Source: an uncultured Chloroflexia bacterium (GTDB lineage: Bacteria > Chloroflexota > Limnocylindria > Limnocylindrales > CSP1-4). Taken from it: a DNA stretch of 64,000 bases. Numbering within the stretch: position 1 is the stretch's first letter; each line of letters begins with the position of its first letter. The position numbers were made by a program, and so were the translations under genes. Location: assembly GCA_963712735.1 (NCBI GenBank), contig CAVQIZ010000003.1, positions 428,855 to 492,854 of the forward strand. The letters run 5' to 3'. The notes below the pieces were generated by a model, which was not told the origin of the DNA, did no database searches, and saw nothing but the letters and a program-made list of their open reading frames with translations. This document shows, in pieces, positions 1 to 64,000 of this stretch.

Positions 1-108
1 GCGGCCGAAGACCGGATCCCCGGCGGCGCCGCTCAGCGCCTGTCCGGTCAGCTGACCGCTCCACAGCATGTCTATGGACCGGATCCGGCACCAGGATCAC
101 CTGGCATC

Positions 109-465
109 ATGACCAGCAAGTGGCAGTACGACGTCGCCTGGAACGGCGAGGTCCAGCTGCCGGACCGCGTCACTCTCGTCATGCATGAAGACCTGCACTT
201 CATGGCCGGCGACGAACGGCACGCCGTGGTGTGCTGGGGCCATGTCACCTTCGAGGATGCCGAGGGATACCTGGTGGGTCCCGTGCACGGCTTCGCTATC
301 GACGGGGACGCTCGACTCCAGGCCATGCTGACGGGTGGCGGGGCGTATGAGGGCATCAATGCCATCGTCACGGGCCCGATCGGCGGAGCAGGTGGCGGCA
401 CCATCGAAGGCCTCGTGTTCGAGGGCTACATGCCACAGGAGCGATTCCTTCCCAGCACCGGCTGA
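109..465 (+). CDS. Fam-2-like hypothetical protein; reading frame stays open to nt 1, so it may be 5'-partial
   Basis: 118-aa ORF. Its tail TGGGAYEGINAIV...IEGLVFEGYMPQE matches the GxGxYEGL...GxIFxGExP tail of six other ORFs in the window. No in-frame stop between nt 1 and 109. Confidence 0.5.
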   Translation: MTSKWQYDVAWNGEVQLPDRVTLVMHEDLHFMAGDERHAVVCWGHVTFEDAEGYLVGPVHGFAIDGDARLQAMLTGGGAYEGINAIVTGPIGGAGGGTIEGLVFEGYMPQERFLPSTG

Positions 466-491
466 CGGCGACCGCAACGTCGCCGCTTCTT
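466..491 (+). terminator. Hairpin terminator candidate between convergent genes
   Basis: CGGCGAC-cgcaac-GTCGCCG stem-loop followed by CTTCTT, starting 1 nt after the TGA at 463-465. Confidence 0.4.
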
Positions 492-518
492 GCGTAGCTG
501 ACGGAACCTGCGCAGCCC

Positions 519-2198
519 CTACGACCTTGAGAGCTTCTTGTACCGGATCCGGTGCGGCTGATCGGCCGCCGTCCCCAGTTCCTTGTGCCGGAACGCCTCG
601 TAGTGGCTCACGTTCCCCTCGAAGAAGCGCACCTGGGAATCGCCCTCGAAGGCAAGGATGTGGGTCGCGATCCGGTCGAGGAACCAGCGATCGTGCGAGA
701 TGACCACGACACAGCCCGGGAACGACTCCAGGCCCGCCTCGAGCGCTCGCAGCGTATCCACGTCGAGGTCGTTGGTCGGCTCGTCGAGCAGCAGCACGTT
801 GCCACCCGTCTGCAGCAGCTTGGCGAGGTGTACCCGGTTCCGCTCGCCGCCCGACAGCTGGCCGACGAGCTTCTGCTGGTCGGTGCCGCGGAAGTTGAAC
901 GATGAGACGTAGGCCCGGGCCGGGACCTCGCGTGCCCCGGTCTTGATGAACTCGGCACCCTGGGTGATCTCCTGGAACACCGTCTTCTCGGCGGCCAGGT
1001 CGTCACGCCCCTGGTCGACGTACGCCAGCGCGACGGTGTCACCGATGGCGATGGTCCCGGCATCGGGTGCCTCCTGCCCGACGAGCATCCGAAAGAGCGT
1101 CGTCTTGCCGGCGCCGTTGGGCCCGATGATGCCGACGATGCCGGCCCGCGGCAGCGAGAACGTCAGGTCCTCGATGAGCAGCTTCTCGCCGTAGCCCTTG
1201 CGCAGGCCGGCGACATCGATGACCTGGTCACCGAGCCGCGGTCCCGGTGGGATGGCGATCTCGAGCTCGCGGGAGCTGCCCTTGTCGTCGTTCGCCTCGG
1301 CCAGGAGTCGCTCGTAGGCTGACAGTCGGGCCTTGCCCTTGGCCTGGCGCGCCTTCGCGCCCATACGCACCCACTCGAGCTCGCGCGCAAGCGTCCGCTG
1401 GCGGGCATCGACCTGCTTCTGCTCGCTCGCCAGCCGCGCGAGCTTCTGCTCGAGCCAGCTCGAGTAGTTGCCGCTGAACGGGATCCCGCGGCCACGGTCG
1501 AGCTCAAGGATCCACTTGGCGACGTTGTCGAGGAAGTAGCGGTCGTGGGTGATGGCGACGACGGTACCGGCGTACTCGGACAGGAAGCGCTCCAGCCATT
1601 CGACCGACTCGGCATCAAGGTGGTTCGTCGGCTCGTCGAGCAGCAGCAGGTCCGGGTGGCGCAAGAGCAGTCGTGCCAGCGCCACGCGGCGCTTCTCGCC
1701 GCCCGATAGCGTCCTGACGTCGGCGTCGTCGGGCGGGCAACGCAGCGCGTCCATGGCGATATCGACGTTGCGCTCGAGGTTCCACGCGTCGGCGGCCTCG
1801 ATGCGGGCCTCCAGGATCGCCTGCTCGGCACCGATCGCGTCGTAGTCGGCATCGGGATCCGACCAGCGGGCCATGACGGCGTTGTACTGGTCGATGAGCG
1901 ACTGGACCTCGTGGACGCCGTCGAGCACGTTGCCCTTGACGTCCTTCGCTGGGTCGAGCTGGGGCTCCTGGTCGAGGTATCCGACGGTGAAGCCCGGGGT
2001 CAGCCGAGCCTCGCCGTTGTAGCCGTCGTCGAGCCCGGCCATGATCTTGAGCAGGCTCGACTTGCCGGCGCCGTTGGGGCCGATGACCCCGATCTTGGCG
2101 CCGGGATAGAAGGACAGCGAGATGTCCTCCAGCACGGTCCGGTCGGGCGGGTAGTGCCGGGCGAGCCGGTAGGCGGTGTAGATGAATTCGGCTGGCAT
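519..2198 (-). CDS. ettA: ABC-F ATPase, energy-dependent translational throttle EttA
   Basis: MPAEFIYTAYRLARHYPPDR... with two Walker A sites (GPNGAGKSS, GPNGAGKTT) and two LSGGE signatures. About 559 aa from the internal ATG at 2198. The upstream part of the 610-aa ORF is Arg/Pro-rich and looks non-coding. Confidence 0.93.
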   Translation of the reverse strand: MPAEFIYTAYRLARHYPPDRTVLEDISLSFYPGAKIGVIGPNGAGKSSLLKIMAGLDDGYNGEARLTPGFTVGYLDQEPQLDPAKDVKGNVLDGVHEVQSLIDQYNAVMARWSDPDADYDAIGAEQAILEARIEAADAWNLERNVDIAMDALRCPPDDADVRTLSGGEKRRVALARLLLRHPDLLLLDEPTNHLDAESVEWLERFLSEYAGTVVAITHDRYFLDNVAKWILELDRGRGIPFSGNYSSWLEQKLARLASEQKQVDARQRTLARELEWVRMGAKARQAKGKARLSAYERLLAEANDDKGSSRELEIAIPPGPRLGDQVIDVAGLRKGYGEKLLIEDLTFSLPRAGIVGIIGPNGAGKTTLFRMLVGQEAPDAGTIAIGDTVALAYVDQGRDDLAAEKTVFQEITQGAEFIKTGAREVPARAYVSSFNFRGTDQQKLVGQLSGGERNRVHLAKLLQTGGNVLLLDEPTNDLDVDTLRALEAGLESFPGCVVVISHDRWFLDRIATHILAFEGDSQVRFFEGNVSHYEAFRHKELGTAADQPHRIRYKKLSRS

Positions 2199-2360
2199 GA
2201 GGCTAGGGTAGCGACCCACCGTGGGTGCTGACTCGGGCTCGGGCACGCGGACACGCACGTCCCAGCCTGGCTGCCGTGGCGGTGATGAACAGACTCGGAC
2301 CTCGATCCGAGGCAGTCGCCTGCGCCACCGCGGCCTCGGGTGGACGTCCACGAGACAATC

Positions 2361-2444
2361 GTAGGCAGCGGGAGGCGATGAAGCGCGGCCCTTCGATCAT
2401 GGCCGCCTTGGACCGTGCCGAGCCACTGGCGAACCCGGCCCGCT
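2361..2444 (+). repeat. R-element, inverted (B-type) variant, ~20 nt upstream of the 2464 start codon
   Basis: GTAGGCAGCGGGAGGCGATG..GCGGCC..CATGGCCGCC..CCGAGCCACTGGCGAACCCGGCCCGCT. The same block recurs at 12707, 29706 and (3' half) 14150. 5' AGCGGG can pair with 3' CCCGCT, and GCGGCC with GGCCGC. Confidence 0.6.
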
Positions 2445-2463
2445 CACGCGATCGGGGGTGATC

Positions 2464-3018
2464 ATGCGGATGTTACGGCTGCGTCTATCGGTACTTGGGC
2501 TGAGCGTGATGCTCGCCCTCACCGCAATGGCATTCACGGCGCCTGCTGCGAGCGCTCACAGCGGCCACCCACACATCATCGTCCAGGTGGACAAGTGGAT
2601 CCACAAGGCCGAGAGCTGGGGCAACTACATGGGTGCTCGCTACATGATGAAGATCCGCAACGGCGGACTTCACTGGCGCAACCAGCACGGCTTCGGCGAT
2701 CTCGATGACGTGAAAGCGGGTGACAGTGGCACCGGCATCTACCCGCGATTCGTCCTCAGGATGGGGTGCGCCACTCCCGAGTTCGACGATTGGTGGGTGG
2801 CCGCCCGCAAGGTCTCCAAGACCGGCTTTCGCTACTACCGCGGCCAGGCCACGAACTACCGCTGGCTCGATCCGGTCGACCGCGAGAACCGGGCGTTCTT
2901 CAACGCGATGCTCTTCGATCGGTCGACAAAGCTGTACGACGATGCGCTGGACGACCTCTTCGACTGCATCCTCGACGAGAGCCGGGGGCCGCGCTGGCTG
3001 AAGAGACTGCTGTTCTAG
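2464..3018 (+). CDS. Secreted hypothetical protein
   Basis: MRMLRLRLSVLGLSVMLALTAMAFTAPAASA signal-peptide-like N-terminus. GGGGGTG RBS before the ATG at 2464. No family recognised. Confidence 0.6.
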   Translation: MRMLRLRLSVLGLSVMLALTAMAFTAPAASAHSGHPHIIVQVDKWIHKAESWGNYMGARYMMKIRNGGLHWRNQHGFGDLDDVKAGDSGTGIYPRFVLRMGCATPEFDDWWVAARKVSKTGFRYYRGQATNYRWLDPVDRENRAFFNAMLFDRSTKLYDDALDDLFDCILDESRGPRWLKRLLF

Positions 3019-3187
3019 GCCCCGTCGCGGTGGCCACTCCGCCGCTGGCGCATCGAGACCGGAAGGTGCAGTCTGCTCGTCGGGCCTGGTCCGGCACACT
3101 CGGGATCGGCTCGGCACGCGGTGAATGCCGAGCGGGGCCCGCACTGGCGACCACGGCAGTCGCAAGCGAACAAAGACGGGAGAACGG

Positions 3188-4072
3188 ATGATGAGACTGG
3201 GCATCAGCCTGCCACAGGGGTGCGACCGAGAGTACCTCGGTCTGTCGCCCACCCAGGCGTGGCGACGAACCATCGAGATCGCGCAGCTCTGCGAGGAGGC
3301 CGGCTTCGAGTCGCTCTGGATCAACGACCACTTCCAGGTCGACCCGCCGGTGGTCGAAGCGCCCATCTTCGAGCCCTTCGTCGAGCTCGCCGGCCTGGCC
3401 ATGGTCACGCATCGCGCCCGACTCGGCCACCTGGTGCTGGCGGCCGCCTACCGCAACCCGGCTCTCACCGCCAAGGCCATCTCGAGCCTGGACGTCATCA
3501 GCGGCGGTCGCGCCGTGCTGGGCATCGGCGCTGGCTGGAAGGAGGACGAGTGGATCGCCTACGGCTACGGCTTCCCAGACGCGAGGACGCGCCTGGCCAT
3601 CTTGCGTGACCATCTCGAGGTCATCAGCCGGATGCTGGCGCCCGGAAGAGCCACGTACCGCGGGCAGCATGCCCACGTCATCGATGCCGTACATGAGCCC
3701 AAGGGCGCGCACGGGCCGGTGCCCATACTCATCGGTGGCAACGGACCCAACGTGACCTGGCGGCTGGCCGCCCGTTTCGCCGACGAGCTCAATCTCGATG
3801 CACTCATGCCGGCCCAGGTCGCCGACGCGCTGCCCGTCGTCCGGGAACGCTGCGAGGAGATCGACCGCGACCCCACCACGCTGAAGGTATCGGTCTACCT
3901 CTGGGGCCCGCCCGCTGATGTGAGGCCCGGCCGGGAGCGCGTCGAGCGCTTGCTCGAATACGCCGAGCTGGGATTGGACGCGGCCATCGTGCAGGGCTAC
4001 ATGGGCACCACCGACCCCGCTGCGCTCGATTCCCTCATCGCGGACTGCCAGGCGACCGGCCTGTTGTCCTGA
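3188..4072 (+). CDS. LLM-class (luciferase-like) F420/flavin-dependent oxidoreductase
   Basis: MMRLGISLPQG...AEEAGFESLWINDHF...GGRAVLGIGAGW...GPVPILIGGNGP pattern typical of luciferase-like monooxygenase family proteins. Start taken at the internal ATG. Confidence 0.8.
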   Translation: MMRLGISLPQGCDREYLGLSPTQAWRRTIEIAQLCEEAGFESLWINDHFQVDPPVVEAPIFEPFVELAGLAMVTHRARLGHLVLAAAYRNPALTAKAISSLDVISGGRAVLGIGAGWKEDEWIAYGYGFPDARTRLAILRDHLEVISRMLAPGRATYRGQHAHVIDAVHEPKGAHGPVPILIGGNGPNVTWRLAARFADELNLDALMPAQVADALPVVRERCEEIDRDPTTLKVSVYLWGPPADVRPGRERVERLLEYAELGLDAAIVQGYMGTTDPAALDSLIADCQATGLLS

Positions 4073-4074
4073 GC

Positions 4075-4494
4075 CTACGCGGGCGGCCCGCCGATCCCGA
4101 GCTGCGCCATCATCCCGGCCATGTCCATCACGCCCCAGTGGGCGCTCGCCTTGCCATCGCGGAATTCGATGATGTCGATGGCGGCGATATCGAACGTCTT
4201 GCCGGTCGCGGGGATGCCCATGAACTCGCCCTGGTGGGTGCCGGAGAAGCGTACGCGGGCGATCACCTTGTCCCCATCCTCGAGCAGCTCCTCGACCGTC
4301 GCGTGGAAGTCGGGGAAGGCAGAACGCATCATGGTCATCAGCGCCCGCGGTGCCGCCTTGCCCGGCGGGATCCCGGGCGGAAGCTCCTCGTGCTCGACGA
4401 AGTCGTCGGCCAGGATCTCGTCGCCGAGGTCGAAATCGCCCTGGCTGAAGACCTCGTCGTAGAGGCGCAGCATCGTGGCCCTGTTGTCAGACAT
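4075..4494 (-). CDS. SnoaL-like ester cyclase family protein
   Basis: 139 aa. LYDEVFSQGDFDLGDEILADDFVEHE...FPDFHATVEELLEDGDKVIARVRFSGTHQGEFMGIPATGK is the typical ester cyclase / SnoaL fold signature. Confidence 0.75.
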   Translation of the reverse strand: MSDNRATMLRLYDEVFSQGDFDLGDEILADDFVEHEELPPGIPPGKAAPRALMTMMRSAFPDFHATVEELLEDGDKVIARVRFSGTHQGEFMGIPATGKTFDIAAIDIIEFRDGKASAHWGVMDMAGMMAQLGIGGPPA

Positions 4495-4665
4495 GGAGAA
4501 CCTCCCTGATCGTGGCCGGACCGCTGGGTCCGACGGTGGCTCGCGGCTGGATGCCGGCGAGCTGGCCCTTCTCGTGCTACGGGTCCCCCAAGGCGCGGCA
4601 GTCTACACCCTGGCTCGATCGCTGGATAGCTGGCGCTCCGTCTCGACCCAGCGGTCATGTGGCGC

Positions 4666-5958
4666 TCAGTCCGCGGCCGGTGGCCCGAACATGGCATAGC
4701 CGACGGGTCCCTGTCCGGTCAGCTCGGAGGGCTCGCTGCCGTCGGCTTGCATGAGCCAGAGCGTGAGTCCGCCGTAGCGGTCGGAGTGGAAGGCGATGAC
4801 CGAGCCATCGCTCGACCAGGTGGGGAACTCGTCGTTCGCCGGGTGGGTCGTGAGCAGCGTCTGGCCGCTGCCGTCGGCGTTCATGAGACCGATGTCGTAG
4901 TTGGAGCCCAGGTTGACGGTGAATGCGATGCGGCCGCCGTCGGGCGACCAGCGCGGGTCGTAGTTGTCGCCGCCGTTGTCGGTCAGGCGCTGCTGGTCGG
5001 ACCCGTCGGCGTTCATGATCCAGATGTCGCTGACGCCGTCGGTGCGGCGGCGGAACACGATCCTGGAGCCGTCGGGTGAGAACTGGGGTGACGAATCCCG
5101 GTCGGCATGGTCGGTCAGGCGCGTAGGCTCGCCGCCGACAAGATCCTGGATGTAGATGTCGTAGTCAGTGCCGGCCACATCGTCGATGTAGGCCACGGTC
5201 GAGCCGTCGGGGGAGAAGACGAGCGCGTCCTCGGCGGAGGGACCGACGAGGGCGGGGACAGGCGATCCATCCGCGACCGAGGCCAGGTAGACGTCCGACT
5301 GCTCGTCGTTCGCACCCGCCTGCACCGAGAAGGCGATGAACGCGCCATCGGGCGTCCATGACGGGGATGTCAGCAGCTCCACGAGGTCGTTGTCGGTGAT
5401 GTTCTTCACCAGCTCGCCGGTGCCGGCGTCGACGAGCCAGAAGTCGGGCACCCCATCCACCTCGCGGTAGGCTGCGAGTCGCTCGCCCGGGGCCCGCAGC
5501 GAGCCGCTGGCGGCCGTGCCCACCATCGGCAGATCCGAGTAGACCATGCACAGGGCATCACGCACGCCAGCTTCCCAGTCCTCGGGCGTCGGCGCGACGT
5601 TGAAGGGCGAGAGCAGCGAGGTGCCGATGGGCTTGCCTGCGAAGCGATCGTGCTCGATGAGGCACTCGCTGTCGACACGTTCGATGAGGCCCTCAGCGGG
5701 ATAGTCGCCGTCGCCGAGCGGGATGCGAGCCACGACCTCGTTGGCGTGCGGACCCTCGCAGGGCACGACTGCCGCGGGCTGGCTGTAGTCGAAGTCGCCC
5801 TCAGCGGTCCAGGCGTCGTCGAAGCAGACACCAGGCTCCATGCCGTCGAACCACGTCCCCGTGGCCGAACCGTCCGCGGCGGCTGCGACCACATGGGGCA
5901 CGCCTGCCACCAGCCACGCTAGCGATGCCGCCACGATCGCGATGCTCCTTTGTCCCAT
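4666..5958 (-). CDS. Secreted PD40 (TolB-type) beta-propeller repeat protein
   Basis: Repeats FSPDGSTVAY, SPQFSPDGSRIVF, DPRWSPDGGRIAF, FPTWSSDGSVIAF. Signal peptide MGQRSIAIVAASLAWLVAGV. AGGAGG RBS before the ATG at 5958. Confidence 0.8.
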   Translation of the reverse strand: MGQRSIAIVAASLAWLVAGVPHVVAAAADGSATGTWFDGMEPGVCFDDAWTAEGDFDYSQPAAVVPCEGPHANEVVARIPLGDGDYPAEGLIERVDSECLIEHDRFAGKPIGTSLLSPFNVAPTPEDWEAGVRDALCMVYSDLPMVGTAASGSLRAPGERLAAYREVDGVPDFWLVDAGTGELVKNITDNDLVELLTSPSWTPDGAFIAFSVQAGANDEQSDVYLASVADGSPVPALVGPSAEDALVFSPDGSTVAYIDDVAGTDYDIYIQDLVGGEPTRLTDHADRDSSPQFSPDGSRIVFRRRTDGVSDIWIMNADGSDQQRLTDNGGDNYDPRWSPDGGRIAFTVNLGSNYDIGLMNADGSGQTLLTTHPANDEFPTWSSDGSVIAFHSDRYGGLTLWLMQADGSEPSELTGQGPVGYAMFGPPAAD

Positions 5959-5986
5959 CCCTTTCCTCCTGCCGAGCTTGTCCCGG

Positions 5987-6475
5987 CTACTCGAGGCCGC
6001 CGGCGGGGCGGACGTTGACCAGGGCGGTGCCCATGCCGGCGATATCGCAGACCGCCGTCCTTGGAGGCCCATCCGTGGCTGCCATGCGCACGATGACGCG
6101 CTCCTCGTCCAACAGCGAGTCGATGCGCGAGGCCGTGTTGCGCCTGGGGTAGTAGGTGGTCCGTCGGTCGACGGCGATGCTCCAGGGCTCTTCGCTACGC
6201 GCGCCGGGGCCGGTCACCGTCTCGGTCAGCGGCTGGTCGGCTTCGGTGCCCTCGAACCAGGTGACGAAGGGATCGACGACCGAGTCACGGCAGTGGACCC
6301 CCGGCAGGGAGGGCTGGCCGACGGCGGCTGCCCCCATTCGTGCATAGGTCCCGACGACGGCGGCGATCCCGGTCCCCCCGGCGTCGGGCTGGATCTCGCT
6401 GACCCACCACGAGCCGTACCTGTTGGCCGCGACGCTCGGCTCCGTCGCCGGCAGGACATGGACCGTCGACCGCAT
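5987..6475 (-). CDS. Hypothetical protein, probably co-transcribed with the PD40 gene
   Basis: ORF frame with protein-like composition. AGGAGG RBS 5 nt before the ATG at 6475. No recognisable domain. Confidence 0.5.
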   Translation of the reverse strand: MRSTVHVLPATEPSVAANRYGSWWVSEIQPDAGGTGIAAVVGTYARMGAAAVGQPSLPGVHCRDSVVDPFVTWFEGTEADQPLTETVTGPGARSEEPWSIAVDRRTTYYPRRNTASRIDSLLDEERVIVRMAATDGPPRTAVCDIAGMGTALVNVRPAGGLE

Positions 6476-6775
6476 CGATGCCTCCTGGGGGATCGGGGGC
6501 GAGGGGGGCGTGGCCGTCACCATAGCGCAGGCGTGCGTGGCCCGGCCGGACGAGCGCGAAGGCGCTGAGTCCCAAGGATGCTGGGGGCCGGCGGACGGCA
6601 CGACAGGGAGAGGCCGCCTGGCTATACGGAGTGGCGCAGCACCGGGCCTACCAGGAACAACACGACGAGGAAGCCCAGCAACCCATACCCGAGGGCGAAG
6701 ACCAGGGTCAACGCCCAGATGTCCTGCTCACGGTTCCGGTGGGAGCGGACGATTTGCGGAACGGGTTCGTGCAGC

Positions 6776-8745
6776 CTACTCCACGTCGGGCGTGAATTCG
6801 AACGACGACATGAGCCGCTGGAACGTCCGGTCGGGGTTCTTGAAACGGTCGTCGTCGGCCACGCACTGGAGCACATAGAGGACGTCGTGCCTCAGGGCGA
6901 GATCCGAGGACGCTCGGCGCCCCCATTCGGTCGAGTGAACGGACTTCGTTCCTTGGAGCGCTGGTGTCGGGACCCACAGGAGCGTGGGGTCCTCCGGATC
7001 CCAGTACGGCGTCGACACGCCGTCGATGCCCGTGGCGAACCACTGGTTCGGTGCGAGGTCGGTGACGCCGACCGCGACCTTGCAGGCCATGCTCTCGTCG
7101 GTCGTTGACGCGTGAAGCGCCTCCCAGGCCGTCCCCGGTTCGGCGCTATAGACGTCCAGCTCCTTGTCGGCGAGCTCGACTCGCCAGCCTGCCGGGAACC
7201 GCATCGCGAAGCCGGACGCGACGGTCTCGACTCCCCACCGGTCGGTCGGTTCACGGGCCGCCGATGCGGACGGTTCACGGGTCGCCGCAGCCTGGGAAGG
7301 CTCCAGCAAGGCGGCCGGTCCGTGTGGCCAGCCACAGCGCTCCCGCAGGACGAGCTCGGCGACCCCGACGTCGGCTACGCGCGCGAACCTCACCAGGTCC
7401 AGGAGTTGATCACACGTCACGCAGCGGGACAGGTAGACCCGATCCTTCTCTGCATCGCCGGTGGTGGATGACTCCAGGAACGGCTCCTGCAGCACCTCGC
7501 ACCGGAGGCCCGCGGCTGGCCCGCCGGTCTGAGCGGGCAGTCCCGGCAGGATCGCCTCGACGATCGGGCGGTCGGCCTGCAATACCCAGAGCGTGTCTCC
7601 GGTGGGATAGAAGGTGATCGGGTACACGCCCGGCATGGCTGCGTCCTTGACGCGCACGAGCGAGCGATCCTGCACGCGCTCCCAGCTGGCAGTCGGACGC
7701 TCGATCTGCGATGCCATCGCCCCGACGGCCGGGTCGAGCAGGTCGAACATCTCGGCACCAGGATCCGCAAGGCGGCAACGGAAGCGTAGTTGCCCGGGGT
7801 GCGCTCCACCAGGGCCGTGCCGATGGTGATGTCGTCGAGTCGCACTTCAGCCGCATCGGCCAGCGCCTCCAGCCCCCGGATGGCATTCGCATCGGAGTGC
7901 ATCACCGGGTCGAGACGAGCGATCCACTCCCCGCCGGTCCACGTCGCCACCTCGCCGGTCACGCCGTCGAGTGAGCGCAGGACCGTGCCCAGAGGAGCTC
8001 CGGCTGGCGCCGGTGACGGGACGGGCGTGGGCTGGCTGATGGTCGCGGTCGGTGCGGACGGGCCGGACGGCGCAAGGACGTGCAGTGCCCCGTCCTGCCG
8101 TGCCCATACGGTCCCATCAGGACCAAAGCCGATGACTGCGATGTAGGCGGGGCCGGCGATGTAGTCGCGGGTGTCGGTGCCATCGAACGCGGTCAGGACC
8201 GTGCCGGCCAGCCACACGGTGCCGTCGGGTGCGACATCGACCGAGAAGTAGCAGGGGCCGGTCTCGCAGTCGGTGCTGTAGGAGTAGCCCCCCGAGGCAT
8301 CAGCAACGCGCCCCGGTTGGTTGAAGCCCTCCAGCCGGATGCGCCAGCCATCTTCATCCCATGTCCACAGGCGGTCCTCGTTCAGGAGCCACAGCGTGCC
8401 ATCGGGACCAAGCGCCTGGTCGCGGACGCCGAACGTCGGGCTGGGTCCCACGATGGGACAGGAGCCCAGCTCTCGGATGCCACGCAGCGGGTCCAGGAAC
8501 CAGAGACGTCCGTCGCTGGAGACCTCAGCGCCGTCGAAGAAGGGTTGGCGCGGATACGCCTTGCCACAATCCCACGGGGGCTCGTCCACCCGCCAGAGCG
8601 ACGGTGCCACCAGCTCGAAGTCGACGGTGTCGAAGGGATACGGAGGCGGCGCAGGCGTTGCCTCGGATGACTGGGAGAACGCAGGGGTCGCGGCACCGCA
8701 AGCCAGCGCACCCGCCAGCAGCACCGCCATGGTCGGCTGTCGCAT
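6776..8745 (-). CDS. Secreted propeller (DG-x-LW repeats) + linker module + Fam-1 C-terminal module; frame-disrupted near nt ~7755 as assembled
   Basis: ORF 7417..8745 ends ...ALRILVP and continues in another frame in ORF 6776..7750 as MFDLLDPAVGAM... This is colinear with ALRVEGAQAERFADPAISLL of the 10231..12405 protein. The C-terminus ...FQRLMSSFEFTPDVE is Fam-1-like. Signal peptide MRQPTMAVLLAGALACG. Confidence 0.7.
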
Positions 8746-8771
8746 CTGTTCCTCCAGGCTTCGACACGCCC

Positions 8772-8813
8772 ACGCTTCGCCCCCCTGGCCACGACGTCAA
8801 GGGCCGAATGGCC
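8772..8813 (-). promoter_or_regulatory. R-element promoter module only (palindrome + TTGACG-N17-AAGCGT) for the 8745 gene
   Basis: Minus sense: GGCCATTCGGCCC-TTGACG-17 nt-AAGCGT, then a ~25-nt leader with GGAGGA before the ATG at 8745. Confidence 0.5.
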
Positions 8814-8831
8814 ACCAGGGATCGTTGCCCG

Positions 8832-9467
8832 TCAGCGGGTGTGCTGCGAGGGCAGGATCTCGAAGGTCTCGGCGATGGAGAGCCAGTGGTCCGCGGGTCG
8901 CACGGGGCCGGAGCACGTCAGCCGGTACTGGGTGATCCCGTCGGTCATGACGTACTCGGACGTCTCGACATGTTCGGACGGCGCGCTCACCGTGTCCTCG
9001 CTGATGTCGATGCGGGCAGCCGCTCCTGCCGGAAGCGTCAGGTATGTCACCGTCGCCTCAGGTCTGGTGAGATCACCCTCGGCGATCGGCTCAGGCAGGT
9101 CTGCGGCGACGAGGACGTCGAGAGTCAGGCCGTCCGATGGAGTGCTCCTGACGAAGCAGTTGCCACGGCCCGTGTCCATGCCGAGGAGGGTGACGTCGTC
9201 GGGGCGCATCTCCGTGGCCAAGACCACCATCCTCATCGCGAGGTCCTGATCCTTGACCTCAGCTTCGATGAAGGCCGCGAGTGTCCCGGCATCGTCGGTC
9301 GCGGGTCGCAGATAGGCCCAGCCGTCGGGGAGTGTCAGCGCATAGCCCGCCCCCGATACCTCGACCCGCCCACCGAGCCCGAATGGCGCTGGCGACTGTG
9401 CCAGCACGGCGGAGGCGGTGGCGCCGAGCAGGCACGTGACCACCAGCGTGATCATCGGTCGTCGCAT
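8832..9467 (-). CDS. Fam-1 secreted protein (single module)
   Basis: Signal peptide MRRPMITLVVTCLLGATASAVLA; GGRVEVSGAGYALTLPDGW; C-terminal ADHWLSIAETFEILPSQ. GGAGGA RBS before the ATG at 9467. Confidence 0.8.
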   Translation of the reverse strand: MRRPMITLVVTCLLGATASAVLAQSPAPFGLGGRVEVSGAGYALTLPDGWAYLRPATDDAGTLAAFIEAEVKDQDLAMRMVVLATEMRPDDVTLLGMDTGRGNCFVRSTPSDGLTLDVLVAADLPEPIAEGDLTRPEATVTYLTLPAGAAARIDISEDTVSAPSEHVETSEYVMTDGITQYRLTCSGPVRPADHWLSIAETFEILPSQHTR

Positions 9468-9495
9468 GGTCTCGTTCCTCCAAGCCGCTGTCTCG

Positions 9496-9537
9496 ATCGT
9501 CTGCACCTCGCTCCGCGCGTCAAGAGCCCTTCGGCCC
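9496..9537 (-). promoter_or_regulatory. R-element promoter module only (TTGACG-N16-GACGAT) for the 9467 gene
   Basis: Minus sense: GGGCCGAAGGGCTC-TTGACG-16 nt-GACGAT, then a ~28-nt leader with GGAGGA. Confidence 0.55.
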
Positions 9538-9551
9538 GCGGTGCGACTGCG

Positions 9552-10037
9552 CTAGCGCGAACCGATGCCGCTGCGCTGGGTCCGAGGCCATCGGGATCGG
9601 ACGCCGACGCCGATGAGCCACGCCACGGGAACGGCGATCAGCGAGATCATCACCCAGGTCCTGAAGCCGTCTCCCATGGATGGGTCAGCGAACCAGTACC
9701 GAGCGTCGAGCCCCAGCCAGAACGCGCCGATGAGCGCCGCAGCGAGGATGGCGCTCGCAACAAGCGCGGGCACGGGGCGCATGGATGCGCCGAGCACAAG
9801 CGCGAAACCGGCCGCCGACAGGAAGGGTGCGACGAAGAGCCATCCGCGGTAGTCATATCGGATACCGAGCAGATACGACACGATGCAGGCGACGCCGGCC
9901 AGCGCGAGCCCCACGACCAGCCCGGTGCCAGATCGGTCAGGCGGGGCAGCATGCTCAACCGCCTGCTTGGGTTCGCTCGTGGCGCCGATCTCCCGGGGCT
10001 CACGTTCCACCTTGCTCCTCCGATGCACCCATCTCAT
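9552..10037 (-). CDS. Integral membrane protein (about 4 TM); start uncertain (ATG 10037 or GTG 10028)
   Basis: Hydrophobic segments LVVGLALAGVACIVSYLLG, WLFVAPFLSAAGFALVLG, ALVASAILAAALIGAFWLG, WVMISLIAVPVAWLIGV. The predicted -10 overlaps the ATG at 10037, so a leaderless GTG at 10028 is possible. Confidence 0.6.
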   Translation of the reverse strand: MRWVHRRSKVEREPREIGATSEPKQAVEHAAPPDRSGTGLVVGLALAGVACIVSYLLGIRYDYRGWLFVAPFLSAAGFALVLGASMRPVPALVASAILAAALIGAFWLGLDARYWFADPSMGDGFRTWVMISLIAVPVAWLIGVGVRSRWPRTQRSGIGSR

Positions 10038-10137
10038 CCTTCGTGCCTCGGTCACGTGGTCAAGAGCCGGACGGCACGGCGTTGCTGCGCCGGCGACGGC
10101 CCACAGTCGGTCAGCCTTGTCGTCATGTACGCCATGC
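10036..10137 (-). repeat. R-element copy (degenerate body) with TTGACC-N16-AAGGAT
   Basis: GGTCAAGAGCCGGACGGCACGGC...CGGCGACGGCCCACAGTCGG...GTCATGTACGCCATG, aligned to the consensus on the plus strand. Confidence 0.5.
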
Positions 10138-10176
10138 GCGCGTCTCGGCTCGGCACGTCGACGGGACCTTCGACCC

Positions 10177-10204
10177 TTGACCCAGGACACCGAAGGCACA
10201 CGAT
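10177..10204 (+). promoter_or_regulatory. Promoter candidate TTGACC-N16-CACGAT for the Kelch gene at 10231
   Basis: TTGACC at 10177-10182 and CACGAT at 10199-10204. Same architecture as the R-element promoters but without the repeat body. Confidence 0.5.
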
Positions 10205-10230
10205 CCGGGTGGATGGAAGGGGGCTACCTG

Positions 10231-12405
10231 ATGCGACGGCTCGTTATCAGCATCCTGGCGCTGGCAGTGATCGTCGGCGGGGGGCCGGCCGTGGGCGTGA
10301 GCGGGGAAGCGAAGGCCGAGCGCGGCGCCTTCGAACCGGCAGGCACCATCAAGGGCGGCTTGAGCGGTCACGCGGCAGTGACGCTGCTCGATGGTCGCGT
10401 CCTCATCGCTGGCGGCCTGGGTCGTCGCGGCATCCTCGAGTCGGCACGGGTATGGGATCCTGCCACGGCCACCTCACGGAAGACGGGTCCCCTCGGGGAG
10501 GCGCGCACATCGGCAGCGGGCGTGACACTACCCGACGGGCGCGTCCTGGTCGTCGGTGGCGACGCCCGCGGCGGGCTCGTGCGCACCGCCGAGCTCTGGG
10601 ACCCGCAAAGCGGCACCTTCTCGCCCGCCGGCGAGCTCGAGGAGGCTCGGTTCAAGGCCGATGCCATCGCCCTCGCCGATGGTCGGGTGGCCGTCATCGG
10701 TGGCTCGGGTCCCGGGGAGGTGACCAGCATCGAGGTCTGGGATCCGGAGGCCGCAGCATTCCACACGGCGGGCGTCCTGCCGGAGTCCCGTGAGGACCAC
10801 GCTAGCGTGCTACTCCCTGACGGGCGGGTGCTCATCACCGGTGGCGAATCGGAGCGCGGCCCCCTGGACTCGGCGCTCCTCTGGGATCCAGCCACTGGCG
10901 ATGTCAGCGGGGCCGGCACGATGCTGGTCGACCGCTACGATCACACCAGCACCCTGCTCCCCGACGGGCGCGTCATCATCATCGGCGGCTGGACCGAGCG
11001 ATCGACCGTCGTGACCGCCGATGCCGAGATCTGGGAACCCGCGACCAGCATCTTCGTGACCGCGGGCTCGATGGCTGTGCCGCGGGCCTCGCATAGCGCG
11101 ACGCCGCTGCCCGACGGACGTGTCCTCGTGGTCGGTGGCGCTGGCAACTACGGCCGATACCCGGTCGCGGGCGAGGTCTGGGATCCCGAGCTGGGCCACT
11201 TCGCGCTCTCTGGGCCACTGACCTTCGGACGGGAGGGCCACACCGCGAGCCTCCTGCTGGACGGGCGTGTCTTGGTCGTCGGCGGCCGAGCCCTCCCCCC
11301 TGCGGGCGTCAAGTCGCCTGAGCTTCTCGAGGTCTGGGATCCAGAGGCCTTCCCCGAGATCCCCGCCCCACCGGCATCCCTCGACTTGGCGGTGTGTGCC
11401 TCTGACGGTGCGGAGCCCGGCACCGCGACACTGCTCGAGCGGTTCCCAGCCGAGCTCGAGGGCGCGCCCATCGCATCATCGGCTTGTGAGGGACCCGCTT
11501 GGCTGGCACCGCAGGACCGGGGCACGGTCACCACCGTCGAGCGTGCCGAGGCCCTGGTCGATTCGGTCGGGCGATCGATCGACGACCTGACCGTCGCAAC
11601 AGCTCTGCACGAGCGCGAGCCCGGCCGGATCGCGACGATCACCGCGCTCCGTGTGGAGGGTGCGCAGGCGGAACGATTTGCCGACCCGGCGATCTCGCTG
11701 CTGCTCGGCATCGAGCGACCCGACAAGCGCTACCGCTACCTCGGGCAGGATCGGATCCCTGTGACCAGGGTCCGGGACGAGACCGTCCCGGGCTCGCAGC
11801 CGGTGACGATGTACGCCCCCGTGGGCGACACGCTCTGGTTCGTGACGGCCGACGAGCCCGAGCTCCTGGAGCGCATCATCCGGTCCCTGCCGGGACCGGG
11901 CGGGCGCTTCGAGGTGCCGGAGCTCGGTATCGCCGTTACGTTCCCACAGGAGTGGATCGTCTCTCCGCTCTGGCCCGCCGGCACGCCCGAGGGCAACGAG
12001 GCGCGTCACGTGGGCCTTGAAGCCCTTGTCTGGCCCGTCGCGGTCGGACGCACACCGGGCACCAAGGGGTCGGACGAGACCTGTGGCCTGAGCCTGTTCA
12101 CGTCGATGGACATCACGCCCAAGAGATACCTCGAGGAACTCCAGCCAGACCGCCCCGGGCTGGAACGACCCGTGCCAGAGGTCCTCGACGGTGGGCTGCT
12201 GCGCCTCGCAGGATCGGGCAGCTTGCTCGGTGACAGCGGCGACACGGCCATCTACGTCCTCGGCTCGCACGACGCCATGGCGGTGCTCCGGTGCTCGGCT
12301 CCGGAAGCTCCTTCCGACCACTGGCTTTCGTTGGCCAGGACGATCGAGTTGCTGCCAGCCGCGGAGTCGAGCCCGCGCGCCCTCGTCACACTCCGGTTGC
12401 GGTGA
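10231..12405 (+). CDS. Secreted Kelch-repeat protein fused to linker module and Fam-1 C-terminal module
   Basis: Signal peptide MRRLVISILALAVIVGG. About 8 repeats of LPDGRVLV(V/I)GG...AE(L/I/V)WDP. Later VGRSIDDLTVATALHE...ALRVEG, then GIAVTFPQEW ... SDHWLSLARTIELLPAAE. GGAAGGGGG RBS. Confidence 0.85.
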   Translation: MRRLVISILALAVIVGGGPAVGVSGEAKAERGAFEPAGTIKGGLSGHAAVTLLDGRVLIAGGLGRRGILESARVWDPATATSRKTGPLGEARTSAAGVTLPDGRVLVVGGDARGGLVRTAELWDPQSGTFSPAGELEEARFKADAIALADGRVAVIGGSGPGEVTSIEVWDPEAAAFHTAGVLPESREDHASVLLPDGRVLITGGESERGPLDSALLWDPATGDVSGAGTMLVDRYDHTSTLLPDGRVIIIGGWTERSTVVTADAEIWEPATSIFVTAGSMAVPRASHSATPLPDGRVLVVGGAGNYGRYPVAGEVWDPELGHFALSGPLTFGREGHTASLLLDGRVLVVGGRALPPAGVKSPELLEVWDPEAFPEIPAPPASLDLAVCASDGAEPGTATLLERFPAELEGAPIASSACEGPAWLAPQDRGTVTTVERAEALVDSVGRSIDDLTVATALHEREPGRIATITALRVEGAQAERFADPAISLLLGIERPDKRYRYLGQDRIPVTRVRDETVPGSQPVTMYAPVGDTLWFVTADEPELLERIIRSLPGPGGRFEVPELGIAVTFPQEWIVSPLWPAGTPEGNEARHVGLEALVWPVAVGRTPGTKGSDETCGLSLFTSMDITPKRYLEELQPDRPGLERPVPEVLDGGLLRLAGSGSLLGDSGDTAIYVLGSHDAMAVLRCSAPEAPSDHWLSLARTIELLPAAESSPRALVTLRLR

Positions 12406-12706
12406 GGTGCTGCCAACGGCCTGTGTGCGGATGGCCACGGCTACTCCCCGAGTGGCAGGACCTCGTCGAACCGGACTGCGGGCACCCCGCCGATCTCCAG
12501 GTGGGCATCGCTTCGTTCGAGAGCGGCAGCCCGGTCATGCCCATCCATGTCGTACAGCCACAGGTCGGAGAAGGGCGCTGATCGGACCGATGCCGAGCTC
12601 GGCGAAGGCCCGGCCCGGCTGCGTCGCCACGGAGTCGCAGCCCGGACAATGTCGCTGAGCAACAACCACGCCGGCTGCCCTGCCGGACGACCGCGCGAGA
12701 ATCATC

Positions 12707-12784
12707 GGTAGCGGGAGGCGATGAGGTGCGGCCCACACCCTGGCCGCCGGGACCGTGTCCGAGCCACTGGCGAATCCGGCCCGA
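12707..12784 (+). repeat. R-element, inverted (B-type) variant upstream of a Fam-2 gene
   Basis: GGTAGCGGGAGGCGATGAGGTGCGGCCCACACCCTGGCCGCCGGGACCGTGTCCGAGCCACTGGCGAATCCGGCCCG. Preceded by GAGAAT (-10-like) at 12697-12702. Confidence 0.6.
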
Positions 12785-12803
12785 CGATACGAAGGGGGAG
12801 GTC

Positions 12804-13352
12804 GTGCGGAGATGGCAGCTGGCGCTGGCAGGAGGCGCTGCCTTGGGGCTGATCGGGGTGCTGGCCGTTGCGGCAGCAGCGCAGGAACCGATACTCGACC
12901 CACGCGTTACGCTGGTGACAGGGACGGTAACCGGGACGACCACCGACCCTTCCGACGAGGAGTGGTGGGTCGAGGATGCCATCGGCCATGCGCGGGTCTT
13001 CAAGGTCAGCGACGCCGTGGAGTGGAGCGACCCTCGACTGGGGGTCGGTGTCCTGTGGAGCCTGAACTTCGACATGTACGAGATCTCGGTGTCCAAGCAG
13101 ATGCCGTTCACCGGGACCCTGTGGCTCCATGGTCCGGACGGTCACTGGACCGGCACGTCCACCGGGTTCTGCGACCCTGTCGGTGAGTGCACCTCGATGA
13201 TCGTCCTGACCGGACATGACGGCTACGACGGTATGTTCGCGACCATCCTCAACACGGGAAACTCTGAAACGAGCGAGTCCCGCTACGAGGGGATGATCTT
13301 CGAGGGCGAGATGCCGCCGATGCCCGACCAAGTCGAGCCGTCCGCCGATTAA
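12804..13352 (+). CDS. Fam-2 secreted protein
   Basis: GTG start after an AAGGGGGAGG RBS. Signal peptide VRRWQLALAGGAALGLIGVLAVAAAAQ. WSDPRLGVG, LTGHDGYDGMFA, YEGMIFEGEMPPMP. Confidence 0.75.
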   Translation: MRRWQLALAGGAALGLIGVLAVAAAAQEPILDPRVTLVTGTVTGTTTDPSDEEWWVEDAIGHARVFKVSDAVEWSDPRLGVGVLWSLNFDMYEISVSKQMPFTGTLWLHGPDGHWTGTSTGFCDPVGECTSMIVLTGHDGYDGMFATILNTGNSETSESRYEGMIFEGEMPPMPDQVEPSAD

Positions 13353-13420
13353 CCCGATCGCGCCGCCTCGGCTGCCTGCGCCATGGCGCGGATGACCCGA
13401 CCGACCCGCTCTACAGGGCG
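13353..13420 (-). repeat. R-element partial copy (distal M1 half only) between convergent genes
   Basis: CCGATCGCGCCGCCTCGGCTGCCTGCGCCATGGCGCGGATGACCCGACCGACCCGCTCTACAGGGCG. The same 3' flank follows the Fam-2 genes ending at 30347 and 34659. Confidence 0.5.
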
Positions 13421-13452
13421 CTTCCCGATGCATCGCGATCGCCGCGGACCTG

Positions 13453-14067
13453 TCAGGCCTCGACCGACACGCCCACTTCTCCTGGCACGAACTCCAAGGT
13501 CTCCGCTATCGGGATCCAGCGATCCTCTGGCGGGCTCATCGAGCCACACATCAGCAGGAGCCACCGGTCGCCGTCAGTCACCAGGTAGCCGCGCCACACC
13601 CAGCCGTCATCATGCAGTGCGTCGCAAACGACAGAGCTGCCACCAGGGAGCTCGAGACGCCGGGTCTCGACCGACACGACCCTTGGGTCATCGTCGAGCG
13701 TATTGACGAAGTCTTGCGCCTGGTCGCTCAACAGCACGTAGATGCTGCACTGTTCGTGGCCCGCGTCCGTCATAGCCGGCTTTCGGGCGAGGAGCACGCC
13801 GCCGCTCTCGATGAACTCGATGTGCTGTTGGGCGGGCGCTCCGTGGATAGGATTCCACCAACCCTCGTCGAAGACGGCAGCATCGGCGTATTCCCAGTTC
13901 TTGGGGAGGCTCACGGCGAAGCCGTCCGCCGGGCGTTCGATGCGTTGGGGACCAAAGATCGGGACGCCCGACGCGAGGGCCGAGATGAGTCCCGCTACGA
14001 AGACCAGCACGACGAGGATCGCGAAGAACCGCGTCGTGCTCGACCTGATCAGGCCAACCTGGCGCAT
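13453..14067 (-). CDS. Fam-1 protein with N-terminal membrane anchor
   Basis: TRFFAILVVLVFVAGLISALA anchor; DGFAVSLPKNW; C-terminal EDRWIPIAETLEFVPGE. Confidence 0.8.
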   Translation of the reverse strand: MRQVGLIRSSTTRFFAILVVLVFVAGLISALASGVPIFGPQRIERPADGFAVSLPKNWEYADAAVFDEGWWNPIHGAPAQQHIEFIESGGVLLARKPAMTDAGHEQCSIYVLLSDQAQDFVNTLDDDPRVVSVETRRLELPGGSSVVCDALHDDGWVWRGYLVTDGDRWLLLMCGSMSPPEDRWIPIAETLEFVPGEVGVSVEA

Positions 14068-14093
14068 CGGGCACCTCGAGGACGCTCATCTCC

Positions 14094-14189
14094 ATGCTCG
14101 ACCTGGTCGATGGGCCGGTCAAGGGCCGGACGGCCCGGCAGCCCCTGGCGGCGTGTGCCACGTCGAGCCACTGGCGAACCCGGCCCGCC
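14094..14189 (-). repeat. Chimeric R-element in a divergent intergenic region: A-type promoter end (TTGACC-N17-GAGCAT, facing 14067) joined to a B-type 3' half facing 14206
   Basis: GGTCAAGGGCCGGACGGCCCGGC followed by CCTGGCGGCGTGTGCCACGTCGAGCCACTGGCGAACCCGGCCCGC. Confidence 0.6.
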
Positions 14190-14205
14190 TAGCTTCGGGG
14201 GCTGT

Positions 14206-14472
14206 ATGCCATACATCGACACCGTCGTGGAGGCCCTGCGGACCGCGCCGGGTCCCCTCACGACCAACGAGATCGCGGACGTTGTCAACAAGGCTGGAAC
14301 AGGTCCCGGGAACCGGCGACCGAGCGAGGCTACGATCACCACGTGGCTCTACGCCATCACCGGCTCCCATGACCATCCGGGAGTCCATCGGCTTGACCGA
14401 GAGCACAGCGGACGAGACTGCGTCTGCTGGGTCTGCGACCAGCGGCAGACCCCGGGAGCGGGCCTCCACTAG
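14206..14472 (+). CDS. Small winged-helix (HARE-HTH-like) protein, possible DNA-binding factor
   Basis: 88 aa. MPYIDTVVEALRTAPGPLTTNEIADVVNKAG...SEATITTWLYAIT resembles the N-terminal HARE-HTH pattern. Assigned by pattern recognition only. Confidence 0.45.
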   Translation: MPYIDTVVEALRTAPGPLTTNEIADVVNKAGTGPGNRRPSEATITTWLYAITGSHDHPGVHRLDREHSGRDCVCWVCDQRQTPGAGLH

Positions 14473-14543
14473 ACCTTGGGCCGAGGTCCATCCAGGATCG
14501 TCAGGCCAAGCCCGCCAGGTCGACAGGTCCACTGCGCTGCCGC

Positions 14544-14738
14544 CTAGCGACCGCTTCCTCTGCCCTTCTTCTCGTATCGCTGGAGTGTGAGGCGCAGCCG
14601 AGCTCGCCGGGTCTCAGCGCTGATGCCGGGCTCGTTCGGGTCCGGGATCGACGTCGGGCGTGGCTGGTCTTCGGGCCCACTAGGCAGCAACGACAGCAGA
14701 CGCTCGAGGAAGCGCCGCAGGGAATGACGCGCGCTCAT
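14544..14738 (-). CDS. Small hypothetical protein, translationally coupled (ATGA) to the upstream ORF
   Basis: MSARHSLRRFLERLLSLLPSG... Its ATG overlaps the TGA of the 14735..15223 ORF. Confidence 0.35.
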   Translation of the reverse strand: MSARHSLRRFLERLLSLLPSGPEDQPRPTSIPDPNEPGISAETRRARLRLTLQRYEKKGRGSGR

Positions 14739-15223
14739 CCCACAGCCCCCATCGGGGGGATGTAGATGTGGTGCGGCAGGCTGCGGGGGTCGATGATCGG
14801 CATCGGCCACGCTTGACTGAACTCGTCATCGGTCAGGAGTGGTCGCAGCACCAGTAGCAAGGCGCCCGACGTGGCAGCCGTCCTGAGCGCGGCCATCGCA
14901 GCGTCATGGAGCGCCACGGTGTGATCGTGGACTCCCTGCAGTCCCGGGCCTGCGTCAAGCGTGGTGTCCATCGTCTGCTGGGTTTGCCGGGCGGCGGCAT
15001 CGACCTCGCTCAGGATCCCGTTCTTCGTGGCCCTGGACCGTGCGGTGTCGATGCCTCTCGTCGCATTCTCCAGGAGTCCGGTCGAGTCCTTCAGCACCTG
15101 CGCCATCGCCGCCCAGCCATCGGCATCGAGTATGGCTACCTCTTGCAGGTACGCCTCTACCTGTTCGGAGTTCGGTCCGTACCTCATGGCGTCGACTGTC
15201 ACTGCCTCGATCAGCGGATACAC
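14735..15223 (-). CDS. Hypothetical protein; start uncertain
   Basis: 162-aa ORF with helical, protein-like composition. The GTG at 15223 lies only 2 nt after the predicted -10, so GTG 15202 or ATG 15187 may be the true start. Confidence 0.55.
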   Translation of the reverse strand: MYPLIEAVTVDAMRYGPNSEQVEAYLQEVAILDADGWAAMAQVLKDSTGLLENATRGIDTARSRATKNGILSEVDAAARQTQQTMDTTLDAGPGLQGVHDHTVALHDAAMAALRTAATSGALLLVLRPLLTDDEFSQAWPMPIIDPRSLPHHIYIPPMGAVG

Positions 15224-15225
15224 CC

Positions 15226-15323
15226 ATCCTCCGCGCCCTGGTCAGCGGGTCAAGGGCCGGACGGCCCGGCAGTGCGGTCGTCAATGGCCGCGACGACCAA
15301 GCCAAATCCGCTATCCATGGCGG
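15226..15323 (-). repeat. R-element full copy with TTGACC-N16-GAGGAT
   Basis: AGCGGGTCAAGGGCCGGACGGCCCGGC...CAATGGCCGCGACGACCAAGCCAAATCCGCTATCCATGGCG. GGTCAA at 15248-15253 and ATCCTC at 15226-15231 (plus strand). Confidence 0.75.
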
Positions 15324-15508
15324 TTCGCGTTTCGCCCACGGGACGGCGGAACCGTTGGTCACTGACGAGGGTTTCGCACCCCAAGCGGCGTGCAGACGTC
15401 CGGCGGCGAACGTCGGTGATCGCTTCCCAACCCAGGTCCGCGACGGTGGGTGGACGGCCTCCCTGGGTCGCGTCCTTGTCGTGGGGCGGATGGAGGGCCG
15501 TTCGCCAC

Positions 15509-15536
15509 TTGACCGTAGACAACGGGAGCCCACGAT
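15509..15536 (+). promoter_or_regulatory. Promoter candidate TTGACC-N16-CACGAT for the Kelch gene at 15621
   Basis: TTGACC at 15509-15514 and CACGAT at 15531-15536. The hexamer pair is identical to the 10177 promoter. Confidence 0.5.
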
Positions 15537-15620
15537 TCGACCCATCCGACCATCGTGGGAACGGTCATGCGCCCTATCGCGGGGCGCTCGGTCGCCATCA
15601 TGCGATCAGGGGGTGCGGGA

Positions 15621-17699
15621 ATGCGCTGCGTCGTGATCGCGGCAGCGGTCTTGACGATCGCGTTGGGCCCGGCGTCATCGGCAGCCGACGAGACGTCGGT
15701 GCCCGGCGCGTTCGCTTCGGCCGGAAGTCTCGAGCAGACTCGTAGTAGCCACACGGCGACGCTCTTGCCTGATGGTCGGATCTTCTTGGCCGGGGGCGCG
15801 GATCCCAAGGGCCGACCCCTCTCCTCGACCGAGCTCTGGGACCCCGAGGCGGCCTCCTTCGTTCGCTCAGGGCCCCTCGGCTCGCCGCGGACGGGTCACA
15901 CGGCAACGCGCCTCACGGATGGCCGAATCCTCGTGGTCGGCGGCGATGATGGCAAGGGCAGCGTCGCCACGGCGGAGACCTGGGACCCGGCGACGGCGTC
16001 CGCCAAACCGACAGGGTCACTCCTGGGCGCTCGCACGTCGCACACGGCCACGCTGCTGGCTGATGGCCGGGTGCTCATCGTTGGTGGCTCGAAGGATGGA
16101 ACACTCGCCTCGGCCGAGATCTGGGACCCGGCGACCGGCGAGTTCGGCACCGCGGGGTCCTTGGCCGAGGCGCGCGCCGACCACACGGCCACGGCCCTGC
16201 CAGACGGCCGCGTCCTCGTCGTCGGTGGCTTCCACGAAGAGCCGTCGGGAAGGGAGGAAGCTCGCGCCTCGGCGGAGCTGTGGGATCCAGTGGGCGCGAG
16301 GTTCCAACCGACAGGGCCACTCATCGAAGCTCGCTCCGAGCATGCCGCCGCGCTCCTGCCCGACGGCCGCGTCCTCATCATCGGTGGCTGGGACAGAGAG
16401 AGGCGGCTGGCCTCAGCGGAGATCTGGGACCCGCGCACGGGCACGTTCACGGGGGCAGGCCCGCTCGCGGAACCGCGATGGGGACACTCCGCGACGGCCT
16501 TGCCCGACGGGCGGGTCCTCGTCGTCGGTGGCTGGGACGAAGGCAGCGCCGAGGTCTGGGACCCGCTGTCAGGAACGTTCAGCTTCACGAGCCCGCCGAA
16601 GGAGGAACGCTCGTTCCATACCGCGATGCTTCTCCCCGATGGCCGCGTGCTTCTCGCAGGTGGTCGGGGTCGCTACGGCCTGGTGGTCACGGCGGAGACG
16701 TGGGACCCTGCCCTGCCCCCGGATCCAGACGCCTCGACCGGGCCGACCTACGAGCTCGGCAGCCGGGCCGCCGAGTCTGACCTGCTCTTCGGTATCCGTC
16801 GCGACCTCCAGGGGACGTGCAAGCCGACGTCGGGACGCCTGCCGGTCGGAGTCGTCGCGCGAATCGACTGCCGTCCCAGCGACGCCAGCGTTCGCGGGGT
16901 CAGCATCGGGCTCTATGCGTCGGAGCGCACGCTGCTCGACGCATACTTCGACCGGTTGGCCGCGTTCGGGTTCGAGCGGGGCCAGGCCGACGCCGTACGC
17001 TGCAGGCCGAACCGACCGTCAGACGGGCCTTACGTCCCTACCCTTCCCGAGGACCAACTCGAATATCCGTACCGTGGCGGCTGCTTCATCGACGCCGTGG
17101 GGCGGGCCCACTACATCGTCACATCACCTCCCTTCGTGCTCGGCGAGGTGATGGGTCGGAGCAGGAGGGGCGACGTCGAGGCGGTGAAGGACTTCGCCTG
17201 GAAGGGGAACCAGGACGTACCTGGCGAACCGACACTCTGGCGCCGGGGGCGGCAGATGAACGAGACGCAGCGTGATCTGGAGGCCTCGCTGCCACGTCAT
17301 CTCGTCTGCGAACCCTACCGACGGAGCGCCGTCGCCAACGACCCCTTCTCCTATGGCGCTGGAGCCGCCATCAACTGTGGCCGAATCAGCTCGGAGGGCT
17401 TCCCCCGGGTCGCCTACATGACGCTGTTCCGCTTCCCCGACCCTTCGTCGATGGCCGACTACTGGTCGTTCCGTACGGACCAGAACCCAGACATGCCTTC
17501 GCGATCGGGTGCCTGTCGTGATGGCGACGATGGGTATGGGACCTGGGCCCACGGGGAGTATTTCTGCTATGTGTCGAGGGCCGGCGGCCACGCGCTCCTG
17601 CGCTGGACCGACGAGCGCACCGACACCTACGGCGTCCTTGACGCCACCGACGCCGAGCTCAGGCCGCTCTACCGCGCCTGGAAGGCACTCCGACCGTAG
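15621..17699 (+). CDS. Secreted Kelch-repeat protein with two Cys-containing C-terminal repeats of unknown function
   Basis: MRCVVIAAAVLTIALGPASSA signal peptide. About 7 HTAT(L/A)LPDGR(V/I)L(V/I)(V/I)GG repeats. The C-terminal half contains two related ~130-aa Cys-rich segments. Alternative starts at 15555, 15567 and 15600. Confidence 0.85.
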   Translation: MRCVVIAAAVLTIALGPASSAADETSVPGAFASAGSLEQTRSSHTATLLPDGRIFLAGGADPKGRPLSSTELWDPEAASFVRSGPLGSPRTGHTATRLTDGRILVVGGDDGKGSVATAETWDPATASAKPTGSLLGARTSHTATLLADGRVLIVGGSKDGTLASAEIWDPATGEFGTAGSLAEARADHTATALPDGRVLVVGGFHEEPSGREEARASAELWDPVGARFQPTGPLIEARSEHAAALLPDGRVLIIGGWDRERRLASAEIWDPRTGTFTGAGPLAEPRWGHSATALPDGRVLVVGGWDEGSAEVWDPLSGTFSFTSPPKEERSFHTAMLLPDGRVLLAGGRGRYGLVVTAETWDPALPPDPDASTGPTYELGSRAAESDLLFGIRRDLQGTCKPTSGRLPVGVVARIDCRPSDASVRGVSIGLYASERTLLDAYFDRLAAFGFERGQADAVRCRPNRPSDGPYVPTLPEDQLEYPYRGGCFIDAVGRAHYIVTSPPFVLGEVMGRSRRGDVEAVKDFAWKGNQDVPGEPTLWRRGRQMNETQRDLEASLPRHLVCEPYRRSAVANDPFSYGAGAAINCGRISSEGFPRVAYMTLFRFPDPSSMADYWSFRTDQNPDMPSRSGACRDGDDGYGTWAHGEYFCYVSRAGGHALLRWTDERTDTYGVLDATDAELRPLYRAWKALRP

Positions 17700-17794
17700 A
17701 CACCCAGTGGGTCCGGTCCACCAGGCACTTGCCGGCGGTCGCGACCAGGGCCAGCGTGAACGAGGACGAAGCCATCTCCACCGAAGGAGCCATC

Positions 17795-18184
17795 GTGTCC
17801 AGGTTGATGGACCATCTGCGCTCTCTGCAGTTCACCGACCGTGACGGGCGACCGACGGCCGATCGCTCCCGCTCGCGTTTCGCACTCCTCGAGCGCTGGG
17901 TCGGCTACGCCTTGTGCCTGCCGCTGATCGTCGCTGGCGGCCTGCTCGCGACCGGGTTGATCGGCGGACGCGAGGACCTGAAGGCCGTCCTGGGGGTCCT
18001 GCTCATCGTCTTGGGGGCAGGCCTCGCATTCGAGGTCTGGCGGGGCCGGCCGCTCCTGTCGGTGCCAGCTTGGTGGAGCCAGGCCTCGGCCACCCAACAA
18101 GCGTTCCTGCTGATGGGCTTCGGCATCGTCTTCTTCGTCCTCATGGGGGCCATCTCGCTGCTGTTGGGGCAGCTTGGTCTGTAG
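17795..18184 (+). CDS. Small membrane protein (3 TM)
   Basis: WVGYALCLPLIVAGGLLATGLIG, AVLGVLLIVLGAGLAF, AFLLMGFGIVFFVLMGAISLLLG. GTG 7 nt after AAGGAG; ATG 17807 is an alternative. Confidence 0.6.
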   Translation: MSRLMDHLRSLQFTDRDGRPTADRSRSRFALLERWVGYALCLPLIVAGGLLATGLIGGREDLKAVLGVLLIVLGAGLAFEVWRGRPLLSVPAWWSQASATQQAFLLMGFGIVFFVLMGAISLLLGQLGL

Positions 18185-18208
18185 AGGACGGACGGAACGC
18201 TGATCGTG

Positions 18209-18296
18209 CCCCGCTCAGCGGGTCAGGGCTCGGAGGGCACGGCAGCGTGCGGCACCACGGCGGCGGCGACCGAGTCAAACCCGCGATCCATGGCGG
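18209..18296 (-). repeat. R-element copy (degenerate -35: TGACCC) between convergent genes
   Basis: CCCCGCTCAGCGGGTCAGGGCTCGGAGGGC...CACGGCGGCGGCGACCGAGTCAAACCCGCGATCCATGGCG. Confidence 0.55.
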
Positions 18297-18312
18297 TTCC
18301 ACAACGACAGGA

Positions 18313-19071
18313 TCACGCGGCGGGGCCTGGTCCCTCGCAGGCTCCGAAGCCGACCTCGCGGATCTCCAGCGGCAGCGAGCCGAACTTCAGCACGGTGACC
18401 AACGACTGGGCGTCGCTGGCTGCGAAGCCGCCGGTGCCACCGGAGATCTGGGCCCGTCCACCGAAGCGTGTCGCGCGGATGGCCGGTGCGGACATGACCT
18501 CGCCGTCGAGCACGATGGCGAACTGCTCGCCGTAGTGGTCGGCGGCGTACTCGTCGAACAGGCGCGCGCCGGTGTCCTTCAGCTGCAGGTCGACGACCAG
18601 CTCGCGGGTGGTCTGGTCCTGCGCGATGGCTGCGCTGGCGATCTCGATGCCGGTGAAGAGCGGCTCGATGTCCTGCATGCCCTCCGGCAGCGGACCCTCA
18701 CCCACCAGGCCCTGCAGCTCCGGCGGCACGGGCATGAACTCGAGCACGCCGGTGGTGCCGATGAGGCTACGGATCTCGGCCTCGTCCTCGACGCCGGGCA
18801 GCTCCACGGAGATGCGGTCCTCGCCCTGGGTGACGACGACGGGCTCGGCCACGCCGGTGGCGTTGACGCGGTTCTCGACGATGGTGCGTGTCTGCTCCAG
18901 GATCTCGGGCGTGACGTCCTGATTGTCCGTAGCGACGACCTGGTAGGTGGCGCAGGTCCCCGCCACGGTGGCCTGGCCCGCCTCATCCAGCAGGAGCGAC
19001 TCCACCAGTTGGCATCCCGACAGGCTCGCCGCCAGGATCCCGATCACGAGGACAGAGAGCTTCCGGTGCAT
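18313..19071 (-). CDS. Lipoprotein consisting only of a SecD-like periplasmic (P1) domain
   Basis: MHRKLSVLVIGILAASLSGC lipobox. IVENRVNATGVAEPVVVTQGEDRISVELPGVED...IGTTGVLEF and FAIVLDGEVMSAPAI...ISGG...A..L...LKFGSLP match the SecD periplasmic region. No TM bundle follows. Confidence 0.7.
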   Translation of the reverse strand: MHRKLSVLVIGILAASLSGCQLVESLLLDEAGQATVAGTCATYQVVATDNQDVTPEILEQTRTIVENRVNATGVAEPVVVTQGEDRISVELPGVEDEAEIRSLIGTTGVLEFMPVPPELQGLVGEGPLPEGMQDIEPLFTGIEIASAAIAQDQTTRELVVDLQLKDTGARLFDEYAADHYGEQFAIVLDGEVMSAPAIRATRFGGRAQISGGTGGFAASDAQSLVTVLKFGSLPLEIREVGFGACEGPGPAA

Positions 19072-19098
19072 GTGACGTTCCTTGCTGCGGATGCTTCC

Positions 19099-19287
19099 AT
19101 GCTTTCCCACCCGAGCGCCTGGTCAAGAGCCGTCTGGCCTACGGCCGGTACGTCGTCCACGAGGTCGCGGACGACCCGTGCGTGCTCGTGTCGGGCGATC
19201 TCGAGGCGCTCGCCTGGCAGCCAGGCCGAGTTCGCGCGAACGCCGCCAGGGCGGCGACGTCTAGACCGAACCCCCGATCCATGGTGG
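19099..19287 (-). repeat. R-element copy split by a ~95-nt insertion; TTGACC-N16-AAGCAT
   Basis: GGTCAAGAGCCGTCTGGCCTACGGCC at 19121-19146, and CGCCAGGGCGGCGACGTCTAGACCGAACCCCCGATCCATGGTGG at ~19242-19286. Confidence 0.55.
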
Positions 19288-19314
19288 TTCGGGAGAAGCT
19301 GACCCGGGCCCTGG

Positions 19315-19845
19315 CTAGCGGACCGGAAGCACTGCCACCAGCGCTGCCGCGAAGATCGCGATCATGACGACGACCCATCGGAAGCGGGGCCAGCGCTTCA
19401 TGGCGAAGTCCGCCCCCAGCGAGATCACCAGGGCGGCGATGGCGATGTCGAGGAGCGGCCGGACCCGATCATCGCTCGCGAAGAGGGCGATACCCGAGGC
19501 GGCCGCGATGAGCCCGACGAAGAGGGCGTAGGCCAGTGGGCGCCGCTCAAGGTGCTGCCAGAAGCTCGGGTTCAGCAGGCCGGGTCGCGACGTTGGGACA
19601 CCCTGCCAGATGGCCAGGCCGAGCCAGCGTCCAGGGAACGCCTTGGCGCCGACCCACAAGAGCACCACCACGAGGCCGAGCGATAGCGCCATCGCCTCCA
19701 CCATGTCGCCGAACGGTCGCGCCACGGCGAGGACGAGCGCGACGAGCAGGATGGGCAACCCGACCGCACCGAACTGGAGATCGAGGCCGCTCGGTGGGCC
19801 TTGCATCGGTCGGCTGTGTCGCAGCATCCGGGGATCGCGCCACAT
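19315..19845 (-). CDS. Integral membrane protein (about 5 TM)
   Basis: 176-aa ORF with hydrophobic stretches LPILLVALVLAVA, LSLGLVVVLLWVGA, YALFVGLIAAASGIALF, IAIAALVISLGA, VVVMIAIFAAALVAVL. Confidence 0.65.
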   Translation of the reverse strand: MWRDPRMLRHSRPMQGPPSGLDLQFGAVGLPILLVALVLAVARPFGDMVEAMALSLGLVVVLLWVGAKAFPGRWLGLAIWQGVPTSRPGLLNPSFWQHLERRPLAYALFVGLIAAASGIALFASDDRVRPLLDIAIAALVISLGADFAMKRWPRFRWVVVMIAIFAAALVAVLPVR

Positions 19846-19875
19846 GGCCGAAGTCCACTACCGCGCGACAGCTGA

Positions 19876-19955
19876 GGTCAAGGGCCGGACGGCCCGGCAC
19901 CGCAGCCCGCAACGCCATGGCGGCGACGACCAGGCCGAACCCGCTAGAGATGGCG
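19876..19955 (-). repeat. R-element full copy (no clear -10)
   Basis: GGTCAAGGGCCGGACGGCCCGGCACCGCAGCCCGCAACGCCATGGCGGCGACGACCAGGCCGAACCCGCTAGAGATGGCG. Confidence 0.75.
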
Positions 19956-20112
19956 ACTCCTGAAGCCAGCCGACTCTGTGGCGATCATCGTCTGCCGATT
20001 TATCGGCAGGAAGGAATACCAACCTCTCGGCGATCGAGGCGGTCGCAGGACCAACGGCACTTGCTCGTCCTTGCGACTGAGTCCTTGATGGGCAGAGTGG
20101 AGGGAGGTCGAC

Positions 20113-20667
20113 ATGCGCATGCTTCTCGTCTCGTTCGTCGCCGCGGTACTGCTGGCGGGCTCGGCTATGGATGTGGCCGGGCAGCCGGGTGAAGGGTGTG
20201 TCGACGAGGAGTGCATCCTGGCCGAGTTCACCGGCAGCCTGAGGTTCGACATGATGTGCGACGGAGTCGACTCCGCGGGGCTCAGCTGCAATGCCCCCAC
20301 GGTGCTCGAAGCCTTCAGCGACCCCCGACTTCACGGAGATGTCGCAATCACCGGTTGGACCCATGAGATCGGGGATGACTCAGTGCTGTGGCTCGGCTCA
20401 TGGCTGGTCGGCGACTCAGACGCTGGGTGGGTGGAGGTCGCCTCCCCTCGCCTGCGACACCAGAACGGCATACCGACGCAGTACACGAGTGTGCTCGTCG
20501 GCATCGGGGCCTACGAGGGTCTCCACGCGGTCTCCCAGGTGACCGTCAGCGGAGCGGACTTCGACTTCGAGGGCCTCATCGTGGCAGGCAAGATCGAGAC
20601 CACGCCTGGTGCCACCGACTTCTCGGGAGTCATCGCGCCGGGCGATGTGACTGACCTCGACTGGTAG
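20113..20667 (+). CDS. Fam-2 secreted protein
   Basis: MRMLLVSFVAAVLLAGSAMDVAG signal peptide; FSDPRLHGD; GIGAYEGLHAV; GGAGGGAGG RBS. Confidence 0.7.
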   Translation: MRMLLVSFVAAVLLAGSAMDVAGQPGEGCVDEECILAEFTGSLRFDMMCDGVDSAGLSCNAPTVLEAFSDPRLHGDVAITGWTHEIGDDSVLWLGSWLVGDSDAGWVEVASPRLRHQNGIPTQYTSVLVGIGAYEGLHAVSQVTVSGADFDFEGLIVAGKIETTPGATDFSGVIAPGDVTDLDW

Positions 20668-20735
20668 CTGTAGGCGAGCCTGGTGGAGGCTTGACATCGC
20701 GCCTCTTCACGGCTCATGAACCCACGACCTGCCAC

Positions 20736-21899
20736 CTACGAACCACACGTAGCGAAGGACAGGGAACGCCCGACCAACAGGTCGCCGAAGACCTTCGGGT
20801 CGTCATGCTGCGGCGCGACGTCGAGGATGAGCATCCGGTCACCAGCCGAGGCAGCGACCAGCGTGAATGCCGCATCCCGATAGCGCTGGCCATGGCGCGA
20901 CGAGTAGCCCTCGTCGATGAGCGTGCGGCGACCCGCCATGTCGGCCCTCGCCTGCTTCGCCCGCTTGTACGCAAAGGCGTAGCGACCCATCGCCGGCTCG
21001 CCCGGACCAGCTCGCTCGTAGCCCATCGCGAGAGCTTGGTAGGGATGGAGCGGGCCGACGGAGCGCGCGAGCGTCTTCATCTCCTCCGAGTAGTCGATGT
21101 TCGCCCGGCCCGCCCAGTCACAACCTCGGTTCCCATCCAGGATGGTCGCCGTCACTGGCTGCCCCAGGGCTGCCGCCGCGCGCCCGAACGGACTGGCGGC
21201 GACCGTCGCGGGGTCGGCACGCGCAGCGATCCTCAGCAGCTTGTCGGCGCGGTCCCCTTCCGCGATCGCGACCGTGCGACCGTCGTTCGAGATGGCCACC
21301 GAGGGCGGTCGAACGGTCGCGACCAGCAAGAGCTCGTCGACGTCCAGGACCGCCTCGCCGTCAGGGCCAGCGCTGAAGTCGGGAGGGTCGCTGAAGAGGC
21401 TGCCGTAGCGGTCGTCGGTCCGCGAGTAGCCGAGCGCTTCGAGCCGGTCGATGAACGGCCCCGAGTCCCAGCCTTCGCGGAAGCGCAGGACCCGGACGTC
21501 GAACGGGAACCAGGTCGCCTCCCAGGCGAGGTCCGTGTCGTCCCAGCCCCAGAGCTCGGGCCACGTGGCCAGCCGGTCGAGGCCGAAGTCGAACCGGCTC
21601 GCTTCGGCGTGCACCATGTCCAGCACCAGCCGCTGTCGGTCCTCCAGCGGGCTCGCGCTCGTGATGTCGGAGCCGTCGTGGAGGGCCTTGAGTGCCGTCC
21701 AGTCGGTGAACTCGAAGGAGATGGTGTCGGGCGATGCGAAGGCGAGCGCATCGAGGAGGGGGCTCGACGCGGCGGGAGCCGATCGTGTCGATGACCGTTC
21801 GTCCTCCGGGCTGAGCGCGTGCGTGGGCCAGCCGGCGCTGACAACAGCGAGCATCGCGACCAGGAAAGCCTTCGCGACAGAGAGTGCCGGACGCATCAT
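20736..21899 (-). CDS. Fam-3 secreted protein (paralog of 23451..24602)
   Basis: Signal peptide MMRPALSVAKAFLVAMLAVVSAG. Blocks shared with the paralog include FEFTDWxALKA, GWDxGPFxxRLEA, SPFGRxAxALG and GYERAGPxEPAxGRYxFAYxRAK. Confidence 0.75.
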   Translation of the reverse strand: MMRPALSVAKAFLVAMLAVVSAGWPTHALSPEDERSSTRSAPAASSPLLDALAFASPDTISFEFTDWTALKALHDGSDITSASPLEDRQRLVLDMVHAEASRFDFGLDRLATWPELWGWDDTDLAWEATWFPFDVRVLRFREGWDSGPFIDRLEALGYSRTDDRYGSLFSDPPDFSAGPDGEAVLDVDELLLVATVRPPSVAISNDGRTVAIAEGDRADKLLRIAARADPATVAASPFGRAAAALGQPVTATILDGNRGCDWAGRANIDYSEEMKTLARSVGPLHPYQALAMGYERAGPGEPAMGRYAFAYKRAKQARADMAGRRTLIDEGYSSRHGQRYRDAAFTLVAASAGDRMLILDVAPQHDDPKVFGDLLVGRSLSFATCGS

Positions 21900-21915
21900 C
21901 TACACCTCCGGCTCC

Positions 21916-22012
21916 ATCCTCCGCGTCCCGCTCAGCGGGTCAAGGGCCGGACGGCCCGGCGCCGTGGCGGCGCCATGGCGGCGACGACCAGACATCACTC
22001 GCTATTCATGCC
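21916..22012 (-). repeat. R-element full copy with TTGACC-N16-GAGGAT
   Basis: CCCGCTCAGCGGGTCAAGGGCCGGACGGCCCGGCGCCGTGGCGGCGCCATGGCGGCGACGACCAGACATCACTCGCTATTCATG. The stop codon of the 22002..23246 gene lies inside it. Confidence 0.8.
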
Positions 22013-23246
22013 GGTCCGGACCTGAGTTCTTGCCAAGGGCGGAGTACCTGGGCTTCTCCTCTCTGGGCAGGAACTCGAAGGTCTCGGCGATGGAGAGCCA
22101 GTCGTCACGCCTTGCCATTTGATCGACACCCTCGACCGGGATGCCCTCCACGCAGCTCAGGGTGATGAGTCGATGGCCGTCGAGGAAGACGAATTCGGAG
22201 CCGAACGATGTCGGCGACCACTGGACGTCGTGGCGCGCAGCTTGACCGGCAGGGAGGTCGATCCGCGCCCATGTCTGCGTCGGGTCGTCCTCGAAGTACT
22301 CCGAGTTCAGCTCGACCAGTTGCCTGATCGAGGTCACAGCTGACTCTTGGACCCACGCCTCGCAGTGTTGTCGGTTGCGAGGCCCCTCCTCCGCCAGTGA
22401 CGCCCAGAACACCATCTCGTGGCCTATCGCCATCCGGTCATCGAACAGTGCTCCGAGGGAACCCTCCAAGGCAGCACCGAGCCAGGAGCCGGTCGTCGGC
22501 ATCGACTCCAACAGCTGGATGAGGTCGGGGTGTGTCAGATCGGCAGCGATCCAGCCATCGGGCACCTCGAGGGCGAAACCAGGATCGGCGAGCTCGATCC
22601 GACCCCCGATCACGACAGGGCCGGGGGTCGCCGGCAGGAACTCGAAGGTCTTGGCGATGGAGAGCCAATCGTCTTCAGGACGGTCGCGCGAGCCGCAGCC
22701 GAGCACGTACCACGAATCCGGACTGACGAGGTAGTAGGTCCGAGAGTACAGACCGTCCTCGGCCAGGCGGCCTGTGTATGCGGCTTGGCCAGGCGGGACG
22801 TCGACGTAACCGCTGTCGATATCCACCGTCGTGGGGTCGATCCCGTATGCCTCGAGATCACCAGCGACGGCATCCTCGAGCGAGACCCAGGCTCGGTTGG
22901 CCTGATAGCTACGCGTGACATCCATGATGACGCACACCTGTCCTTCTCCTGCGGAGTAGGCCAACAACAGGACGTCCGTGCCATCTGGTACGCGATGGTC
23001 CGGCTCTTGAACTACCGACTCCGCCTCGCGTGTCGGCTGCCGGACGGTCCAGTCGTCGGGGAAGGTGACCGCGAAGCCTTCGGCTGCTTGCACGATGCGG
23101 CCCGCTTCGATGGCCGGGCCGAGGCCGGTCATGGCGGTGCGAGTATCGGTCTCGTCGGGTGCGTACATCGTCGGCTCCGCCGAGCCTTGGTCGCAAGACC
23201 CCACCGACGTGAGCGCAATCCCCAACAGGACCGCTGGCCTCGACAC
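22002..23246 (-). CDS. Fam-1 lipoprotein-like protein with two tandem modules
   Basis: GTG start, MSRPAVLLGIALTSVGSC. EGFAVTFPDDW...DDWLSIAKTFEFLPATPG, then GGRIELADPGFALEVPDGW...RDDWLSIAETFEFLPREE. Confidence 0.8.
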   Translation of the reverse strand: MSRPAVLLGIALTSVGSCDQGSAEPTMYAPDETDTRTAMTGLGPAIEAGRIVQAAEGFAVTFPDDWTVRQPTREAESVVQEPDHRVPDGTDVLLLAYSAGEGQVCVIMDVTRSYQANRAWVSLEDAVAGDLEAYGIDPTTVDIDSGYVDVPPGQAAYTGRLAEDGLYSRTYYLVSPDSWYVLGCGSRDRPEDDWLSIAKTFEFLPATPGPVVIGGRIELADPGFALEVPDGWIAADLTHPDLIQLLESMPTTGSWLGAALEGSLGALFDDRMAIGHEMVFWASLAEEGPRNRQHCEAWVQESAVTSIRQLVELNSEYFEDDPTQTWARIDLPAGQAARHDVQWSPTSFGSEFVFLDGHRLITLSCVEGIPVEGVDQMARRDDWLSIAETFEFLPREEKPRYSALGKNSGPDRHE

Positions 23247-23272
23247 GATTCGCCCCTCATGCGGATTCGTCT

Positions 23273-23366
23273 ATCGTCCCTGCCGCAGTCACCGGGTCAA
23301 GGGCTGGACGGCCTGGCAGCCGGCCTCGTCATGGTGGCGACGACCAGACCAGCCACGCCATGCATC
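23273..23366 (-). repeat. R-element copy with TTGACC-N16-GACGAT
   Basis: GGGTCAAGGGCTGGACGGCCTGGCAGCCGGCCTCGTCATGGTGGCGACGACCAGACCAGCCACGCCATGCATCG. Confidence 0.7.
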
Positions 23367-23450
23367 GCGATACCCACTCGCTACCGGGGCACGTGCCAGG
23401 ACGCTATATCGCCGGGGCGTGGAAGCGGGCCGAGGGGATGAGTCGGCGCC

Positions 23451-24602
23451 TCAGCTGCAGATGGCGAAGAGCGCGTCGTGGCCGACGACCGCGTCAAACA
23501 GCGACGACGGTGCGTCGTCGACCGGCGCCACGTCGAGGGTGAGCAACCGGGCCCCTGCGGCCGCATCGACGAGAGTGAAGACGCTGTCTCGGTACGGCGC
23601 GCCATACCGGTTCGAGTCGCCCTCGTCGATGAGCCTGCGGCGGCCGGGCAGGTCGGTCCTGGCATCCTTGGCGCGTTCGTAGGCGAAGACATAGCGGCCC
23701 ACCGCAGGCTCCTCCGGACCGGCCCGCTCGTAGCCGATGCCGAAGGCTTCGTAGGGATGCAGCTCGCCGACGGCTTGCACGAGCCGAGCGTTGCCTGCAC
23801 TGGCATCGCGCTCCACGCCCGTCCTCGAACACCCGTGCTCTCCGTTCCAGACCCTCGCGGCGAGCGGCCGACCCAGCGCCGTCGCGACCCGGCCGAAGGG
23901 GCTCTCGGCGATGGCTGCCGGGTCGGCACCGGCCGCCAGCTCGAGGATCTCGTGCGCATCGGGACCCTGGACCAGGACGACGGTGCGGCCGTCCGGCGCG
24001 ATGGCGACCGATGCACGCGAAGGGGCGTCTCCCATCGGCCCCTCGATCCCAAGCACGCGCTCCAGGTAGTCGCGGTCGGGCGCGTCTGTGCCCGGCTCAA
24101 GGGTGAACGAGGTCGCGTGTGGCAGGTCGCGTCGCTCATAGCCATCCGCCTCGAGTCGCGCCATGAACGGCCCAGCATCCCAGTCGTCGCGGAAGCGGAG
24201 GATGAAGAAGTCGAAGGCGTTGCAGCAGGAGGCCTGCCAGTCGAGGTCGGTGGTATCCCAACCCCAGCGCTCGGCCCACGTGTCGAGACGATCGAGACCC
24301 AACGGGAACGTCGTGGCCTCAGAGCGAGCAAGGTCCAGCATCAGCTGCTGGCGCTCAGCGAGCGGGCTGGTGCTCGACACATCGGCACCGCCATGAGCTG
24401 CCTTGAGCGCGGCCCAATCGGTGAACTCGAAGGCGTCGATCCCGAGCGGGAGGAGCGACAGCGCCTCGAGCATCGGTGTCGGGTCCGCCTCCACTGGAGC
24501 GAGCCCGTCCTGGTCGACCGCTGAGCTCGTGCCGCCGATAGCGAGCGCGGTGGGCACCGCGATCAGGAGGGCGAACACCGCCGCGAGCGCGAAGCGTTTC
24601 AT
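23451..24602 (-). CDS. Fam-3 secreted protein (paralog of 20736..21899)
   Basis: MKRFALAAVFALLIAVPTALA signal peptide from the internal ATG at 24602 (GGAGA RBS). Colinear with 20736..21899 along its full length. Confidence 0.75.
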   Translation of the reverse strand: MKRFALAAVFALLIAVPTALAIGGTSSAVDQDGLAPVEADPTPMLEALSLLPLGIDAFEFTDWAALKAAHGGADVSSTSPLAERQQLMLDLARSEATTFPLGLDRLDTWAERWGWDTTDLDWQASCCNAFDFFILRFRDDWDAGPFMARLEADGYERRDLPHATSFTLEPGTDAPDRDYLERVLGIEGPMGDAPSRASVAIAPDGRTVVLVQGPDAHEILELAAGADPAAIAESPFGRVATALGRPLAARVWNGEHGCSRTGVERDASAGNARLVQAVGELHPYEAFGIGYERAGPEEPAVGRYVFAYERAKDARTDLPGRRRLIDEGDSNRYGAPYRDSVFTLVDAAAGARLLTLDVAPVDDAPSSLFDAVVGHDALFAICS

Positions 24603-24626
24603 GATCGTTCTCCGGTGCGTATCGCC

Positions 24627-24728
24627 ATCGTTGGCGCGTCGCGTCAAGCCGGTCAAGTGACGGATGGCCCACGCCGCGTGCGCCTCGCCCCGGCGGCGAC
24701 GACCAGACCAAACCCGCCATTCATGGCG
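24627..24728 (-). repeat. R-element copy with duplicated -35 (TTGACC/TTGACG) and AACGAT
   Basis: GCGTCAAGCCGGTCAAGTGACGGATGGCCC...CGGCGGCGACGACCAGACCAAACCCGCCATTCATGGCG, followed by GCCGCTGGCGAATGGC (B-type-like motif). Confidence 0.7.
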
Positions 24729-24763
24729 CATCGTGCGGCTCTGCCGCTGGCGAATGGCTCCAC

Positions 24764-25342
24764 CTAGGGGAGCAAGGGCATGGCCTCTTCGAGCGGCAAT
24801 CCGCCGGCGCCGATCGCATTGACCAGCATCTCGCCACTCGCGTAGATCACGATCCATTGGTTGTCCGGTCCTCGGTACACGGGCCACACCGTGCGGCCGC
24901 CGATGGTCTCCAGCGGCAGTGGGAAGTCGGGCGGCAGTCCCGCATCTTCTGCTGTCCTCATCCACATGCTCTCCAACAGAACCCTGCCTTCGACGCCATC
25001 GACACGAAAGGCGTTGATCGCGTAGGCCGGCGTCGTGGTCAGATCAGCGGCGAAGGCTTGGGCGATACGGAGGTCATCGGCCGTCTTCCCAAGAGCGGTG
25101 AGCACATCCGCGATGGCCTCGGTGCCTGCCGAGTCTGCGAGGGCGCCAGGTCCCGTCAAGACACGCACCGTGAGGGGGATCCCGCCCAGCTCCTGCGGCA
25201 TGAGGACCGACAAGTCGTCGGGCGGCACCGGTGACGAGTCCGGAGGCTCCGACGCGATCACCATCCCGCCGAAAGCCAAGACGACAGCAGCCAGGATCAG
25301 CGCCGCAACGCTACGTCGCACGAGTCCACCACCTTTGCCCAT
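24764..25342 (-). CDS. Secreted protein carrying the stand-alone linker module
   Basis: Membrane/signal segment VAALILAAVVLAFGGMVIA. LTALGKTADDLRIAQAFAADL...AFRVDG is colinear with VGRSIDDLTVATALHE...ALRVEG of 10231..12405. Confidence 0.7.
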   Translation of the reverse strand: MGKGGGLVRRSVAALILAAVVLAFGGMVIASEPPDSSPVPPDDLSVLMPQELGGIPLTVRVLTGPGALADSAGTEAIADVLTALGKTADDLRIAQAFAADLTTTPAYAINAFRVDGVEGRVLLESMWMRTAEDAGLPPDFPLPLETIGGRTVWPVYRGPDNQWIVIYASGEMLVNAIGAGGLPLEEAMPLLP

Positions 25343-25361
25343 GTCCTCCCCACCCTACTCC

Positions 25362-25437
25362 CTGGGCAAGAGCCGCTCGGCCCGTAGCGCGCAACGCCAT
25401 GGCGGCGGCGACCAGACCGAACCCACAATGCATGGCG
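25362..25437 (-). repeat. R-element copy (-35 TTGCCC)
   Basis: CTGGGCAAGAGCCGCTCGGCCCGTAGCGCGCAACGCCATGGCGGCGGCGACCAGACCGAACCCACAATGCATGGCG. Confidence 0.7.
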
Positions 25438-25489
25438 ATCTTGTTGGTGAGTGGCTGCTGGCGCTGCGAGGCAAGCCTGGGGACCGAAG

Positions 25490-26647
25490 CTAGTCGGTCG
25501 GAGTCCAGACCTCCGCCGAGGCGAGCGGTCCGTTCTCACCCTCGCCACCGATGACCAGGACACGTCCATCCGCTGTGAGCGTCGCAGTATGGTTCTCGCG
25601 TCCCTCGCCCAGCGAGCCCGCGGAGCTGAACTCGCCGGTCGCTGGGTCCCAGATCTCCGCGGAGGTGAGCTCTCCTTCTCCGCGCCAGCCACCGATGACC
25701 AGGACACGTCCGTCCGGCATGAGCGTGGCGGTATGAAGACTGCGAGCCTCGTCAAGCGAGCCCGTTGGGCTGAAGGTCTCGGTCGTCGGGTCCCAGACCT
25801 CCGCCGAGGCCAGGAAGTCCGAGCCGCCCCAGCCACCGATGACCAGGACGCGGCCGTCCGACAGGAGCGTGGCCGTGTGGTTGATGCGCGTCTCGATGAG
25901 TGAGCCTGCCCGGCTGAACGCGCCGGTCGCTGGGTCCCAGATTTCGGCTGCATCTGGGTCAGGACCGAGCTCGTTGGTGGCACCGCCGCCGACCACGAGG
26001 ACTCGACCGTCGGCGAGCAGCGTCTCGGTCGGCTTGAAGCGTGGCACGGTCAGCCATGCCACCTGGCCGAAGGTCTCGGTCACCGGGTCCCAGATCTCCG
26101 CTGATATTCCGTACTCGTCGAAGTCGCCCCCGATGATGAGCACCCGGCCATCGAGTAACAGGATCGCGTCATGCGTGGCACGGGACTGGGTGAGGGTGCC
26201 CGCCGGATGGAACCTGAAAGTCGCGGGGTCCCAGGTCTCGGCCACGCGCAGGACGTCCCAGGAGCGCGGGTACGCACTCCCGATCACGTCGGGCTGGCCA
26301 CCGACGACGAGGACGCGGCCATCCGGCAACGACGTCGTGGTCGCGTAGCTGCGTCCCCACGTCAGCCACGCCGCGGGGCTGAACCGGTCCGTCGCGGGGT
26401 CCCAGACCTCGGCCGCAGACGGGAAGTTCGACCCACCACCAAGCACGAAGACACGTCCGTCCGGCAGGAGTGTCGCGGTGTTGATGCCGCCGGTCTCGGT
26501 GAGTGAGCCCGCCGGGCTGAACGCCCCGGCCGCGGGCGACTCCTCTGCGGCCCTGGTCGCTGGGGCCGAAATGAGCAGGAGCGTGAGTGCCATGGTGGTG
26601 AGGAGGAGGTGCCGCATCCCGTTTCTCCTTGCCGGAACTCGCCGCAT
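25490..26647 (-). CDS. Secreted Kelch-repeat protein
   Basis: Seven LPDGRVLV(I/V)GG...AE(V/I)WDP repeats. Signal peptide ...MRHLLLTTMALTLLLISAPATRA. The alternative start ATG 26617 has an AAGGAGA RBS. Confidence 0.85.
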   Translation of the reverse strand: MRRVPARRNGMRHLLLTTMALTLLLISAPATRAAEESPAAGAFSPAGSLTETGGINTATLLPDGRVFVLGGGSNFPSAAEVWDPATDRFSPAAWLTWGRSYATTTSLPDGRVLVVGGQPDVIGSAYPRSWDVLRVAETWDPATFRFHPAGTLTQSRATHDAILLLDGRVLIIGGDFDEYGISAEIWDPVTETFGQVAWLTVPRFKPTETLLADGRVLVVGGGATNELGPDPDAAEIWDPATGAFSRAGSLIETRINHTATLLSDGRVLVIGGWGGSDFLASAEVWDPTTETFSPTGSLDEARSLHTATLMPDGRVLVIGGWRGEGELTSAEIWDPATGEFSSAGSLGEGRENHTATLTADGRVLVIGGEGENGPLASAEVWTPTD

Positions 26648-26673
26648 CGATCCTCTACGTGCGGCTACCGCTC

Positions 26674-26765
26674 ATCCTCCGCACCCCGGTGAGGGGGTCA
26701 AGGGCCGGACGGCCCGCACGGCGTGTGTCGCCATGGCGGCCACTAGCGCCGTCGCGGAACGCGTG
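26674..26765 (-). repeat. R-element copy (distal half degenerate) with TTGACC-N16-GAGGAT
   Basis: GGGGGTCAAGGGCCGGACGGCCCGCACGGCGTGTGTCGCCATGGCGGCCACTAGCGCC... ATCCTC at 26674-26679. Confidence 0.6.
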
Positions 26766-26769
26766 ATGT

Positions 26770-26886
26770 CTATCGGCATTCGCGCCATCTCGGAATGGCG
26801 ATGATCCACAAGCCGGAGACCACGAATCCAACGACCACGCCGGCGACGATCCCAAGCACGGCGAGCAAGTACACGAGCCAGTCCAT
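26770..26886 (-). CDS. 38-aa single-TM peptide
   Basis: MDWLVYLLAVLGIVAGVVVGFVVSGLWIIAIPRWRECR. GGAGGTG RBS 5 nt upstream. Sits directly downstream of an R-element promoter. Confidence 0.45.
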   Translation of the reverse strand: MDWLVYLLAVLGIVAGVVVGFVVSGLWIIAIPRWRECR

Positions 26887-26908
26887 GCCGCACCTCCGTA
26901 CGGTTTCC

Positions 26909-27006
26909 ATAGTGCTCGCCCCGTGCAGTAGGTCAAGAGCCGTACGGCCTCGCCGCGTGTGTCGCCATGGCGGCGGCGACCAGGCCAAACCCGCTATTCA
27001 TGGCGA
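26909..27006 (-). repeat. R-element full copy with TTGACC-N16-CACTAT
   Basis: GGTCAAGAGCCGTACGGCCTCGCCGCGTGTGTCGCCATGGCGGCGGCGACCAGGCCAAACCCGCTATTCATGGCG. Confidence 0.8.
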
Positions 27007-27065
27007 TCGCCTACTCGCCTGATCAAGGGTGCTTCGCCAGGCCTCCTCCTGACGTCGAAGCGCGA

Positions 27066-27095
27066 TTGCTGGACGTGGGAATCCTCCGGTACCAT
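27066..27095 (+). promoter_or_regulatory. Promoter candidate TTGCTG-N18-TACCAT, 6 nt before the ATG at 27102 (leaderless candidate)
   Basis: TTGCTG at 27066-27071 and TACCAT at 27090-27095. No SD between the -10 and the ATG. Confidence 0.4.
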
Positions 27096-27101
27096 CTGCC
27101 G

Positions 27102-28262
27102 ATGCCCCCGCCAGAAGCATCGGTCGAGGCAGTCGCGCGCGCCGCGCTCGCTGACCCCGCGGCGCAGTTGCTGGATTGGTCCGAGATGCCCCTGGGCGGA
27201 GGCTTGACCGCGGAGATCGGGACAAGCGGTGGCGTGCTCAGAGTGCGTGGCCGTGCCCGCTCAAGGGGACAGCCTGTCAGTTGGAGCGCGATCCAGAAGC
27301 TTGTGCGGCCGAGCGCGATCGCGTGGGGCGACGGCACCATTCCTCGGGATGATCCGCGCGGCTTCGAGTACTGGCGTCGCGAGCCCGAGGCATACCGGGA
27401 CGGCCTCCTCGACGAACTCGGACCTCGGTTGTCGGCGCCGCGCTGTTTCGGCGTGCACGAGGACGATCTGGGCATGGTCATCTGGATCGAGGACGTCGAT
27501 GACGACGGGCCCGAAGTATGGGGCCTCGACGACTACCGCGAGGCCGCTCGCGCGCTGGGGGGTTGGAACGGCACCTACCTCGTGGGTCGTCCGCTGCCCG
27601 AGCGGCCGTGGTTCACGCGGAGTCGGATCCCCGACTGGCTGGAGCTGGGAGGCCCAGGCATCGAAGCGATGTCGTCGGCGCGACGCACTGGTCTGCTGGA
27701 GGCCTGGCTCGACGATGCCATGGTGAGGCGCCTACAGGCGCAGTGGACGATGCGCGATCGTCTCATCGAGATCCGTGAACGACTGCCGCAGACCTTGTGT
27801 CACCACGATGCGACCCGTCGGAACCTCGCTTTCCGCGGGGCCGGTGCGGAGCAAACCGTCGTGGCCATCGACTGGCAGTTCATCGGCGCAGGACACCTGG
27901 GCGACGAGATCGCAGCCATGGTGACGGCTACCCTGCAATTCCTCGATGTCCCCGCGAACGACGCTCGAGCGTTCGGGGAGGCGGCTCTCGACGGCTACGT
28001 CGATGGCCTGAGGGACGCGGGCTGGACCGGTGCGCGATCACTCGTGGAGCTTGGCTTCAAGGCCTCCGCGGCACTGCTGATGGGACTCGGCGGCGCCGGG
28101 CTTTGGTTCGAGGGCTTCCGGAACGGGCTGATGACCGAGGCACTCGCCGAGCGGATCGTGGGCCGGTCAGTCGATGAGCTCGGCGCGGCGTGGCCGACTG
28201 TCCAGTCCTACTTCCTCGACCTCGGCGATGAGGCTCTGGAACTGTCAACGCGTCTCGACTAG
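27102..28262 (+). CDS. Aminoglycoside-phosphotransferase-fold kinase family protein
   Basis: LCHHDATRRNL (HxDxxxxN catalytic loop) and VAIDWQFIGAGHLGDE (D-x-x metal-binding motif). The upstream part of the 431-aa ORF is just translated R-element. Confidence 0.75.
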   Translation: MPPPEASVEAVARAALADPAAQLLDWSEMPLGGGLTAEIGTSGGVLRVRGRARSRGQPVSWSAIQKLVRPSAIAWGDGTIPRDDPRGFEYWRREPEAYRDGLLDELGPRLSAPRCFGVHEDDLGMVIWIEDVDDDGPEVWGLDDYREAARALGGWNGTYLVGRPLPERPWFTRSRIPDWLELGGPGIEAMSSARRTGLLEAWLDDAMVRRLQAQWTMRDRLIEIRERLPQTLCHHDATRRNLAFRGAGAEQTVVAIDWQFIGAGHLGDEIAAMVTATLQFLDVPANDARAFGEAALDGYVDGLRDAGWTGARSLVELGFKASAALLMGLGGAGLWFEGFRNGLMTEALAERIVGRSVDELGAAWPTVQSYFLDLGDEALELSTRLD

Positions 28263-28287
28263 GTCTTCGCCCCGCGCCTGCTCGAGC

Positions 28288-28354
28288 GGAGACGGCCTGG
28301 CCGCGTGCTCAGCCCTGGCGGCGACGACCAGACATAGCCCGCTATCCATGGCGG
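28288..28354 (-). repeat. R-element partial copy (distal half) between convergent genes
   Basis: GGAGACGGCCTGGCCGCGTGCTCAGCCCTGGCGGCGACGACCAGACATAGCCCGCTATCCATGGCGG. Confidence 0.6.
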
Positions 28355-28411
28355 TTCCGGCCTGCCCTACTCACCCGTCTCTCCGATGAGCGTCGGAGCG
28401 CATTCGCGTGC

Positions 28412-28789
28412 TCATGACCAACGGACAGCGACCGCGCACGCAACGAGTGGGCCGACCAGCAGGTAGGTCGAGTAGAACAGCCCTGACGCCACACGTGCGC
28501 CGAGGTGGTGTTTGTCGTGGAACTCGAGGATGCTGAAGAACAGGATCACCGTCGCAAGCCAGCCCAGGAGCGTGCCCACCACCAGCACCACCGGCAAGGC
28601 GAACAGGTTCCACTCGGCAAGGGCGATGACGACTCCGGCGATGGCAGCGACCACGCCGGCCGGGAACCAGCCGATGAACCGCACGACCTGGGTCGAACCG
28701 CCGTCGTCGAGGACGGTGAAGCATGCAGGACAGAGCCGGTCGCCGTGCTCGGTCCGTACTCCGCAATTCAGGCAGCGCGCTGAACGCAT
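28412..28789 (-). CDS. Zn-ribbon (CxxC...CxxC) membrane protein, paralog of 34786..35163
   Basis: MRSARCLNCGVRTEHGDRLCPACF followed by 3-4 hydrophobic helices. Near-identical paralog at 34786. Confidence 0.7.
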   Translation of the reverse strand: MRSARCLNCGVRTEHGDRLCPACFTVLDDGGSTQVVRFIGWFPAGVVAAIAGVVIALAEWNLFALPVVLVVGTLLGWLATVILFFSILEFHDKHHLGARVASGLFYSTYLLVGPLVACAVAVRWS

Positions 28790-28820
28790 GATGAGCTTCT
28801 CGGTATCTCGTGCCGGGACT

Positions 28821-28918
28821 ACGGTCCCGCACCCCATTCATTGGGTCAAGAGCTGGAAGGCATAACGGCTGCCGTCACCATGGCGGCGACGACCAGACCA
28901 AACCCGCTACTCATGGCG
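28821..28918 (-). repeat. R-element full copy with TTGACC-N17-GACCGT
   Basis: GGGTCAAGAGCTGGAAGGCATAACGGCTGCCGTCACCATGGCGGCGACGACCAGACCAAACCCGCTACTCATGGCG. Confidence 0.8.
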
Positions 28919-28925
28919 GTATGGC

Positions 28926-29535
28926 CTAGCCTTCGGTGGGCAGGAACTCGAAGGACTCGGCGATCGCCAGCCACAAGTCGTCGCGACGGGTAGCAGCCAC
29001 GCAGTCCATGAGGTAGTACCAGCCACGGTGTAGCCACTCGAAGGTGGCGTCCTCCTCGGAGCCCGCCGGTCCCTGGGACAGGAACGAGCGTAGTGCATTC
29101 CCAGAGGGCAGAACGATCGGCTCACGACGGACGGCGGCGTAGTACTCCTCGTCCGACTCCTTCCGCATCACCGCAAGGTCCGCCAAGGTCATCTCGTCGC
29201 ATGGCCACGTATCGACGTAGACGTTGTTGCGCCAGTCAGCTGGGTCGCCCGCGAGAAGAGCCGTGGTCATCTGTTGACCGGCTATCACCGACCGCGACTC
29301 GTCGTCGAATTGCTCCATCGCCTCGGCAAGGTCGGGATGCCAGAAGATCGAAGGCGATCCAGTCGTCGGGCACCGAGAGGCCGAAGCCTGCTGGATGGAC
29401 GTGGATGCGCCCGCCAACGACGATGGGAGCATCCGCCTCGCTGTCGGGTGACGGTGTGTCCCACGCCTGGTCGCCGGAGGCGCTGCGGTCGAGCCAGTCG
29501 CCGAACTCCCCAAGGAACGGAGATGGGTGATGCAT
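28926..29535 (-). CDS. Fam-1 protein, frame-disrupted at ~29340 as assembled
   Basis: GGRIHVHPAGFGLSVPDDWIAFDL (ORF 29236..29571) continues in ORF 28926..29636 as HPDLAEAMEQFDDES...DDLWLAIAESFEFLPTEG. Removing one G of CTGGCA restores AFDLLHPDLAEA. Confidence 0.65.
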
Positions 29536-29562
29536 GTCATCCCCTTCGCGTGGCCATCTCTC

Positions 29563-29654
29563 AGTCTCCACGCCACTCTCCAGCGGGTCAAGGGCCGGAC
29601 GGCCGCCCCTGTGCCATGGCGGCGACGACCAGACATAACCCGCTACTCGTGGCG
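29563..29654 (-). repeat. R-element full copy with TTGACC-N17-GAGACT
   Basis: CAGCGGGTCAAGGGCCGGACGGCCGCCCCTGTGCCATGGCGGCGACGACCAGACATAACCCGCTACTCGTGGCG. Confidence 0.8.
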
Positions 29655-29705
29655 GTGCTCAAGCACCAACAGCGAGCACGATGGACGGCGGCGGGACAAT
29701 GGTAC

Positions 29706-29782
29706 GTAGCGGGAGGCAGCGAAACGCGGTCCACACCATGGCCGCCGGGACCGCGCCGAGCCACTGGCGAACCCGGCCCGCC
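29706..29782 (+). repeat. R-element, inverted (B-type) variant upstream of a Fam-2 gene
   Basis: GTAGCGGGAGGCAGCGAAACGCGGTCCACACCATGGCCGCCGGGACCGCGCCGAGCCACTGGCGAACCCGGCCCGCC. GACAAT (-10-like) lies just upstream. Confidence 0.65.
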
Positions 29783-29804
29783 TACAGGCCGAGGAGGCTT
29801 GTCC

Positions 29805-30347
29805 ATGCGCACGTCGCGATCGTTCCTCGTGGGGTTGGGCGCTCTCAGTCTGGTTGCCAGCCTGTCTTTGGCGGTGGTGGCGCAAGACGAAGAGGAGCTG
29901 GAGCCACCCACGGCCACCTTCGTTACGGGGGTCGCGGTCTCCAAACTAGAGGATGTCGACTTCGCCGGGTGGGAGATGGAGTGGAGCGACCCGCGTCTGC
30001 CGTCGCGGGCGCAGTACCGGTTCAGCGCGGAGACAGGGCGGAGCGATCATCCCGACGGGACCGTCATGGCCGCGCAGATGGTGGCGGTGGTGCGGCTCGA
30101 CGGTCCTGATGGCGGCTGGTCCGGGACCGACTGGATCCTGGCATGGACATTGGAACCTGAACCGGGTGAGAAGGGTCGGGACACGTGGATCGAGGTGTTG
30201 ATGCTGGATGGTGACGGCGACTACGAGGGCCTCTCGGCCACGCTCACGAACACCGGCCGTGGAGGTTCCCCCGGCCCCTACGAAGGCTTCATCTTCGAGG
30301 GCGAGTTGCCGCGCATGCCGGACCGGATCGAACCGAACTCCGAGTAG
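29805..30347 (+). CDS. Fam-2 secreted protein
   Basis: MRTSRSFLVGLGALSLVASLSLAVVAQ; WSDPRLPSR; GDGDYEGLSA; YEGFIFEGELPRMP; GAGGAGG RBS. Confidence 0.75.
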   Translation: MRTSRSFLVGLGALSLVASLSLAVVAQDEEELEPPTATFVTGVAVSKLEDVDFAGWEMEWSDPRLPSRAQYRFSAETGRSDHPDGTVMAAQMVAVVRLDGPDGGWSGTDWILAWTLEPEPGEKGRDTWIEVLMLDGDGDYEGLSATLTNTGRGGSPGPYEGFIFEGELPRMPDRIEPNSE

Positions 30348-30388
30348 CTGGATCGCGCCGCGTCGGCCGCCTCGGTCGCCACGCTCGG

Positions 30389-30466
30389 CCGGTCAACGCC
30401 CGACGGCCCGGCGGCGGGACGTTGCCATGGCGGCGACGACCAGGCCGAACCGCTGTACTTGGCGAT
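30389..30466 (-). repeat. R-element copy downstream of a Fam-2 gene (no usable -10)
   Basis: CCGGTCAACGCCCGACGGCCCGGCGGCGGGACGTTGCCATGGCGGCGACGACCAGGCCGAACCGCTGTACTTGGCG. Confidence 0.7.
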
Positions 30467-30471
30467 CCTGC

Positions 30472-31056
30472 CTACTCCTGCTCCTCGGGCAGGAACTCGA
30501 TGGTCTGGGCGATCGACAGCCAGTCATCGTCGGGCGCTTCGTCGAGGCTCGTACACCAGAGCCAGACGCAGCCGGGATCCCTCGCGATGACGAACACGGA
30601 ATGGAACACGTCCCGGCCCTGGTGCCGCGTGCGCTGGATGAGGTGGGACGCATGGCCAGCGGGCACGTCCATCTCGATGACACCGAAGCTGTCGTCAGGC
30701 AGGAGGAGGATCGCGAGCGAGAAGGCGACGTCGCGGGTGGTCAGCGGGAGAGGTTGCCATCGGGGTGTGAGGTCGAACGGCCCCAGGTCGCAGTGTTCTT
30801 GTCGCTGCTCATACGCCGGAGCGATCCCACGCGCCAGCACGGGGAAGATCGGGATGGCCGGCCCCTGCATCCGTCCCGCGCGTGTCCTCGGGAGTGCCTC
30901 GGGTGTGACGAGGACCTCCCAGTCGACTGGATACGTCTCCGCGACGTCAGCCCATGGCATCTCGATCCGCTGCCCTGTGGCCGTCGTGACGGGCTCGGGT
31001 GACTCTGCGGCAGCGGCGACGGCATCGGCCGCCGACAGTGCCACCACCACCAGCAT
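30472..31056 (-). CDS. Fam-1 secreted protein; start uncertain
   Basis: MLVVVALSAADAVAAAA...; C-terminal PDDDWLSIAQTIEFLPEEQE. The upstream portion of the 242-aa ORF is translated R-element. Confidence 0.7.
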   Translation of the reverse strand: MLVVVALSAADAVAAAAESPEPVTTATGQRIEMPWADVAETYPVDWEVLVTPEALPRTRAGRMQGPAIPIFPVLARGIAPAYEQRQEHCDLGPFDLTPRWQPLPLTTRDVAFSLAILLLPDDSFGVIEMDVPAGHASHLIQRTRHQGRDVFHSVFVIARDPGCVWLWCTSLDEAPDDDWLSIAQTIEFLPEEQE

Positions 31057-31121
31057 CGTCACGAATCGAGTCCTCTTCGTCCTTGCTGTGGATGCCTTCT
31101 TCTTCCCCGCGCCGCTCTCCC

Positions 31122-31220
31122 GGTTCAAGGGCCGGACGGCCCGGCGGCCCGGCGGCCCGGCGGCTTGGCGGCTTGGCGGCCATGGTGGCACCGACCACAT
31201 ATCACCCGCGCTTCATGGCG
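31122..31220 (-). repeat. R-element copy containing an 8-nt microsatellite (GGCCCGGC x3, GGCTTGGC x2)
   Basis: GGTTCAAGGGCCGGACGGCCCGGCGGCCCGGCGGCCCGGCGGCTTGGCGGCTTGGCGGCCATGGTGGCACCGACCACATATCACCCGCGCTTCATGGCG. Confidence 0.7.
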
Positions 31221-31408
31221 ATATCGGGACGCTCGTCGTAGTCCAGCGAGGATGCGCGAGCGGAATCCAGGAACCCGCTGAGCAATATGATGGCCAGCAC
31301 GATCACCATCACGCCGAGGAGCAGTGGCAAATCGCGCCGCCAGCGAGACCTCTGATTGATCTCAGCTTGCAGCTCTCGATCCAACTCTGGATCACCGCGC
31401 GAGTACAT
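31202..31408 (-). CDS. 68-aa single-TM protein; last codons and stop lie inside the R-element
   Basis: MYSRGDPELDRELQAEINQRSRWRRDLPLLLGVMVIVLAIILLSGFL... GGGAGG RBS. Downstream of a TCGACC-N17-CACGAT promoter. Confidence 0.45.
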   Translation of the reverse strand: MYSRGDPELDRELQAEINQRSRWRRDLPLLLGVMVIVLAIILLSGFLDSARASSLDYDERPDIAMKRG

Positions 31409-31433
31409 CGCGGACCTCCCGACGAGTCATGCC

Positions 31434-31520
31434 ATCGTGTGGGCGCGACCGCTGATGGTCGAGTGCCGGACGGCCCGGCGCCATGGCGGCGACGACCAGA
31501 CATCTCCGCTCTTCATGGCG
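31434..31520 (-). repeat. R-element copy with TCGACC-N17-CACGAT
   Basis: GGTCGAGTGCCGGACGGCCCGGCGCCATGGCGGCGACGACCAGACATCTCCGCTCTTCATGGCG. Confidence 0.7.
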
Positions 31521-31560
31521 GTCTCGTGGCTTGCAGCTCACGGCGCGCAGGCCGTGGTTA

Positions 31561-32640
31561 CTATTCTTCCGGCAGGAACTCGAAGGACTCGGCGATGGAC
31601 AGCCACTCCTCACGATGGGACAGCACGCCGGTGCACCAGAGCAAGGCGACGGCGTCGCCCCCACCGATGGCGTAGTGCTCGACGTAGACAGCGCCCGGGC
31701 TGTCGGTGCGGATGCGCCCCGTCATGAACTGGTTCATGAAGACCCGGCTCAGCCCTTCGTGGAGTGGCTCGACGATCAGATCCTCTGACTGCCCGAAGAT
31801 CTCGTTCAAGAACTCGTCGGCGGTGAGCTCGATCGGCGCGGATTTCACGAGCGTGCAGAGGTTCGGCGTGTCGCGCTCGCGTCCCTCGGGCCCCCATGCG
31901 ACGAGTAGGTTCTGCAGCACGACGTCGGGTCCGAAGCGTTCCGGCCCAGACAGGATGAGGATGGCCGTGTCGGAGTCTTCCTCGACGATCTCGATGTCCC
32001 AGTCCTCTGGGGGCGTCACCGCGTAGCCGGGTTCGCGAACCTCGCTCCGCCGACTGGACTCCGGTGGGGAGGAGGGACCCGTCGTCTCGTCGGGCAACCG
32101 CCCTGGCTCGGCGGGCAGGAGCTCGATGGACTCGGCGATGGTGTACCACAGCCGCCCAGCGTAGGCATCGGTCGTGCTGCAGGTCAGCCAGGCGTACCCG
32201 TCGTCGGCCGCGAAGATGTACGTGTCGCTGGTGCCGGCCTGTCCTTGCTTGGGCAGGTCGGGCGCGTACAGGCGCACCGCTTCTCCTGCCGGCAGTTCCG
32301 CCGCGGGGGCGATCTGGGCCTGGCGATAGCCGCGGATGCTACTCAGCGTGGAAGCGATCTCCTCTGGTCGCACACCGTCGAACTGGAACGTCTCCACGAT
32401 GCATCGCCCCGCACCGCCCACCTCGCGAGCGACCAGCACACGGTCGAAGATCGGGAGGCCCTGCTCTCCCGTCGTGACCCGCCAGCCAGCGGGGACGGTC
32501 AGGGCGAGCCCGTGGTCGGGAAACTCGAACCGCTGGTCCTCGGCAATCGGGCTGGGCCTCGGTCGCTGCGCGATGGCCGACGCGCCAGTCACGACCACGA
32601 CGGCGCAGACCAACAGCGCAGAGACAGCTAGACGAACCAT
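31561..32640 (-). CDS. Fam-1 secreted protein with two tandem modules
   Basis: MVRLAVSALLVCAVVVVTGASA. HGLALTVPAGW...RLWYTIAESIELLPAEPG, then PGYAVTPPEDW...REEWLSIAESFEFLPEE. The ATG at 32640 follows GGGGGG, and the upstream ATG overlaps the -10. Confidence 0.8.
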   Translation of the reverse strand: MVRLAVSALLVCAVVVVTGASAIAQRPRPSPIAEDQRFEFPDHGLALTVPAGWRVTTGEQGLPIFDRVLVAREVGGAGRCIVETFQFDGVRPEEIASTLSSIRGYRQAQIAPAAELPAGEAVRLYAPDLPKQGQAGTSDTYIFAADDGYAWLTCSTTDAYAGRLWYTIAESIELLPAEPGRLPDETTGPSSPPESSRRSEVREPGYAVTPPEDWDIEIVEEDSDTAILILSGPERFGPDVVLQNLLVAWGPEGRERDTPNLCTLVKSAPIELTADEFLNEIFGQSEDLIVEPLHEGLSRVFMNQFMTGRIRTDSPGAVYVEHYAIGGGDAVALLWCTGVLSHREEWLSIAESFEFLPEE

Positions 32641-32665
32641 CAGGCCCCCCGATGCGGCTGTCTCC

Positions 32666-32750
32666 ATCCTCCGTGATCTGGTCAGGGGGTCAAGGGCCGG
32701 ACGGCCCGCGCCCTGGCGGCGACGACCAGACCATCCGCAATGCCTGGCGG
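32666..32750 (-). repeat. R-element copy with TTGACC-N16-GAGGAT
   Basis: GGGGGTCAAGGGCCGGACGGCCCGCGCCCTGGCGGCGACGACCAGACCATCCGCAATGCCTGGCGG. Confidence 0.75.
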
Positions 32751-32965
32751 TTCTGGGGCACCGTGACCGCGAAACCGTACTCAGGCATCTCCACCCCATC
32801 ACCGGCCGCGTCGTCAGAGGCGCCGGCAGGCCTGGCCACGATGATCATCAACGCGATGACGACACCGACGGCGACGGTGACCGCGATGACCAGGCGACCC
32901 GTCTTGCTCAGTCCCCATCTCGGAGGGGGGTCTCCGGGGTGGGTGAACCTCCAGCCTTGTGGCAT
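32690..32965 (-). pseudogene. Membrane-anchored Fam-1 remnant truncated by the R-element
   Basis: MPQGW...GRLVIAVTVAVGVVIALMIIVA...EMPEYGFAVTVPQN opens a Fam-1 module (GFAVTVP). It then runs into repeat sequence and stops at the TGA of the repeat's TTGACC. Confidence 0.4.
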
Positions 32966-32971
32966 GCCCCC

Positions 32972-33068
32972 ATCGTCCCCGCCCCGCTCAGCGGGTCAAG
33001 GGCCGGACGGCCCGGCGGCATGCGTGGCCATGGCGGCGACGACCAGACCAAACCCGCTATTCATGGCG
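32972..33068 (-). repeat. R-element, near-consensus full copy with TTGACC-N16-GACGAT, 6 nt before the ATG at 32965
   Basis: CCCCGCTCAGCGGGTCAAGGGCCGGACGGCCCGGCGGCATGCGTGGCCATGGCGGCGACGACCAGACCAAACCCGCTATTCATGGCG. Confidence 0.85.
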
Positions 33069-33192
33069 ATGCTGGAACGGTCCTGGGGAGTGACTTGACG
33101 CGGCCACTAGCCTTGTGGCTCGCGCCGGTCCGGCAGGCAGCAGAAGGCTTGTCCGTCCCCGGATGCACCGCGAGGGCAAAGGAGCATCTTTC

Positions 33193-33759
33193 ATGCGGCC
33201 GATTGAAACCACTGTCGTTTCCATCCTTGCGCTCGGCTTGCTGGCAGGGTCGGCGATCGGGGTCGCGGCGCAGGACGAGGAAGCGCCGGCTGGCGTCACC
33301 AGCTTCACGGGCTCCTTCAGCACGGACGCTGAATGGCCCGATGTGGCAACCGAGACCGAACTCCCGAACGGCTTCTCCGAAACGACCGGTCACGTGAGAC
33401 TGAACAGCTGGGTGTCGAGCGACCCTCGCCTCACCGGGGACGTCGCCACCGTCGTCAACTGGGTCCTCGACCCGGACGGCTTCAGCGCGATGGAGACGGG
33501 TCGCCAGCCCAACATGCTCAACGCGTCCATCACCGAGCTGACCAACGACGGGGGGAGCTGGCTCGGCGAGGGCGTCAGCATGAGCAGCACCGACCTCGAC
33601 GTCGCCACCGACAGCATCATCCTCGTCGGCCGGGACGGATACGAAGGCCTGACGGCCTACGTCCTCGTCGACGGCCGTGAATGGCCGCCCACGTACAGCG
33701 GCGTCATCTTCCCGTCCGCTATGCCCGACGTCCCTGAGGAGCCGTACGCGGGCGAGTAG
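33193..33759 (+). CDS. Fam-2 secreted protein
   Basis: MRPIETTVVSILALGLLAGSAIGVAAQ; SSDPRLTGD; GRDGYEGLTA; YSGVIFPSAMPDVP; AAAGGAG RBS. Confidence 0.75.
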   Translation: MRPIETTVVSILALGLLAGSAIGVAAQDEEAPAGVTSFTGSFSTDAEWPDVATETELPNGFSETTGHVRLNSWVSSDPRLTGDVATVVNWVLDPDGFSAMETGRQPNMLNASITELTNDGGSWLGEGVSMSSTDLDVATDSIILVGRDGYEGLTAYVLVDGREWPPTYSGVIFPSAMPDVPEEPYAGE

Positions 33760-33787
33760 GTCACTCGCGCCACCCGGGCTGTGCGCG

Positions 33788-33827
33788 CCTGCGACGACGA
33801 CCAGACCAAACCCGCTATTCATGGCGG
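33788..33827 (-). repeat. R-element partial copy (distal half)
   Basis: CCTGCGACGACGACCAGACCAAACCCGCTATTCATGGCGG directly after the Fam-2 stop. Confidence 0.6.
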
Positions 33828-33863
33828 TTCTGGGCCACCGCCATCGCGTGGTTGGACACCCGC

Positions 33864-33906
33864 GCGAGAATCTGCATAGCGGGAGGCGATGTCGCGCGGC
33901 CCGCGC
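33864..33906 (+). repeat. R-element B-type variant, truncated
   Basis: GCGAGAATCTGCATAGCGGGAGGCGATGTCGCGCGGCCCGCGC. Shares GAGAAT..TAGCGGGAGGCGATG..GCGCGGCCC with 12697-12735 and 2361-2392. Confidence 0.5.
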
Positions 33907-33921
33907 AGCAGGGGGGAAGTC

Positions 33922-34659
33922 ATGCGAAGACTGTCGATCGCGGGAGCCGTCGTGCTGATGTGCCTAATGCTCGGTGGGATGCCGGCGCTGGCGCAGGAGA
34001 CCGCAGACGAAGCGCCAGCCGGACCGGCCATCGTCACCGGCACCGCGGTGTGTGACGAGTTCACGCCGAATCTCTGGTCCGAGACTGCCTGGGGTGGCTA
34101 CGAGCGTGACGATGGCGCCTGGTGCAACGTAGCAGCGAGTGACCCTCGCGTCAGCGGCGACTTCTTCAACACCTACAACGTGGATTGCTATGGGGTGGAG
34201 CCGGATCAGGCGTTCTGCATCTTCCGCGGGGCCTACGTGTTCGATGCGCCGGACGGCGGCTGGGATTGCACGTGGACAGGATCCGACCTGCCGGTGGAGG
34301 AGACCGGCCTGCTCATCACCGGTATCTGCCACGGCACCGGTGGCTACGAGGAACTGACGCACGTCTACCAGCACACCGATGTCGGGTCGTTCGCGGACGG
34401 CAGCAACTACCGCGCCGCCATCTACGAGGGCGAGCCGGTGCCGTTCTCCGAGGTCATCACCGACCCCGTCGCGGTCGTGATCGCGGGCCGGGACGCCGTG
34501 GCCGGCTACATCGTGCTGCCAGCCCTGCAGTACGTGCCGGGGGCGGAGGTCGGCCCCGATGTCTTCACCGACCCCGGCGAACTCAGGGGGCGCAAGGCCG
34601 CGGTGGACATCCCCGCGGGCACACCTATCACGCCCGACCTGCTGGAACCCGCCGAGTAG
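33922..34659 (+). CDS. Fam-2 secreted protein with a SAF-like C-terminal extension
   Basis: MRRLSIAGAVVLMCLMLGGMPALA; ASDPRVSGD; GTGGYEELTH; IYEGEPVPF. Then ...RKAAVDIPAGTPITPDLL is reminiscent of SAF/CpaB-type domains. Confidence 0.7.
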   Translation: MRRLSIAGAVVLMCLMLGGMPALAQETADEAPAGPAIVTGTAVCDEFTPNLWSETAWGGYERDDGAWCNVAASDPRVSGDFFNTYNVDCYGVEPDQAFCIFRGAYVFDAPDGGWDCTWTGSDLPVEETGLLITGICHGTGGYEELTHVYQHTDVGSFADGSNYRAAIYEGEPVPFSEVITDPVAVVIAGRDAVAGYIVLPALQYVPGAEVGPDVFTDPGELRGRKAAVDIPAGTPITPDLLEPAE

Positions 34660-34727
34660 CCCGATAGGCCGCCTCGGCTGCCTGCGCCATGGCGGCGGCG
34701 ACCAGACATGACCCGCTGTACATGGCG
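34660..34727 (-). repeat. R-element partial copy (distal half) between convergent genes
   Basis: CCCGATAGGCCGCCTCGGCTGCCTGCGCCATGGCGGCGGCGACCAGACATGACCCGCTGTACATGGCG. Confidence 0.6.
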
Positions 34728-34785
34728 ATCCCGGCCTGTCCTACTCAGCCGCTACTCCGGTGAGCGCCGGAGCGCCTTCGCGTGC

Positions 34786-35163
34786 TCAAGACCACCGGAT
34801 CGCGACCACGCATGCGACGAGTGGACCGACCAGCAGATATGTGGAGAAGTACAGCCCTGACGCCACGCCTGCACCGAGGTGGTGGTGGGCGTGGAACTCG
34901 AGAAGCCCGAAGAACAGGGCCATGGTGGCGACCCAGCCCAGGAACGTGCCCACCGCCAGCACGATCGGCAGGGCCAACAAGTCCCACTCCGCAAGGGCGA
35001 CGATGACTCCGGCGATGGCGGCAACCACGCCAGCCGGGAACCATCCGATGAACAACACGGCCTGCGTCGAACCGCCGTCGTCGAGGACGGTGAAGCATGC
35101 GCGACAGAGCCGTTCGCCGTACTCCACTCGTGCGCCGCAATTCAGGCAGTGCGCTGAACGCAT
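34786..35163 (-). CDS. Zn-ribbon membrane protein, paralog of 28412..28789
   Basis: MRSAHCLNCGARVEYGERLCRACF plus hydrophobic helices. The 5' leader is also conserved at nucleotide level with the paralog. Confidence 0.7.
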   Translation of the reverse strand: MRSAHCLNCGARVEYGERLCRACFTVLDDGGSTQAVLFIGWFPAGVVAAIAGVIVALAEWDLLALPIVLAVGTFLGWVATMALFFGLLEFHAHHHLGAGVASGLYFSTYLLVGPLVACVVAIRWS

Positions 35164-35194
35164 GATGAGCTTCTCGGTATCTCGTGCCGGGACC

Positions 35195-35284
35195 ACGGTC
35201 CCGCGCACCGGTCAGCGGGTCAAGGGCCGGACGGCCCAGCGGCCACGGCGATGACGACCAGACCAAACCCTCTATACATGGTGG
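35195..35284 (-). repeat. R-element full copy with TTGACC-N17-GACCGT
   Basis: GTCAGCGGGTCAAGGGCCGGACGGCCCAGCGGCCACGGCGATGACGACCAGACCAAACCCTCTATACATGGTGG. Confidence 0.8.
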
Positions 35285-35316
35285 TTCTGGAGTGGCCTCC
35301 AGTGGCTCGCGCCCGG

Positions 35317-36000
35317 CTACTCCTCGGCGGGCAGGAACTCGATGGACTCGGCGATGGCGAGCCAGCGGTCGGCGTGGCGCGTCGCGTCCATGCAGGTCAG
35401 CGAGTAGCCGCGGCCATCGTGCAACAGGAGGTAGACGGTCCTCGCGAGTTCGCCACCCCCGGGGTAGGGCGTCGCATACTCGACCATGCCTGCCCGCCCG
35501 GACGGCAGGTCGACGAAGACGGGCACGGGGTCGGCGGTCGAGTCCACCATGGTCCGCATCGTCAGCAGCTGGGCCGCCACCATGAGGTCGAGTGACGCCG
35601 TGGCTATCGGTTCGACGGCCATGTTGCAGTTCTCGCCGGCGGTCGGCCCATCGAGCGGTGCGAGTGCGATGAGGGGCAGCTCGACGAGCGGATACGCCGC
35701 CGCCAGGTCCGGCGCCACGCTCTCGACGCTGAAGGAGGCCATCGTCGGCGCCAGCGCCGCGGTCAGTTCATCGAAGGACTCCATCGCCGCGCCGAGGCCC
35801 GGGTCCAGGAGGTCGAAGGCGTACCAGCCCTCGGGCACGGTGAGCGCGAAGCCCGCTGAGGGGACCTCGATACGGCCCCCGAGGACGACCGGCCCCGCGT
35901 GCGTTCCGACCTCGGGTGTCGGCGATTGCGCCGTGACAGCGGAGCCACCACCGATGCCCATCAGGCTCAGGACCAGGAACACCACCGTCAGTCGCCGCAT
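35317..36000 (-). CDS. Fam-1 secreted protein (single module)
   Basis: MRRLTVVFLVLSLMGIGGGSAVTA; GGRIEVPSAGFALTVPEGWYAFDLLDPG; C-terminal HADRWLAIAESIEFLPAEE. Confidence 0.8.
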   Translation of the reverse strand: MRRLTVVFLVLSLMGIGGGSAVTAQSPTPEVGTHAGPVVLGGRIEVPSAGFALTVPEGWYAFDLLDPGLGAAMESFDELTAALAPTMASFSVESVAPDLAAAYPLVELPLIALAPLDGPTAGENCNMAVEPIATASLDLMVAAQLLTMRTMVDSTADPVPVFVDLPSGRAGMVEYATPYPGGGELARTVYLLLHDGRGYSLTCMDATRHADRWLAIAESIEFLPAEE

Positions 36001-36029
36001 CCATCCATCCCCACTTGCGATCGCCCCAC

Positions 36030-36126
36030 ATCCTCCGCGCCCGGGCCAGCGGGTCAAGGGCCGGACGGCCCGGCAGTGTGCTGCGCCATGGCGGCGACGA
36101 CCAGACATAACCCGCTATCCATGGCG
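36030..36126 (-). repeat. R-element full copy with TTGACC-N16-GAGGAT
   Basis: CCAGCGGGTCAAGGGCCGGACGGCCCGGCAGTGTGCTGCGCCATGGCGGCGACGACCAGACATAACCCGCTATCCATGGCG. Confidence 0.85.
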
Positions 36127-36302
36127 ATGTCGGCGGCAGGCCTCGCTGAGCCTTGCGGCTTCGCGAGTCTGAGACGACGAGGACCCGGCGGCTGCGTGCA
36201 GCCGGGGCCACAGGCGAGGTCCGTGCTGAGGTGCGCTAGATCCCATAGGGCTTTGTCAAGTCCGTGACCTAGCCGCCACCCTCGCCGGGCGTTGACGAAG
36301 GG

Positions 36303-36331
36303 TGAATAATTCGGGTGTCCCGGTTCGTCTA
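36303..36331 (+). promoter_or_regulatory. ECF-type promoter candidate TGAATA-N17-CGTCTA (possible autoregulation; near-leaderless)
   Basis: TGAATA at 36303-36308 and CGTCTA at 36326-36331, 9 nt before the ATG at 36341. Resembles the TGAAAC-N16/17-CGTxTA class of ECF promoters. Weak, motif-only call. Confidence 0.3.
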
Positions 36332-36340
36332 GTAGTCGTG

Positions 36341-36931
36341 ATGGGGGTCATCGACGTGCTGGATCACCAGCACCGACGGTCGGTCAGCGAGGCAGTGCCG
36401 AGCGCTGTCGTGGACGAGCACGCCCGCCTCGAGCGCGAGCTGGCCTTCCACCGCTTGGTGGACAGGCACCTCGATCGCAGCTACCGCCTGGCGACAGTCG
36501 TGCTGGACAGCACCAGCGAGGCCCAGGACGCTGTCCACGATGCCTTCCTGACCGCATGGCGCAAGTACGACATGCTGCGCGATCCCGACCGCCTCGAAGC
36601 TTGGTTCGACCGCATCGTCGTCAACACCTGCCGTGACCGGATGCGGCGCAATCACCGACTCCAGGTCCGAGACATCTCGGCGGTGCCGGACATCGCAGGC
36701 AGTGATCCGACCGCGGCCGTGTCGGCTGAGGTCGTCATGGAACGCGCCCTCGAGCGGCTCCGGCCCGATGACCGCATCGTGCTCGCGCTGCGCTTCTACC
36801 GCGACATGAAGGTCGACGACATCGCCGCCGCCATGGATATCCGACCGCGTGCTGCGGCCTCGCGCCTCCACCGGGCGCTGGAGCGGCTGCGGCGCATCCT
36901 CGAACAAGACCAGGAGGAGGTCGCCCCATGA
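36341..36931 (+). CDS. ECF (sigma-70 family group 4) RNA polymerase sigma factor
   Basis: Region 2: AQDAVHDAFLTAWRKYDMLRDPDRLEAWFDRIVVNTCRDRMRR. Region 4: LRPDDRIVLALRFYRDMKVDDIAAAMDIRPRAAASRLHRALERLR. Confidence 0.85.
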   Translation: MGVIDVLDHQHRRSVSEAVPSAVVDEHARLERELAFHRLVDRHLDRSYRLATVVLDSTSEAQDAVHDAFLTAWRKYDMLRDPDRLEAWFDRIVVNTCRDRMRRNHRLQVRDISAVPDIAGSDPTAAVSAEVVMERALERLRPDDRIVLALRFYRDMKVDDIAAAMDIRPRAAASRLHRALERLRRILEQDQEEVAP

Positions 36932-37719
36932 TCGAGCGCGACCTCGAGAGCCGGCTTCGGAGCACCTATCGCTCCAGGGCTGGACGAGCAGACCCGGGTG
37001 CGCTCAGCGAGCGCGTGCATTCCATCCCCGCCACGGTCGAGCCGGAGCGCCGGCGCTGGTGGCACGGTTTCGGGTTCGGCGCCTCGCACAGCGCCGGGTC
37101 CGGCGGGGTCGAGGTGAAAGGAGCGAGCAACATGCTTACAGCGACACGTATCGCCGCGATCGTTGCGGTGCTAGCTCTGGGCGCCACGTTCCTGGCTGTT
37201 CAGGTCGGGGTTCCACCCGACACAGCGCAACAGCCCGCGGCGCCGACCGGCGAGACCAGCGCGGCCGTTTCGCACAAGGCGACAGGCTTCACTGGGACGA
37301 GCACGTGGGGCGTGCAGTACGAGGAAGGCCGGGAGTTGGCGGTCGAGGGCAAGGTGTCGCTGCTGGGTGCAGCCTGGCAGATGACCCTCAGCGACATGAG
37401 CGACCCGCGGATGAACGGAACGCTCCGGATCGCCTACAACGAGGACTTCCACGGCGTGCAGGGCCGAGTCTCGTCGTTCTCGACTCGGATCGACAATGAA
37501 CTGGGGTCGTGGCTTGGCACGGGCGACGAGTACTTCGGTACGACCGACATGGATCTGCTCTTCGGCCAAGCGCTTTATCGTGGCACCGGCGCATACGAGG
37601 GCCTCTCGGCCATGGTGTTCATGCAAGGACGAGGCGCCGACGGACTCGGCTACTACGGGATCGTCTTCCCCGGCGAGATGCCCGAGGTGCCGGAGATGCC
37701 GGAACCGCCCGCCGAATAG
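36928..37719 (+). CDS. Anti-sigma-like single-pass membrane protein with an extracytoplasmic Fam-2 domain
   Basis: ATGA overlap with the sigma gene. Cytoplasmic N-terminus, TM RIAAIVAVLALGATFLAV, then MSDPRMNGT, GTGAYEGLSAM, YYGIVFPGEMPEVP. Confidence 0.7.
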   Translation: MIERDLESRLRSTYRSRAGRADPGALSERVHSIPATVEPERRRWWHGFGFGASHSAGSGGVEVKGASNMLTATRIAAIVAVLALGATFLAVQVGVPPDTAQQPAAPTGETSAAVSHKATGFTGTSTWGVQYEEGRELAVEGKVSLLGAAWQMTLSDMSDPRMNGTLRIAYNEDFHGVQGRVSSFSTRIDNELGSWLGTGDEYFGTTDMDLLFGQALYRGTGAYEGLSAMVFMQGRGADGLGYYGIVFPGEMPEVPEMPEPPAE

Positions 37720-37735
37720 TCGCAACAGCCCCCGC

Positions 37736-37768
37736 GGCTGGCTGCCGCGTGCCACGGGGCAGCCAGCC
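37736..37768 (+). terminator. Perfect 11-bp GC hairpin after the anti-sigma gene
   Basis: GGCTGGCTGCC-11 nt-GGCAGCCAGCC, 17 nt after the TAG at 37717-37719. No U-tract follows. Confidence 0.45.
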
Positions 37769-37818
37769 GCCCCTCGGTCAACGGGTCAACGGCGCACCGG
37801 AGCCCGGGCCACCCGTCC

Positions 37819-38008
37819 CCGCTCGTGCTCGCGGCCCTCGGGCCGCGCATGGTCGAGCTGGCGGCCGAGCGTGCACACACCTACTTCGTCCCCGTGGACG
37901 CACTGAGCGTTCGTGCGCGCGCATCTCGGACCTGAGCCGTTCCTCGGCGTCGAGCAGACCGCTGTGCTCAAGAGCGACCGGATCGAGGGGCGGCATATCG
38001 CAGGCTAG
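37819..38008 (+). pseudogene. Remnant of an LLM-class F420-dependent oxidoreductase (internal fragment, frameshifted)
   Basis: PLVLAALGPRMVELAAERAHTYFVPVD, then in another frame AHLGPEPFLGVEQTAVLKSD. Both are typical of the middle of this enzyme family. There is no N-terminal half and no start codon. Confidence 0.4.
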
Positions 38009-38343
38009 ACGACCGGCTCCGCGACGACCTCGATATGGCTCGCCAGCTTGCGGTTGACGATGACCGTCCCGGCATCATGGTGGCGGCGCTGGACGCCCGT
38101 GCCGTACTCGAGCCAGGCCTCGGTCAGCGGGATCATCGGGCCCCCGTCGCGAAACCGGTCTTCGGGGGCCGCGCTGGGCACGGTGTGGACGTAACCACCG
38201 ATGCGGTACTCGCCCGACTCGACGACGACCGGATGGCGGCGAGTCGCCAGGCGGCGGTTCGGGTCTCCGCGCGGACCACTGGCGATGACGGCGAGGATCT
38301 CGGAGCGGCGGACGAGCGTCTCGTCGGCCGACCAGGTGATCAT
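38005..38343 (-). CDS. Hypothetical protein
   Basis: MITWSADETLVRRSEILAVIASG...YRIGGYVHTVPSA...MIPLTEAWLEYG. Protein-like composition, no family recognised, weak RBS. Confidence 0.4.
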   Translation of the reverse strand: MITWSADETLVRRSEILAVIASGPRGDPNRRLATRRHPVVVESGEYRIGGYVHTVPSAAPEDRFRDGGPMIPLTEAWLEYGTGVQRRHHDAGTVIVNRKLASHIEVVAEPVV

Positions 38344-39090
38344 CCTCGGCAAGCCACCTCGCTGGTATCGTCCGGCGCGGCGGGTCCTGCCCGCTGTGAC
38401 CCAAGGGGCGGCCGTTGACGAGAGGGCACGAAGCTCTCTGACCTCGCATCTGGTGGTGCACCTCAAGGGCTGCACGTCAGACCCCCCTCAGGTCATACCG
38501 GCACTCATGAGGCGGTGGCCGCCGCTGAACGGTGAGTCTCAGGGCCTGGACGAGCGCGCGGGACGCGCAGTAGCTGGACCGCGCCATGACCGGCTCGTCT
38601 GCACATGTCCCGCGCACGGATGACTACCGTTCAGGTGGGGCCGTGGAGCACCTTCTATCGCTTCTTCTTGTCCCCCGGCTTCGGGCCGCCCTTGGGCTTC
38701 TTGCTGCCACTCTTGCTACCTGGTCCCTTGTCGCCCACGAGACACCTCCGTATCGGTCAAGGCGTTGTCGAGCCCATTCTGACGCCGTGTGTCGTGTCGG
38801 TGCCAGTCCGTGCAACAGGTCTTCGCAGACCCGCACGACGCGTCGCGATCTTCGCGAGCAGGACCAGCGTGCAGTTGACCTTCGGCCCAACGATCTTGAG
38901 GCGAAGGAAGCGATCGGTATCGCGTCACAGTGCGCGACGACGGGGCGGCCGTGGGGCTGTGGCAGCGGGGTGACCGCTAGTCGTGGCATCGACGCACCCG
39001 TCGACGCGACGGGTGCACGGAAATCCGACTCTTCGCAAGGTCGGGCAGGAGTGGTCCACGCAGTCACCCTCACCACATGATGCCGAATGC

Positions 39091-39864
39091 TCAGAGTGCG
39101 TCGGCGAAGTCATGGACACGGCTGGCCGTGTCTGGGCCGGTGAGGGGGTCGCCGTGCCCGCTGGCGAGGACGCGCGGCTCGAGGCTCGCGATCGTCCTGA
39201 TCGAAGCACGGGCTGCCACGGGATCCGCAGTCGTGTACCAGGGCGGACCGCACAGGCCCTGACGCCCCCGCACCATCCCCGCGAGCGTGTTGACCTGGAG
39301 GGTGACGAGGGCATCACCGGTGATGAGCACACCGTCGTCGGCTCGATAGAACGAGACATGACCGGGCGTGTGCCCGGGTGTATGCACCCATCGCCAGCCG
39401 GGCAGCCACGGGATCCCGCCATCGGGCCCGAGCACCTCGAGGACGGGCGTCAGGCTGTTCCGTTCGAGGATGGCGTCGCGTCGTCGTGGGCCAAGGGCGC
39501 TGATGGCTGGCAGGATGATGTAGCGGTCGAGCGGCCCGGCGTGCCGCCACATCGCAGCGAAGCTACCGCGGGCGATGGCCAGCTCGGCGGGATGGACGAG
39601 CACCTGGCATGCCCAGCGTACGGCGAGCGCGCGCGCGGCCCCCGCATGGTCCGGATGGTCGTGGGTGAGGATGATCGCGGCTGGAGCGGCGTCATGACCG
39701 ACGAGGTCGGCTGCGGCCTCCTGGATGCGGGACAAGTCGCTCTCCCAACCGGCATCGACCAGCACCCACCACTCGCTCGACCGTACGAAGTAGACGTTGG
39801 TCTGCGTGCGACCGTACGGACCCAGACAGTAGACGTCCGGTGCGATCTCGCGGGCCCGATCCAT
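39091..39864 (-). CDS. MBL-fold metallo-hydrolase
   Basis: ILTHDHPDHAG (HxHxDH motif), HTPGHTPGH, GDAL. GGAGG RBS before the internal ATG at 39864. The upstream part of the 429-aa ORF is Arg-rich and looks non-coding. Confidence 0.8.
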   Translation of the reverse strand: MDRAREIAPDVYCLGPYGRTQTNVYFVRSSEWWVLVDAGWESDLSRIQEAAADLVGHDAAPAAIILTHDHPDHAGAARALAVRWACQVLVHPAELAIARGSFAAMWRHAGPLDRYIILPAISALGPRRRDAILERNSLTPVLEVLGPDGGIPWLPGWRWVHTPGHTPGHVSFYRADDGVLITGDALVTLQVNTLAGMVRGRQGLCGPPWYTTADPVAARASIRTIASLEPRVLASGHGDPLTGPDTASRVHDFADAL

Positions 39865-40085
39865 CGCTCGCCTCCGTTGCCTGAGCGACGCCGCAGGCAT
39901 GAGTGGACGCCGCGATGGGACCACGATAGTCATCGAGGGTCGCGCGCGATGGCTTGCCGTGCTTGGGCTGCCCCGGCGGCCGACCGAGGGAACCATCGGC
40001 GCATGGTGTTGGAGCCGGCGCGACCCGTTGACGGTCTTCGTTCTGTCCGGGGCAGCGGACCGATATCGGGGTGCGTCGCCCAGAA

Positions 40086-40256
40086 CTATTCGTCGGTCGA
40101 CCCGGCTCGGGCTTCGCTGATCTCGATCAGATGACCGTCGGGGTCGCGGAAGAACGCGCGCACCTCCCAATCGGAGGCGACCGGCGGCGTCAGGAAGCGA
40201 GCGCCTCGCGCGCGCAGTGCCTCCTTGACCCCGATCGGACCGTTCTCGGCTAGGAC
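40086..40256 (-). pseudogene. C-terminal remnant of a VOC/glyoxalase-family gene
   Basis: Minus-strand translation ...AENGPIGVKEALRARGARFLTPPVASDWEVRAFFRDPDGHLIEISEARAG* has the typical VOC C-terminus (FxDPDGxxIE). No start codon, and the upstream half is missing because it abuts the hisA stop. Confidence 0.4.
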
Positions 40257-40978
40257 GTCCTGGCGGCCTGCAGCGCCTCCGGCAGCGTGAACGCCCCCTC
40301 GTAGAGCGCCTTGCCAGTGATAGCCGCCTCGAAGTGGCGAGCCGCCAGCTCGCGGATGTCGGCAAGGCTGGACACACCACCCGAGGCGATGATGGCTGCC
40401 CCCGGCACCGCCACCCGCACTGACTCCAGCAACTCGTAGTCAGGCCCGCTCATCTGGCCGTCGCGGGCGATGGCCGTGACCGCGAACCAGCGCACACCGG
40501 CTGCCGCAAGCGTCTGTGCCAGCGCGATGACCTCGGCTCCGCGAGCATCCGCCACCCAGCCGTCTCCAAGCGCCCGGCCATCGCGCACGTCGAGCGCCGC
40601 CACGATGCGGTCGGGACCGTAGCGCTCGACCAGGATCCTCGCCAGCAGGGGGCTGCTGATGAGCGCGCTCCCGAGCACCACCCGGGTGGCGCCCGCAGCC
40701 AGGGCGCCCGCCACGCCGTCGGCGTCTCGGATCCCGCCCGCCACCTGGCAGGGCACGTCCACAGCCCCCACGATGGCGGCGATGACATCAGCTTGCATCG
40801 CCCTCCCCTCGCGCGCTGCGTCCAGATCGACGATGTGGATGCGCTCGGCGCCGTCTGCCTGGAACCCACGCGCGACCGCCACGGGATCATCGCCGTACTC
40901 GGTGACCGCGTCATAGGCACCCTTGGAGAGCCGTACCACACGCCCCCCGAGCAGGTCGATGGCCGGGATCAGCTCCAT
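40250..40978 (-). CDS. hisA: ProFAR isomerase HisA
   Basis: MELIPAIDLLGGRVVRL...HIVDLDAA...QVAGGIR...IASGGVSSLADI: a full-length HisA pattern. Confidence 0.9.
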   Translation of the reverse strand: MELIPAIDLLGGRVVRLSKGAYDAVTEYGDDPVAVARGFQADGAERIHIVDLDAAREGRAMQADVIAAIVGAVDVPCQVAGGIRDADGVAGALAAGATRVVLGSALISSPLLARILVERYGPDRIVAALDVRDGRALGDGWVADARGAEVIALAQTLAAAGVRWFAVTAIARDGQMSGPDYELLESVRVAVPGAAIIASGGVSSLADIRELAARHFEAAITGKALYEGAFTLPEALQAARTS

Positions 40979-41065
40979 CGCGGACCGCCGCGCCAGCTGT
41001 GATAGCGTTCTACCATGCTACTATGCTACCATAACGACACGGACCAGCACGCCCAGCAGGAGACC

Positions 41066-41404
41066 ATGAGCACCGACCCCACCGAGTGGCGCTCGGAAGA
41101 CACGAGCGACCTCCTAGACACCATCCTGGCCCTTCCCGACCGGGAGGCGGCCGAGCGCTTCTTCCGCGACCTCTGCACCCTGCGCGAGCTGCACGACCTT
41201 GCGCAGCGGTGGCACGTGGTCCGGCTGCTGGACGACGGCATCCCCTACGCCGAGATCTCGCGCACGACCGGGGCCAGCACCGCCACCGTCACGCGCATCG
41301 CACAGTGGCTCAACCACGGCACCGGCGGCTACCGTGAGGCACTCGACCGCGCAGGAGCCGGCACCGCCGGCGTGGCGGGCCCGGACAAGGCAGGCGACCG
41401 ATGA
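41066..41404 (+). CDS. yerC: YerC/YecD-type TrpR-like DNA-binding protein, first gene of the his operon
   Basis: ...FFRDLCTLRELHDLAQRWHVVRLLDDGIPYAEISRTTGASTATVTRIAQWL is the YerC/YecD signature. Its stop overlaps the hisG ATG (ATGA). Confidence 0.8.
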   Translation: MSTDPTEWRSEDTSDLLDTILALPDREAAERFFRDLCTLRELHDLAQRWHVVRLLDDGIPYAEISRTTGASTATVTRIAQWLNHGTGGYREALDRAGAGTAGVAGPDKAGDR

Positions 41405-42306
41405 TCGCCAGCTCCGACGAGCGCGTCACCGCCTTCCCCGGCAGCGAGTCCGGCCGCCTGCGCCTGGCCATCCCCAACAAGGGCCGCATGCAGGCGCCGT
41501 CGCTGCAGCTGCTTCACGATGCCGGCCTGCGCTTCGAGGATGGCACCCGTGCGCTCACCTCCAAGGTGGACGGCTTCCCGCTGGACATCCTCTTCGTGCG
41601 CACCGACGACATCGTCGAGTTCGTGGCCGACGGCGTGGCCGACCTCGGCATCACCGGCACCAACCTGCTCATCGAGAACGGCGCCGACCTGGAGATCCTG
41701 GTCGAGCTGGGCTACGGCTACTGCCGGCTGGAGGCCGCGGTGCCCAACGACTCGCCGGCGCACTCGCTCGAAGACCTGGCCGGCTTCCGCCTGGCCACCA
41801 GTCACCCGCATGCCGCCGAGACGTCCTTCGCCCAGCGTGGCATCGAGACCGAGATCGTGACCATCAGCGGCGCCGTCGAGGTGGCGCCCGCGATGGGCCT
41901 CGCCGACGGCATCGTGGACCTGGTGTCCAGCGGCTCGACGCTCATCATGAACGGCCTTCGCTCGGTGGGCCCGCTCTTCGCCAGCCAGGCCATCCTCGTG
42001 GGCCGCCCTGATGCCACCCCGGAGGCCGCTGCCATCACGGCCGAGGTGCGCACGATGGTCGAGGCCGTCATCGCCGGCCGCGGCGTGAAGTACCTCATGA
42101 TGAATGCTCCCACCAGCGCCCTGGAGACCATCGAGGCCATCCTGCCCGGGCTCGAATCTCCCAGCGTGCTGCCGCTGGCACACGAAGGCATGCACGCGGT
42201 CCACGCGGTGGTGGGCGCCAACGACGTCCATCGCATCCTCGTCCCGCTGCGTGAAGCCGGCGCCACCGGCATCCTCGTCGTCCCCGTGGAGAAGCTCCTG
42301 CCATGA
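41401..42306 (+). CDS. hisG: ATP phosphoribosyltransferase, long form
   Basis: LRLAIPNKGRM...DILFVRTDDIVEFVADGVADLGITG...LVSSGSTL plus the C-terminal regulatory domain. Confidence 0.92.
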   Translation: MIASSDERVTAFPGSESGRLRLAIPNKGRMQAPSLQLLHDAGLRFEDGTRALTSKVDGFPLDILFVRTDDIVEFVADGVADLGITGTNLLIENGADLEILVELGYGYCRLEAAVPNDSPAHSLEDLAGFRLATSHPHAAETSFAQRGIETEIVTISGAVEVAPAMGLADGIVDLVSSGSTLIMNGLRSVGPLFASQAILVGRPDATPEAAAITAEVRTMVEAVIAGRGVKYLMMNAPTSALETIEAILPGLESPSVLPLAHEGMHAVHAVVGANDVHRILVPLREAGATGILVVPVEKLLP

Positions 42307-43634
42307 CCGACACCTCCGCCCCGACCCTCAGGCGTCTCCGGCTGGCCGAAGCGACCGAGGCCGAGCGTCGGGCACTCACCGACCGCGCCTCCACAGCCAC
42401 GCCGGACATCCGGGCCAGGGCGCGCGCCATCGTCGACAGCATCCGGGCCGGTGGCGATGCGGCGCTGCGCGACGCCAACCGGCGCTTCGGCGGCGGCCTC
42501 ACGGAGCCCACGTCCGCCCCCGCGCTCCGGGTGCCTCGGGCGGAGCTGGAGGCGGCTCGGGATGCGCTGCCGGACGAGCTGCGCGCCGGCCTCGAGCAGA
42601 TGGCGCGCAACATCGAGGCCTTCCATGCCGTCGAGGTGCCGCCCCCGGCGCAATGGGTGGAGACCGAGCCGGGAGTCAACGTGGGTCGGGTCTGGCGCGG
42701 GCTCGACCGGGTCGCCGCCTACGTCCCCGGCGGCACCGCGGCCTACCCCTCGTCCCTGCTGATGAGCGCCATCCCCGCGCGACTCGCGGGTGTCGGTACC
42801 TTCGTCGTCGCCAGCCCGGCGGGTGCCAACGGCGAGCTGTCGCCTGCCCTGCTGGGTGCGGCCGGGCTCATGGAGGTCGAGGAGTTCTGGGTCATGGGCG
42901 GCGCCCAGGCCATCGGGGCGCTGGCCTACGGCACCGAATCGATCGCCCGCGTGGACAAGATCGTGGGCCCCGGCAACGCCTGGGTCACCGCAGCCAAGCT
43001 GGAGGTGCTCGATGCCTGTGCCATCGACATGCCCGCCGGCCCGACCGAGGTCATGGTCGTGGCCGACGACACCGCCGACCCGGTCCACGTGGCTGCCGAC
43101 CTGCTGAGCCAGGCCGAGCACGGTCCCGACTCCCCTTCCCTGCTGGTGACGCCCAGCGAGGCCCTGGCCGACGCGGTCGAGGTCGAGCTGGCCCGGCAGC
43201 TGCCGACGCTCCTTCGTCGCGACACCCTGGCCGAATCGGTCAGGGCAGCGGGCACCGTCGTCATCACCGCCGATATCGACGAGGCGCTGGCCTTCGCCGA
43301 CGCCTACGCACCCGAGCACCTCTCGTGCGTGGTGGCGGACCTCGACGCCGCCCTGGCCGCGCTGAGCCATGCCGGCTCGCTCTTCCTGGGTCCCTACGCG
43401 CCCGAGTCGGCGGGCGACTACGCCGCCGGCTCCAACCACGTGCTGCCCACCGCCGGGGCCGGACGTGCCTACAGCCCGCTGGGCGTGGAGTCGTTCGGAC
43501 GCTGGATGCAGGTCAACCGGGTCACACGTGATGGCCTCGCACGCATCCTGCCGGCCGTCGCCGCGGTGGCGGAGGCTGAGGGCCTGACGGCCCACCGCCG
43601 CGCGGTGGAGATCCGCTTCGAGGACCAGGGCTGA
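42303..43634 (+). CDS. hisD: Histidinol dehydrogenase
   Basis: 443 aa. ...[16 protein letters not shown]...[11 protein letters not shown]...SQAEHGPDS...APEHL... Overlaps hisG by 4 nt. Confidence 0.93.
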
Positions 43635-44762
43635 TGTCGCTCGAGACGACACAGGCGCTCGTCGCCGGCAGCAACGTCTACACCTGGGAGCCGCCCAACC
43701 GCGTCATCGCCGCTCGCTACGGGCTCGATGAGCGCGACATCCTGCGCTTCGACACCAACACCAGCCCGGCGGTGCTGTCCTACCTGCCCGCTGCGCTGGA
43801 CGGGCCCTGGGACCCGCCGCTGCACGAGTATCCCGACTCGACCTACGCCGAGCTCGCGGAAGCGGCCGCGGCCTACGTCGGCGCCCGGCCCGACGAGATC
43901 CTCGTCGGCTGCGGTGCGGACGAGGTGCTCGACATCATCGCCAAGACGTTCCTCTCGGCGGGGTCCGGCTCGGTCGTGCCGGTGCCCACGTACTCGATGT
44001 ACGCGGTGCTCAGCGACCAGCGCGACGCGCGCCTGGAGAGCGTGCCGAGGCTCGGCCCGGAGGCGGGCTACGCCCTCGACCTGGACGCCATGACCGCCGC
44101 ACTTCCCGGCGCCGCGGTCGTCTGGCTGTGCGCACCCAACAACCCCACCGGCACGCCCGAGTCCGAGGCCGACCTGGAGGCGTTGCTGCAGGCAGGTGCG
44201 GCGCTCCCCGGCGGCGGCCCCATCATCGTCGTCGACGAGGCCTACATCGAGTTCCACCCGCGCTCACTGGTGCCGCTGCGCGACCGCTATCCCGCGCTCA
44301 TCGTGGTGCGCACGCTGTCCAAGGCCTTCGCCTTGACCGGCCTGCGCGTGGGCTATGCGGTGGCGGCGCGCTCCACCATCGAGCAGCTGGAGCGGATGCG
44401 GCCGCCAGGCAGTCTCAACACGCTCTCGGCCAGGGCGGCCGCGGTCGCGCTGCGACAGCCGGAGATCGCCGCCGCCAATGCCGCGGCGCTGGGCCACGAG
44501 CGCGACTGGCTGGCCGCGCGGCTGACGGGACTGGGCCTGCCACCGCTACCCAGCGTCACCAACTTCCTGCTGTGTCGCATCGGCACGCCCGGCGAGGCCG
44601 ACGCTCTCAACGAGGCGCTGCTGCGGCGGGGCATCGTGGTGCGCACGTTCGGGCCCAGCTACGCTGCTGGCGGGTCATCTGCGCTTCACGGTACGGAACC
44701 GCGAGCAGAACGAGCGGTTCCTCGATGTCATCCAGGCCTGGTCCGATGGGAGGTCAGCATGA
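43634..44762 (+). CDS. hisC: Histidinol-phosphate aminotransferase; +1 frame break near ~44655-44665 as assembled
   Basis: N-terminal ~340 aa in the frame of ORF 43634 (..NPTGT..., [15 protein letters not shown]). The true C-terminus [32 protein letters not shown] is read in another frame and ends at the TGA at 44760-44762, overlapping the hisB ATG. Confidence 0.85.
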
Positions 44763-45372
44763 GTCAGCCACGTCGCGGCGAGCGCGTCCGCGAGACCCGC
44801 GAGACGCGCATCACGGTGAGCGTCGATCTCGACGGCAGCGGCGCGGCCGCCATCGCCACGGGAGTCGGCTTCTACGACCACCTGCTGAGCTCGCTGGCGC
44901 ATCACTCGCTCATCGACATCGAGGTCAATGCCGTGGGCGACATCGAGGTCGACGACCACCACACCGTCGAGGACGTGGCGCTGGCGCTCGGCGGCGCCAT
45001 CAGCGACGCGCTCGGCGATCGCGCCGGCATCACCCGCTTCGGGGCCGCGCGGGTGCCCATGGACGAGTCGCTGGCGCAGTGCGCGCTGGACCTCTCCGGC
45101 CGGCCGTACGCGGTCATCGACCTGCCCTTCCGGGCCGACCGCATGGGCGAGCTCTCGATCGCAGATGGTGGAGCACGCCCTGGCCTCGTTCGCGCAGGCT
45201 GCGGGCGCCACCTTGCACGTCGATGGCCGGGGGCGCAACGATCACCACCTCGCGGAAGCCGCGTTCAAGGCGCTCGCACGCGCGCTGCGCATGGCCGTCG
45301 CGCCCGACCCGCGACGCAGCGGCGTGGCCTCCACCAAGGGCTCGCTGGAGCTCGACCGGGGGCACCACGTGA
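44759..45372 (+). CDS. hisB: Imidazoleglycerol-phosphate dehydratase; frame breaks near ~45160 and at the G5 run 45358-45362 as assembled
   Basis: [26 protein letters not shown]...GFYDHLL...[10 protein letters not shown], then [11 protein letters not shown]...[19 protein letters not shown]...STKGSL in a second frame. With GGGG instead of GGGGG the gene ends at the TGA at 45370-45372, overlapping the hisH GTG. Confidence 0.85.
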
Positions 45373-46021
45373 GCGAGCCCATCCGCGTGGCCGTGGTCGA
45401 CTACGGCGCCGGCAACCTGGTCAGCATCCGCAACGCGCTGCTGCTGCTGGGCGCCGAGGTGCGCGTGGCGGAGGCGCCCGCCGACCTCGACGGTGCCGAG
45501 GTCATCCTCGTGCCCGGCGTGGGGGCCAGCGAGCCGGCCATGGGCCGGCTGCGGCGGCAGGGACTGGAGCGCCCCATCATCGAGCGCGTCCGCGGCGGAA
45601 CCTGGTTCATCGGCATCTGCCTGGGCCTGCAGCTGCTCTTCGAGCGCTCGCACGAGGACGATGCCCGCGATGCTGGGGCTGCTGGAGGGTGACGTGGAGC
45701 TGATCCCGGCGGCACCGAGCCTGCCGCACATCGGCTGGAACCGGCTGGAGGTCAGGCGCGACCACCCCGTCATGGCCGGACTGGCCGACGGCACGCCGGC
45801 CTACTTCGTGCACAGCTACGCGCCGGTGCCGGCCGACCCCGCCATCGTCGTCGCCGAGACCGAGCACGGCGGCCGCTTCGCCAGCCTCGTGGCCGTTGAC
45901 CGCATCATCGGCTTCCAGTTCCACCCCGAGCGCTCGGGCCAGCGACGGCCTGCACATGCTGCGCAACACGCTCGACCTGATCGCCGCCGACCGGCCCAGC
46001 CGCGCGGAGGTCCTCGCCTGA
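45369..46021 (+). CDS. hisH: Imidazole glycerol phosphate synthase glutaminase subunit; two frame breaks (~45660, ~45940) as assembled
   Basis: [24 protein letters not shown]...[13 protein letters not shown], then [12 protein letters not shown]...HIGWN...FVHSY...FQFHPERSG, then [25 protein letters not shown]. These are read in three successive frames. Confidence 0.8.
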
Positions 46022-46800
46022 TGCTGCTCAAGCGTGTCATCCCCTGCCTGGACGTCAAGGACGGCCGCGTCGTCAAGGGCGTGCGTTTCGTGGACCTCAC
46101 CGACGAGGGCGATCCGCCCGAGCTGGCCCGGCGCTACGCGGAGGCCGGGGCCGACGAGATCTGCTTCCTCGACATCACCGCTGCACCCGAGGGCCGGGGC
46201 ACCCTGCTCGACATCGTCGAGCGCACGGCCAGCCAGGTGTTCGTGCCGCTGTCGGTCGGTGGCGGCGTGCGCTCGGCGCGGGAGATGCGCGACGTGCTGC
46301 GCGCCGGCGCCGACAAGGTCGCCATCAACACGGCCGCCGTCGACGACCCCTCGCTCGTGGCCACCTGCGCTCGCCGCTTCGGCAGCCAGTGCGTGGTCAT
46401 CAGCGTGGACGCCCGCGCGGTGCCCGGTGAGCCCGGGCGCTGGGAGGTGGTGGTGCAGGGTGGCCGGGTGCCCACCGGGCTCGACGCGGTCGAGTGGATC
46501 GATCGCTGCGTCGCCAACGGCGCCGGGGAGGTCCTGCTGACCTCGATCGACCGCGACGGCACGCAGGAGGGCTTCGACATCGAGCTGCTGCGAACGGTGA
46601 CCGCCCGCGTGGAGGTGCCCGTCATCGCGTCGGGCGGAGCCGGCACGCCGGCCGACATGACCGCCGCCGTGACCGACGGCAACGCCGACGCCGTCCTGGC
46701 GGCGTCGATCTTCCACCGCGACATCCACTCCATCGCCGCGGTCAAGGCCGACATGGCGGCGGCCGGTGTGCCCGTGCGGCTCACCGAGGGAGTGGCCTGA
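46021..46800 (+). CDS. hisF: Imidazole glycerol phosphate synthase cyclase subunit
   Basis: [20 protein letters not shown]...[10 protein letters not shown]...SVGGG...ASGGAG...AASIFH. Intact. Confidence 0.93.
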
Positions 46801-47492
46801 TGCCCGGCTCACGGGCCCGGCCACTCGATCCGGCGGCCGTGCGCTTCGGTCCCGACGGGCTGGTAGCCGCGGTGGTCCAGGATGCCGACGACGGCCGCGT
46901 GCTGATGGTCGCCTGGCAGGACGCCGAGGCCATCGAGGCCACGCTCGCGAGCGGCCAGGCCCACTTCCACTCGCGCTCGCGCGATGCGCTGTGGAAGAAG
47001 GGCGAGACGAGCGGCAACACGCTCGCGGTCGTCTCGATGGAGCTCGACTGCGACGCCGATGCGGTGCTCATCCGGGCGCGCCCGGCAGGGCCGACGTGTC
47101 ACACCGAGGCCCGCTCCTGCTTCGACCTGGAACCGGGGCAGCCGGCCCCCGTCGCCGCAGCCGACTCGGCCACGCAGGACTTCGCCTGGCTCGAGCGGCT
47201 GTGGGCCACCATCGAGGAGCGCGCGCGGACACGTCCCGAGGGCTCGTACACCAGCAAGCTGCTCGACGAGGGCGTCGACGCCACCGCTCGCAAGGTCGCC
47301 GAGGAGGCGACGGAGGTGGTGATGGCGGCCAAGGACGACGAGGTCGCCGAGCGGCTGGGTCGCGAGCGGCCACGCGCCGAGCTGGCCGGCGAGCTGGCCG
47401 ACCTGCTCTACCACGCCCTGGTGCTCTGCGCCGAGCGCGGTCTCTCGCCGGCAGCGGTCATCGAGACCCTCAAGGCGCGCCACCGCACCTGA
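46800..47492 (+). CDS. hisI: Bifunctional phosphoribosyl-AMP cyclohydrolase / phosphoribosyl-ATP pyrophosphatase
   Basis: ...GLVAAVVQDADDGRVLMVAWQDAEA...HFHSRSR..LWKKGETSGN...DCDADAVL (HisI), then ...YTSKLLDEG...KVAEEATEVV...ELADLLYHALVL (HisE). The ATG overlaps the hisF TGA. Confidence 0.9.
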   Translation: MPGSRARPLDPAAVRFGPDGLVAAVVQDADDGRVLMVAWQDAEAIEATLASGQAHFHSRSRDALWKKGETSGNTLAVVSMELDCDADAVLIRARPAGPTCHTEARSCFDLEPGQPAPVAAADSATQDFAWLERLWATIEERARTRPEGSYTSKLLDEGVDATARKVAEEATEVVMAAKDDEVAERLGRERPRAELAGELADLLYHALVLCAERGLSPAAVIETLKARHRT

Positions 47493-47532
47493 GCGGCCGC
47501 GCGCGGGCGGCAGCGCGACCCGGTGATCAGCG

Positions 47533-48826
47533 TCAGCCGGCGCGGCGTCCCACGAAGCGGCGCTTCTTGCCCATGGCCACCCACCAGTAGCGCCCCTCGA
47601 TGAGGTCCGGCGGGCGCGCGGCCGGATCGCTCAGCCGCTCCCCGTTGATGGAGAAGCCGCCCTGCGAGATGAGCCGGCGAGCTTCGCCGCGCGACTGGCC
47701 GCCCGCGGCCACGGCCACGTCGAGCGCCGTCCACTCCCCGGCCTCGGGGCCGAACTCGAAGCCACCGACCGCGTCGTAGAGCACCGCCAGCACGGCCGGG
47801 TCATCCACGCTCGCAGCGAAGGCCGCGCCGGCCACGATCACCTGGCGGTCGGCCTCCTCGCGACCGTGGATGCGCTCGGTCAGGTCGTAGGCCAGGGCTG
47901 CCTGGGCCAGGCGTCGTTCGGGCGCCTCGGCGTGACCATCGGCGATGGACTCGATCTGCTCGCGCGGCAGCGTGGTCAGCCAGCGCAGGTGGTCGATGAC
48001 CAGCTCGTCATCGTCGTTGATCCAGTACTGGTAGAAGTCGTAGGGACTGGTGAGCTCACGGTCGAGGAAGACCGCGCCCTTCTCCGACTTGCCCATCTTC
48101 TGGCCCGAGCGGTTCAGCAGCAGCGGGCTGCACAGGCCGAAGGCGCTGGGCTCGTGACCCTCGCTCGCCGGTCTCGCCCTCGGCTTCGCGGTTCTCGACG
48201 CGGCGGATGAGCTCGAGGCCGGCGGTGATGTTGCCCCACTGGTCCGCGCCGCCCATCTGCATGTCCACGCCCTCGTGCTGGTGGAGGTGCAGGAAATCCG
48301 CCGCCTGCAGCGTCTGGTAGCTGAACTCGGTGAAGCTCATGCCCGCCGCCAGCCGCGCCTGTACCGAATCCTTGGCCAGCATGTAGGGCACCGTGAAGTG
48401 CTTGCCGATGTCGCGCAGGAAGTCGATGACCGACATGGGCGCCAGCCACTCGAGGTTGTTGAGCATCTTGGGCTGGGTCGGGCCGGGCGAGAAGTCGAGG
48501 AACCGCTCCAGCTGCTGCCGCAGCGCCGCGGAGTTGGCCTCGATGGTGGGGGCGTCGAGGAGCTGGCGCTCCGACGACTTGCCCGATGGATCGCCGATCA
48601 TGCCGGTGCCGCCGCCGATGAGCACGACGGGCCGCCCGCCAGCACGCTGCAGGTGCGTCAGCAGGAACACCTGCAGCAGGTGACCCACGTGGAGCGACGT
48701 GGCGCTGGCGTCGAAGCCGATGTAGGCGCTGATGGGACCGGCGGCGAGGCGCGCCTCCAGCCCTTCCGAGGAGAGGTGGACGAGGCCGCGCCAGCTGAGC
48801 TCGTCGAGCAGGGCCGACGAGCTCAC
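47533..48826 (-). CDS. tyrS: Tyrosine--tRNA ligase; one frame break near ~48160-48185 as assembled
   Basis: ORF 48056..48826 has ...YIGFDASATSLHVGHL (HIGH) ...GGADQWGNITAGLELIRR. ORF 47533..48096 continues with KMGKSEKGAVFLD (KMSKS) and the S4 domain. The joining peptide EGHEPSAFGLCSPLLLNRSGQKMGKSE is read in the downstream frame. Confidence 0.88.
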
Positions 48827-48870
48827 GCCGCGCGGACCGTGAACGGATAAGTCTGTGTGTGCATCCCTTC

Positions 48871-51870
48871 ATGCTAGCCAGACGCACGCGTGGGCGTGCC
48901 GGAACCCAGCCACGGCAGCGTCCGCCGACCTCTGCGACCGATGCTAGAGTCGGCCGCGCATGCAGCCCTACCCTCCCTATCGACCGCCGCAGCCCCCCGT
49001 CACCCGCCGACCGTCGCGGGAGCCGCAAGTCGGGCGCCCTCAAGGCCGGCGCCATCGTCGTCTTCAGCCTCTTCGTGATGGTGGCGATGCTGGGCTTCGT
49101 GGCTGTCGTCGGTGGCGCCTTCGTCTACAGCCGCGACCTGCCCCACCCCAGCCAGCTGGAGGAGATCGTCTTCCCCGAGGACAGCATCATCTACGACCGC
49201 AACGGCAAGATCCTCGCGCGCATCACCGCCGGCGGTGAGAGCCGGCGCACGATCGAGTGGCAGGACGTGCCGCCGGTGCTCGCCGATGCCGTCACCGCGG
49301 TGGAGGACAAGACCTTCTGGGCCAACACCGGCATCGACCCCCTCGGCATCGTCGCGGCCGCCATCGACACCTTCACCGGCGACGCCCGCGGTGGCTCCAC
49401 CATCACCCAGCAGCTGGTGCGCCAGAAGCTGCTGCCGGAGGACGTCATCGCCACCTCGCAGCGCCTCGGCGACCGCAAGATCAAGGAGCTCATCCAGGCG
49501 GTTCGCGTCACCGACTACTACCGCGGCGAGTCGGGCAAGCAGGACATCCTCACGGCCTACCTGAACCAGAACTTCTACGGCAACAACAGCTACGGCGTGC
49601 TGGCCGCGGCCAAGTCGTACTTCGACATCAACAGCCTTGCCGACCTGACGCTGGCGCAGGCGGCGACCCTGGCGGCGCTGCCCCAGGCGCCCTCGACCTA
49701 CGACCTGGTGCGCAACGCCGAGGAGAACGAGGCAGGCCAGCTGCAGGTGCCGGCCGATTCGGCCATCGTGCAGCGGCGCAACCTGGTGTTGCGCCTGCTG
49801 GCCGACGATCCCACCCGGCGCGTGCTCAGCGGCGACACCTACAGCGCCCAGGACTACCGCGACGCCATGTCCGAGCCCCTCATCCTGCGCGACCAGTCAC
49901 AGCCGGCCTGGAAGGCGCCGCACTTCGTGTGGTACGTCCGCGAGGAGCTGCGGGAGCTGCTGTGTGACGAAGCCGAGACCTGCGATGCGCTCAAGCAGGG
50001 CGGTCTGCGCGTCACCACCACCCTCGACTACGACATCCAGAAGAAGGCCGAGAACTGGGTGCGAGCCGCTGCGCTCGTACCGCACCGCGCAGATCCGCAG
50101 GGCTCGGCCGCGGCCCTGGGTGTCCCCTACACCGACTGGATGGCGCGCCTACGGACGCAGAACGTCTGGAACGCCGCGCTCTCGGCACTCGACTACCAGA
50201 CCGGCGAGATCATCGCCTATGTCGGCTCGGCCAACTACTACGAGCGCGCCAAGGTCAACAAGAAGATGCAGCCGCAGTTCGACGTGCTCGCCGACGGCTG
50301 GCGGCAGCCCGGCTCGGCCTTCAAGCCCTTCACCTATGCCACCGGCATCCACGACAAGACGCTGACCGCGGCCACCATGCTGATGGACGTGACCACCGAC
50401 TTCGGCGGCGGCTATGTCCCCACCGACTTCAACGGACGCGAGCGGGGTCCGCTGCGTGTCCGCAACGCGCTGCAGTTCTCGCTCAACGTGCCCGCCGTGA
50501 AGGCGCTCTCGCTGGTGGGCACGGGCAACGTGTTCGACAAGGCCCAGGCGTTCGGCATGGAGTTCCAGCAGGACCGCCCCACGGCCGGCCTGTCGATGGC
50601 GCTGGGCACGCTGGAGGTCCACCCGCTCGACCTGAACCAGGCCTACGCCACGTTGGCCAACGGCGGCGTCAACGTGGGCCACACGTCCATCCTCGAGATC
50701 CGCAGTGTCAACCCGGACAACGACGTCGAGTACACCTACCAGCCGCCCAAGGGCGAGCGGGTCATCTCCGATCAGGCGGCATTCATCACCACCGACATCC
50801 TCGCGGGCAACACCGACCCCTCGGTCAACCCGGTGTGGGCGGCCAAGGCGCAGCTCACCGCCGCCAACGGCCAGCGCCGTCCGGCGGCGCTCAAGACGGG
50901 CACCACCAACGACGCCAAGGACCTCAACGCCTACGGCTATATCGCACCGCCGTCGCGGCAGGGCCGCAGGAACGGGGAATATGCCCTCTCCGTGGGTGTC
51001 TGGGCCGGCAACAGCAATGCCAGCCCGGTCACGACGGTGGCGAACCCGGTCTTCTCGCTCGACGTCGCGGCACCGGTGTGGGACGCCTTCCTCACCGATG
51101 TCACGCGCGACTGGGAGGTGCGCGATTTCAGCCGGCCCAGCGGTATCTCCACCGCCAGCGTGGACGCCTGGACCGGCTTCCAGCCGTCGCCGTATTCGCG
51201 GCGACAGGTCAGCGAGCTCTTCGTGCGCGGCACGGCGCCGGCGCCTGACCCCTACCTTGTGCCCCTGGAGATGGTCAAGGGCAGCGATGGCCGGTGGTAT
51301 CGCTGGGACGAGAGCTGCGAGGACATGGGCCAGCCACGCACACGAGGCTATCTCGTGCTCGACGATGCCGAGTCGCTCACGCGCAGCTGGAACGACGCGG
51401 TCAGGGGCTGGATCAAGCGTGCCCGCAATGGCGAGGGCGTCGGGGCCAACGTCTCGAGCAGCAAGCGCACCTACACGGCCTACTTCTTCGAGCCCTACTA
51501 CCAGCCATACGGACAGTCCTGGGGCGGGCCCTTCCCGCCCACGAGGTCCTGTAGCAAGGCCCCCACCGAGAGCCCCAGCCCGGAACCGTCGCCGGAGCTG
51601 TCGCCGTCGCCTGAAGCGTCATTCGAGCCCAGCCCCTCCCCCGAGGCCACACCTGAGCCCAGCCAGGAACCGCAGCCGACGCAGAAGCCCAAGCCGACCC
51701 CGACACCCAAGCCATCCCCGACCCCGGCTCCCAGCCAGCCGCCGCCCGACGCGAGCATCGAACCAGCCTCGCAACGCACGCCCACGGCCGGCACGTCACC
51801 GGGGCCGGCTGCATCGCCGTCGCCGGTGGCCGAGCCGTCAGCCGAGGGGGTGACGCCGGCCGCCGGCTGA
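48871..51870 (+). CDS. ponA: Class A penicillin-binding protein (glycosyltransferase + transpeptidase) with a Pro/Ser/Glu-rich tail; start uncertain
   Basis: AVTAVEDKTFWANTGIDP, GGSTITQQLVRQ (GT51); GSAFKP, SLNVPA, KTGTTND (transpeptidase). TM AIVVFSLFVMVAMLGFVAVVGG. An alternative N-terminus MQPYPPYRPPQPP (ATG 48960) would need one C fewer in the C6 run at ~48993. Confidence 0.88.
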   Translation: MLARRTRGRAGTQPRQRPPTSATDARVGRACSPTLPIDRRSPPSPADRRGSRKSGALKAGAIVVFSLFVMVAMLGFVAVVGGAFVYSRDLPHPSQLEEIVFPEDSIIYDRNGKILARITAGGESRRTIEWQDVPPVLADAVTAVEDKTFWANTGIDPLGIVAAAIDTFTGDARGGSTITQQLVRQKLLPEDVIATSQRLGDRKIKELIQAVRVTDYYRGESGKQDILTAYLNQNFYGNNSYGVLAAAKSYFDINSLADLTLAQAATLAALPQAPSTYDLVRNAEENEAGQLQVPADSAIVQRRNLVLRLLADDPTRRVLSGDTYSAQDYRDAMSEPLILRDQSQPAWKAPHFVWYVREELRELLCDEAETCDALKQGGLRVTTTLDYDIQKKAENWVRAAALVPHRADPQGSAAALGVPYTDWMARLRTQNVWNAALSALDYQTGEIIAYVGSANYYERAKVNKKMQPQFDVLADGWRQPGSAFKPFTYATGIHDKTLTAATMLMDVTTDFGGGYVPTDFNGRERGPLRVRNALQFSLNVPAVKALSLVGTGNVFDKAQAFGMEFQQDRPTAGLSMALGTLEVHPLDLNQAYATLANGGVNVGHTSILEIRSVNPDNDVEYTYQPPKGERVISDQAAFITTDILAGNTDPSVNPVWAAKAQLTAANGQRRPAALKTGTTNDAKDLNAYGYIAPPSRQGRRNGEYALSVGVWAGNSNASPVTTVANPVFSLDVAAPVWDAFLTDVTRDWEVRDFSRPSGISTASVDAWTGFQPSPYSRRQVSELFVRGTAPAPDPYLVPLEMVKGSDGRWYRWDESCEDMGQPRTRGYLVLDDAESLTRSWNDAVRGWIKRARNGEGVGANVSSSKRTYTAYFFEPYYQPYGQSWGGPFPPTRSCSKAPTESPSPEPSPELSPSPEASFEPSPSPEATPEPSQEPQPTQKPKPTPTPKPSPTPAPSQPPPDASIEPASQRTPTAGTSPGPAASPSPVAEPSAEGVTPAAG

Positions 51871-51881
51871 GCCCATCGCCC

Positions 51882-54293
51882 TCAGAGCGTCACCACCGTC
51901 GCTCCGTCCCCGCCCTCGCCGCGGTCACCCGGTCGCCACTCTCGTACCAGGGGGTGGCCACTGAGGGTGGCGCGCACGGCATCGCGCATGGCGCCCGAGC
52001 CATGGCCGTGGATGATCGTCACCCGGCCCGTGCCGGCGTGCGTGGCGTCGTCGAGGTATTGGTCGAGCAGGGCCAGGGCCTCGTCGACACGGGCGCCGCG
52101 AAGGTCCAGGCTGGATGCCACCGCGCGGGCCCGCCGCTCGCGCGCCCCGACGGCACGTGACTGGGCCGCGCCCGTGGCGAAGCTCGAACGTGGCTCGTCG
52201 CCGAATTCGCCGCGCCGCCCGCTCTTGGGTGTGCCCGGCAAGCTCCCGACCGCCCCACCTGCGCTGCCGCTCCCGGACGCCGGCTCCAGCTCGTCGAGGG
52301 GCACTTCCACGCGCATGCCGCTGACGTCGAGCGTGGCTCGACCGCGATCGACGTCGAGTGCACGGATGGTGCCGTTCCAGCCGCTTGCGGCCAGCGCCCG
52401 GTCCCCCACCTTCCAGCGGGGTCGTCGTGCCGCCGGCTCCTCGGGGCCGTCATCGCTGGGCATCACGCCGAGACGGGCGTCGATGCGAGCCATGGCCTGG
52501 TCAAGGCGCTCCTCGGTCAGCGTCTCGCGCGCCAGCGAGCCGCGCATCTCGGCGATCTCCGCCTCGATGGCCGCCAGGGCCACGGCAGCCTGGCGTCGTG
52601 CTTCGGCAGTCGCCACGCGACGCTCGGCCCGTGCGCGCCGGCGCTCCTCCTCGGCCTCGCGCAGCGCCGCCTGCATGCGCTGCTCGGCATCGGCAGCGCG
52701 CGCCTCGGCCGCAGCGATGTCCACCTGCGTCTCGCGGATGGAAGCCAGCGTGGACTCGAACTCCTGCTGCGCCACCGACAGCCGCGAGCGAGCGTCCTCT
52801 ACGAGCGCGCTGGGCAGCCCCAGCCGCTCGGCGATGGCGAATGCCTGGCTCGTCCCCGGCAGGCCGATCGAGAGGTGATACGTGGGCGCCAGCGTGCCCA
52901 GGTCGAAGTCGACCGAGGCGTTGCGGGCGCGCTGCTCGTTGTGGGCGTACGTCTTGAGCTCGGCGTAATGCGTCGTGGCCACGACCAGCGCGCCGGCGCG
53001 GATGAAGTGGTCCAGCAGAGACTGCGCCAGCGCAGAGCCTTCGGTCGGGTCGGTACCAGCGCCGAGCTCGTCCAGCAGCACCAGCGTCCCCGGCCCGGCT
53101 TCCTCCACGATGCGCGTGATGGTGCGCAGGTGGCCGCTGAACGTCGAGAGCGACTGAGCCACCGACTGCTCATCGCCGATGTCGGCGAGGACGTCGCCGA
53201 AGATGGGCATGACGCTCCCTGGCGCCGCCGGGATGTGGAGGCCTGCCTGGTGCATCAGCGCCAGCAAGCCCACGGTGCGCAGGGCGACGGTCTTGCCGCC
53301 GGTGTTGGGACCGGTGATGACCAGCGCGCTGTAGCCATCCCCCAGGTGCACGTCGATGGGCACCACGGCGCCCTCCAGGCCCGGGTGTCGGGCAGACAGC
53401 AGCGAGACCACCTGCCTGTCGGTGAGCGTGGGCCGCACCGCGTCCAGCTCCTCCGCCAGCCGTGCCCGGCACATCCACAGGTCGAAGCGGGCGAGCGCAT
53501 CGAGGTTCGCCGACAGCGACTCGCCAGCTGCCGCGACGTGGGTAGAGAGCTCGTCGAGGACCCGCTCCTCCTCCGCCTTGGCGGCCAGCTCAGCCTCGCG
53601 CCAGGCGTTCGAGAGCTCGACCGCGATCAGCGGCTCCACGAACAGCGTCTGGCCGCTGCCCGACTGGTCGTGCACGATGCCCTTGACGCGACTGCGTGCG
53701 TCGGCCCGGACCGGAACGACGTAGCGGCCGTTGCGCAACGTGATGATGGGTTCCTGCAGCGCGCTCGCCACTTCGCCTCTGACCAGCGCATCGAGGCGAC
53801 TGCGCAGCCGCTCGTGCGCGATGCGCACGCTGCGTCGCAGCCCGCCGAGCGCCGGCGAGGCCGTGTCGAGGACCTCGCCGCTCGCGTCGATGCTGGCTTC
53901 GAGGCGAGTGCGCAGTGCCGGCAAGGGATCGATGCTGCGGTAGAGCGCGTGCAGCAGCGGCCGGTCCAGCTCACGCAGGCCGTCGACGAGGCGCCCCGCG
54001 GCGATGAGCGTCTCCACCACGGCCCACAGCTCAGCCGGGTCCAGCCGCCCGCCTCGGATCGCCCGGGCCACGACAGGCGCGATGTCGCGGGCTCCACCGA
54101 CGCCGACCCTGGGCTTTTCCGAGAGCAGCCAGCGTGCCTCGTCGGTCTCGTCCAGCCGCTGCCGGACGATGACGGCATCGGCGGAGGGCTCCAGTGCTTG
54201 CGCCAGCCGGCGTGACGGCTCGAACGCGGCGTAGGCGGCGAGGCGTGCCCGGATGAGGGGGAACTCGAGGAGCTCGGCGGAGCGACCGTCCAT
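51882..54293 (-). CDS. mutS2: Endonuclease MutS2 (MutS domain + C-terminal Smr)
   Basis: [18 protein letters not shown]..., GPNTGGKTV Walker A, DELGAGTDP, C-terminal LDLRGARVDEAL...VTIIHGHGSGAMR (Smr). Confidence 0.92.
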   Translation of the reverse strand: MDGRSAELLEFPLIRARLAAYAAFEPSRRLAQALEPSADAVIVRQRLDETDEARWLLSEKPRVGVGGARDIAPVVARAIRGGRLDPAELWAVVETLIAAGRLVDGLRELDRPLLHALYRSIDPLPALRTRLEASIDASGEVLDTASPALGGLRRSVRIAHERLRSRLDALVRGEVASALQEPIITLRNGRYVVPVRADARSRVKGIVHDQSGSGQTLFVEPLIAVELSNAWREAELAAKAEEERVLDELSTHVAAAGESLSANLDALARFDLWMCRARLAEELDAVRPTLTDRQVVSLLSARHPGLEGAVVPIDVHLGDGYSALVITGPNTGGKTVALRTVGLLALMHQAGLHIPAAPGSVMPIFGDVLADIGDEQSVAQSLSTFSGHLRTITRIVEEAGPGTLVLLDELGAGTDPTEGSALAQSLLDHFIRAGALVVATTHYAELKTYAHNEQRARNASVDFDLGTLAPTYHLSIGLPGTSQAFAIAERLGLPSALVEDARSRLSVAQQEFESTLASIRETQVDIAAAEARAADAEQRMQAALREAEEERRRARAERRVATAEARRQAAVALAAIEAEIAEMRGSLARETLTEERLDQAMARIDARLGVMPSDDGPEEPAARRPRWKVGDRALAASGWNGTIRALDVDRGRATLDVSGMRVEVPLDELEPASGSGSAGGAVGSLPGTPKSGRRGEFGDEPRSSFATGAAQSRAVGARERRARAVASSLDLRGARVDEALALLDQYLDDATHAGTGRVTIIHGHGSGAMRDAVRATLSGHPLVREWRPGDRGEGGDGATVVTL

Positions 54294-54868
54294 CAGGCTC
54301 GCGCGGGGAAGGGTCGGCTCAGTGAATGACTGGATGCCACCCCGAAGCGCCATGGCCGCGCGGCCCACTCGTGGCCGGCGTAGTCCACGCCGATGCGCGG
54401 CCCGACGGCGATGTCATCGTGCGGCATCCCGCCACTGCCATCGGTGGCGAGCCAGAGCTCGTCGCCGGCCAGCAGGTCGAGGCCATCGTGGCGCAGATCG
54501 ACGCCCAGTGCCTGGCAGGTGCGCGCGGGACCGGCCGCCAGTCGCGCCGTCCGATCCGTGGGCCGGCCGCGTGCCGCACGCATGGCCGCGATGCCTTCGA
54601 CTGGCTCGACCGCCCGGATGAGGACGGCCGCTGCCTCCCCTTCTGCGCTGCAGACGACGTTGAGGCAATGGTGCAGCCCGTAGACGAGGTAGACGTAGGC
54701 ACGTCCCGGAGGGCCGAACATGACCGCCGTACGCGGGGTTCGTCCGGCTCGCGCATGGCTGGCGCGGTCCTCAGGTCCCGCGTAGGCCTCGGTCTCGACG
54801 ATGCGCGCGACCCGGCGGACGCCGCCGTGGTCATGCACCAGGAAGACCCCCAGCAGCGCCCGCGCCAC
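54293..54868 (-). CDS. mpg: DNA-3-methyladenine glycosylase (Mpg/AAG family); N-terminus disrupted by a frame break near ~54870
   Basis: [11 protein letters not shown]...[17 protein letters not shown]...[22 protein letters not shown]...[10 protein letters not shown]. The expected upstream [12 protein letters not shown] lies in another frame (ORF 54831..55109). No clear start codon. Confidence 0.8.
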
Positions 54869-54976
54869 GACGCTCCGGCCGCCCGTCGAGGAGCTCTGCT
54901 GCCAGTCGATGCAGCCTGGGTCGGGTCGGTCGAGGGAGCGGACTGCTGGTCTCGATGGCGCGATCGGTCGCCAGGA

Positions 54977-55549
54977 TCAACCGAAGACCTCGCGCACGTC
55001 CTGGGGCAGGATCGGACCCAGGAGCGTTCCGATGATGGGCACCAGGTGCCGGTCGATGCTGCCGCCGATGGTGGAGCTCAGCAGCGACTGGTACAAGCTG
55101 GCGGTCCACAGCGGACCGCCACCCGGATCGACTACGCCGCCCTCGGCCGGGTAGAAGGTGGACAGGACGATCAGCAGGCCGGCGATCCCGAGGACGGCAG
55201 CGAAGACCGCGAAGAGCGCGCCAACGAGGTCATCGAGGACCTGGTAGCGCGAGACGCTCTGGCTGCCCCGGGTCCCGATGAAGATGACCACGGGGGCCGC
55301 CACGAGGAGCGCGATGTAGATGAGGCCGAAGGCAGCCATGTCGTTGAAGCCGGGCGGAAAGTTGCGCCACTGCTGCATCAGGTAGTCGCCAAGCTCGATC
55401 TTCAGGTAGGCGGCCACGAGGAAGGCGAGCAGCCAGGCTCCGAGCAGCAGCACGCTGCGCGCGGCGCCCCAGAAGAACCCGACCACGAGTGTCGAGACGA
55501 TGATGACCAACAGGTAGATGTCGGTCGTCGCGATGGTCATGACAGGCAC
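54977..55549 (-). CDS. cvpA: CvpA-family membrane protein
   Basis: 190 aa with four hydrophobic helices. N-terminal IYLLVIIVSTLVVGFFWGAARSVLLLGAWLLAFLVAAY is typical of CvpA. Synteny with mutS2 and pheST. Confidence 0.8.
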   Translation of the reverse strand: MPVMTIATTDIYLLVIIVSTLVVGFFWGAARSVLLLGAWLLAFLVAAYLKIELGDYLMQQWRNFPPGFNDMAAFGLIYIALLVAAPVVIFIGTRGSQSVSRYQVLDDLVGALFAVFAAVLGIAGLLIVLSTFYPAEGGVVDPGGGPLWTASLYQSLLSSTIGGSIDRHLVPIIGTLLGPILPQDVREVFG

Positions 55550-55567
55550 CTCATGGGCGCAACGCTA

Positions 55568-58049
55568 TCAGGCGCGCAGGCGCGCGCCAAGTCGTTCGGA
55601 CAGACACCGCAACCACCCGCTCTACCATCGACTCGACCGTTTGGTCATCCAGGGGGTCGTCGAGCGTCTCATAGCGCAGTCGATAGGCAAGGCTCTTCTC
55701 GCCATCGGCCAGGGGCGCGCCGCGGTATCGATCGAAGAGCGTCACGGCGCGCAGGTGCGATCCGCCGTGCTCCCTGGATGAGTGCCTCCATCTCACCTGC
55801 CGGACGGTCGGCGGGCGACGACGACGGCGATGTCCCGCTCGACGCTGGGCAGGTGCTCCAGGGGGCCGACACGCAGCCGCTGTGCGACCGCCCGCTGGTA
55901 GGCCTCGAGGTCGATCTCGGCGAAGACGACGTGGTCGGCGCGGACGGCGTACTGCTCGAGCAGTCGCGGATGCAGCTCGCCCACGCGCCCGATGGGCGTG
56001 CCCGCTGCCGTCGGCATCGACGGCGATCACGGCGGCGGTGCGTCCGGGATGCTCGACGCCATCGCGGACCGCCGTTGCCTCGTAGCGCAGGCGCGCGTGC
56101 AGCTGACGCGCCACGACCTGCTCGAGCAGGCCCTTGGCCGTGGCGACGTCGGCCGGAGTTGCACGGCGGTCGAACCCCAGCGGCGCGTCGTTCCCGGCGA
56201 GCAGGATGCCCAGCGCGAGCCGCTCGCTCGGCTCGTCGTCGCGCCACGCGTGGAGCACGCCGATCTCGAAGGCGTGGAGGTCGGCCCGTCGCTGGCGCTC
56301 GTTCTCCAGCAGCACGCGCAGGTGCTCCGGCACCATCGAGCGGCGCAGCTCGGAATGGTCGACCGTCACCGGGTTGGCGGCGCGGATGGTGGTCGGATCG
56401 TCGCTGCCGTACCCCAGGCGCGCGTGGTCATCAGGACCGATGAGCCCGTGCGTGATCATCTCGTTGAGCCCGGCGCCGGCAAGCAACGCCCGCAGCTCAT
56501 CGAGCACGCGCCGCGGGTCCGGTCGATAGGGCGGCATCGTCGTGTCGGGCAGCCGACCGGCCAGCGTCTCGTAGCCGCGAACGCGGGCGATCTCCTCGAT
56601 GATGTCGGCCTCGATGGCCAGGTCGCGTCGGTGCCCCGGCACGATGGCCACCAGCGCCTCGTCCGTGCTCGTGATGGCGACCTCGAGTGGCTGCGGGTCA
56701 CCGATCACGCTGATGCGGTCGCCGGCCTGTGCCGGCTCGGTGCGGATCTCGACGCGTTCCAGCAGGGCGCGCTGCTCGTCGACGGGGAGGCTCTCGCCGA
56801 GGAGGCGATCGACTCGCGCCGGCCGGAAGGCGATGCGTCCGGCGCTGGGACCAGCGGGGGCGGTGTCGACGACGCCGTGGGCGACGCGGCCGCCGCCCCA
56901 CGCGGCGATGAGCGCCGCGGTGCGATCCGCGCCCAGGCGAGCCATGCGGTGCTCCTGGCCCTTCTCGAAGCGCAGGCTGGCTTCGCTGCGCAGCGAGTAG
57001 CGGAAGGCCGTGCGGCGGACGCTGACCGGGTCGAAGATGGCCGACTCGATGATGACGTTGCTGGTCTCGTCACCGACCTCGCTGGCGGCACCGCCCATGA
57101 CGCCGGCGATGGCGAGTGGGCCGCTCGGGTCGGCGATGAGCAGGGTCTCGGGCGTCAGCTCCCGCTCGACGTGGTCGAGCGTCTCCAGTCGCTCGCCTGT
57201 CCCGGCGCGTCGCACGATGATGTGGCCATCGCTGACGGCATCCGCATCGAACGTGTGGATGGGCTTGCCCAGCTCCATGAGCACGTAGTTGGAGGCGTCG
57301 ACGACGTTGGAGATGGGGCGCACGCCGGCGGCGATGAGCCGCGTCTGGATGCGCCAGGGCGAGGGTGCGACCGTGACGCCTTCGACGTAGCGACCCACGA
57401 AGACGGGGCAGAGGTCGGGAGCGCTGACGTCGACGCGCAGGTGCTCGCTGATGTCGCCGCCACTCTCGCTGACCGACAGGTCCGGCCAGCGCAGCGCCCC
57501 GCCGGTGGTGGCAGCCACCTCACGGGCCAGCCCCAGGATGCTGAGTGCGTCGCCGCGGTTGGGTTTGACGTCGATGTCCAGCACGACGTCGCCGGCGAGG
57601 TCGGCCATGTCTTGCCCGAGCTCCGAGTCCGCGGGCAGGATGAGGATGCCGTCGGCGTCGCTGGTCAGGCCCAGCTCGTCGCCCGAGCACAGCATGCCCT
57701 GGCTCTCGGTCCCGGCGATGGTGGTGATGTCGATGTGCCGCCCGCCCGGCAGCACCGAGCCCGGCAGTGCCACGGGGACACGCTGGCCGACCGCGATGTT
57801 GGTCGCGCCGCAGACGATGGACAGCTCGGCTTCGCCCGCGGCGGTCCGAACCCGTGTCAGCGAGAGCTTGCCCGAGTTGGGATGCGGTGCGACCTCCAGC
57901 AGCTCGCCCACGACCACGCGCTGCCAATCGGCGCCGATGTACTCGATGGCGCTGACCTCCATGCCCAGCAGCGTCAGCCGCTCGGCCAGCGCCTCGGGCG
58001 AGAGCTCGAGCTCGACGAACTCACGCAGCCACGACAGGGGGACGCGCAT
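55568..58049 (-). CDS. pheT: Phenylalanine--tRNA ligase beta subunit; at least 4 frame breaks in the last ~450 nt as assembled
   Basis: MRVPLSWLREFVEL... intact for ~680 aa. After that, the remaining pieces are each read in a different frame: TPIGRVGELHPRLLEQYAV...DIAVVV (ORF 55793..56017); ADRPAGEMEALIQGA; GSHLRAVTLFDRYRGAPL...; and LSERLGARLRA* ending at the TGA at 55568-55570. Confidence 0.88.
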
Positions 58050-59110
58050 CTACAGCCGCTCCAGGAAGCGCAGGTCGTTGGCCAGGAAGGCGCGGATGTC
58101 GGTGATGGCGTAGCGCAGCATGGCGATGCGGTCCGTGCCCATGCCGAAGGCGAAGCCCTGGTAGCGCTCGGGGTCGATGCCGCCGTTGCGCAGGACGACC
58201 GGGTGCACCATGCCGGCCCCCAGGATGGTCATCCAGCCGCTGCGCTTGCAGGCCGGGCAGCCCGCCCCCTCGCAGACGACGCAGCCGATGTCGAAGGCCA
58301 CCGAGGGTTCGGTGAAGGGGTAGTACCCGGGCCGGAAGCGGGTCGCTCGCTCGGCACCGAACATGGCATGGGCGAAGGCGTCGAGCAGGCCGCGCAGGTG
58401 GGCCATGCTGGTGCCCTCGTCGACCATCAGCCCCTCGATCTGGAAGAACTCGAAGCCGTGGCTGGCGTCGACCGCCTCGTAGCGATAGCAGCGGCCGGGG
58501 GTCAGCACGCGGATGGGCGGCCGGCTGTCGCGCATGACGCGGATCTGCCCGGGCGAGGTGTGGGTGCGCAGCAGCAGGCGGTCATCCCGCCCGGCGCCCT
58601 CCGGCTGCTGCACGTAGATGGTGTCCCACAGGTCGCGTGCGGGGTGGTCGGCCGGGATGTTGAGCGCGCCGAAGTTGAGCTCGTCGCTCTCCACCTCCGG
58701 GCTCTCGACGACGACGAAGCCGAACTGGGAGAAGATGCTCGCGATCTCCGCCTCCGTCTCGCGGAGGGGTGCAGCGAGCCGCGCCAGCGCGATCGGCCGG
58801 GCAGCGTGACGTCCTCCGCCTCGGCAGCGAGGCGCGCGTCGAGGGCGTCCGACTCGAGGCCCACGCGTCGCTCGGCGAGCGCAGCCTCGATGGCCTCGCG
58901 CACAGGGTTGGCCATGCCGCCCGACCTTGGGCCGGTCCTCCGCCGGGAGCGAGCCGATGCCGCCGAGCAGACCACGCAGCTCGCCCTTGCGGCCGAGCAT
59001 GGCCGCTCTCGATGGCATCGAGCGCGGCCGGCGAATCGGCAGCGGCGATGGCAGCGACTGGCCCGGGTCTGCAGCTCCTCGAGCTGCGTGCTGAACGAAG
59101 CGACGTCCAC
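58050..59110 (-). CDS. pheS: Phenylalanine--tRNA ligase alpha subunit; about 4 frame breaks in the N-terminal third as assembled
   Basis: The C-terminal two-thirds is intact ([15 protein letters not shown]...[12 protein letters not shown]...GYYPFTEPS...[10 protein letters not shown]). The N-terminus alternates between two frames: [14 protein letters not shown] / [27 protein letters not shown] / [12 protein letters not shown]...EDVTLPG..GSLHP / [12 protein letters not shown]. One break is at the G4 run 58766-58769. Confidence 0.85.
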
Positions 59111-59130
59111 GACGGGCTGGCTGCTCGTCG

Positions 59131-59481
59131 CTAGGCGGACTTGGCGACCTCGGCGATGCGGGCGAACGTAGCCGCATCGCGGACACCGATGTCGGCCAGG
59201 CTCTTGCGGTCGAGCTCGACGCCCGCCGTCTTGAGGCCATGCATGAGCGTGCCGTAGGTCATGCCGTTCTGGCGCGCCGCCGCGTTGATGCGGGCGATCC
59301 AGAGCGCGCGCATCTGGCGCTTGCGCTCCTTGCGGCCGCGGAAGGCGTAGGCCATCGCGTGCAGCTGGGCTTCTCGCGCCGAGCGGATCAGCCGGCGATG
59401 CGTGCCGCGCTTGCCTTCAGCGGACTTGAGCAGGCGCTTGTGGCGCTTGTGGGCGGCGACGCCCCGCTTGACTCGTGCCAT
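59131..59481 (-). CDS. rplT: 50S ribosomal protein L20
   Basis: [19 protein letters not shown]...[27 protein letters not shown]... Confidence 0.95.
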
Positions 59482-59496
59482 CTGGTGGTGGTGCTC

Positions 59497-59694
59497 CTAC
59501 AGGTACGGCAGCATCCGCTTGACGGCGTTCTTGCTGGAGCCGTCAAGGATGGTCTTGCCCTCGTAGCGGCGCTTGCGCCGCGACGACTTGATCTCGAGGT
59601 GGTGACCGCGCCAGGACTTGACGCGGTAGATCTTGCCACTGCCGGTGGCGCCGAAGCGCTTCTGGGCTCCCTTGTGGCTCTTCATCTTGGGCAC
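59497..59694 (-). CDS. rpmI: 50S ribosomal protein L35
   Basis: MPKMKSHKGAQKRFGATGSGKIYRVKSWRGHHLE... Confidence 0.95.
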   Translation of the reverse strand: MPKMKSHKGAQKRFGATGSGKIYRVKSWRGHHLEIKSSRRKRRYEGKTILDGSSKNAVKRMLPYL

Positions 59695-59699
59695 TGGCG

Positions 59700-60344
59700 T
59701 CAGCCTCCTGTGCTGGTCGCCGGCGAGGCTTCGGCCTCGGGCTCGGCGGCCGACGGTGCCGGTTCGGCCGGCGCCGCCTGCTTGCTCTTCTGGTTCTTCG
59801 CTTCGCTCTCGCCCTTGGCGGAGGGCGGGCTCGGCTTGTGCGTGGCGGTCAGGACCATGGACATGGACCGTCCTTCCAGCACGGGTGCCCGGTCGACGGC
59901 TCCGTAGTCGGCGACCTGCTCGGCGAACCGTGTCAGCAGATCGCGCCCGATGTAGGCGTGACTGACCTCCCGGCCCCGGAACTGGACGGCGACCTTGACG
60001 CGGTCACCCTCCTCGAGGAAGCGGATGGCGCGCTTGACCTTGGTGTCGAAGTCACCCTTGCCGATCTTGACCCTGAGGCGAACCTCCTTGAACTCGACCG
60101 AGCGTTGGTGCTTGCGGGCTTCCTTCTCCTTGCGGGCCTGCTCGTACTTGAACTGACCGTAGTCAAGGATCTTGGTGACGGGCGGACTGGACATGGGTGC
60201 GACCTCGACGAGGTCGAAACCGCGTTCCTGTGCCAGTTGCAGGGCCTGTGAGGTGGGCATCACGCCCAACTGTTCCCCTTCTTCGTCGATGACCCGCACC
60301 TGCGGGATCCGGATCATCTCGTTGATTCGCAGGTCCTTGCTCAG
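59700..60344 (-). CDS. infC: Translation initiation factor IF-3, probably starting at a non-AUG codon (CTG 60344), with a Pro/Ala/Glu-rich C-terminal tail
   Basis: ...SKDLRINEMIRIPQVRVIDEEGEQLGVM...LVEVAP...KILDYGQFKYEQ...FRGRE. The frame is open back to a TGA, with GAGGGA 6 nt before the CTG. The ORF track starts at the internal ATG 60317. Confidence 0.88.
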   Translation of the reverse strand: MSKDLRINEMIRIPQVRVIDEEGEQLGVMPTSQALQLAQERGFDLVEVAPMSSPPVTKILDYGQFKYEQARKEKEARKHQRSVEFKEVRLRVKIGKGDFDTKVKRAIRFLEEGDRVKVAVQFRGREVSHAYIGRDLLTRFAEQVADYGAVDRAPVLEGRSMSMVLTATHKPSPPSAKGESEAKNQKSKQAAPAEPAPSAAEPEAEASPATSTGG

Positions 60345-60497
60345 GCTATTCCCTCACCATTGCAGCTGTTCATTCGACTCGTCCCGAACAGGCGCGACAC
60401 AAGGCCACGACCGGTACGGGTCGCCGGCGGACTATAGCACAGGGACCCCGGCGTCCGGGACCACGGGTGCGCTGCGTCGTGGCCGGCCGCGCCGCGC

Positions 60498-62357
60498 TCA
60501 CGGGCGGCGCGCGGCAGCCTGCTCGGCGAGGCGCTCGGCCAGCTCCTCCCAGCCGACGGGATCGAGCTGCTCTCCTTCGCGCGTGCGCGGCGAGGCCGTG
60601 CGGGCCTCGACCTCGCGGTCGCCCAGCACGAGCATGTAGGGGATCTTCTGCTCCTGCGCCAGGCGGATCTTGTTCTGCATGCGGTTGGAGCTGTCGTCGA
60701 CCTCGACGAAGAGGCCGCGCGAGCGCAGCAGCGTGGCCAGCTCCGCGGATGCCTCGATGTGGCGGTCGGCGATGGGGATGACCACCGCCTGCACCGGTGC
60801 ACACCAGAACGGGAAGGCGCCCGCGAAGTGCTCGGTGATGATGCCGATGAAGCGCTCGAAGGAGCCGTAGATGGCGCGGTGGATGGCGATGGGACGCTGC
60901 GGCTGACCGGCCGCATCGATGTAGGTCAGATCGAATCGCTCGGGCAGCATCATCATGTCGGCCTGGATGGTGGCCATCTGCCACTCGCGGCCCAGGGCGT
61001 CGTCGACGTAGATGTCGATCTTGGGCGCGTAGAAGGTGCCGTCCTTGGGCTTGACGGTGTAGGCCACGCCGGCACGCTCGAGCGCGTCGGTGATGAGCCC
61101 CTCCGCGTGCTCCCATTGGGCCTCCGTGCCGAGGGCCTTGTCCGGACGAGTGGCGAAGGTGAAGCGGGGCAGCAGGCCGAACCAGGAGAAGGCCTCGCCG
61201 ACCTCGCCCAGCAGCGCCTCGACCTCGTCGGCCAGCTGGTCGGGGCGCACGTAGCAGTGGGCATCGTCCTGGATGAACTGGCGCACGCGCGTCAGGCCCG
61301 AGAGCGTGCCCGAGCGCTCGTTGCGGTGCAGCCGGCCGTACTCGGACAGGCGCAGCGGGAAGTCGCGGTAGGAGCGCACCTTGCTCTTGTAGATGATCGT
61401 CGACTCGGGGCAGTTCATGGGCTTGAGCGAGAAGATCTGCTCCTCCGACTCGAGCTTGAACATGTTGTCGTCGTAGTGGTCCCAGTGGCCCGACTGCTCC
61501 CACAGCTTCTTGTGCACCAGGATGGGCGTGCTCACCTCCTGGTAGCCGCGGCGGTCCTGCAGCTCGCGCATGGCGGTCTCCAGCGTGCGCCAGAGGCGCT
61601 GGCCCTTGGGGTGCCAGAAGGCCGAGCCGGGGCTGACGTCATGGAAGCTGAACAGCTCGAGGGCCACGCCGAGCCGACGATGGTCGCGCTTGCGGGCCTC
61701 CTCGAGTCGCCAGAGGTACAGGTCCAGCTCGTCCCGGCTGGCCCAGACCGTGCCGTAGATGCGCTGCAGCATGGGTCGCTTCTCGTCACCGCGCCAGTAG
61801 GCGCCGGATGTCTTGAGCAGCTTGAACGGTCCGAGCTTGCCGGTGGACTCGACGTGCGGGCCGCGGCACAGGTCGGTGAAGGGGCCGTGGGAGTAGGTGC
61901 TCACGGTGGGCACCGGCTGGCCCTGTCGCTCCGCCTCGCGTCGGAGGTCGTCGAGGATCTCGACCTTGTACGACTGGCCCGCGGCCGCCAGCATGGCGCG
62001 TCCCTCGTCAGGGTCCCACTCGCGCCGTTCGAAGCGATGGTCGGCGCGGACCGACTTCTTCATGCGCTTCTCGATGGCGCGCAGGTCTTCGGGGTTCAGC
62101 GGCCGCGGCAGCTCGAAGTCGTAGTAGAAGCCATCCTTGATGGCAGGCCCGATGCCGAGCTTGGCATCGGGGAACAGCTCCATCACGGCCTCGGCCATGA
62201 CATGGGCCGCCGAGTGGCGCATGGGGTCCAGGGGATCGTGCGCGTTGGCGTCGAGGAGCTCCTCTGCCGAGCCCTTGCGCGGTGCCTCGAACTCCAGCTC
62301 GTCCTCGTCGTGGGCGTCGCCGACGCGACCGTCGACGCCGCGCTCTGCTGCGCACAT
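60498..62357 (-). CDS. thrS: Threonine--tRNA ligase lacking an N-terminal TGS domain
   Basis: RHSAAHVMAEAV (editing-domain HxxxH) already at residues ~47-58. Class II core ...FHDVSPGSAFWHPKG...HRNERSG...FTQDDAH-like, and an anticodon-binding domain. AGGAGC RBS. Confidence 0.92.
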   Translation of the reverse strand: MCAAERGVDGRVGDAHDEDELEFEAPRKGSAEELLDANAHDPLDPMRHSAAHVMAEAVMELFPDAKLGIGPAIKDGFYYDFELPRPLNPEDLRAIEKRMKKSVRADHRFERREWDPDEGRAMLAAAGQSYKVEILDDLRREAERQGQPVPTVSTYSHGPFTDLCRGPHVESTGKLGPFKLLKTSGAYWRGDEKRPMLQRIYGTVWASRDELDLYLWRLEEARKRDHRRLGVALELFSFHDVSPGSAFWHPKGQRLWRTLETAMRELQDRRGYQEVSTPILVHKKLWEQSGHWDHYDDNMFKLESEEQIFSLKPMNCPESTIIYKSKVRSYRDFPLRLSEYGRLHRNERSGTLSGLTRVRQFIQDDAHCYVRPDQLADEVEALLGEVGEAFSWFGLLPRFTFATRPDKALGTEAQWEHAEGLITDALERAGVAYTVKPKDGTFYAPKIDIYVDDALGREWQMATIQADMMMLPERFDLTYIDAAGQPQRPIAIHRAIYGSFERFIGIITEHFAGAFPFWCAPVQAVVIPIADRHIEASAELATLLRSRGLFVEVDDSSNRMQNKIRLAQEQKIPYMLVLGDREVEARTASPRTREGEQLDPVGWEELAERLAEQAAARRP

Positions 62358-62481
62358 GTCATCTGCTCCTGATCGACGTGAACGCCTCTCGTGCCGCGCG
62401 AGGGCCGAGAGGCGCTACCTTGGGGATGGCCGCGAACCGCCGTCCGCGTGGCCTGCGTCGATCGTACCTCAGGCCGGCTCG

Positions 62482-64000
62482 CTAGTCGCCGCTGTCGCCC
62501 GCTCCGCCGAGCAGCTCATCGAGCCCGGCCAGGGGGATGCCCAGCCAGTCGGAGCGCGATCCCAGCCGCGAGGTCAGCTCGTCGCAGGCACGCGACACCA
62601 GCAGGCACTTGAACAGTACCGACCAGGTGTCGTCGTCCGACGGGTTGAAGCTGGTGCCGGCGGTGGCCTCGCGATAGCCGCGCACGCAGGCCGCGGACAT
62701 CCACTGGAACCAGTACGTGGACCAGGCAGCCAGGCCGTCGGGCTCGACGACGTCCGCGCTCAGCAGCTCACGCTCCACCCGTGGCCAGTGGGCCGCGAAG
62801 TGGATGGAACGCACGAGGCCGGCGAGGTCGGTCAGGGCCGGTCGCTTGAGACGTCGCTCGCTCAAGGGGCGCCCGGTGTCGCCCTCGAAGTCGATGATGA
62901 TGACGTCGTTGCCCGTGTCGAGCACCTGGCCCAGGTGCAGGTCGCCGTGCACGCGGATGCGCTGCCCGTCGCTCTTGATGTCGCGCAGGCGCCGGAGCAG
63001 GGCATCGACCCGGGGGGCTGCCTCGAGCACCACGCGCGCGGCTTCCTGGTCCCGCAGCGGCAGCGTCGCGCGCCGGTCCTCCAGCAGCTCGAGGGCGCTG
63101 CTGACGCGCCGCCGCACCGACTGGTAGAGCGAGCGTACGTAGAAGGGCGACATCGGTTCCGGCGCGAAATCGGGGTCGTCTGCGTCGGCCGCGGCAAGGT
63201 GACGGTGCATCTGTCCGACACGCAAGCCGAGGATGTGGGCGGTCTGGAGCGCAGCGCCGATGCGCTCCTGCGCGGCGGCCGGGACGGGCGCCTGCGCCAG
63301 GTCGAGGAAGAAGCGGTCACCGTCGGCGGCCAGCGCCGGTGCCTGCGGCTCGGCCTCGGCATCCGAGAGGAAGGCGCCCACCGCCTCGCGCATCGACTCC
63401 CAGAGGTTGCCTTCGTGTGGCACGTACGCCTGCACCATCGCCAGCGTCGCCTGCTCGCCGTCGTGGGTGACCGCGGCCGAGCCCAGCACGCGCGGGACGT
63501 TGGCGAACCCGGCACCGGCCAGGTAGCGGCCCAGCTCGAGGTCCGGGTTGGGGCCGTCCTCCAGCACGCGATAGAGCTTCAGCATCAGCCGGTCGCCGTA
63601 GGTGGCGGAGCTGTTGGACATGCTGGGCTGCTCACGCACCGGCGTCGCCGTGAGCGCTCCGGCTGCCTGGCCCGCCAGTTGCGCGCGCAGCCCCTTGCCG
63701 GCATGGCCCACGAGGAAGCCGTGCGCGCCCTTGATGCGCCGGCGCCCGGAGACCACGCCGAGCAGCGCCTCGTAGACGCCGGGGACGTAGCGTGCCGTCG
63801 AGCAGGCGCGCCGTCTCGCCCTCGCCCACGAGTCGTGCGATGGCAGCCTCGGGTGCCTCGGCGACGAGATCGTCAGCGTCGAACTCGACGTCGGTCGCGA
63901 GCGGCAGCACGTAGGTGGCGGGCTCGGCATCGCGGTAGGCCACGTGCAGGAATGCCAGGACCGCCGGCGGCGACGAGGGAAGCTCGACCACGTCGCTGAT
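62482..64000 (-). CDS. mak: Maltokinase (Mak/Pep2-type, APH fold), 5' end outside the window; frame break near ~63790
   Basis: MLKLYRVLEDGPNPDLELGRYLAGAGF..., RIRVHGDLHLGQVL..VIIIDFEGDTGRPLSERRLKRPALTDLAGLVRSIHFAA. The upstream part LAFLHVAYRDAEPATYVLPLA... is in the frame of ORF 63632..63991. Confidence 0.75.
   Translation of the reverse strand, partial: SATWSSFPRRRRRSWHSCTWPTAMPSPPPTCCRSRPTSSSTLTISSPRHPRLPSHDSWARARRRACSTARYVPGVYEALLGVVSGRRRIKGAHGFLVGHAGKGLRAQLAGQAAGALTATPVREQPSMSNSSATYGDRLMLKLYRVLEDGPNPDLELGRYLAGAGFANVPRVLGSAAVTHDGEQATLAMVQAYVPHEGNLWESMREAVGAFLSDAEAEPQAPALAADGDRFFLDLAQAPVPAAAQERIGAALQTAHILGLRVGQMHRHLAAADADDPDFAPEPMSPFYVRSLYQSVRRRVSSALELLEDRRATLPLRDQEAARVVLEAAPRVDALLRRLRDIKSDGQRIRVHGDLHLGQVLDTGNDVIIIDFEGDTGRPLSERRLKRPALTDLAGLVRSIHFAAHWPRVERELLSADVVEPDGLAAWSTYWFQWMSAACVRGYREATAGTSFNPSDDDTWSVLFKCLLVSRACDELTSRLGSRSDWLGIPLAGLDELLGGAGDSGD

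Follow-up and report, generated by a model that had tools for sequence, protein, structure and literature searches.

Short intergenic repeats that can supply promoter elements to adjacent genes are known from the Correia elements (CREE) of Neisseria. These elements are bounded by 26-bp terminal inverted repeats, show a TA duplication, can insert in both orientations and form folded substrates of RNase III. Shared control of a gene set is illustrated by Borrelia burgdorferi, where the erp operator or "upstream homology box", 145 bp long, is bound by BpaB, BpuR and EbfC (PMC9112904). Here we describe a repeat, the R-element, from uncultured soil Chloroflexota, in which a variable array of genes for exported proteins has a copy ahead of or between almost all of its members. 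We read it as a control region with two separable modules: P, which is promoter-like, and D, a 43-nt module upstream of it. The window, as we call the whole stretch of DNA that was analysed, is 64,000 nucleotides long (Table 1).

The repeat is real and occurs far above chance. Its two consensus halves, as drawn up in the initial annotation, match the window at 5 and 11 places with at most three mismatches, against 0 expected from 100 shuffles. A window profile HMM (nhmmer) trained on 10 copies gave 27 matches at E < 0.05 and one fragment at E = 0.19, amounting to 24 strong and three to four weak copies. These matches lie exclusively on the minus strand and span 8783–36134; nothing better than E = 0.2 appeared in 36.2–64 kb or below 8.7 kb. 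The family is indeed intergenic, orientation-locked and limited to the accessory half of the window, with no copies in 38–64 kb, as first annotated. The original count of 31 needs correction, since four supposedly inverted, divergent copies are not copies: those at 2361, 12707 and 29706 are c-di-GMP-II-GAG riboswitch aptamers (RF03169, 44–58 bits), and the one at ~33864 is a truncated relative of the leader of these three. A match to a known RNA family, which the initial annotation held would speak against its reading, concerns only these four; nothing in Rfam matches the R-element itself, even with the threshold relaxed to E ≤ 1. In a stricter pooled search, the window showed both modules in 16 copies, the distal half alone in 5 and the promoter half alone in 3, slightly different from the earlier split, in which "promoter-proximal part" was an apt name for the P half. 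All symmetries noted earlier are present in the consensus (CGCCATGGCG, a second CATGGCG ~33 nt off, GGGCCG-GA-CGGCCC and AGCGGGT/ACCCGCT), and no transposase or integrase was seen among the ~50 window ORFs scanned, in agreement with the original statement on transposases. An assembly artefact can be rejected: the copies vary among themselves, and 18 independent assemblies as well as many metagenome contigs contain this family. The window, the 18 related genome assemblies and the metagenomes together hold 262 copies. In the pooled set, D and P stand together 79 times, D alone 95 times and P alone 62 times, and because each module also occurs independently, the R-element is not one unit.

Table 1. 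Copies of the R-element and associated features in the window (positions counted from its first nucleotide).
Feature	Position	Strand	Context	Score
D+P	36015..36134	-	upstream of exported-protein gene 35317-~36010 (-)	nhmmer E 4e-31
D+P, D-P spacer 9 nt shorter	35192..35298	-	upstream of zinc-ribbon membrane protein gene 34786-35208 (-)	
D-only	34675..34742	-	between convergent genes 34786-35208 (-) and 33889-34659 (+); then conserved 3'-flank motif GCAGGCAGCCGAGGCGG	
D-only, truncated	33791..33834	-	left end faces truncated riboswitch-type leader/promoter of gene 33889-34659 (+)	
D+P, consensus	32957..33085	-	D 33069-33027; palindrome 33013-33000; TTGACC 32999-32994; GACGAT 32977-32972; predicted +1 A 32965	
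Partial D + P	32654..32756	-	upstream of gene 31561-32666 (-)	
D + partial P	31457..31526	-	upstream of small gene 31202-31426 (-)	
D+P	31090..31229	-	upstream of gene 30472-~31090 (-); D-P spacer with short GC-rich tandem expansion of GGCGGCCC-like units, ~31137-31172	
D + decayed P	30377..30475	-	adjoins 3' end of + gene ending 30347	
D+P	29558..29664	-	upstream of gene 28926-~29555 (-); riboswitch 29703-29787 diverges from left end	
D+P	28819..28935	-	upstream of zinc-ribbon membrane protein gene 28412-28837 (-)	
D + decayed P	28252..28370	-	no co-oriented gene after; overlaps 3' end of gene 26967-28262 (+)	
D+P	26897..27025	-	upstream of small membrane-protein ORF (~26890-26750, -)	
P-only	26666..26740	-	upstream of Kelch-repeat gene 25490-26647 (-)	
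D+P	25331..25453	-	upstream of gene 24764-25342 (-)	
D + atypical P	24640..24728	-	upstream of gene 23451-~24640 (-)	
D+P	23259..23387	-	upstream of gene 22002-23246 (-)	
D+P	21911..22025	-	upstream of gene 20736-21899 (-)	
D+P	19844..19972	-	upstream of gene 19315-19845 (-)	
D-only	19238..19294	-	~90 nt from weak P 19098-19146	
Weak diverged P	19098..19146	-	upstream of SecDF-P1-like gene 18313-19110 (-)	E 0.036
D + decayed P	18197..18313	-	TTGACC changed to CTGACC, -10 lost; no co-oriented gene after	
D+P	15211..15337	-	upstream of gene 14735-15223 (-)	
P-only	14092..14152	-	upstream of gene 13453-14067 (-)	
Weak D-only	13370..13433	-	between gene 13453-14067 (-) and 3' end of gene 12726-13352 (+)	E 0.006
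P-only	10033..10098	-		
Weak P-only	9487..9542	-	upstream of gene 8832-9506 (-)	E 0.009
Very weak P fragment (palindrome + TTGAC)	8783..8813	-		E 0.19
Decayed right half of D	2272..2295	-	upstream of ABC-F gene; orthologous L025 place has intact D+P	
c-di-GMP-II-GAG riboswitch aptamer (RF03169)	29703..29787	+	divergent from D	58.5 bits
c-di-GMP-II-GAG riboswitch aptamer (RF03169)	12705..12790	+		44.2 bits
c-di-GMP-II-GAG riboswitch aptamer (RF03169)	2362..2449	+		58.2 bits
ECF sigma factor + putative anti-sigma factor	36296..37719	+		
ECF sigma factor gene	36341-36931	+	own TGAATA-N17-CGTCTA promoter-like motif at 36303-36331	
Putative anti-sigma factor gene	36928-37719	+	outer domain paralogous to + strand array proteins	

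Read along the minus strand, P is ~50 bp long and consists of the palindrome GGGCCGTCCGGCCC at about -49 to -36, TTGACC, a 16-nt spacer that holds CCCGCTnAGCGGG, GAnGAT and, 7 nt beyond it, a conserved A. Of the hexamers, TTGACC is conserved best (1.7–1.9 bits); it is always 16 nt from GAnGAT, and positions A2, A5 and T6 of GAnGAT reach 1.55–1.67 bits. P resembles a promoter of the sigma-70 type that carries operator-like palindromes, and we infer that it fires: TTGACC would be the -35 element, GAnGAT the -10 element and the conserved A the likely transcription start, followed by a short leader with a Shine-Dalgarno sequence and the start codon of what would mostly be an exported protein. GAnGAT matches TATAAT at only three of six positions, and P is missed by a simple sigma-70 scan. 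From GAnGAT to the start codon there are mostly 25–29 nt, and 74 of the 95 downstream ORFs have a hydrophobic N-terminus. In the window, every intact P is followed by a co-oriented gene, usually for an exported protein, and P is decayed where no such gene follows (18197 and 28252).

Module D is nearly invariant over its 43 nt (YCGCCATGnATAGCGGGTnnnGTCTGGTCGTCGCCGCCATGGC, minus strand); with respect to P, it occupies about -60 to -105. Its polarity is fixed, with the right end toward P and the left end toward the riboswitch promoter. The D–P spacing has modes at 32–33 and 22–23 nt, which could stem from a few deletion variants by descent rather than from selection for helical phase. The constraint on D acts at the level of sequence, and neither coding nor structure accounts for it. 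Across 180 unique copies we found no compensatory pair changes, the RNAalifold covariation term is -0.05, and on both strands folding does not exceed that of shuffled sequence (z-scores from -1.4 to +0.6). A 22-codon ORF (ATG...TGA) is intact in 19 of 59 full copies, with overall survival put at about half; of the indels, 10 keep this frame and 25 shift it, and third codon positions are as invariant as first and second ones. As a single binding site, 43 contiguous constrained positions would be unusually long. Tandem, divergent and convergent gene junctions alike carry D. Neither P nor a recognisable riboswitch promoter accompanies 73 of the copies, many of which lie between convergent 3' ends, so a purely activator-site role cannot explain every copy.

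In 39 D copies, a riboswitch start lies either 40–41 or 50–52 nt from the left end of D, about 22 of 30 aptamers have an adjoining D, and the -10 element of the riboswitch promoter is of the same CGCG-GAGRAT type as that of P. With moderate confidence, we read the R-element, by its anatomy, modularity and orientation rules, as a fixed two-module control region shared by a large co-regulated gene set and not as a mobile unit. One or more dedicated proteins would recognise D in double-stranded form, and the palindromes may be bound likewise. The right end of D is turned to P, and the left end is turned to the divergent promoter of c-di-GMP-II-GAG/GCG riboswitch genes, for which D lies near -40 or -50; D would also mark boundaries between converging genes. 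Since each array gene has its own copy, dozens of unrelated exported-protein genes would form one regulon, which is probably tied to the ECF sigma/anti-sigma pair inside such arrays. In favour of this tie, no regulator family other than ECF sigma (5 hits) stands among the listed recurrent Pfam families of 261 array ORFs, its orthologue lies within D arrays in the window and at L091, L151 and L189, and the outer domain of the anti-sigma factor is paralogous to array proteins.

Identity between R-element copies is 72% within a genome and 73.5% between genomes, and the closest relative of a copy belongs to its own genome in only 16 of 59 cases. This equality points to purifying selection, not to transposition bursts or homogenisation; of the three explanations first offered for the conservation, selection fits, and homogenisation and recent spread do not. 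That the element is better conserved than the flanking genes holds for paralogues and fails for orthologues: orthologous genes shared between species have 81–94% DNA identity, compared with ~72–74% for the R-element copies.

The sigma factor also suggests another role for D, that of a second, ECF-sigma-dependent promoter, in which case each gene would have tandem promoters, a distal D served by the array-linked sigma factor and a proximal P. The position of ECF sigma as sole regulator among the listed recurrent families would fit this role too, and the sigma/anti-sigma pair is embedded in D arrays at 4 of 6 orthologous loci. D has the form TGAATA-N16-CGTC, the sigma promoter GTGAAT-N18/19-CGTCTAGT is kept in 6 orthologues, and the pattern upstream of the sigma gene, GAAT-N16-20-TCGTC, has no matches in the window apart from that site and copies of D (6 vs 1.9 expected). 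Moreover, D and the array genes are co-oriented, and these genes code for exported proteins. We nevertheless regard such a promoter as unlikely. D is least conserved at the first A of GAAT (0.32 bits; A in only 55%), a base that never varies in the sigma promoters, and whether or not a P lies downstream, this A is equally frequent and CGTC equally intact. The two boxes are 1–2 nt closer together in D than in the sigma promoters, many D-only copies are aimed into the 3' end of a convergent gene, and sigma recognition alone does not explain why spacer and flanks are conserved like the supposed -35 and -10 elements.

Less probable again is that D is a cassette boundary or recombination site, acting either as the target of an integron-like site-specific recombinase or as dispersed homology, and driving cassette gain, loss and shuffling. 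Such a site would fit the presence of D at all types of junction and its common orientation across an array whatever the strand of the flanking genes (among loci with at least three hits, 32 are uniform and 6 mixed). It would also fit the array content, which is very different between species, next to syntenic flanking core genes (ABC-F, his operon), and the inversion of the sigma cassette between the window and L091. In addition, the insertion of an IS110-family element falls exactly within one D copy; IS110-family elements are known to target repeats of this kind. However, no integrase or recombinase was found among the listed recurrent Pfam families of the array ORFs or the scanned window ORFs, D contains neither a hairpin nor R''/R' core sites, the breakpoints of the inverted cassette lie 135–150 nt from D, and homology between orthologous cassettes has no fixed end position in D. 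A non-autonomous mobile element (MITE/Correia-like), the reading that the initial annotation gave for the case of mobility, here with an outward-facing promoter, is now largely refuted and very improbable. It would suit the many dispersed, promoter-carrying copies with no transposase nearby, and also P upstream of ABC-F, present in L025 and absent in the window, where a 9-nt direct repeat CCAGGCGGG borders the L025 segment on both sides; microhomology-mediated deletion explains this repeat equally well. The inverted termini measure just 7 nt, with no compensatory changes to maintain them, folding shows no excess, orientation is single and gene-linked, the halves occur independently, there is neither within-genome similarity excess nor a copy burst, and the family occurs in 18 assemblies at an equal level of divergence. 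We give as little credence to action as RNA or peptide, be it a structured leader, an sRNA or a 22-codon leader peptide (MNSGFGLVVAAMAxHxAGPSGP, its stop overlapping TTGACC). The intact frames, a 9-nt in-frame deletion common to five copies and several short palindromes drawable as hairpins would suit such a product, but many copies have a premature stop or no start codon, the indels follow chance expectation, third codon positions are invariant instead of free, and the covariation, folding and Rfam results given above are all negative. The integron attC, MITE, structured RNA and leader-peptide readings each failed its tests.

Compared with known systems, the R-element resembles Correia elements and other promoter-bearing MITEs as a short multi-copy intergenic repeat that may supply promoter elements to the adjacent gene, but it lacks 26-bp inverted termini, TA duplication, two-way insertion and RNase III-substrate folding. 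As in autoregulated ECF sigma regulons, a sigma/anti-sigma pair lies in or beside the arrays, the target genes encode extracytoplasmic proteins, and D contains TGAAT...CGTC, similar in layout to the promoter of the sigma gene itself; unlike the two short boxes of ECF promoters, the whole 43 nt of D is constrained, and its putative -35 and its spacing deviate as described. Sedentary chromosomal integrons (e.g., the Vibrio cholerae repeats) share the ~1-kb gene units parted by a conserved repeat of similar size, the single repeat orientation even beside reversed genes, and array content that varies among relatives at a fixed chromosomal position. In contrast to attC, the R-element has no folded hairpin and no RYYYAAC/GTTRRRY core sites, no integrase is found among the scanned window ORFs or the listed Pfam families of the array loci, and each unit has its own strong promoter-like module. 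In our best reading, its logic is closest to that of the Borrelia erp operator, to which it has no sequence relation. The erp genes form single operons on cp32 prophage plasmids, whereas the R-element serves genes of many unrelated families in chromosomal tandem arrays of Chloroflexota, and its D module also stands promoter-less at convergent gene ends and is coupled to a divergent riboswitch promoter. Common to both is a conserved non-coding stretch of ~100–150 bp 5' of every member of a divergent, polymorphic set of exported or surface-protein genes (PMC9112904), which would place all of these genes under one control by joining promoter elements to upstream DNA that is bound by proteins in Borrelia and probably also in the R-element.

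The intergenic repeat that we refer to as the R-element is a real family with many copies, as the initial annotation had proposed. The two halves of the consensus given there returned 5 and 11 matches in the window with at most 3 mismatches, and none in 100 shuffles. Repeat finding in the window gave families of 19, 12, 17, and 13 copies, and a profile HMM built from 10 copies gave 27 matches (E<0.05). All 27 lie on the minus strand between 8783 and 36134, in agreement with the single orientation that had been described. The same search gave no credible match in the core half of the window (his operon, class A penicillin-binding protein, MutS2, PheST, and ThrRS), from which the repeat had indeed been reported to be absent. 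Sequence differences among the copies, and the presence of the family in independent assemblies, allow us to discard the concern that it is an assembly artefact. The count of 31 copies needs correction: four of them, described as inverted copies, are riboswitch-type leaders and not R-elements (Table). This distinction also emerged from the proposed comparison with Rfam, in which riboswitches were the only matches; the supposed inverted copies fall to RF03169 or its relatives, and the R-element matches nothing at gathering score or at E≤1. The R-element is a real and previously undescribed family.

Coordinates of features in the window and in loci from related genome assemblies (L-numbers)
Feature	Sequence	Position (nt)	Strand	Remark
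c-di-GMP-II-GAG aptamer, initially an inverted copy	window	2362-2449	+	RF03169
c-di-GMP-II-GAG aptamer, initially an inverted copy	window	12705-12790	+	RF03169
c-di-GMP-II-GAG aptamer, initially an inverted copy	window	29703-29787	+	RF03169
Truncated riboswitch-type leader, initially an inverted copy (~33864)	window	33840-33900	+	no Rfam call; same promoter and TAGCGGGAGGCGATG start, then Shine-Dalgarno/ATG of gene 33889-34659
Aptamer examples outside the window	L218; L034	5358-5443; 2553-2637
Decayed P, next gene on opposite strand	window	18197-18313; 28252-28370; 30377-30475
Small ORFs (predicted membrane proteins) immediately after P	window	~26750-26890; 32690-32965	-
P-only copies with (GA)ACACACCCGCTCC	L004; L029; L084; L012	~3263; ~1645; ~2499; ~6548
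P-only copies with (GA)ACACACCCGCTCC	L033; L064; L091; L106	~506; ~1719; ~1140; ~929
TAG-CCCCATCGCGCCGCCTCGGCTGCCTGCG flank	window	34650-34675; 13353-13370; 30348-30377
TAG-CCCCATCGCGCCGCCTCGGCTGCCTGCG flank	many D-only loci, e.g. L004; L111	~740; ~1680
Tandem expansion in a D-P spacer	window	31137-31172
IS110-family element inside a D copy	L102	5268-~6703
ABC-F upstream region	window vs L025	2198-2340 vs 3690-3810		gene 94% DNA identity
Kelch-repeat beta-propeller genes	window	9883-12405; 15555-17699	+
Kelch-repeat beta-propeller gene	window	25490-26647	-
ECF sigma/anti-sigma pair	window	36296-37719	+	array edge
Sigma locus orthologues	L091; L151; L189	6402-7768; 4885-6248; ~880-960

Related genomes were examined as 8-kb blocks of a species-representative genome set. 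The window itself lies outside this set, and its best relatives match at 94-95% DNA identity, in pieces. An exact 18-mer from the promoter-like module P of the R-element occurs in at least 111 of these blocks; those from Streptomyces and other taxa have no profile match and were dismissed as chance matches. The profile search found the R-element in 18 assemblies, nearly all of them "uncultured Chloroflexia" MAGs from one soil survey, together with one Candidatus Limnocylindrales MAG and one MAG labelled Gammaproteobacteria. The latter ("uncultured Gammaproteobacteria", L039, CAWAOU010000003.1) contains two P copies and array-type genes; misbinning or mislabelling is a more probable explanation than an occurrence outside Chloroflexota. 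A pattern specific for D, the second module, matched 120 metagenome contigs, many of which contain arrays with mostly D alone. Exact matches in 2.9 million viral contigs (1 and 3) are at chance level. The pooled matches (n=262) include 79 D+P, 95 D-only, and 62 P-only copies; since the latter two types are common, D and P are separable. Among loci with at least 3 matches, 32 have all their copies on one strand and 6 are mixed.

Module P combines the geometry of a promoter with linkage to genes. Read on the minus strand, which carries most array genes, pooled alignments give the order palindrome GGGCCGTCCGGCCC, TTGACC, a 16-nt spacer, GAnGAT, and then, at exactly 7 nt, a conserved A. TTGACC is the best-conserved hexamer of P (1.7-1.9 bits), positions A2, A5, and T6 of GAnGAT reach 1.55-1.67 bits, and the semi-conserved spacer contains a second palindrome, CCCGCTnAGCGGG. 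Next come a Shine-Dalgarno sequence and a start codon, the latter mostly 25-29 nt past the -10, and 74 of 95 ORFs downstream of P begin with a hydrophobic, signal-peptide-like N-terminus. Hexamers 16 nt apart, an A 7 nt past the -10, and a co-oriented gene fit a sigma-70-type promoter, for which we required a spacing of 16-18 nt and a purine start at ~7 nt. A generic promoter scan misses P because its -10 is weak compared to TATAAT (3/6); the riboswitch promoter of the same loci, which is independent of P, has the same CGCG-GAGRAT type of -10. Every intact P in the window is followed by a co-oriented gene, and P is decayed at three sites where the next gene is on the opposite strand. From this pattern we consider it highly probable that P is the promoter of each gene in the array, the variable run of exported-protein genes with D and P copies at its junctions. 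The two palindromes of P are putative operator sites. Small ORFs for predicted membrane proteins lie directly downstream of P at two places; at one of them, the copy at 32965, the ATG falls on the predicted +1, so this mRNA may be leaderless. In several P-only copies, D is replaced by another conserved upstream motif, (GA)ACACACCCGCTCC, with an ACCCGCT half-site that is found again in the spacer palindrome of P and, as AGCGGGT, in D.

Module D (YCGCCATGnATAGCGGGTnnnGTCTGGTCGTCGCCGCCATGGC) spans 43 positions, almost all of which hold 1.2-1.9 bits; only position 9 and the central triplet are free. Like both palindromes of P, it is constrained as plain sequence. D is also polar and located at fixed distances from two different promoters. 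Its right end points to P across about 10-13 nt of spacer with little conservation, with D-P spacings in two modes ~10 nt apart (32-33 and 22-23 nt). Its left end points to the promoter of a divergent c-di-GMP-II-GAG/-GCG riboswitch, and in 39 D copies the aptamer starts either 40-41 or 50-52 nt off this end, again two classes ~10 nt apart. We located 3 such aptamers in the window and 27 in 19 loci (L004-L218); The arrangement is seen for these 27 and for the window aptamer at 29703, and D adjoins about 22 of all 30; the aptamers always diverge from its left end. To our knowledge, no ligand has been established for the GAG and GCG variants. These aptamers are very dense in the arrays, where they precede genes for small secreted proteins with a ..IFEGEMPPxPE end. 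D-only copies often have the stop codon of a co-oriented gene on one side and, on the other, a 3' flank (GCAGGCAGCCGAGGCGGCGCGATGGGG) that is conserved in convergent riboswitch-type genes. A conserved 3' flank, TAG-CCCCATCGCGCCGCCTCGGCTGCCTGCG in gene sense, separates the stop codon of opposite-strand array genes from D. One D-P spacer in the window is ~20 nt longer owing to a GC-rich short tandem expansion of GGCGGCCC-like units. Inspection of D by eye as a plus-strand promoter revealed no hexamers like those of P, and a scan of the elements for intrinsic terminators gave none, save one weak match inside the copy at 24715-24728.

Neither a peptide nor a folded nucleic acid explains this constraint. 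Many copies contain a 22-codon frame (MNSGFGLVVAAMAxHxAGPSGP, then a stop); any frame to that stop is kept in about half of the 59 full copies, and several copies have early stops. Length changes among copies are in frame in 10 cases and out of frame in 25, which is the chance ratio, and the third codon positions are no less invariant than the others. We therefore rejected a small ORF, a leader peptide, and a MIRU-like element. Four candidate helices, including AGCGGGT/ACCCGCT, show one-sided changes only among the 59 copies (hand count), and the D stems CGCCATG/CATGGCG and GCGG/CCGC likewise show one-sided and no compensatory changes in 180 unique D copies. RNAalifold returned -8 kcal/mol with a covariation term of -0.05, and single-sequence folds of both strands have z-scores of -1.4 to +0.6. 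With no compensation, no covariation, ordinary folds, and no Rfam match, a structured RNA or folded single-stranded DNA was also rejected.

The initial annotation had described 7-nt terminal inverted repeats and suggested that the element, if mobile, would be MITE- or Correia-like. The repeats do not behave as pairing ends, since their changes are one-sided and none compensate in the 59 and 180 copies. At 7 nt, the only such pair (AGCGGGT/ACCCGCT) is shorter than the 10 bp taken as a MITE criterion, and no general target-site duplication flanks the copies. Full copies share a mean identity of 72% within a genome versus 73.5% between genomes, and the nearest relative is in the same genome for only 16 of 59. 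Because identity is no higher within than between genomes, a recent burst, homogenisation, or concerted evolution is excluded; the pattern fits long-term purifying selection on a functional consensus. The lack of usable terminal repeats and of general target duplication, the single orientation, and the absence of within-genome clustering argue strongly against a MITE- or Correia-like element. At one orthologous site, upstream of ABC-F, P is present in L025 and absent in the window; a 9-nt direct repeat accompanies it, and deletion explains the difference equally well. Here L025 has an intact D+P with P flanked by the repeat CCAGGCGGG, and the window has a decayed D. An integron attC site shares one layout feature with the R-element, namely, same-orientation sites between cassettes of either gene orientation. 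We rejected it because the consensus lacks the core sites RYYYAAC ... GTTRRRY, because no stable fold or stem compensation points to an imperfect R''-L''/L'-R' hairpin with extrahelical bases, and because neither the ~50 window ORFs scanned nor the list of recurrent Pfam families for array genes (261 ORFs, 35 loci) includes an integron integrase (tyrosine recombinase) or any other recombinase. That list contains a single mobile-element protein, an IS110 transposase. In L102, an IS110-family element (DEDD_Tnp_IS110 and Transposase_20) sits exactly inside one D copy, between ..ACCCGCT and ATTCATGGCG.., with no duplication visible; D may be a landing site for this family. The R-element itself is most likely regulatory rather than mobile.

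The array is variable in content and fixed in place. In the window it extends over ~2.4-36 kb, with an ABC-F gene on one side and the sigma/his region on the other; in CAVPJO (L082) an array directly abuts the his operon, and in CAVQJC (L025) one abuts the ABC-F orthologue. Its content differs across species, and shared genes have 25-80% protein identity and different neighbours. Most of the genes served are without Pfam family and encode predicted exported proteins. Identifiable products include a secreted-protein family with a WLSIAESFEFLPxEE end, Kelch-repeat, zinc-ribbon membrane, and SecDF-P1-like proteins, and alpha/beta hydrolases. The three Kelch-repeat genes of the window contain internal DNA repeats of ~144 nt, and arrays of other MAGs also encode this family.

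An ECF sigma/anti-sigma pair is encoded at the edge of the window array. Orthologues of the sigma gene are found inside D arrays in L091, L151, and L189 and in a core context in L112 and L113. The sigma gene's own promoter, GTGAAT-N18/19-CGTCTAGT, is conserved in six orthologues; it is unlike P, and we rejected P as the target of this sigma factor. In the extended form GTGAAT-N18/19-CGTCTAGT-N-GTCGTGATGGG, this promoter is of the autoregulatory type and apparently leaderless. The anti-sigma candidate has an outer domain with paralogues among the plus-strand, riboswitch-controlled array proteins (31% identity, E 1e-15). Of the recurrent Pfam families listed for the arrays, ECF sigma alone is a regulator family (5 matches in 261 ORFs).

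How might such a bipartite element work? We propose that P drives each array gene and that its palindromes serve as operator sites. D would be recognised as double-stranded DNA by one or more dedicated proteins, which would influence the promoters on either side and might in addition mark off transcription units. Genes of unrelated families that enter the array would join one regulon, since every gene has a copy of its own. To D as a protein-bound control or boundary module we give an even chance. The main rival, that D itself is an ECF-type promoter, could account for the TGAATA-N16-CGTC within D and for the finding that a pattern derived from the sigma promoter matches, within the window, only the sigma gene's own site and the D copies; TGnAT is present as well, and ~84% of copies keep CGTC intact. 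However, no position of D is less conserved than the first A of GAAT (0.32 bits), the spacing of 17 nt is 1-2 nt short of the 18-19 nt in the six sigma promoters, the constraint covers the whole 43 nt beyond the two boxes, and neither this A nor the motif in D is enriched where a gene follows. We regard an ECF-type promoter as unlikely.

A recombination site or cassette boundary would fit the orientation rule and the turnover of the arrays, but neither a recombinase (in the ORFs scanned and families listed), nor structure, nor fixed junctions accompany D, and the breakpoints of an inverted sigma cassette lie 135-150 nt away from it. This makes such a site very improbable. Similarly improbable is the idea that D is the recognition site of an undescribed Chloroflexota DNA transaction system, either as a hairpin-free integron-like exchange site or as the place where a spreading or insulating protein nucleates. 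If true, the arrays would be a dedicated cassette platform that diversifies the exported proteome and is connected to an ECF sigma and an orphan c-di-GMP-II-like riboswitch; in the insulating variant, D would delimit every array transcription unit.

With its candidate promoter-operator module and nearly invariant 43-nt upstream module, the R-element marks a large and easily recognised set of candidate co-regulated genes in soil and sediment Chloroflexota, and it provides a handle on an uncultured lineage with no genetics and almost no functional annotation. One locus type physically joins a repeated control region, an ECF sigma/anti-sigma pair, and c-di-GMP-II-GAG/GCG riboswitches. These orphan riboswitches gain a testable context, namely, a fixed divergent layout beside D and targets paralogous to an anti-sigma sensor domain. 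D is unusual in that 43 contiguous constrained positions with fixed polarity occur at every junction type with no structure or coding signal, and its putative binder is a clear biochemical target. What gives the system its interest is this 43-nt module, so far without explanation, together with its fixed linkage to both the ECF pair and the orphan riboswitch variants. For annotation, the family cautions that a dense same-strand intergenic repeat is not necessarily a mobile element.

Among known systems, integron arrays resemble R-element arrays in layout only. The nearest system in logic is the erp operator of Borrelia burgdorferi. This "upstream homology box" is a highly conserved region of ~145 bp that lies 5' of every erp operon. 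The operons encode polymorphic surface lipoproteins and are expressed coordinately through this region, to which BpaB, BpuR, and EbfC bind (PMC9112904). The analogy lies in conserved 5' non-coding DNA before many divergent genes for exported proteins. The two are unrelated in sequence, and in contrast to the erp operator, the R-element serves many unrelated gene families, which form tandem arrays on the chromosome. Its upstream module can be separated and also occurs alone at convergent gene ends, and the element is coupled to a riboswitch promoter.

Follow-up and report, generated by a model that had tools for sequence, protein, structure and literature searches.

The question raised by this locus is what kind of protein family has expanded here, and what is meant by the near-invariant tail, D-x-W-L-S-I-A-E-T-F-E-F-L-P-x-E-E, in which its modules end. 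The window is the whole 64-kb stretch of DNA analysed, and the module family is termed Fam-1. The initial annotation had described an expanded, secreted family, with eleven modules and a further remnant spread over ten genes. A six-frame scan of the window with the tail pattern W[LIVYF][STAP][ILV]A.[ST][FILV]E[FILV][LVIT]P gave 10 matches, while none was found in 1-6700, in 36001-64000 or in 200 shuffles of the window, and all Fam-1 modules of the window were confined to 6.8-36 kb. Ten modules likewise carry the tail in its strict form, W-[LIY]-x-[IL]-A-x-[ST]-x-E-x-[LV]-P, and one degenerate module (6776; tail FQRLMSSFEFTP at about 6788-6823) and one N-terminal remnant complete the set. An HMM scan of all six-frame ORFs returned these 10 modules again, at domain E values of 1e-27 to 1e-52, together with the 6776 module (E 3e-17) and an additional N-terminal fragment at 32732-32803, and the original count was therefore deduced to be correct, as was the description of the family as expanded. 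The reported N-terminal motif, GGR(I/V)E(V/L)xxxG(F/Y)A(L/V)x(V/F/L)PxxW, and two Cys were present in the modules, which share 20-44% pairwise identity within the window.

The modules were found in all three of the arrangements previously described, namely single, tandem and fused (genes on the minus strand unless marked +). Single modules are encoded by 8832..9467 (exported; module 8844-9389, tail 8850-8885), 13453..14067 (membrane-anchored; module 13474-13962, tail 13483-13518), 28926..29571 (frameshift at about 29338; module 28935-29427, tail 28938-28973), 30472..31056 (identical to P0002; module 30478-30984, tail 30487-30522) and 35317..36000 (exported, identical to P0003; module 35323-35892, tail 35329-35364). 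Two tandem modules are encoded by 22002..23246, a lipobox-like protein (modules 22617-23114 and 22038-22616, tails 22632-22667 and 22065-22100) whose reading frame continues into the repeat element downstream, and by 31561..32640 (modules 32086-32547 and 31567-32064, tails 32113-32148 and 31570-31605), whose ortholog P0001 is 90% identical. The gene 10231..12405 (+) encodes a signal peptide, a Kelch propeller, a middle domain and a Fam-1 module (11893-12378, tail 12322-12357). ORFs 6776-7750 and 7417-8745 together make up a single frameshifted gene, 6776..8745 (frameshift near 7757), for a signal peptide, an N-terminal repeat domain, a middle domain and the degenerate module (6785-7234); its counterpart in the 10231 protein, also a middle domain, matches both the C terminus of ORF 7417 (E 1e-7) and the N terminus of ORF 6776 (E 3e-10). 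Frameshifts thus affect 2 of the 10 Fam-1 genes. The remnant, 32732..32965, is a gene stump cut by the repeat element, and it retains an N-terminal cytoplasmic segment, a TM anchor and the first hairpin (GDGVEMPEYGFAVTVPQN; domain E 1e-4, HMM positions 9-32). Fusions to Kelch or propeller domains had been proposed; the Kelch of 10231 was confirmed, while the "propeller" of 7417 gave no Pfam match. Fusions across the family involve Kelch, the SecDF P1 head and DUF805 with TPR. An N-terminal hydrophobic segment was observed in 8/8 readable window genes (the frameshifted 6776/7417 included, 28926 left out) and in 153/182 family members, which supports the designation as secreted.

The fold was deduced from structure models, as Fam-1 escapes detection by sequence profiles of Pfam, NCBIfam and PDB alike (Pfam 0/69 members; PDB hmmsearch none). 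The Pfam scan that the initial annotation had proposed assigned the modules to no characterised family. The best match in the window to Pfam PsbP (PF01789) reached 18.1 bits (E 0.0028, 1/10 proteins), below the cut-off of 23.5 bits, and this sub-threshold match, to the tail of 6776, covers the last part of the profile, up to its final position (106-155 of 155). The DcrB/DUF1795, Lpp-LpqN and NCBIfam models gave no significant match among the window proteins or the 69 members, the one weak NCBIfam signal, TIGR03931 T7SS_Rv3446c, staying under its cut-off (E 5e-4 to 5e-3). With hhalign, a shallow plant PsbP profile aligned to the hairpin alone (E 0.05, not significant). The AF2 model of the 35317 module (pLDDT 94.3, pTM 0.90) runs from a hairpin through helices and six more strands, the second of these being separated from the third by one helix, to a terminal helix at 173-181 (ADRWLAIAE) and a bridge at 184-185 (EF). 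The model of the 8832 paralog (29% identical; pLDDT 83.8) has the same topology and the same Foldseek matches, and both models display the alpha-beta-alpha sandwich, central antiparallel sheet, N-terminal beta-hairpin and C-terminal helix of the Mog1p/PsbP-like fold superfamily. The best PDB match of the 35317 model was CyanoP (2xb3; E 2e-6, TM 0.53/0.63), followed by PsbP, Apa, SciW/EagT6, 3lyd, BT_1490, DcrB, LpqN and Mog1, all at probability 1.0, with moderate TM-scores (0.5-0.65) for the Fam-1 models. Since two independent models match CyanoP/PsbP, Apa, DcrB, SciW/EagT6, LpqN and Mog1, the earlier guess of a PsbP/Mog1/DUF1795-like fold was right. Fam-1 is a new family within a known fold. 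A full HMMER scan with Fam-1 matched 797 clusters, and the genome matches were all to Chloroflexota MAGs.

The invariance had been ascribed to the last ~15 residues only, which does not hold. Across 179 modules sharing <50% identity, five blocks are conserved, and besides the tail these include the N-terminal hairpin, a Cys, LPxGxAxR and Y..LxC; C140 is conserved in 99% and C66 in 83%. Both sequence and length are variable in the loops and in the helical insert that follows the hairpin. The framework would thus comprise the N-terminal beta-hairpin (GGRvEvPxxGFAvtfPxdW), the strands LPaGxAxR and Y...LxC, and the tail, with the two Cys on separate strands and, judging from the sequence, probably joined by a disulfide. 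The tail itself would form the terminal short helix (D-x-W-L-S-I-A-E) and the last beta-strand (F-E-F-L-P). Its positions I153, A154, F157, F159 and L160 accept hydrophobic residues only and L151 tolerates R and Q, so the substitution pattern is that of an amphipathic helix plus strand, with one face predicted to be buried; W, I, A, F, F and L would face the sheet. T156 is T or S in 171/179 modules, and the polar positions S152, E155, E158 (92%) and D148 are also conserved. The tail is retained in the internal modules of tandem proteins and therefore is not an appended sorting tag; in the models, it is a terminal helix and strand integral to the fold. The initial annotation had suggested a shared motif for interaction, sorting or quality control, of which an interaction or quality-control role would still be conceivable for the free C terminus. 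A C-terminal sorting signal of the sortase (LPXTG) or PEP-CTERM class was rejected, as most proteins stop 3-4 residues past L-P with an acidic end, and the class is also contradicted by the motif copies inside tandem proteins.

We consider it probable, at roughly 0.7, that Fam-1 consists of unannotated, lineage-restricted, exported PsbP/Mog1-fold modules in which the tail provides the final helix and strand of the fold, and which serve as a binding scaffold diversified through cassettes. The domain would span about 150-200 residues, Sec-exported or membrane-anchored, in soil Chloroflexota close to Limnocylindria. Modules occur alone, in tandem or joined to protein-interaction domains (Kelch, TPR, SecD P1 head), and from the fold and the fusions each is proposed to be a constant scaffold showing a variable binding surface outside the cell.

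The closest structural relatives are PsbP and CyanoP (PF01789; 2xb3, 1v2b, 2lnj), the best matches of both models (E 2e-6 and 1e-5, TM 0.5-0.63), and PsbP has in common with Fam-1 the N-terminal hairpin signature G-F-x-x-x-(V/F)-P-x-x-W. PsbP presumably ends in a Trp-containing stretch, which we take to be a C-terminal helix and a short final strand. Fam-1 is 10-15% identical to PsbP/CyanoP and differs from PsbP in that its helical insert is longer and variable, two Cys are conserved, modules can be tandem or fused, and the tail is much more strongly conserved; no photosystem context was observed in the window. The fold is also common to Apa/Rv1860 (5zx9), LpqN (6e5d), MTC28 (4pws) and Jonesia 3lyd. 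All of these come from Actinomycetota and are exported, by a Sec signal or with a lipoprotein anchor, to act as envelope binding or adaptor proteins outside the cytoplasmic membrane. Their sequence similarity to Fam-1 is undetectable, and they are single-copy, form no cassette arrays and lack the D-x-W-L-S-I-A-E-T-F-E-F-L-P-x-E-E tail. DcrB and the DUF1795 Eag chaperones (6e8a, 6xrb, 6xrr, 6xrf, 1tu1) have the sandwich core in common with Fam-1 (probability 1.0, about 100-130 columns). The Eag chaperones, of about 145 aa, are cytoplasmic dimers gripping the transmembrane helices of T6SS effectors; Fam-1, in contrast, is exported and longer, and no T6SS genes occur in the window.

Packing alone does not explain three properties of the tail: a contrast between terminal and internal modules, an exact stop and a likeness at synonymous sites. 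Tail identity was 0.77 for C-terminal modules versus 0.58 for internal ones, and matches to consensus were 10.3/12 versus 8.0/12 positions, while the other conserved blocks differed little (0.65 versus 0.60). Furthermore, 93/144 terminal modules (65%) stop exactly four residues past the 11-mer, at P-x-E-E (PAEE in 33 of the 93), whereas internal modules are followed by linkers of varied sequence. This extra conservation suggests that the free end is under a further constraint: it may, for example, dock to a partner that all members share, or be shielded from tail-specific proteases. It is possible, if doubtful, that the tail, above all a free ...FEFLP-x-E-E-COOH end, is a family-wide recognition signal for docking, sorting, envelope anchoring or control by an extracytoplasmic tail-specific or PDZ protease. 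The conserved polar positions would be consistent with this, as would the model confidence over the last ten residues (pLDDT 89 at the consensus end of 35317, 57 at the nonconsensus end of 8832). The C-terminal beta-signal of outer-membrane proteins is at once a structural strand and an assembly signal, and by this analogy a recognition role could coexist with the structural one. However, the motif is confidently predicted inside the fold and kept within tandem proteins, no candidate sorting enzyme, protease or chaperone adjoins these genes in the window, and the terminal/internal contrast could reflect relaxed selection on upstream tandem modules. Neither a TM segment nor a basic tail follows the motif, which is therefore not a sortase- or exosortase-type signal. 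As to synonymous sites, codons for identical residues in paralogs <50% identical were alike in 71% of cases in the tail, in 50% in the N-terminal block, which equals the tail in conservation, and in 47% elsewhere. Position-specific skews were found at L11 (CTG 94-100%), S3 (TCC 65-82%) and P12 (CCC 58-84%), the last being 84% in terminal and 58% in internal tails and significant in terminal tails only. Codon context accounts for A5 and, in part, for L11 and T7 (ACC); the skews at S3 and P12 are not explained by it. These skews, together with a cassette order that differs between related assemblies and one synteny break about 80 nt past a tail, could mean that part of the invariance lies in the DNA, the 3' coding end being an anchor for recombination or gene conversion of cassettes or an overlapping nucleotide signal. 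We regard this as unlikely: window tails differ at nonsynonymous and synonymous sites alike and therefore were not homogenised recently, one consensus extends across many MAGs, internal tails far from any intergenic element share the skew, and stop codons lie anywhere between 5 and about 50 nt from the element. Moreover, loci L001-L020 were retrieved by a tail-derived pattern, although that pattern did not constrain third codon positions.

The fold and the array also bring to mind Tsi3-like immunity proteins and, separately, the acquired interbacterial defence arrays of Bacteroidales. On this comparison, the modules would be orphan immunity-type proteins against secreted envelope-targeting toxins, gathered in a strain-variable defence island. 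Foldseek relates the fold to the T6SS immunity protein Tsi3 and to PA3488, solved in complex with the phospholipase PldA; the proteins are exported, the array of diverse paralogs varies from strain to strain, related contigs carry IS110 transposases close by, and dN/dS is high. We nevertheless judge this quite improbable. Foldseek places PsbP, CyanoP and Apa ahead of Tsi3, genes for toxins, polymorphic toxins, a T6SS or a T7SS were not found in the window, and Kelch, TPR and SecD-P1 fusions and tandem modules are atypical for immunity proteins. None of the ten island proteins scanned with PADLOC matched an anti-phage system, the only kind that its models cover.

Returning to the preferred reading of a cassette-diversified scaffold, the Fam-1 genes lie within an array of short, mostly orphan genes, the majority on one strand, whose order is shuffled between strains. 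Between the island genes are about 20 copies of a composite intergenic element of ~115 nt. Synteny with a related strain stops inside the copy at 35194..35294 (on the + strand, part B GGTCAAGGGCCGGACGGCCC and part A CCATGGCGGCGACGACCAGAC..), and the rightmost copy, 36025..36137, lies just upstream of gene 35317-36000 at the right island edge. The short, mostly orphan genes, the repeated element and the strain-dependent order resemble, in context, integron cassette arrays and recombinase-associated immunity arrays; unlike in integrons, no integrase or other tyrosine recombinase was found in the window by a Pfam scan of the island ORFs of at least 300 aa plus selected large flanking ORFs. An integron gene-cassette array was rejected on the lack of an integrase in the window, of GTTRRRY and of conserved hairpin pairing: the element consensus has no RYYYAAC/GTTRRRY boxes, RNAalifold detected no compensatory pairs, and the sequence is conserved while the pairing is not. 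A TTGACC box is present, and the element looks more like a terminator-plus-promoter unit than an attC site. The same cassettes occur in other orders in related assemblies, and IS110 transposases were seen close by in related contigs. Fam-1 would have expanded and diversified as gene cassettes arose and were lost within an island that varies between strains. Rapid evolution is indicated by this reordering, by the two frameshifted genes and the one stump among the Fam-1 copies of the window, and by the pairwise dN/dS of two ortholog pairs, 0.64 and 0.42.

The fold of Fam-1, a family of exported domains whose modules are named here by gene start, was established from models of two of its members. 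The AlphaFold2 model of the 35317 module, built from a 44-sequence alignment, had a pLDDT of 94.3 and a pTM of 0.90 and comprised, in order, a hairpin, helices, six more strands, the second and third of which are separated by a helix, then a terminal helix (residues 173-181, ADRWLAIAE) and finally a short strand formed by residues 184-185 (EF). Its best-listed PDB match by Foldseek was CyanoP (2xb3; E 2e-6, TM 0.53/0.63), with further matches to plant PsbP, M. tuberculosis Apa, SciW, EagT6, 3lyd, BT_1490, DcrB, Tsi3, MTC28, LpqN and Mog1; all listed matches had a probability of 1.0 at 8-17% identity. The 8832 module, 29% identical to 35317, was modeled with a pLDDT of 83.8 and gave the same topology and match list. 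From the two models and these matches, the conserved C-terminal tail (D-x-W-L-S-I-A-E-T-F-E-F-L-P-x-E-E, D148 to E164 in the family alignment) makes up the last helix and strand of a Mog1p/PsbP-like sandwich, and Fam-1 belongs structurally to the Mog1p/PsbP-like superfamily and is predicted to work like it. The PsbP/Mog1/DUF1795-like fold guessed in the initial annotation is borne out by Foldseek on both models.

The sequence searches assigned the modules to no characterized family, a possibility that had been raised earlier. Nothing above cut-off was returned by Pfam and NCBIfam scans of the window proteins; below it, the 6776 tail had a PsbP match aligned to the end of the Pfam profile, and the hairpin had weak matches to TIGR03931 in NCBIfam. 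No consistent Pfam family was found among 69 family members, and hmmsearch of PDB sequences with the window modules and with the 69 members gave chance matches only. Membership in PF01789 was rejected, as the Pfam cut-off was not reached, and membership in any other curated family was likewise rejected on testing. An hhalign comparison of the family profile with PsbP (a single sequence with 96% identity to Solanum PsbP, and a profile of 20 plant PsbP sequences) aligned only the hairpin (E 0.05), but the template profile was too shallow (Neff 1.8) for this to weigh against homology.

The family itself is large. A word-indexed search found 40 proteins, one named as a Candidatus Limnocylindrales MAG protein and none carrying a Pfam domain, while an exhaustive HMMER scan covering 1.84 billion representatives yielded 797 clusters with E <=0.001 and 429 with E <=1e-10, many of the proteins having two to five modules. 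Some members are fused to a C-terminal Kelch domain, an N-terminal SecDF P1 head, or DUF805 plus TPR. To find related loci, 185,579 species genomes were scanned with a degenerate DNA version of the tail, and all 20 places found were in Chloroflexota MAGs; going by their names, the related genome records are probably long-read soil MAGs. Full-text searching of the literature retrieved no paper with the tail peptide. In the abundant, uncultured Chloroflexota of soil, Fam-1 appears to make up a major part of the exported proteome, and a fold and probable cellular location are now assigned to its roughly 800 clusters (at 50% identity), which Pfam, NCBIfam and PDB sequence searches miss.

Within the window, a six-frame scan gave ten matches to the tail pattern, all at 8850-35364, and a degenerate tail, FQRLMSSFEFTP, near 6788. 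No match occurred in 200 shuffled windows, and a chance origin of the pattern is excluded. A profile built from the modules recovered the same ten (domain E 1e-27 to 1e-52), the 6776 module (E 3e-17) and a gene stump at 32732-32965, in which a cytoplasmic segment is followed by a membrane anchor and the first hairpin (GDGVEMPEYGFAVTVPQN) before the gene runs into a repeat element. The module family described in the initial annotation is therefore real. Gene 28926 has an apparent frameshift near 29338, and ORFs 7417-8745 and 6776-7750 are two halves of one gene, again with an apparent frameshift, the middle domain of 10231 being matched by the end of the former ORF and the beginning of the latter; either frameshift may be true or an assembly error.

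Compared with the reference module, 35317, the 11 window modules show 20-44% identity. Conservation was surveyed in 179 modules from public data, all less than 50% identical to one another, and five blocks were found: GGRvEvPxaGFAvtfPxdW (R 90%, P 97%, W 98%), a Cys (83%), LPaGxAxR, Y...LxC (Cys 99%) and PxDxWLSIAETFEFLPaEE, the tail. The tail is thus the longest conserved block and not, as had been proposed, the only one. A disulfide is probably present in the module. Between the hairpin and the first Cys, neither length nor sequence is constant. Export signals were evident, as an N-terminal hydrophobic segment was found in all eight window genes with a readable N terminus and in 153 of 182 family members, 15 of the 153 resembling N-in membrane anchors and 21 having a lipobox-like motif.

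The substitutions tolerated in the tail were compared across the 179 modules. Only hydrophobic residues were found at I153, A154, F157, F159 and L160, L151 tolerates R and Q, and T156 is T or S in 171 modules. This pattern fits that expected of a half-buried helix and strand, and several tail residues are probably buried. Salt-bridge covariation among conserved charged columns gave no pairing of the tail acids with R6 or R110. Packing does not by itself account for three results, namely, the contrast between terminal tails (at the true C terminus of the protein) and internal tails (within tandem-module proteins), the fixed P-x-E-E end, and a codon skew. The match to consensus was 0.77 for terminal tails versus 0.58 for internal tails, while the other conserved blocks differed little between terminal and internal modules (0.65 versus 0.60). 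In 93 of 144 terminal modules the protein ends exactly at P-x-E-E, which is PAEE in 33 of these; the linkers that come after internal tails are varied. The C-terminal end was modeled with a pLDDT of 89 for a consensus tail (35317) versus 57 for a nonconsensus tail (8832). The tail had been read in the initial annotation as a shared interaction, sorting or quality-control motif; it proves to be the last helix and strand of a common fold, and an interaction or quality-control role may yet apply to the free C terminus. A sortase- or exosortase-type sorting signal was rejected for the tail.

The codon skew was deduced from paralogs less than 50% identical, using codons of identical residues only. 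Codon agreement was 71% for the tail, 50% for the N-terminal block and 47% for the remainder, the last being the level of random draws from codon usage. By position within the tail motif, L11 is CTG in 94-100%, S3 is TCC in 65-82%, and P12 is CCC in 84% of terminal and 58% of internal tails (not significant in the latter). The skew was also seen in internal tails and in loci chosen without the tail pattern, and codon context accounts for A5 and for part of L11 and of T7 (ACC) but not for S3 or P12. It may reflect nucleotide-level selection, recombination or local codon preference. In the tails of the window and of related loci L001-L023, synonymous sites were more conserved in the tail than in other equally conserved blocks.

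The modules lie in an island at 6.7-36.1 kb of mostly orphan exported proteins. Housekeeping genes flank it on both sides, those on the left encoding an ABC-F ATPase, a luciferase-like enzyme and a PD40 propeller protein and those on the right comprising an ECF sigma/anti-sigma pair, the his operon, PBP1, MutS2 and ThrRS. A composite element of about 115 nt is present in about 20 copies at 8795-36137, occupying nearly every intergenic space from 15 to 36 kb, with degenerate copies back to about 8.8 kb; none was found in the window outside the island. Well-formed copies start at 15248, 19876, 21938, 23295, 24651, 25364, 26931, 28844, 29586, 31457, 32688, 32994, 35218 and 36052. Every copy has the same orientation, part B reading GGTCAAGGGCCGGACGGCCC and part A CCATGGCGGCGACGACCAGACC... 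on the plus strand. In the sense of the minus-strand genes, part A (ACCGCCATGAATAGCGGGTTTGGTCTGGTCGTCGCCGCCATGGCG) comes after the stop codon, and part B, the palindrome GGGCCGTCCGGCCC followed by TTGACC, lies ahead of the next gene; this box is nearly invariant on the gene-sense strand. A structured RNA was rejected, as no Rfam match was found even at E <=1 and no compensatory base pairs were seen, and the element is conserved as sequence rather than as a fold. A canonical sigma-70 promoter was also rejected after a consensus scan gave no match. The element may be a terminator-plus-promoter or operator unit. It flanks Fam-1 genes in 16 of the 20 related loci, and its orientation relative to the genes is almost always the one seen here.

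Two related loci revealed variation between strains. L021 is 98.5% identical to window 43369-35239, and diverges inside part A of the element at 35239; beyond that point it has other Fam-1 genes, further copies of the element and an IS110 transposase (12441-13631). L022 carries window cassettes at 85-93% nucleotide identity in a different order (window 21915-20901, 32756-31457, 33068-32756, 20669-20049, 15326-14143 and 10093-9192), together with an IS110-family transposase (1287-2147) and a copy of Fam-2, a second paralog family, at only 76%. The dN/dS of two ortholog pairs was 0.64 and 0.42, which is high, but such values inflate at low divergence, and sliding windows over the pairs were too noisy to support claims on single sites. 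By these features an integron was rejected for the island, with neither an integrase among the window proteins scanned nor attC core boxes in the element being found. An array of this kind, with repeat elements and reshuffling between strains, may show how such repertoires originate.

The best-supported reading of these data is that Fam-1 modules are extracytoplasmic binding modules in which a fixed PsbP-type framework, tail included, would bear a variable surface, and that the family would diversify by cassette birth, death and shuffling. Fold, export signals and family structure are supported directly by the data, and the binding role is inferred. PADLOC returned no match for the ten island proteins scanned. 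The proposal that the modules are orphan immunity proteins is considered quite improbable. The other explanations concern the tail, and not all of the alternatives are exclusive of the binding-module reading. That the free C terminus is a signal for recognition or protection is considered possible but less likely than not; it draws on the closer match of terminal tails to consensus and on the P-x-E-E end. Terminal and internal copies of one motif here provide a built-in control for testing the C terminus as a signal. That part of the tail conservation reflects an anchor for recombination at the DNA level is unlikely; the codons of S3 and P12 agree with it, and local codon preference is among the other possible sources of the skew.

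From the free P-x-E-E carboxy terminus, the extra conservation at true C termini and the codon-level conservation together, it was also considered, as an unlikely reading, that the tail is the handle of a lineage-specific system. This could be a protein docking or assembly signal by which many and varied PsbP-fold binding modules would be fastened to a Limnocylindria-type envelope, or a nucleotide anchor for cassette exchange, which would operate in an integrase-less array punctuated by repeated elements. Our verdict is that Fam-1 is a new family built on a known fold, and that its C-terminal signature is unusually fixed and under extra constraint; together with a constant scaffold and a variable surface, this signature makes it a testable question whether a C terminus acts as a signal.

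Several further features were observed. The c-di-GMP-II-GAG riboswitch aptamer (RF03169; gathering score 40) matched on the plus strand at 2362-2449, 12705-12790 and 29703-29787 (58.2, 44.2 and 58.5 bits), each time just upstream of an exported-protein gene, two of the three genes being Fam-2. The six Fam-2 copies, all on the plus strand, are at 12726-13352, ~29790-30347, 33115-33759, 33889-34659 (with a C-terminal SAF domain), 36928-37719 and 20113-20667; their shared domain had no Pfam match. Five share a tail of approximately Y-x-G-x-I-F-x-G-E-(M/L)-P-x-(M/V)-P-(D/E), which is absent from 20113-20667, and one is the outer domain of a putative anti-sigma factor adjoining the ECF sigma gene at 36302-36931.

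A stand-alone SecD/SecDF P1 head lipoprotein lies inside the island (18313-19110, minus strand), and in the public Fam-1 member P0058 such a head is fused ahead of the module. Two more paralog pairs are on the minus strand of the island, one of exported proteins that are each about 390 aa long and lack a Pfam match (20736-21899 and 23451-24650) and one of small zinc-ribbon membrane proteins (28412-28837 and 34786-35208) with 82% DNA identity over 300 nt. The three secreted Kelch-propeller proteins (10231-12405 and 15555-17699, plus strand; 25490-26647, minus strand) differ in their C-terminal parts, the additions being a middle domain plus Fam-1, a Cys-rich domain, roughly 330 aa long, that matches nothing in Pfam, and none. 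A 689-aa ORF at 43634-45703 (plus strand) has aminotransferase (HisC-like) and imidazoleglycerol-phosphate dehydratase domains, which may be a fusion or else two genes read as one.

Follow-up and report, generated by a model that had tools for sequence, protein, structure and literature searches.

Structured leaders of small secreted-protein genes in an uncultured Limnocylindria bacterium are best explained as riboswitch aptamers of the c-di-GMP-II clan

A short block, here called B-type, precedes several genes in a 64,000-nucleotide stretch of DNA from an uncultured Chloroflexia bacterium (hereafter the window, meaning the whole stretch that was analysed), including genes of a small family designated Fam-2. 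The same stretch also contains an abundant element, here called A-type. This locus raises the question of whether the B-type block is a structured, riboswitch-like leader (promoter, multi-helix RNA and ribosome-binding site), as a first-pass annotation had proposed from its geometry, or an inverted, promoter-less copy of the A-type element, as had been proposed at the same time. Taken as a whole, the observations are best explained by the B-type block being, with high confidence, a riboswitch aptamer of the c-di-GMP-II clan, its best Rfam match being the GAG variant RF03169. The riboswitch family is already catalogued, and what is new is its host context.

The Rfam search suggested by the first-pass annotation was run and returned three matches to RF03169, the c-di-GMP-II-GAG riboswitch aptamer of clan CL00127 (gathering score of 40 bits), all of them full length (model positions 1-86 of 86). 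The predicted aptamers are:

2362-2449, plus strand: intact riboswitch aptamer, RF03169, 58.2 bits, E = 5.9e-9; before the signal-peptide gene 2464-3018
12705-12790, plus strand: riboswitch aptamer, the weakest of the three, RF03169, 44.2 bits, E = 2.3e-5; before Fam-2a
29703-29787, plus strand: intact riboswitch aptamer, RF03169, 58.5 bits, E = 5e-9; before Fam-2b (29805-30347)

The 12705 copy, marginal by score, may be weakened. Its P1 helix is reduced to CGGG/CCCG (4 bp), its junction reads GGCGAAUCCGG, and at one junction position, where 113 of 118 relatives have A or C, it carries a U. A covariance model constructed from the three window copies (R1) gives it 99 bits, but this copy belongs to the three sequences from which the model was built. 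The block reported earlier as invariant among copies, CGAGCCACTGGCGAAYCCGGCCCG, is indeed found four times on the plus strand (at 2419, 12760, 14164 and 29757) versus 0 occurrences expected by chance, and the 5' string TAGCGGGAGGC appears at 12709, 29707 and 33877, with a one-mismatch version at 2366. The RF03169 match, together with the covarying helices and the fixed short distance to the start codon presented below, concurs with the leader-like geometry originally described.

Searching with R1 provided 118 matches in 100 sources and then 27 more in 21 sources (145 in total), mostly from Limnocylindria-type Chloroflexota; none of the loci retrieved was identical to the window. In the resulting fold P1 pairs AGCGGG with CCCGCU, P2 pairs GGC with GCC, and P3 pairs GCGGYC with a downstream GRCCGC, GGCCGCC being the pseudoknot strand. 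Among the 118 relatives, compensatory changes are observed in 15 of the 17 base pairs of P1, P2 and P3, 88% of the helix cells are paired versus 21-45% in slid controls, and the observed covariation values were reached by none of 500 shuffles, all this in an alignment that was fitted to the model and in which structure is therefore favoured. Regarding the two helices envisaged in the first-pass annotation, AGCGGG/CCCGCU corresponds to P1, but the inner hairpin GCGGYC...GGCCGC, pairable in 91% of cells, exhibits zero covariation and is not the conserved helix.

A kink-turn is indicated between P2 and P3 by its sequence signature, consisting of a 5' GGC, a variable 3-nt bulge and GA, opposite a 3' GA and GCC; its G and A positions are conserved in 114-117 of the 118 relatives and are present in all three window copies. 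The pseudoknot brings together the P3 loop UGGCCGCC and the 3' junction GGCGAA.CCG, with 96.5% of cells pairable between (U/C)GG.CGCC and GGCG..CCG versus 21-38% in slid controls; since these pairs never covary, covariation is uninformative in this case and the pseudoknot is supported by conservation alone. Plain minimum-free-energy folding of the leaders performed no better than on shuffles and did not recover the aptamer, a result that is uninformative because the RNA is GC-rich and pseudoknotted, the pseudoknot lying outside the folding model.

Upstream of the aptamers, a promoter-like motif is found at nearly constant spacing:

2341..2359, plus strand: promoter-like motif TGGACGTCCACGAGACAAT, of the form TGGAC-N8-GAnAAT
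12684..12702, plus strand: promoter-like motif CGGACGACCGCGCGAGAAT, its GAGAAT ending 7 nt before TAGCGGG
29682..29700, plus strand: promoter-like motif TGGACGGCGGCGGGACAAT, of the form TGGAC-N8-GAnAAT

Four of the five window matches to TGGAC-N8-GAnAAT precede riboswitch units (2341, 12684, 29682 and 33853), and GAGAAT, GACAAT or GATAAT occurs at equal distance before the aptamers in many related loci. The -10-like GAGAAT or GACAAT mentioned previously was thus recovered, 7-9 nt before TAGCGGG. Transcription would probably start a few nucleotides before AGCGGG, with GAGAAT or GACAAT acting as the -10 element. A sigma-70 promoter scan reported nothing in the 12-32 kb region, since GAGGAT and GAGAAT, the candidate -10 hexamers, share too few positions with TATAAT, and the promoter assignments consequently rely on positional conservation only.

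At the other end of the aptamer, the distance to the gene is short:

12794..12801, plus strand: Shine-Dalgarno sequence GGGGGAGG, 8 nt past the 3' strand of P1 and 2 nt short of the GTG start, as read from the sequence

In general, P1 is followed after 8-15 nt by a Shine-Dalgarno sequence such as GGGGGAGG and, a few nucleotides further, by the start codon. In the window, start codons are found 14-22 nt past the 3' strand of P1, in the same orientation as the aptamer. An ORF with a ribosome-binding site follows 103 of the 118 matches, its start codon mostly 10-30 nt past the aptamer, and the layout CCGRCCCGC-N5-10-GGGGG-N5-8-ATG recurs among the relatives. The most likely point of control would be translation initiation of the single downstream gene. 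With ligand bound, the C-rich 3' strands might be held in P1 and in the pseudoknot, leaving the G-rich ribosome-binding site free, so that the element would probably work as an ON switch. In a thermodynamic model of 95 leaders, accessibility of the ribosome-binding site was 0.52 with the aptamer enforced versus 0.44 without, rising from 0.22 to 0.69 for the 2362 copy and from 0.30 to 0.73 for the 12705 copy and being unchanged for the 29703 copy (0.82 to 0.83), in a test that is biased towards ON because the enforced aptamer pairs take away possible partners of the ribosome-binding site.

Two further loci carry decayed versions of the aptamer:

33853..33905, plus strand: promoter-like motif followed by a 5' aptamer remnant (TAGCGGGAGGCGATGTCGCGCGGCCC...), the aptamer part being 33873-33905; before Fam-2c (33922-34659)
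14119..14194, plus strand: chimeric remnant joining the coreA promoter module, described below, to an aptamer 3' half (GAGCCACTGGCGAACCCGGCCCGCC); before the ORF at 14206

The 33873-33905 remnant keeps around 30 nt of the aptamer 5' side and has suffered an internal deletion of around 55 nt that joins it directly to the Fam-2c ribosome-binding site; neither R1 nor Rfam matches it. A B-type copy had been placed before each Fam-2 gene, and it is intact at 12804 and 29805, leaving at 33922 only the promoter-like motif and the 5' remnant. In the chimera at 14119..14194, the coreA part serves the minus-strand gene 13453-14067 and the aptamer part corresponds to 14145-14194, which R1 detects with 27.7 bits (E = 0.005) and for which Rfam gives no report even at E <= 10. 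The earlier claim that two further genes, at 2464 and 14206, have the block in front of them is upheld, the block being intact at 2464 and reduced to its 3' half at 14206. Both decayed copies, internally deleted in one case and reduced to the 3' half in the other, represent natural loss-of-switch controls.

The genes placed behind the aptamers code for proteins predicted to be exported:

12804..13352, plus strand: Fam-2a gene, 182 aa, with a predicted signal peptide and a predicted 8-9-strand beta-barrel
2464-3018, plus strand: unrelated signal-peptide gene, behind the 2362-2449 aptamer

No Pfam match was obtained for Fam-2a, and its AlphaFold model (pLDDT of 82) is weakly similar in fold to the barrels of DUF3224, allene oxide cyclase and AbyU. 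The three Fam-2 genes are paralogues (BLASTP E = 3e-20 and 7e-10), in agreement with their former grouping as one family. P0001 is a Fam-2a match with 99% identity, and orthologues 68-81% identical to Fam-2a keep the aptamer; in two other genomes they occupy different neighbourhoods, with the aptamer still 13-14 nt before the start codon. More broadly, the aptamer precedes many unrelated genes in many genomes, mostly encoding secreted or surface proteins. In the window and its relatives the density of the variant is unusually high, with several copies per 8 kb, each having its own promoter and one downstream gene, nearly all of them for signal-peptide proteins. Gene arrangement shows these copies as the putative control elements of many separate small secreted or envelope-protein genes in the lineage, the Fam-2 beta-barrel being the largest group. 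Such a regulon of signal-peptide proteins in a poorly known, mostly uncultured soil lineage offers a basis for guessing the signal. Elsewhere in the window, an ECF sigma/anti-sigma pair, which could be a candidate regulator, is located at 36302-37719 and a histidinol dehydrogenase ORF at 42303-43634.

Regarding that signal, a nucleotide-type second messenger, c-di-GMP or a related one, would be expected. One explanation, possible if rather doubtful, is that these are ordinary c-di-GMP class II riboswitches with c-di-GMP as ligand, GAG and GCG being a taxonomic flavour. The copies do belong to the same clan and display the same architecture (P1-P2-kink-turn-P3 plus pseudoknot), and their downstream genes encode mostly secreted or surface proteins, as is typical of c-di-GMP regulons, tandem c-di-GMP-II switches ahead of surface-anchor genes being an example (PMC9481103). 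Nonetheless, variant models score above the parent model RF01786 on all window copies and in 18 related loci, and the window showed no GGDEF or EAL gene, which is a weak negative. The GAG variant would be defined by three ligand-contacting nucleotides, G, A and G. The GAG and GCG variants of c-di-GMP-II were reportedly proposed by Weinberg et al. in 2017 (PNAS), who are said to have set them apart because their ligand-contacting nucleotides differ and to have proposed other signalling molecules for them, which argues against an ordinary c-di-GMP-II switch. To our knowledge, no ligand has been reported for either variant, and both stand as orphan riboswitch candidates. The window aptamers at 2362-2449 and 29703-29787 are short natural constructs suited to ligand screening.

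That the leader might not sense a ligand at all, being rather a protein- or sRNA-binding 5' UTR or an RNA stability element of a secreted-protein regulon, is improbable. The lack of a known ligand and the short, poorly defined expression platform agree with it. The leader is also constantly associated with a specific promoter motif and frequently with the coreB module described below, which suggests regulation at several levels. On the contrary, clear homology ties the leader to an aptamer architecture that has been validated, and its junction nucleotides are invariant, a pattern typical of a pocket for a small molecule and not of a protein site; the leader also occurs in many genomes, ahead of many genes unrelated to one another.

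The abundant A-type element is a composite of two separable modules, coreA and coreB. The former is a TTGACC-N16/17-nAnnnT promoter for minus-strand genes. The latter spans around 60 nt, with 22 of 22 window copies on one strand, and occurs both ahead of riboswitch promoters and behind stop codons. Around the Fam-2 genes its copies are:

13371..13430, plus strand: degenerate coreB after the Fam-2a stop (nhmmer E = 4e-9)
29608..29665, plus strand: coreB upstream of the Fam-2b unit, oriented as in the post-gene copy (nhmmer E = 1.5e-14)
30418..30476, plus strand: coreB after the Fam-2b stop (nhmmer E = 2e-12)
33781..33835, plus strand: coreB upstream of the Fam-2c unit (nhmmer E = 5e-14)
34677..34740, plus strand: coreB after the Fam-2c stop (nhmmer E = 2.5e-15)

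The half-copy described after each Fam-2 stop is therefore real and consists of coreB, with the flank GCCGCCTCGGCTGCCTGCGCCATGGCGG present; the copy that follows the stop at 30347 contains an insertion. On both sides of two Fam-2 genes, those of the 29805 and 33922 units, coreB occurs as direct repeats, and nhmmer detected none ahead of the third, in the 12705 unit. The related loci L060 and L118 and metagenome contigs show the same succession of coreB, promoter and aptamer. Scanning metagenomes with a coreB 20-mer yielded around 25 contigs with genuine full-length copies; most of the 20-mer matches were single and unconfirmed by the coreB profile.

Other identities were considered for the A-type element. 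As an RNA, it matched zero Rfam families even at E <= 10, the coreB hairpin CGCCATG...CATGGCG was no better than shuffles on either strand (z -1.4 to +1.6), and some copies break the stem without compensatory changes. A mini-ORF in coreB (MNSGFGLVVAAMA...) was likewise rejected, as its ATG is missing or stops appear in some copies and the indels are not multiples of three.

The reading of the B-type block as an inverted, promoter-less, decayed A-type copy, with the Fam-2 genes as mobile-element- or integron-like cassettes between inverted repeats, can appeal to TAGCGGG and GCCGCCGGG-like strings shared by both elements, to the half-copies after every Fam-2 stop codon and to remnants such as 14119-14194, which show that rearrangement can join both sequence types, but is nevertheless very hard to sustain, given that the A-type consensus aligns locally to B-type copies on either strand no better than shuffles do (z -1.0 to +1.5), that the B-type block, unlike the A-type element, has a match among curated RNA families and covarying helices, that the uniformly oriented coreB copies flank the 29805 and 33922 units directly rather than as the inverted repeats once described, and that no recombinase or transposase domain was found among around 50 scanned window ORFs. 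The cassette interpretation is to be dropped, and the structured block is to be taken as a catalogued RNA family.

In the window copies, as in their closest relatives, the aptamer junction is distinct. Window copies read GAACCCGG or GAAUCCGG and top-scoring GAG members GAGACCGA; the 3' junction of the former resembles sequences that Rfam calls GCG, though the best match is GAG RF03169. A broader proposal, speculative and on balance unlikely, would be that copies with the GAACCCGG/GAAUCCGG junction sense a second messenger other than c-di-GMP and switch on a large dispersed set of small secreted beta-barrel and other envelope proteins in soil Limnocylindria, and that the accompanying coreB is a DNA-level site, used by a regulator or in recombination, that allows riboswitch-gene units to be copied, reshuffled and regulated together.

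Among known systems, integron cassettes with attC sites resemble the window in its array of short, mostly unrelated genes separated by a conserved one-orientation element of around 60 nt. They differ in that attC sites are structured imperfect palindromes whereas coreB is conserved in sequence and not in structure, in that no integrase was found among around 50 scanned window ORFs, and in that window genes lie in both orientations with their own promoters, the element being upstream of promoters.

The parent c-di-GMP-II class (RF01786), for which a crystal structure exists (PDB 3Q3Z), shares with the window copies the overall fold with kink-turn and pseudoknot and the position upstream of ORFs. 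According to PMC12564702, this class (Lee et al. 2010) has a kink-turn, occurs mainly in clostridia and binds c-di-GMP at about 200 pM, while the host of the window copies is a high-GC Chloroflexota lineage. Its occurrence in multiple copies and its association with surface and secreted protein genes are also known, including tandem c-di-GMP-II switches before surface-anchor genes (PMC9481103), whereas window aptamers are single, one per gene, and not in tandem before one gene.

Another known relative is c-di-GMP-II-GCG (RF03170). All 12 GCG-called sequences from related loci carry GGCG(A/G)ACCCG(G/A), as do the 2362 and 29703 copies, and the GCG call is also given to sequences closely related to the window copies, L056:6-90 among them. 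On the contrary, the GAG model outscores the GCG one on all three window copies, by a margin that is not visible because Rfam shows only the best match per clan. Since near relatives flip to GCG, the GAG/GCG assignment of the window copies is borderline. With respect to RF03169 itself, the window copies differ in having GGCGAACCCGG or GGCGAAUCCGG in place of the GGCGAGACCGA seen in the family consensus and in top-scoring GAG members, in scoring 44-58 bits versus 70-83 bits for typical GAG members in related loci, and in their short P1 of 4-6 bp, apparently because transcription begins at the P1 base. They nonetheless share with that family the same P1, P2 and P3, kink-turn signature, pseudoknot strands and junction GAGCCAnUGGCGA, as well as a location in the 5' UTR, in the sense orientation relative to the ORF that follows.

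The region 12697-13420 presents five features, running from a promoter-like motif through a structured block, a ribosome-binding site and a gene to a repeat copy, within a window of ~68% G+C that is chromosomal, its 40-64 kb part carrying his genes, pheST, thrS, mutS2 and a class A PBP.

Features of region 12697-13420
12684-12702, promoter-like motif CGGACGACCGCGCGAGAAT
12705-12790, plus strand, structured block of 86 nt, RF03169 match
12794-12801, G-rich ribosome-binding site GGGGGAGG
12804-13352, gene with signal peptide, 182 codons
13371-13430, degenerate copy of part of the abundant repeat, 3' of the stop codon

The first-pass annotation had read this block, named B-type, as a structured leader, and had proposed Rfam and covariation searches as checks. 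Rfam cmscan at curated thresholds returned exactly three matches in the 64 kb, all to the c-di-GMP-II-GAG riboswitch aptamer (RF03169, gathering score 40 bits), each on the plus strand and covering the full model.

Matches to RF03169
29703-29787, plus strand, 58.5 bits, E = 5e-9
2362-2449, plus strand, 58.2 bits, E = 6e-9
12705-12790, plus strand, 44.2 bits, E = 2e-5

The leader reading was correct, and the block is a catalogued riboswitch aptamer of an already-known Rfam family. In the Rfam alignments, helix P1 is the AGCGGG/CCCGC(T) pairing already proposed, P2 is GGC/GCC, P3 is formed by GCGGYC with the downstream GRCCGC, and the block previously noted as invariant, GAGCCACUGGCGAA.CCGG, comprises the P2 3' strand and the junction, with which the P3 loop (UGGCCGCC) pairs as a pseudoknot. 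Between P2 and P3, a 3-nt bulge and a GA...GA signature are consistent with the kink-turn described for the parent c-di-GMP-II class (PMC12564702).

Relatives were sought with a covariance model made from the three copies in the window, giving 118 matches in 100 sources and a further 27 in 21 sources. A scan of the genome collection with the junction motif gave 117 loci, most of them in MAGs labelled Limnocylindria, Limnocylindrales or 'uncultured Chloroflexia' and a minority in Actinomycetota or other phyla (by record labels); several related loci hold 3-6 aptamers each. The P1-P3 model pairs covary, with compensatory changes in 15 of 17 pairs over the 118 sequences (observed values reached by 0/500 shuffles) and 88% of cells paired vs 21-45% with partners slid, the alignment being fitted to the model and hence favouring structure, the slid controls nonetheless being far lower. 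The pseudoknot, with 96.5% of its cells pairable, is invariant and therefore carries no covariation information. The inner hairpin GCGGYC/GGCCGC of the first-pass annotation fared less well: 91% of its cells are pairable with zero covariation, and as a rival of P3 and the pseudoknot it is at best an alternative conformer.

A -10-like GAGAAT or GACAAT lies 7-9 nt 5' of TAGCGGG in all four window units, and the hexamer is found at equal distance in many related loci, this fixed spacing suggesting that transcription would start at the base of P1, which would account for the mismatches that the window copies have at the outer P1 pairs of the Rfam model. The motif TGGAC-N8-GAnAAT is near-exclusive to the four window units. 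In the window and its relatives, a G-rich ribosome-binding site lies 5-10 nt past P1 and the start codon another 5-8 nt on, and an ORF with a ribosome-binding site follows 103 of the 118 matches, mostly 10-30 nt past the aptamer. Given this proximity and the absence of a U-tract terminator, control would be exerted at the translation level. Ligand binding would sequester the 3' strands of P1 and of the pseudoknot, the sole C-rich partners of the G-rich ribosome-binding site, and an ON switch is for that reason the better guess. Plain folding of the leaders was uninformative. A constrained partition function over 95 leaders, a test biased towards an ON outcome and agreeing with ON within that bias, gave an unpaired probability of the ribosome-binding site of 0.52 with the aptamer enforced vs 0.44 without (p = 0.0016); the value for the 2362 copy rose from 0.22 to 0.69 and that for the 12705 copy from 0.30 to 0.73, accessibility being unchanged for the 29703 copy.

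Proteins 3' of the aptamer are very diverse across loci, most of those inspected starting with a signal-peptide-like N-terminus. In the window, genes 12804 and 29805 belong to their largest cluster, Fam-2 (15 proteins). All three Fam-2 genes of the window are paralogous (E = 3e-20 and 7e-10), and a C-terminal SAF domain in 33922 is the only Pfam domain among them. The model of Fam-2a, the 12804 gene (pLDDT 82), predicts a signal peptide and an 8-9-strand beta-barrel, which DUF3224, allene oxide cyclase and AbyU-type barrels match only weakly in fold (E ~3e-3). In its orthologues, 81% and 68% identical and set among other genes, the aptamer is retained 13-14 nt 5' of the start codon.

Some copies have decayed. 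The copy described earlier before Fam-2c (33922) is not intact: only the promoter motif and ~30 nt of 5' aptamer are left, joined straight to the ribosome-binding site, and with ~55 nt deleted this gene is predicted to have escaped the switch. At 14119-14194, the promoter-like repeat module coreA is fused to an aptamer 3' half, 5' of the ORF at 14206. In a related locus from another genome (L118, 2871-2957), the final ~20 codons of a Fam-2 gene (…GFIF…MPDPIEP…) stand in place of the 3' part of an aptamer remnant, a deletion that took most of a riboswitch-controlled gene and shows that riboswitch-gene units turn over by deletion. The 12705 copy has a P1 of only 4 bp and an unusual junction U, AGCGGG/CCCGCU being intact in its L118 orthologue.

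The earlier observation was thus largely real and its structured-leader reading correct; the placing of Fam-2 genes between inverted copies of one element was wrong: two of the three units lie between direct repeats of a second module, coreB, and similarity of the aptamer to the element is not above chance on either strand. No recombinase was found among the ORFs scanned. The abundant element consists of these two modules, which are separable: the related locus L060 carries coreB seven times and no coreA.

Repeat modules and other features of the array
15224-15276, 21914-21966, 32970-33022, 36028-36080, minus strand, examples of the ~17 coreA copies
28868-28929, 33018-33079, 36075-36134, plus strand, examples of the 22 coreB copies (13371-36134)
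8836-8894, 13469-13527, 22051-22109, 22618-22676, 28924-28982, 30473-30531, 31556-31614, 32099-32157, 35315-35373, minus strand, C-terminal-motif sites
9883-12405 (plus), 15555-17699 (plus), 25490-26647 (minus), three Kelch-repeat beta-propeller proteins inside the array
36302-36931, plus strand, ECF-type sigma factor gene (Pfam Sigma70_r2 and r4_2)
36928-37719, plus strand, following ORF without Pfam match, possibly an anti-sigma factor

Read on the minus strand, coreA is GGGCCGTCCGGCCC-TTGACC-N16/17-nAnnnT (-10-like part GAGGAT, GACGAT or CACTAT); 20-40 nt further on come a ribosome-binding site and a minus-strand gene start. A sigma-70-type promoter is plausible from this layout, coreA falling below threshold in a simple sigma-70 consensus scan. 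This promoter-like module, whose palindrome abuts the -35 hexamer, is common to many unrelated small genes.

CoreB (~60 nt), (C)CATGGCGGCGACGACCAGAC...CCCGCTATTCATGGCGRT, includes the palindrome CGCCATGGCG and, ~33 nt on, a further CATGGCG. It recurs in L056, L060, L118 and ~25 metagenome contigs, in one orientation only within any locus, the plus strand for all 22 window copies, 5' of two different promoter types and also solitary between convergent genes. Six of the seven L060 copies are each followed after ~30-40 nt by a promoter motif and an aptamer, and no aptamer match comes after the seventh; the order coreB, promoter motif, aptamer is found in L118 and metagenome contigs. In the window, coreB lies 5' of the 29703 and 33873 units, no copy being detected upstream of the 12705 unit, and 3' of Fam-2 stop codons and of other plus-strand genes. 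A conserved ORF was rejected, as was an RNA hairpin, coreB folding no better than shuffles and without compensatory changes; it may serve to bind a regulator or to mark a unit boundary. Inside one element copy, at 31121-31172, a GCCGGGCC-type segment has grown into a short tandem run (CGGCCCGGCGGCCCGGCGGCCCGG...), which suggests slippage inside the module.

The ECF sigma factor, a candidate for controlling the array promoters, and its adjoining ORF border directly on the repeat-rich array, with an element copy (36025-36137) before them. Many minus-strand array genes end in a conserved C-terminal motif (~W-L-S-I-A-E-T-F-E-F-L-P), the remainder of the proteins having diverged; the Kelch protein 9883-12405 ends similarly, and there is no matching Pfam family. 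Internal Kelch repeats explain several long direct and inverted DNA repeats at 10-17 kb and 25-26.5 kb.

Rfam calls in 18 related loci include both GAG (RF03169) and GCG (RF03170) aptamers, at times adjoining in one locus. The junction is GGCGAGACCGA in top-scoring GAG members, GGCG(A/G)ACCCG(G/A) in 12/12 GCG-called sequences, GGCGAACCCGG in window copies 2362 and 29703, and GGCGAAUCCGG in 12705; on this comparison the window copies are borderline within the pair, and 'c-di-GMP-II clan, variant group' is the safe label. Such variant names denote the nucleotides at ligand-contacting positions, a convention followed in naming the 'U, G, C' guanine variant (PMC9295807). GAG-called and GCG-called aptamers, each with its own gene, adjoin within 8-kb loci of one genome in L060, L016, L056 and L007. 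Should the two variants truly bind different ligands, both are in use in these genomes; if they do not differ in ligand, the Rfam split is finer than biology. In 2017, Weinberg et al. reportedly proposed that c-di-GMP-I and c-di-GMP-II variants perhaps sense other signalling molecules. To our knowledge, no ligand has been reported for the GAG and GCG variants, those papers examined that name the family only listing it as a model. The ligand question of these variants predates this finding, and the locus supplies clean constructs and a defined target-gene set for it.
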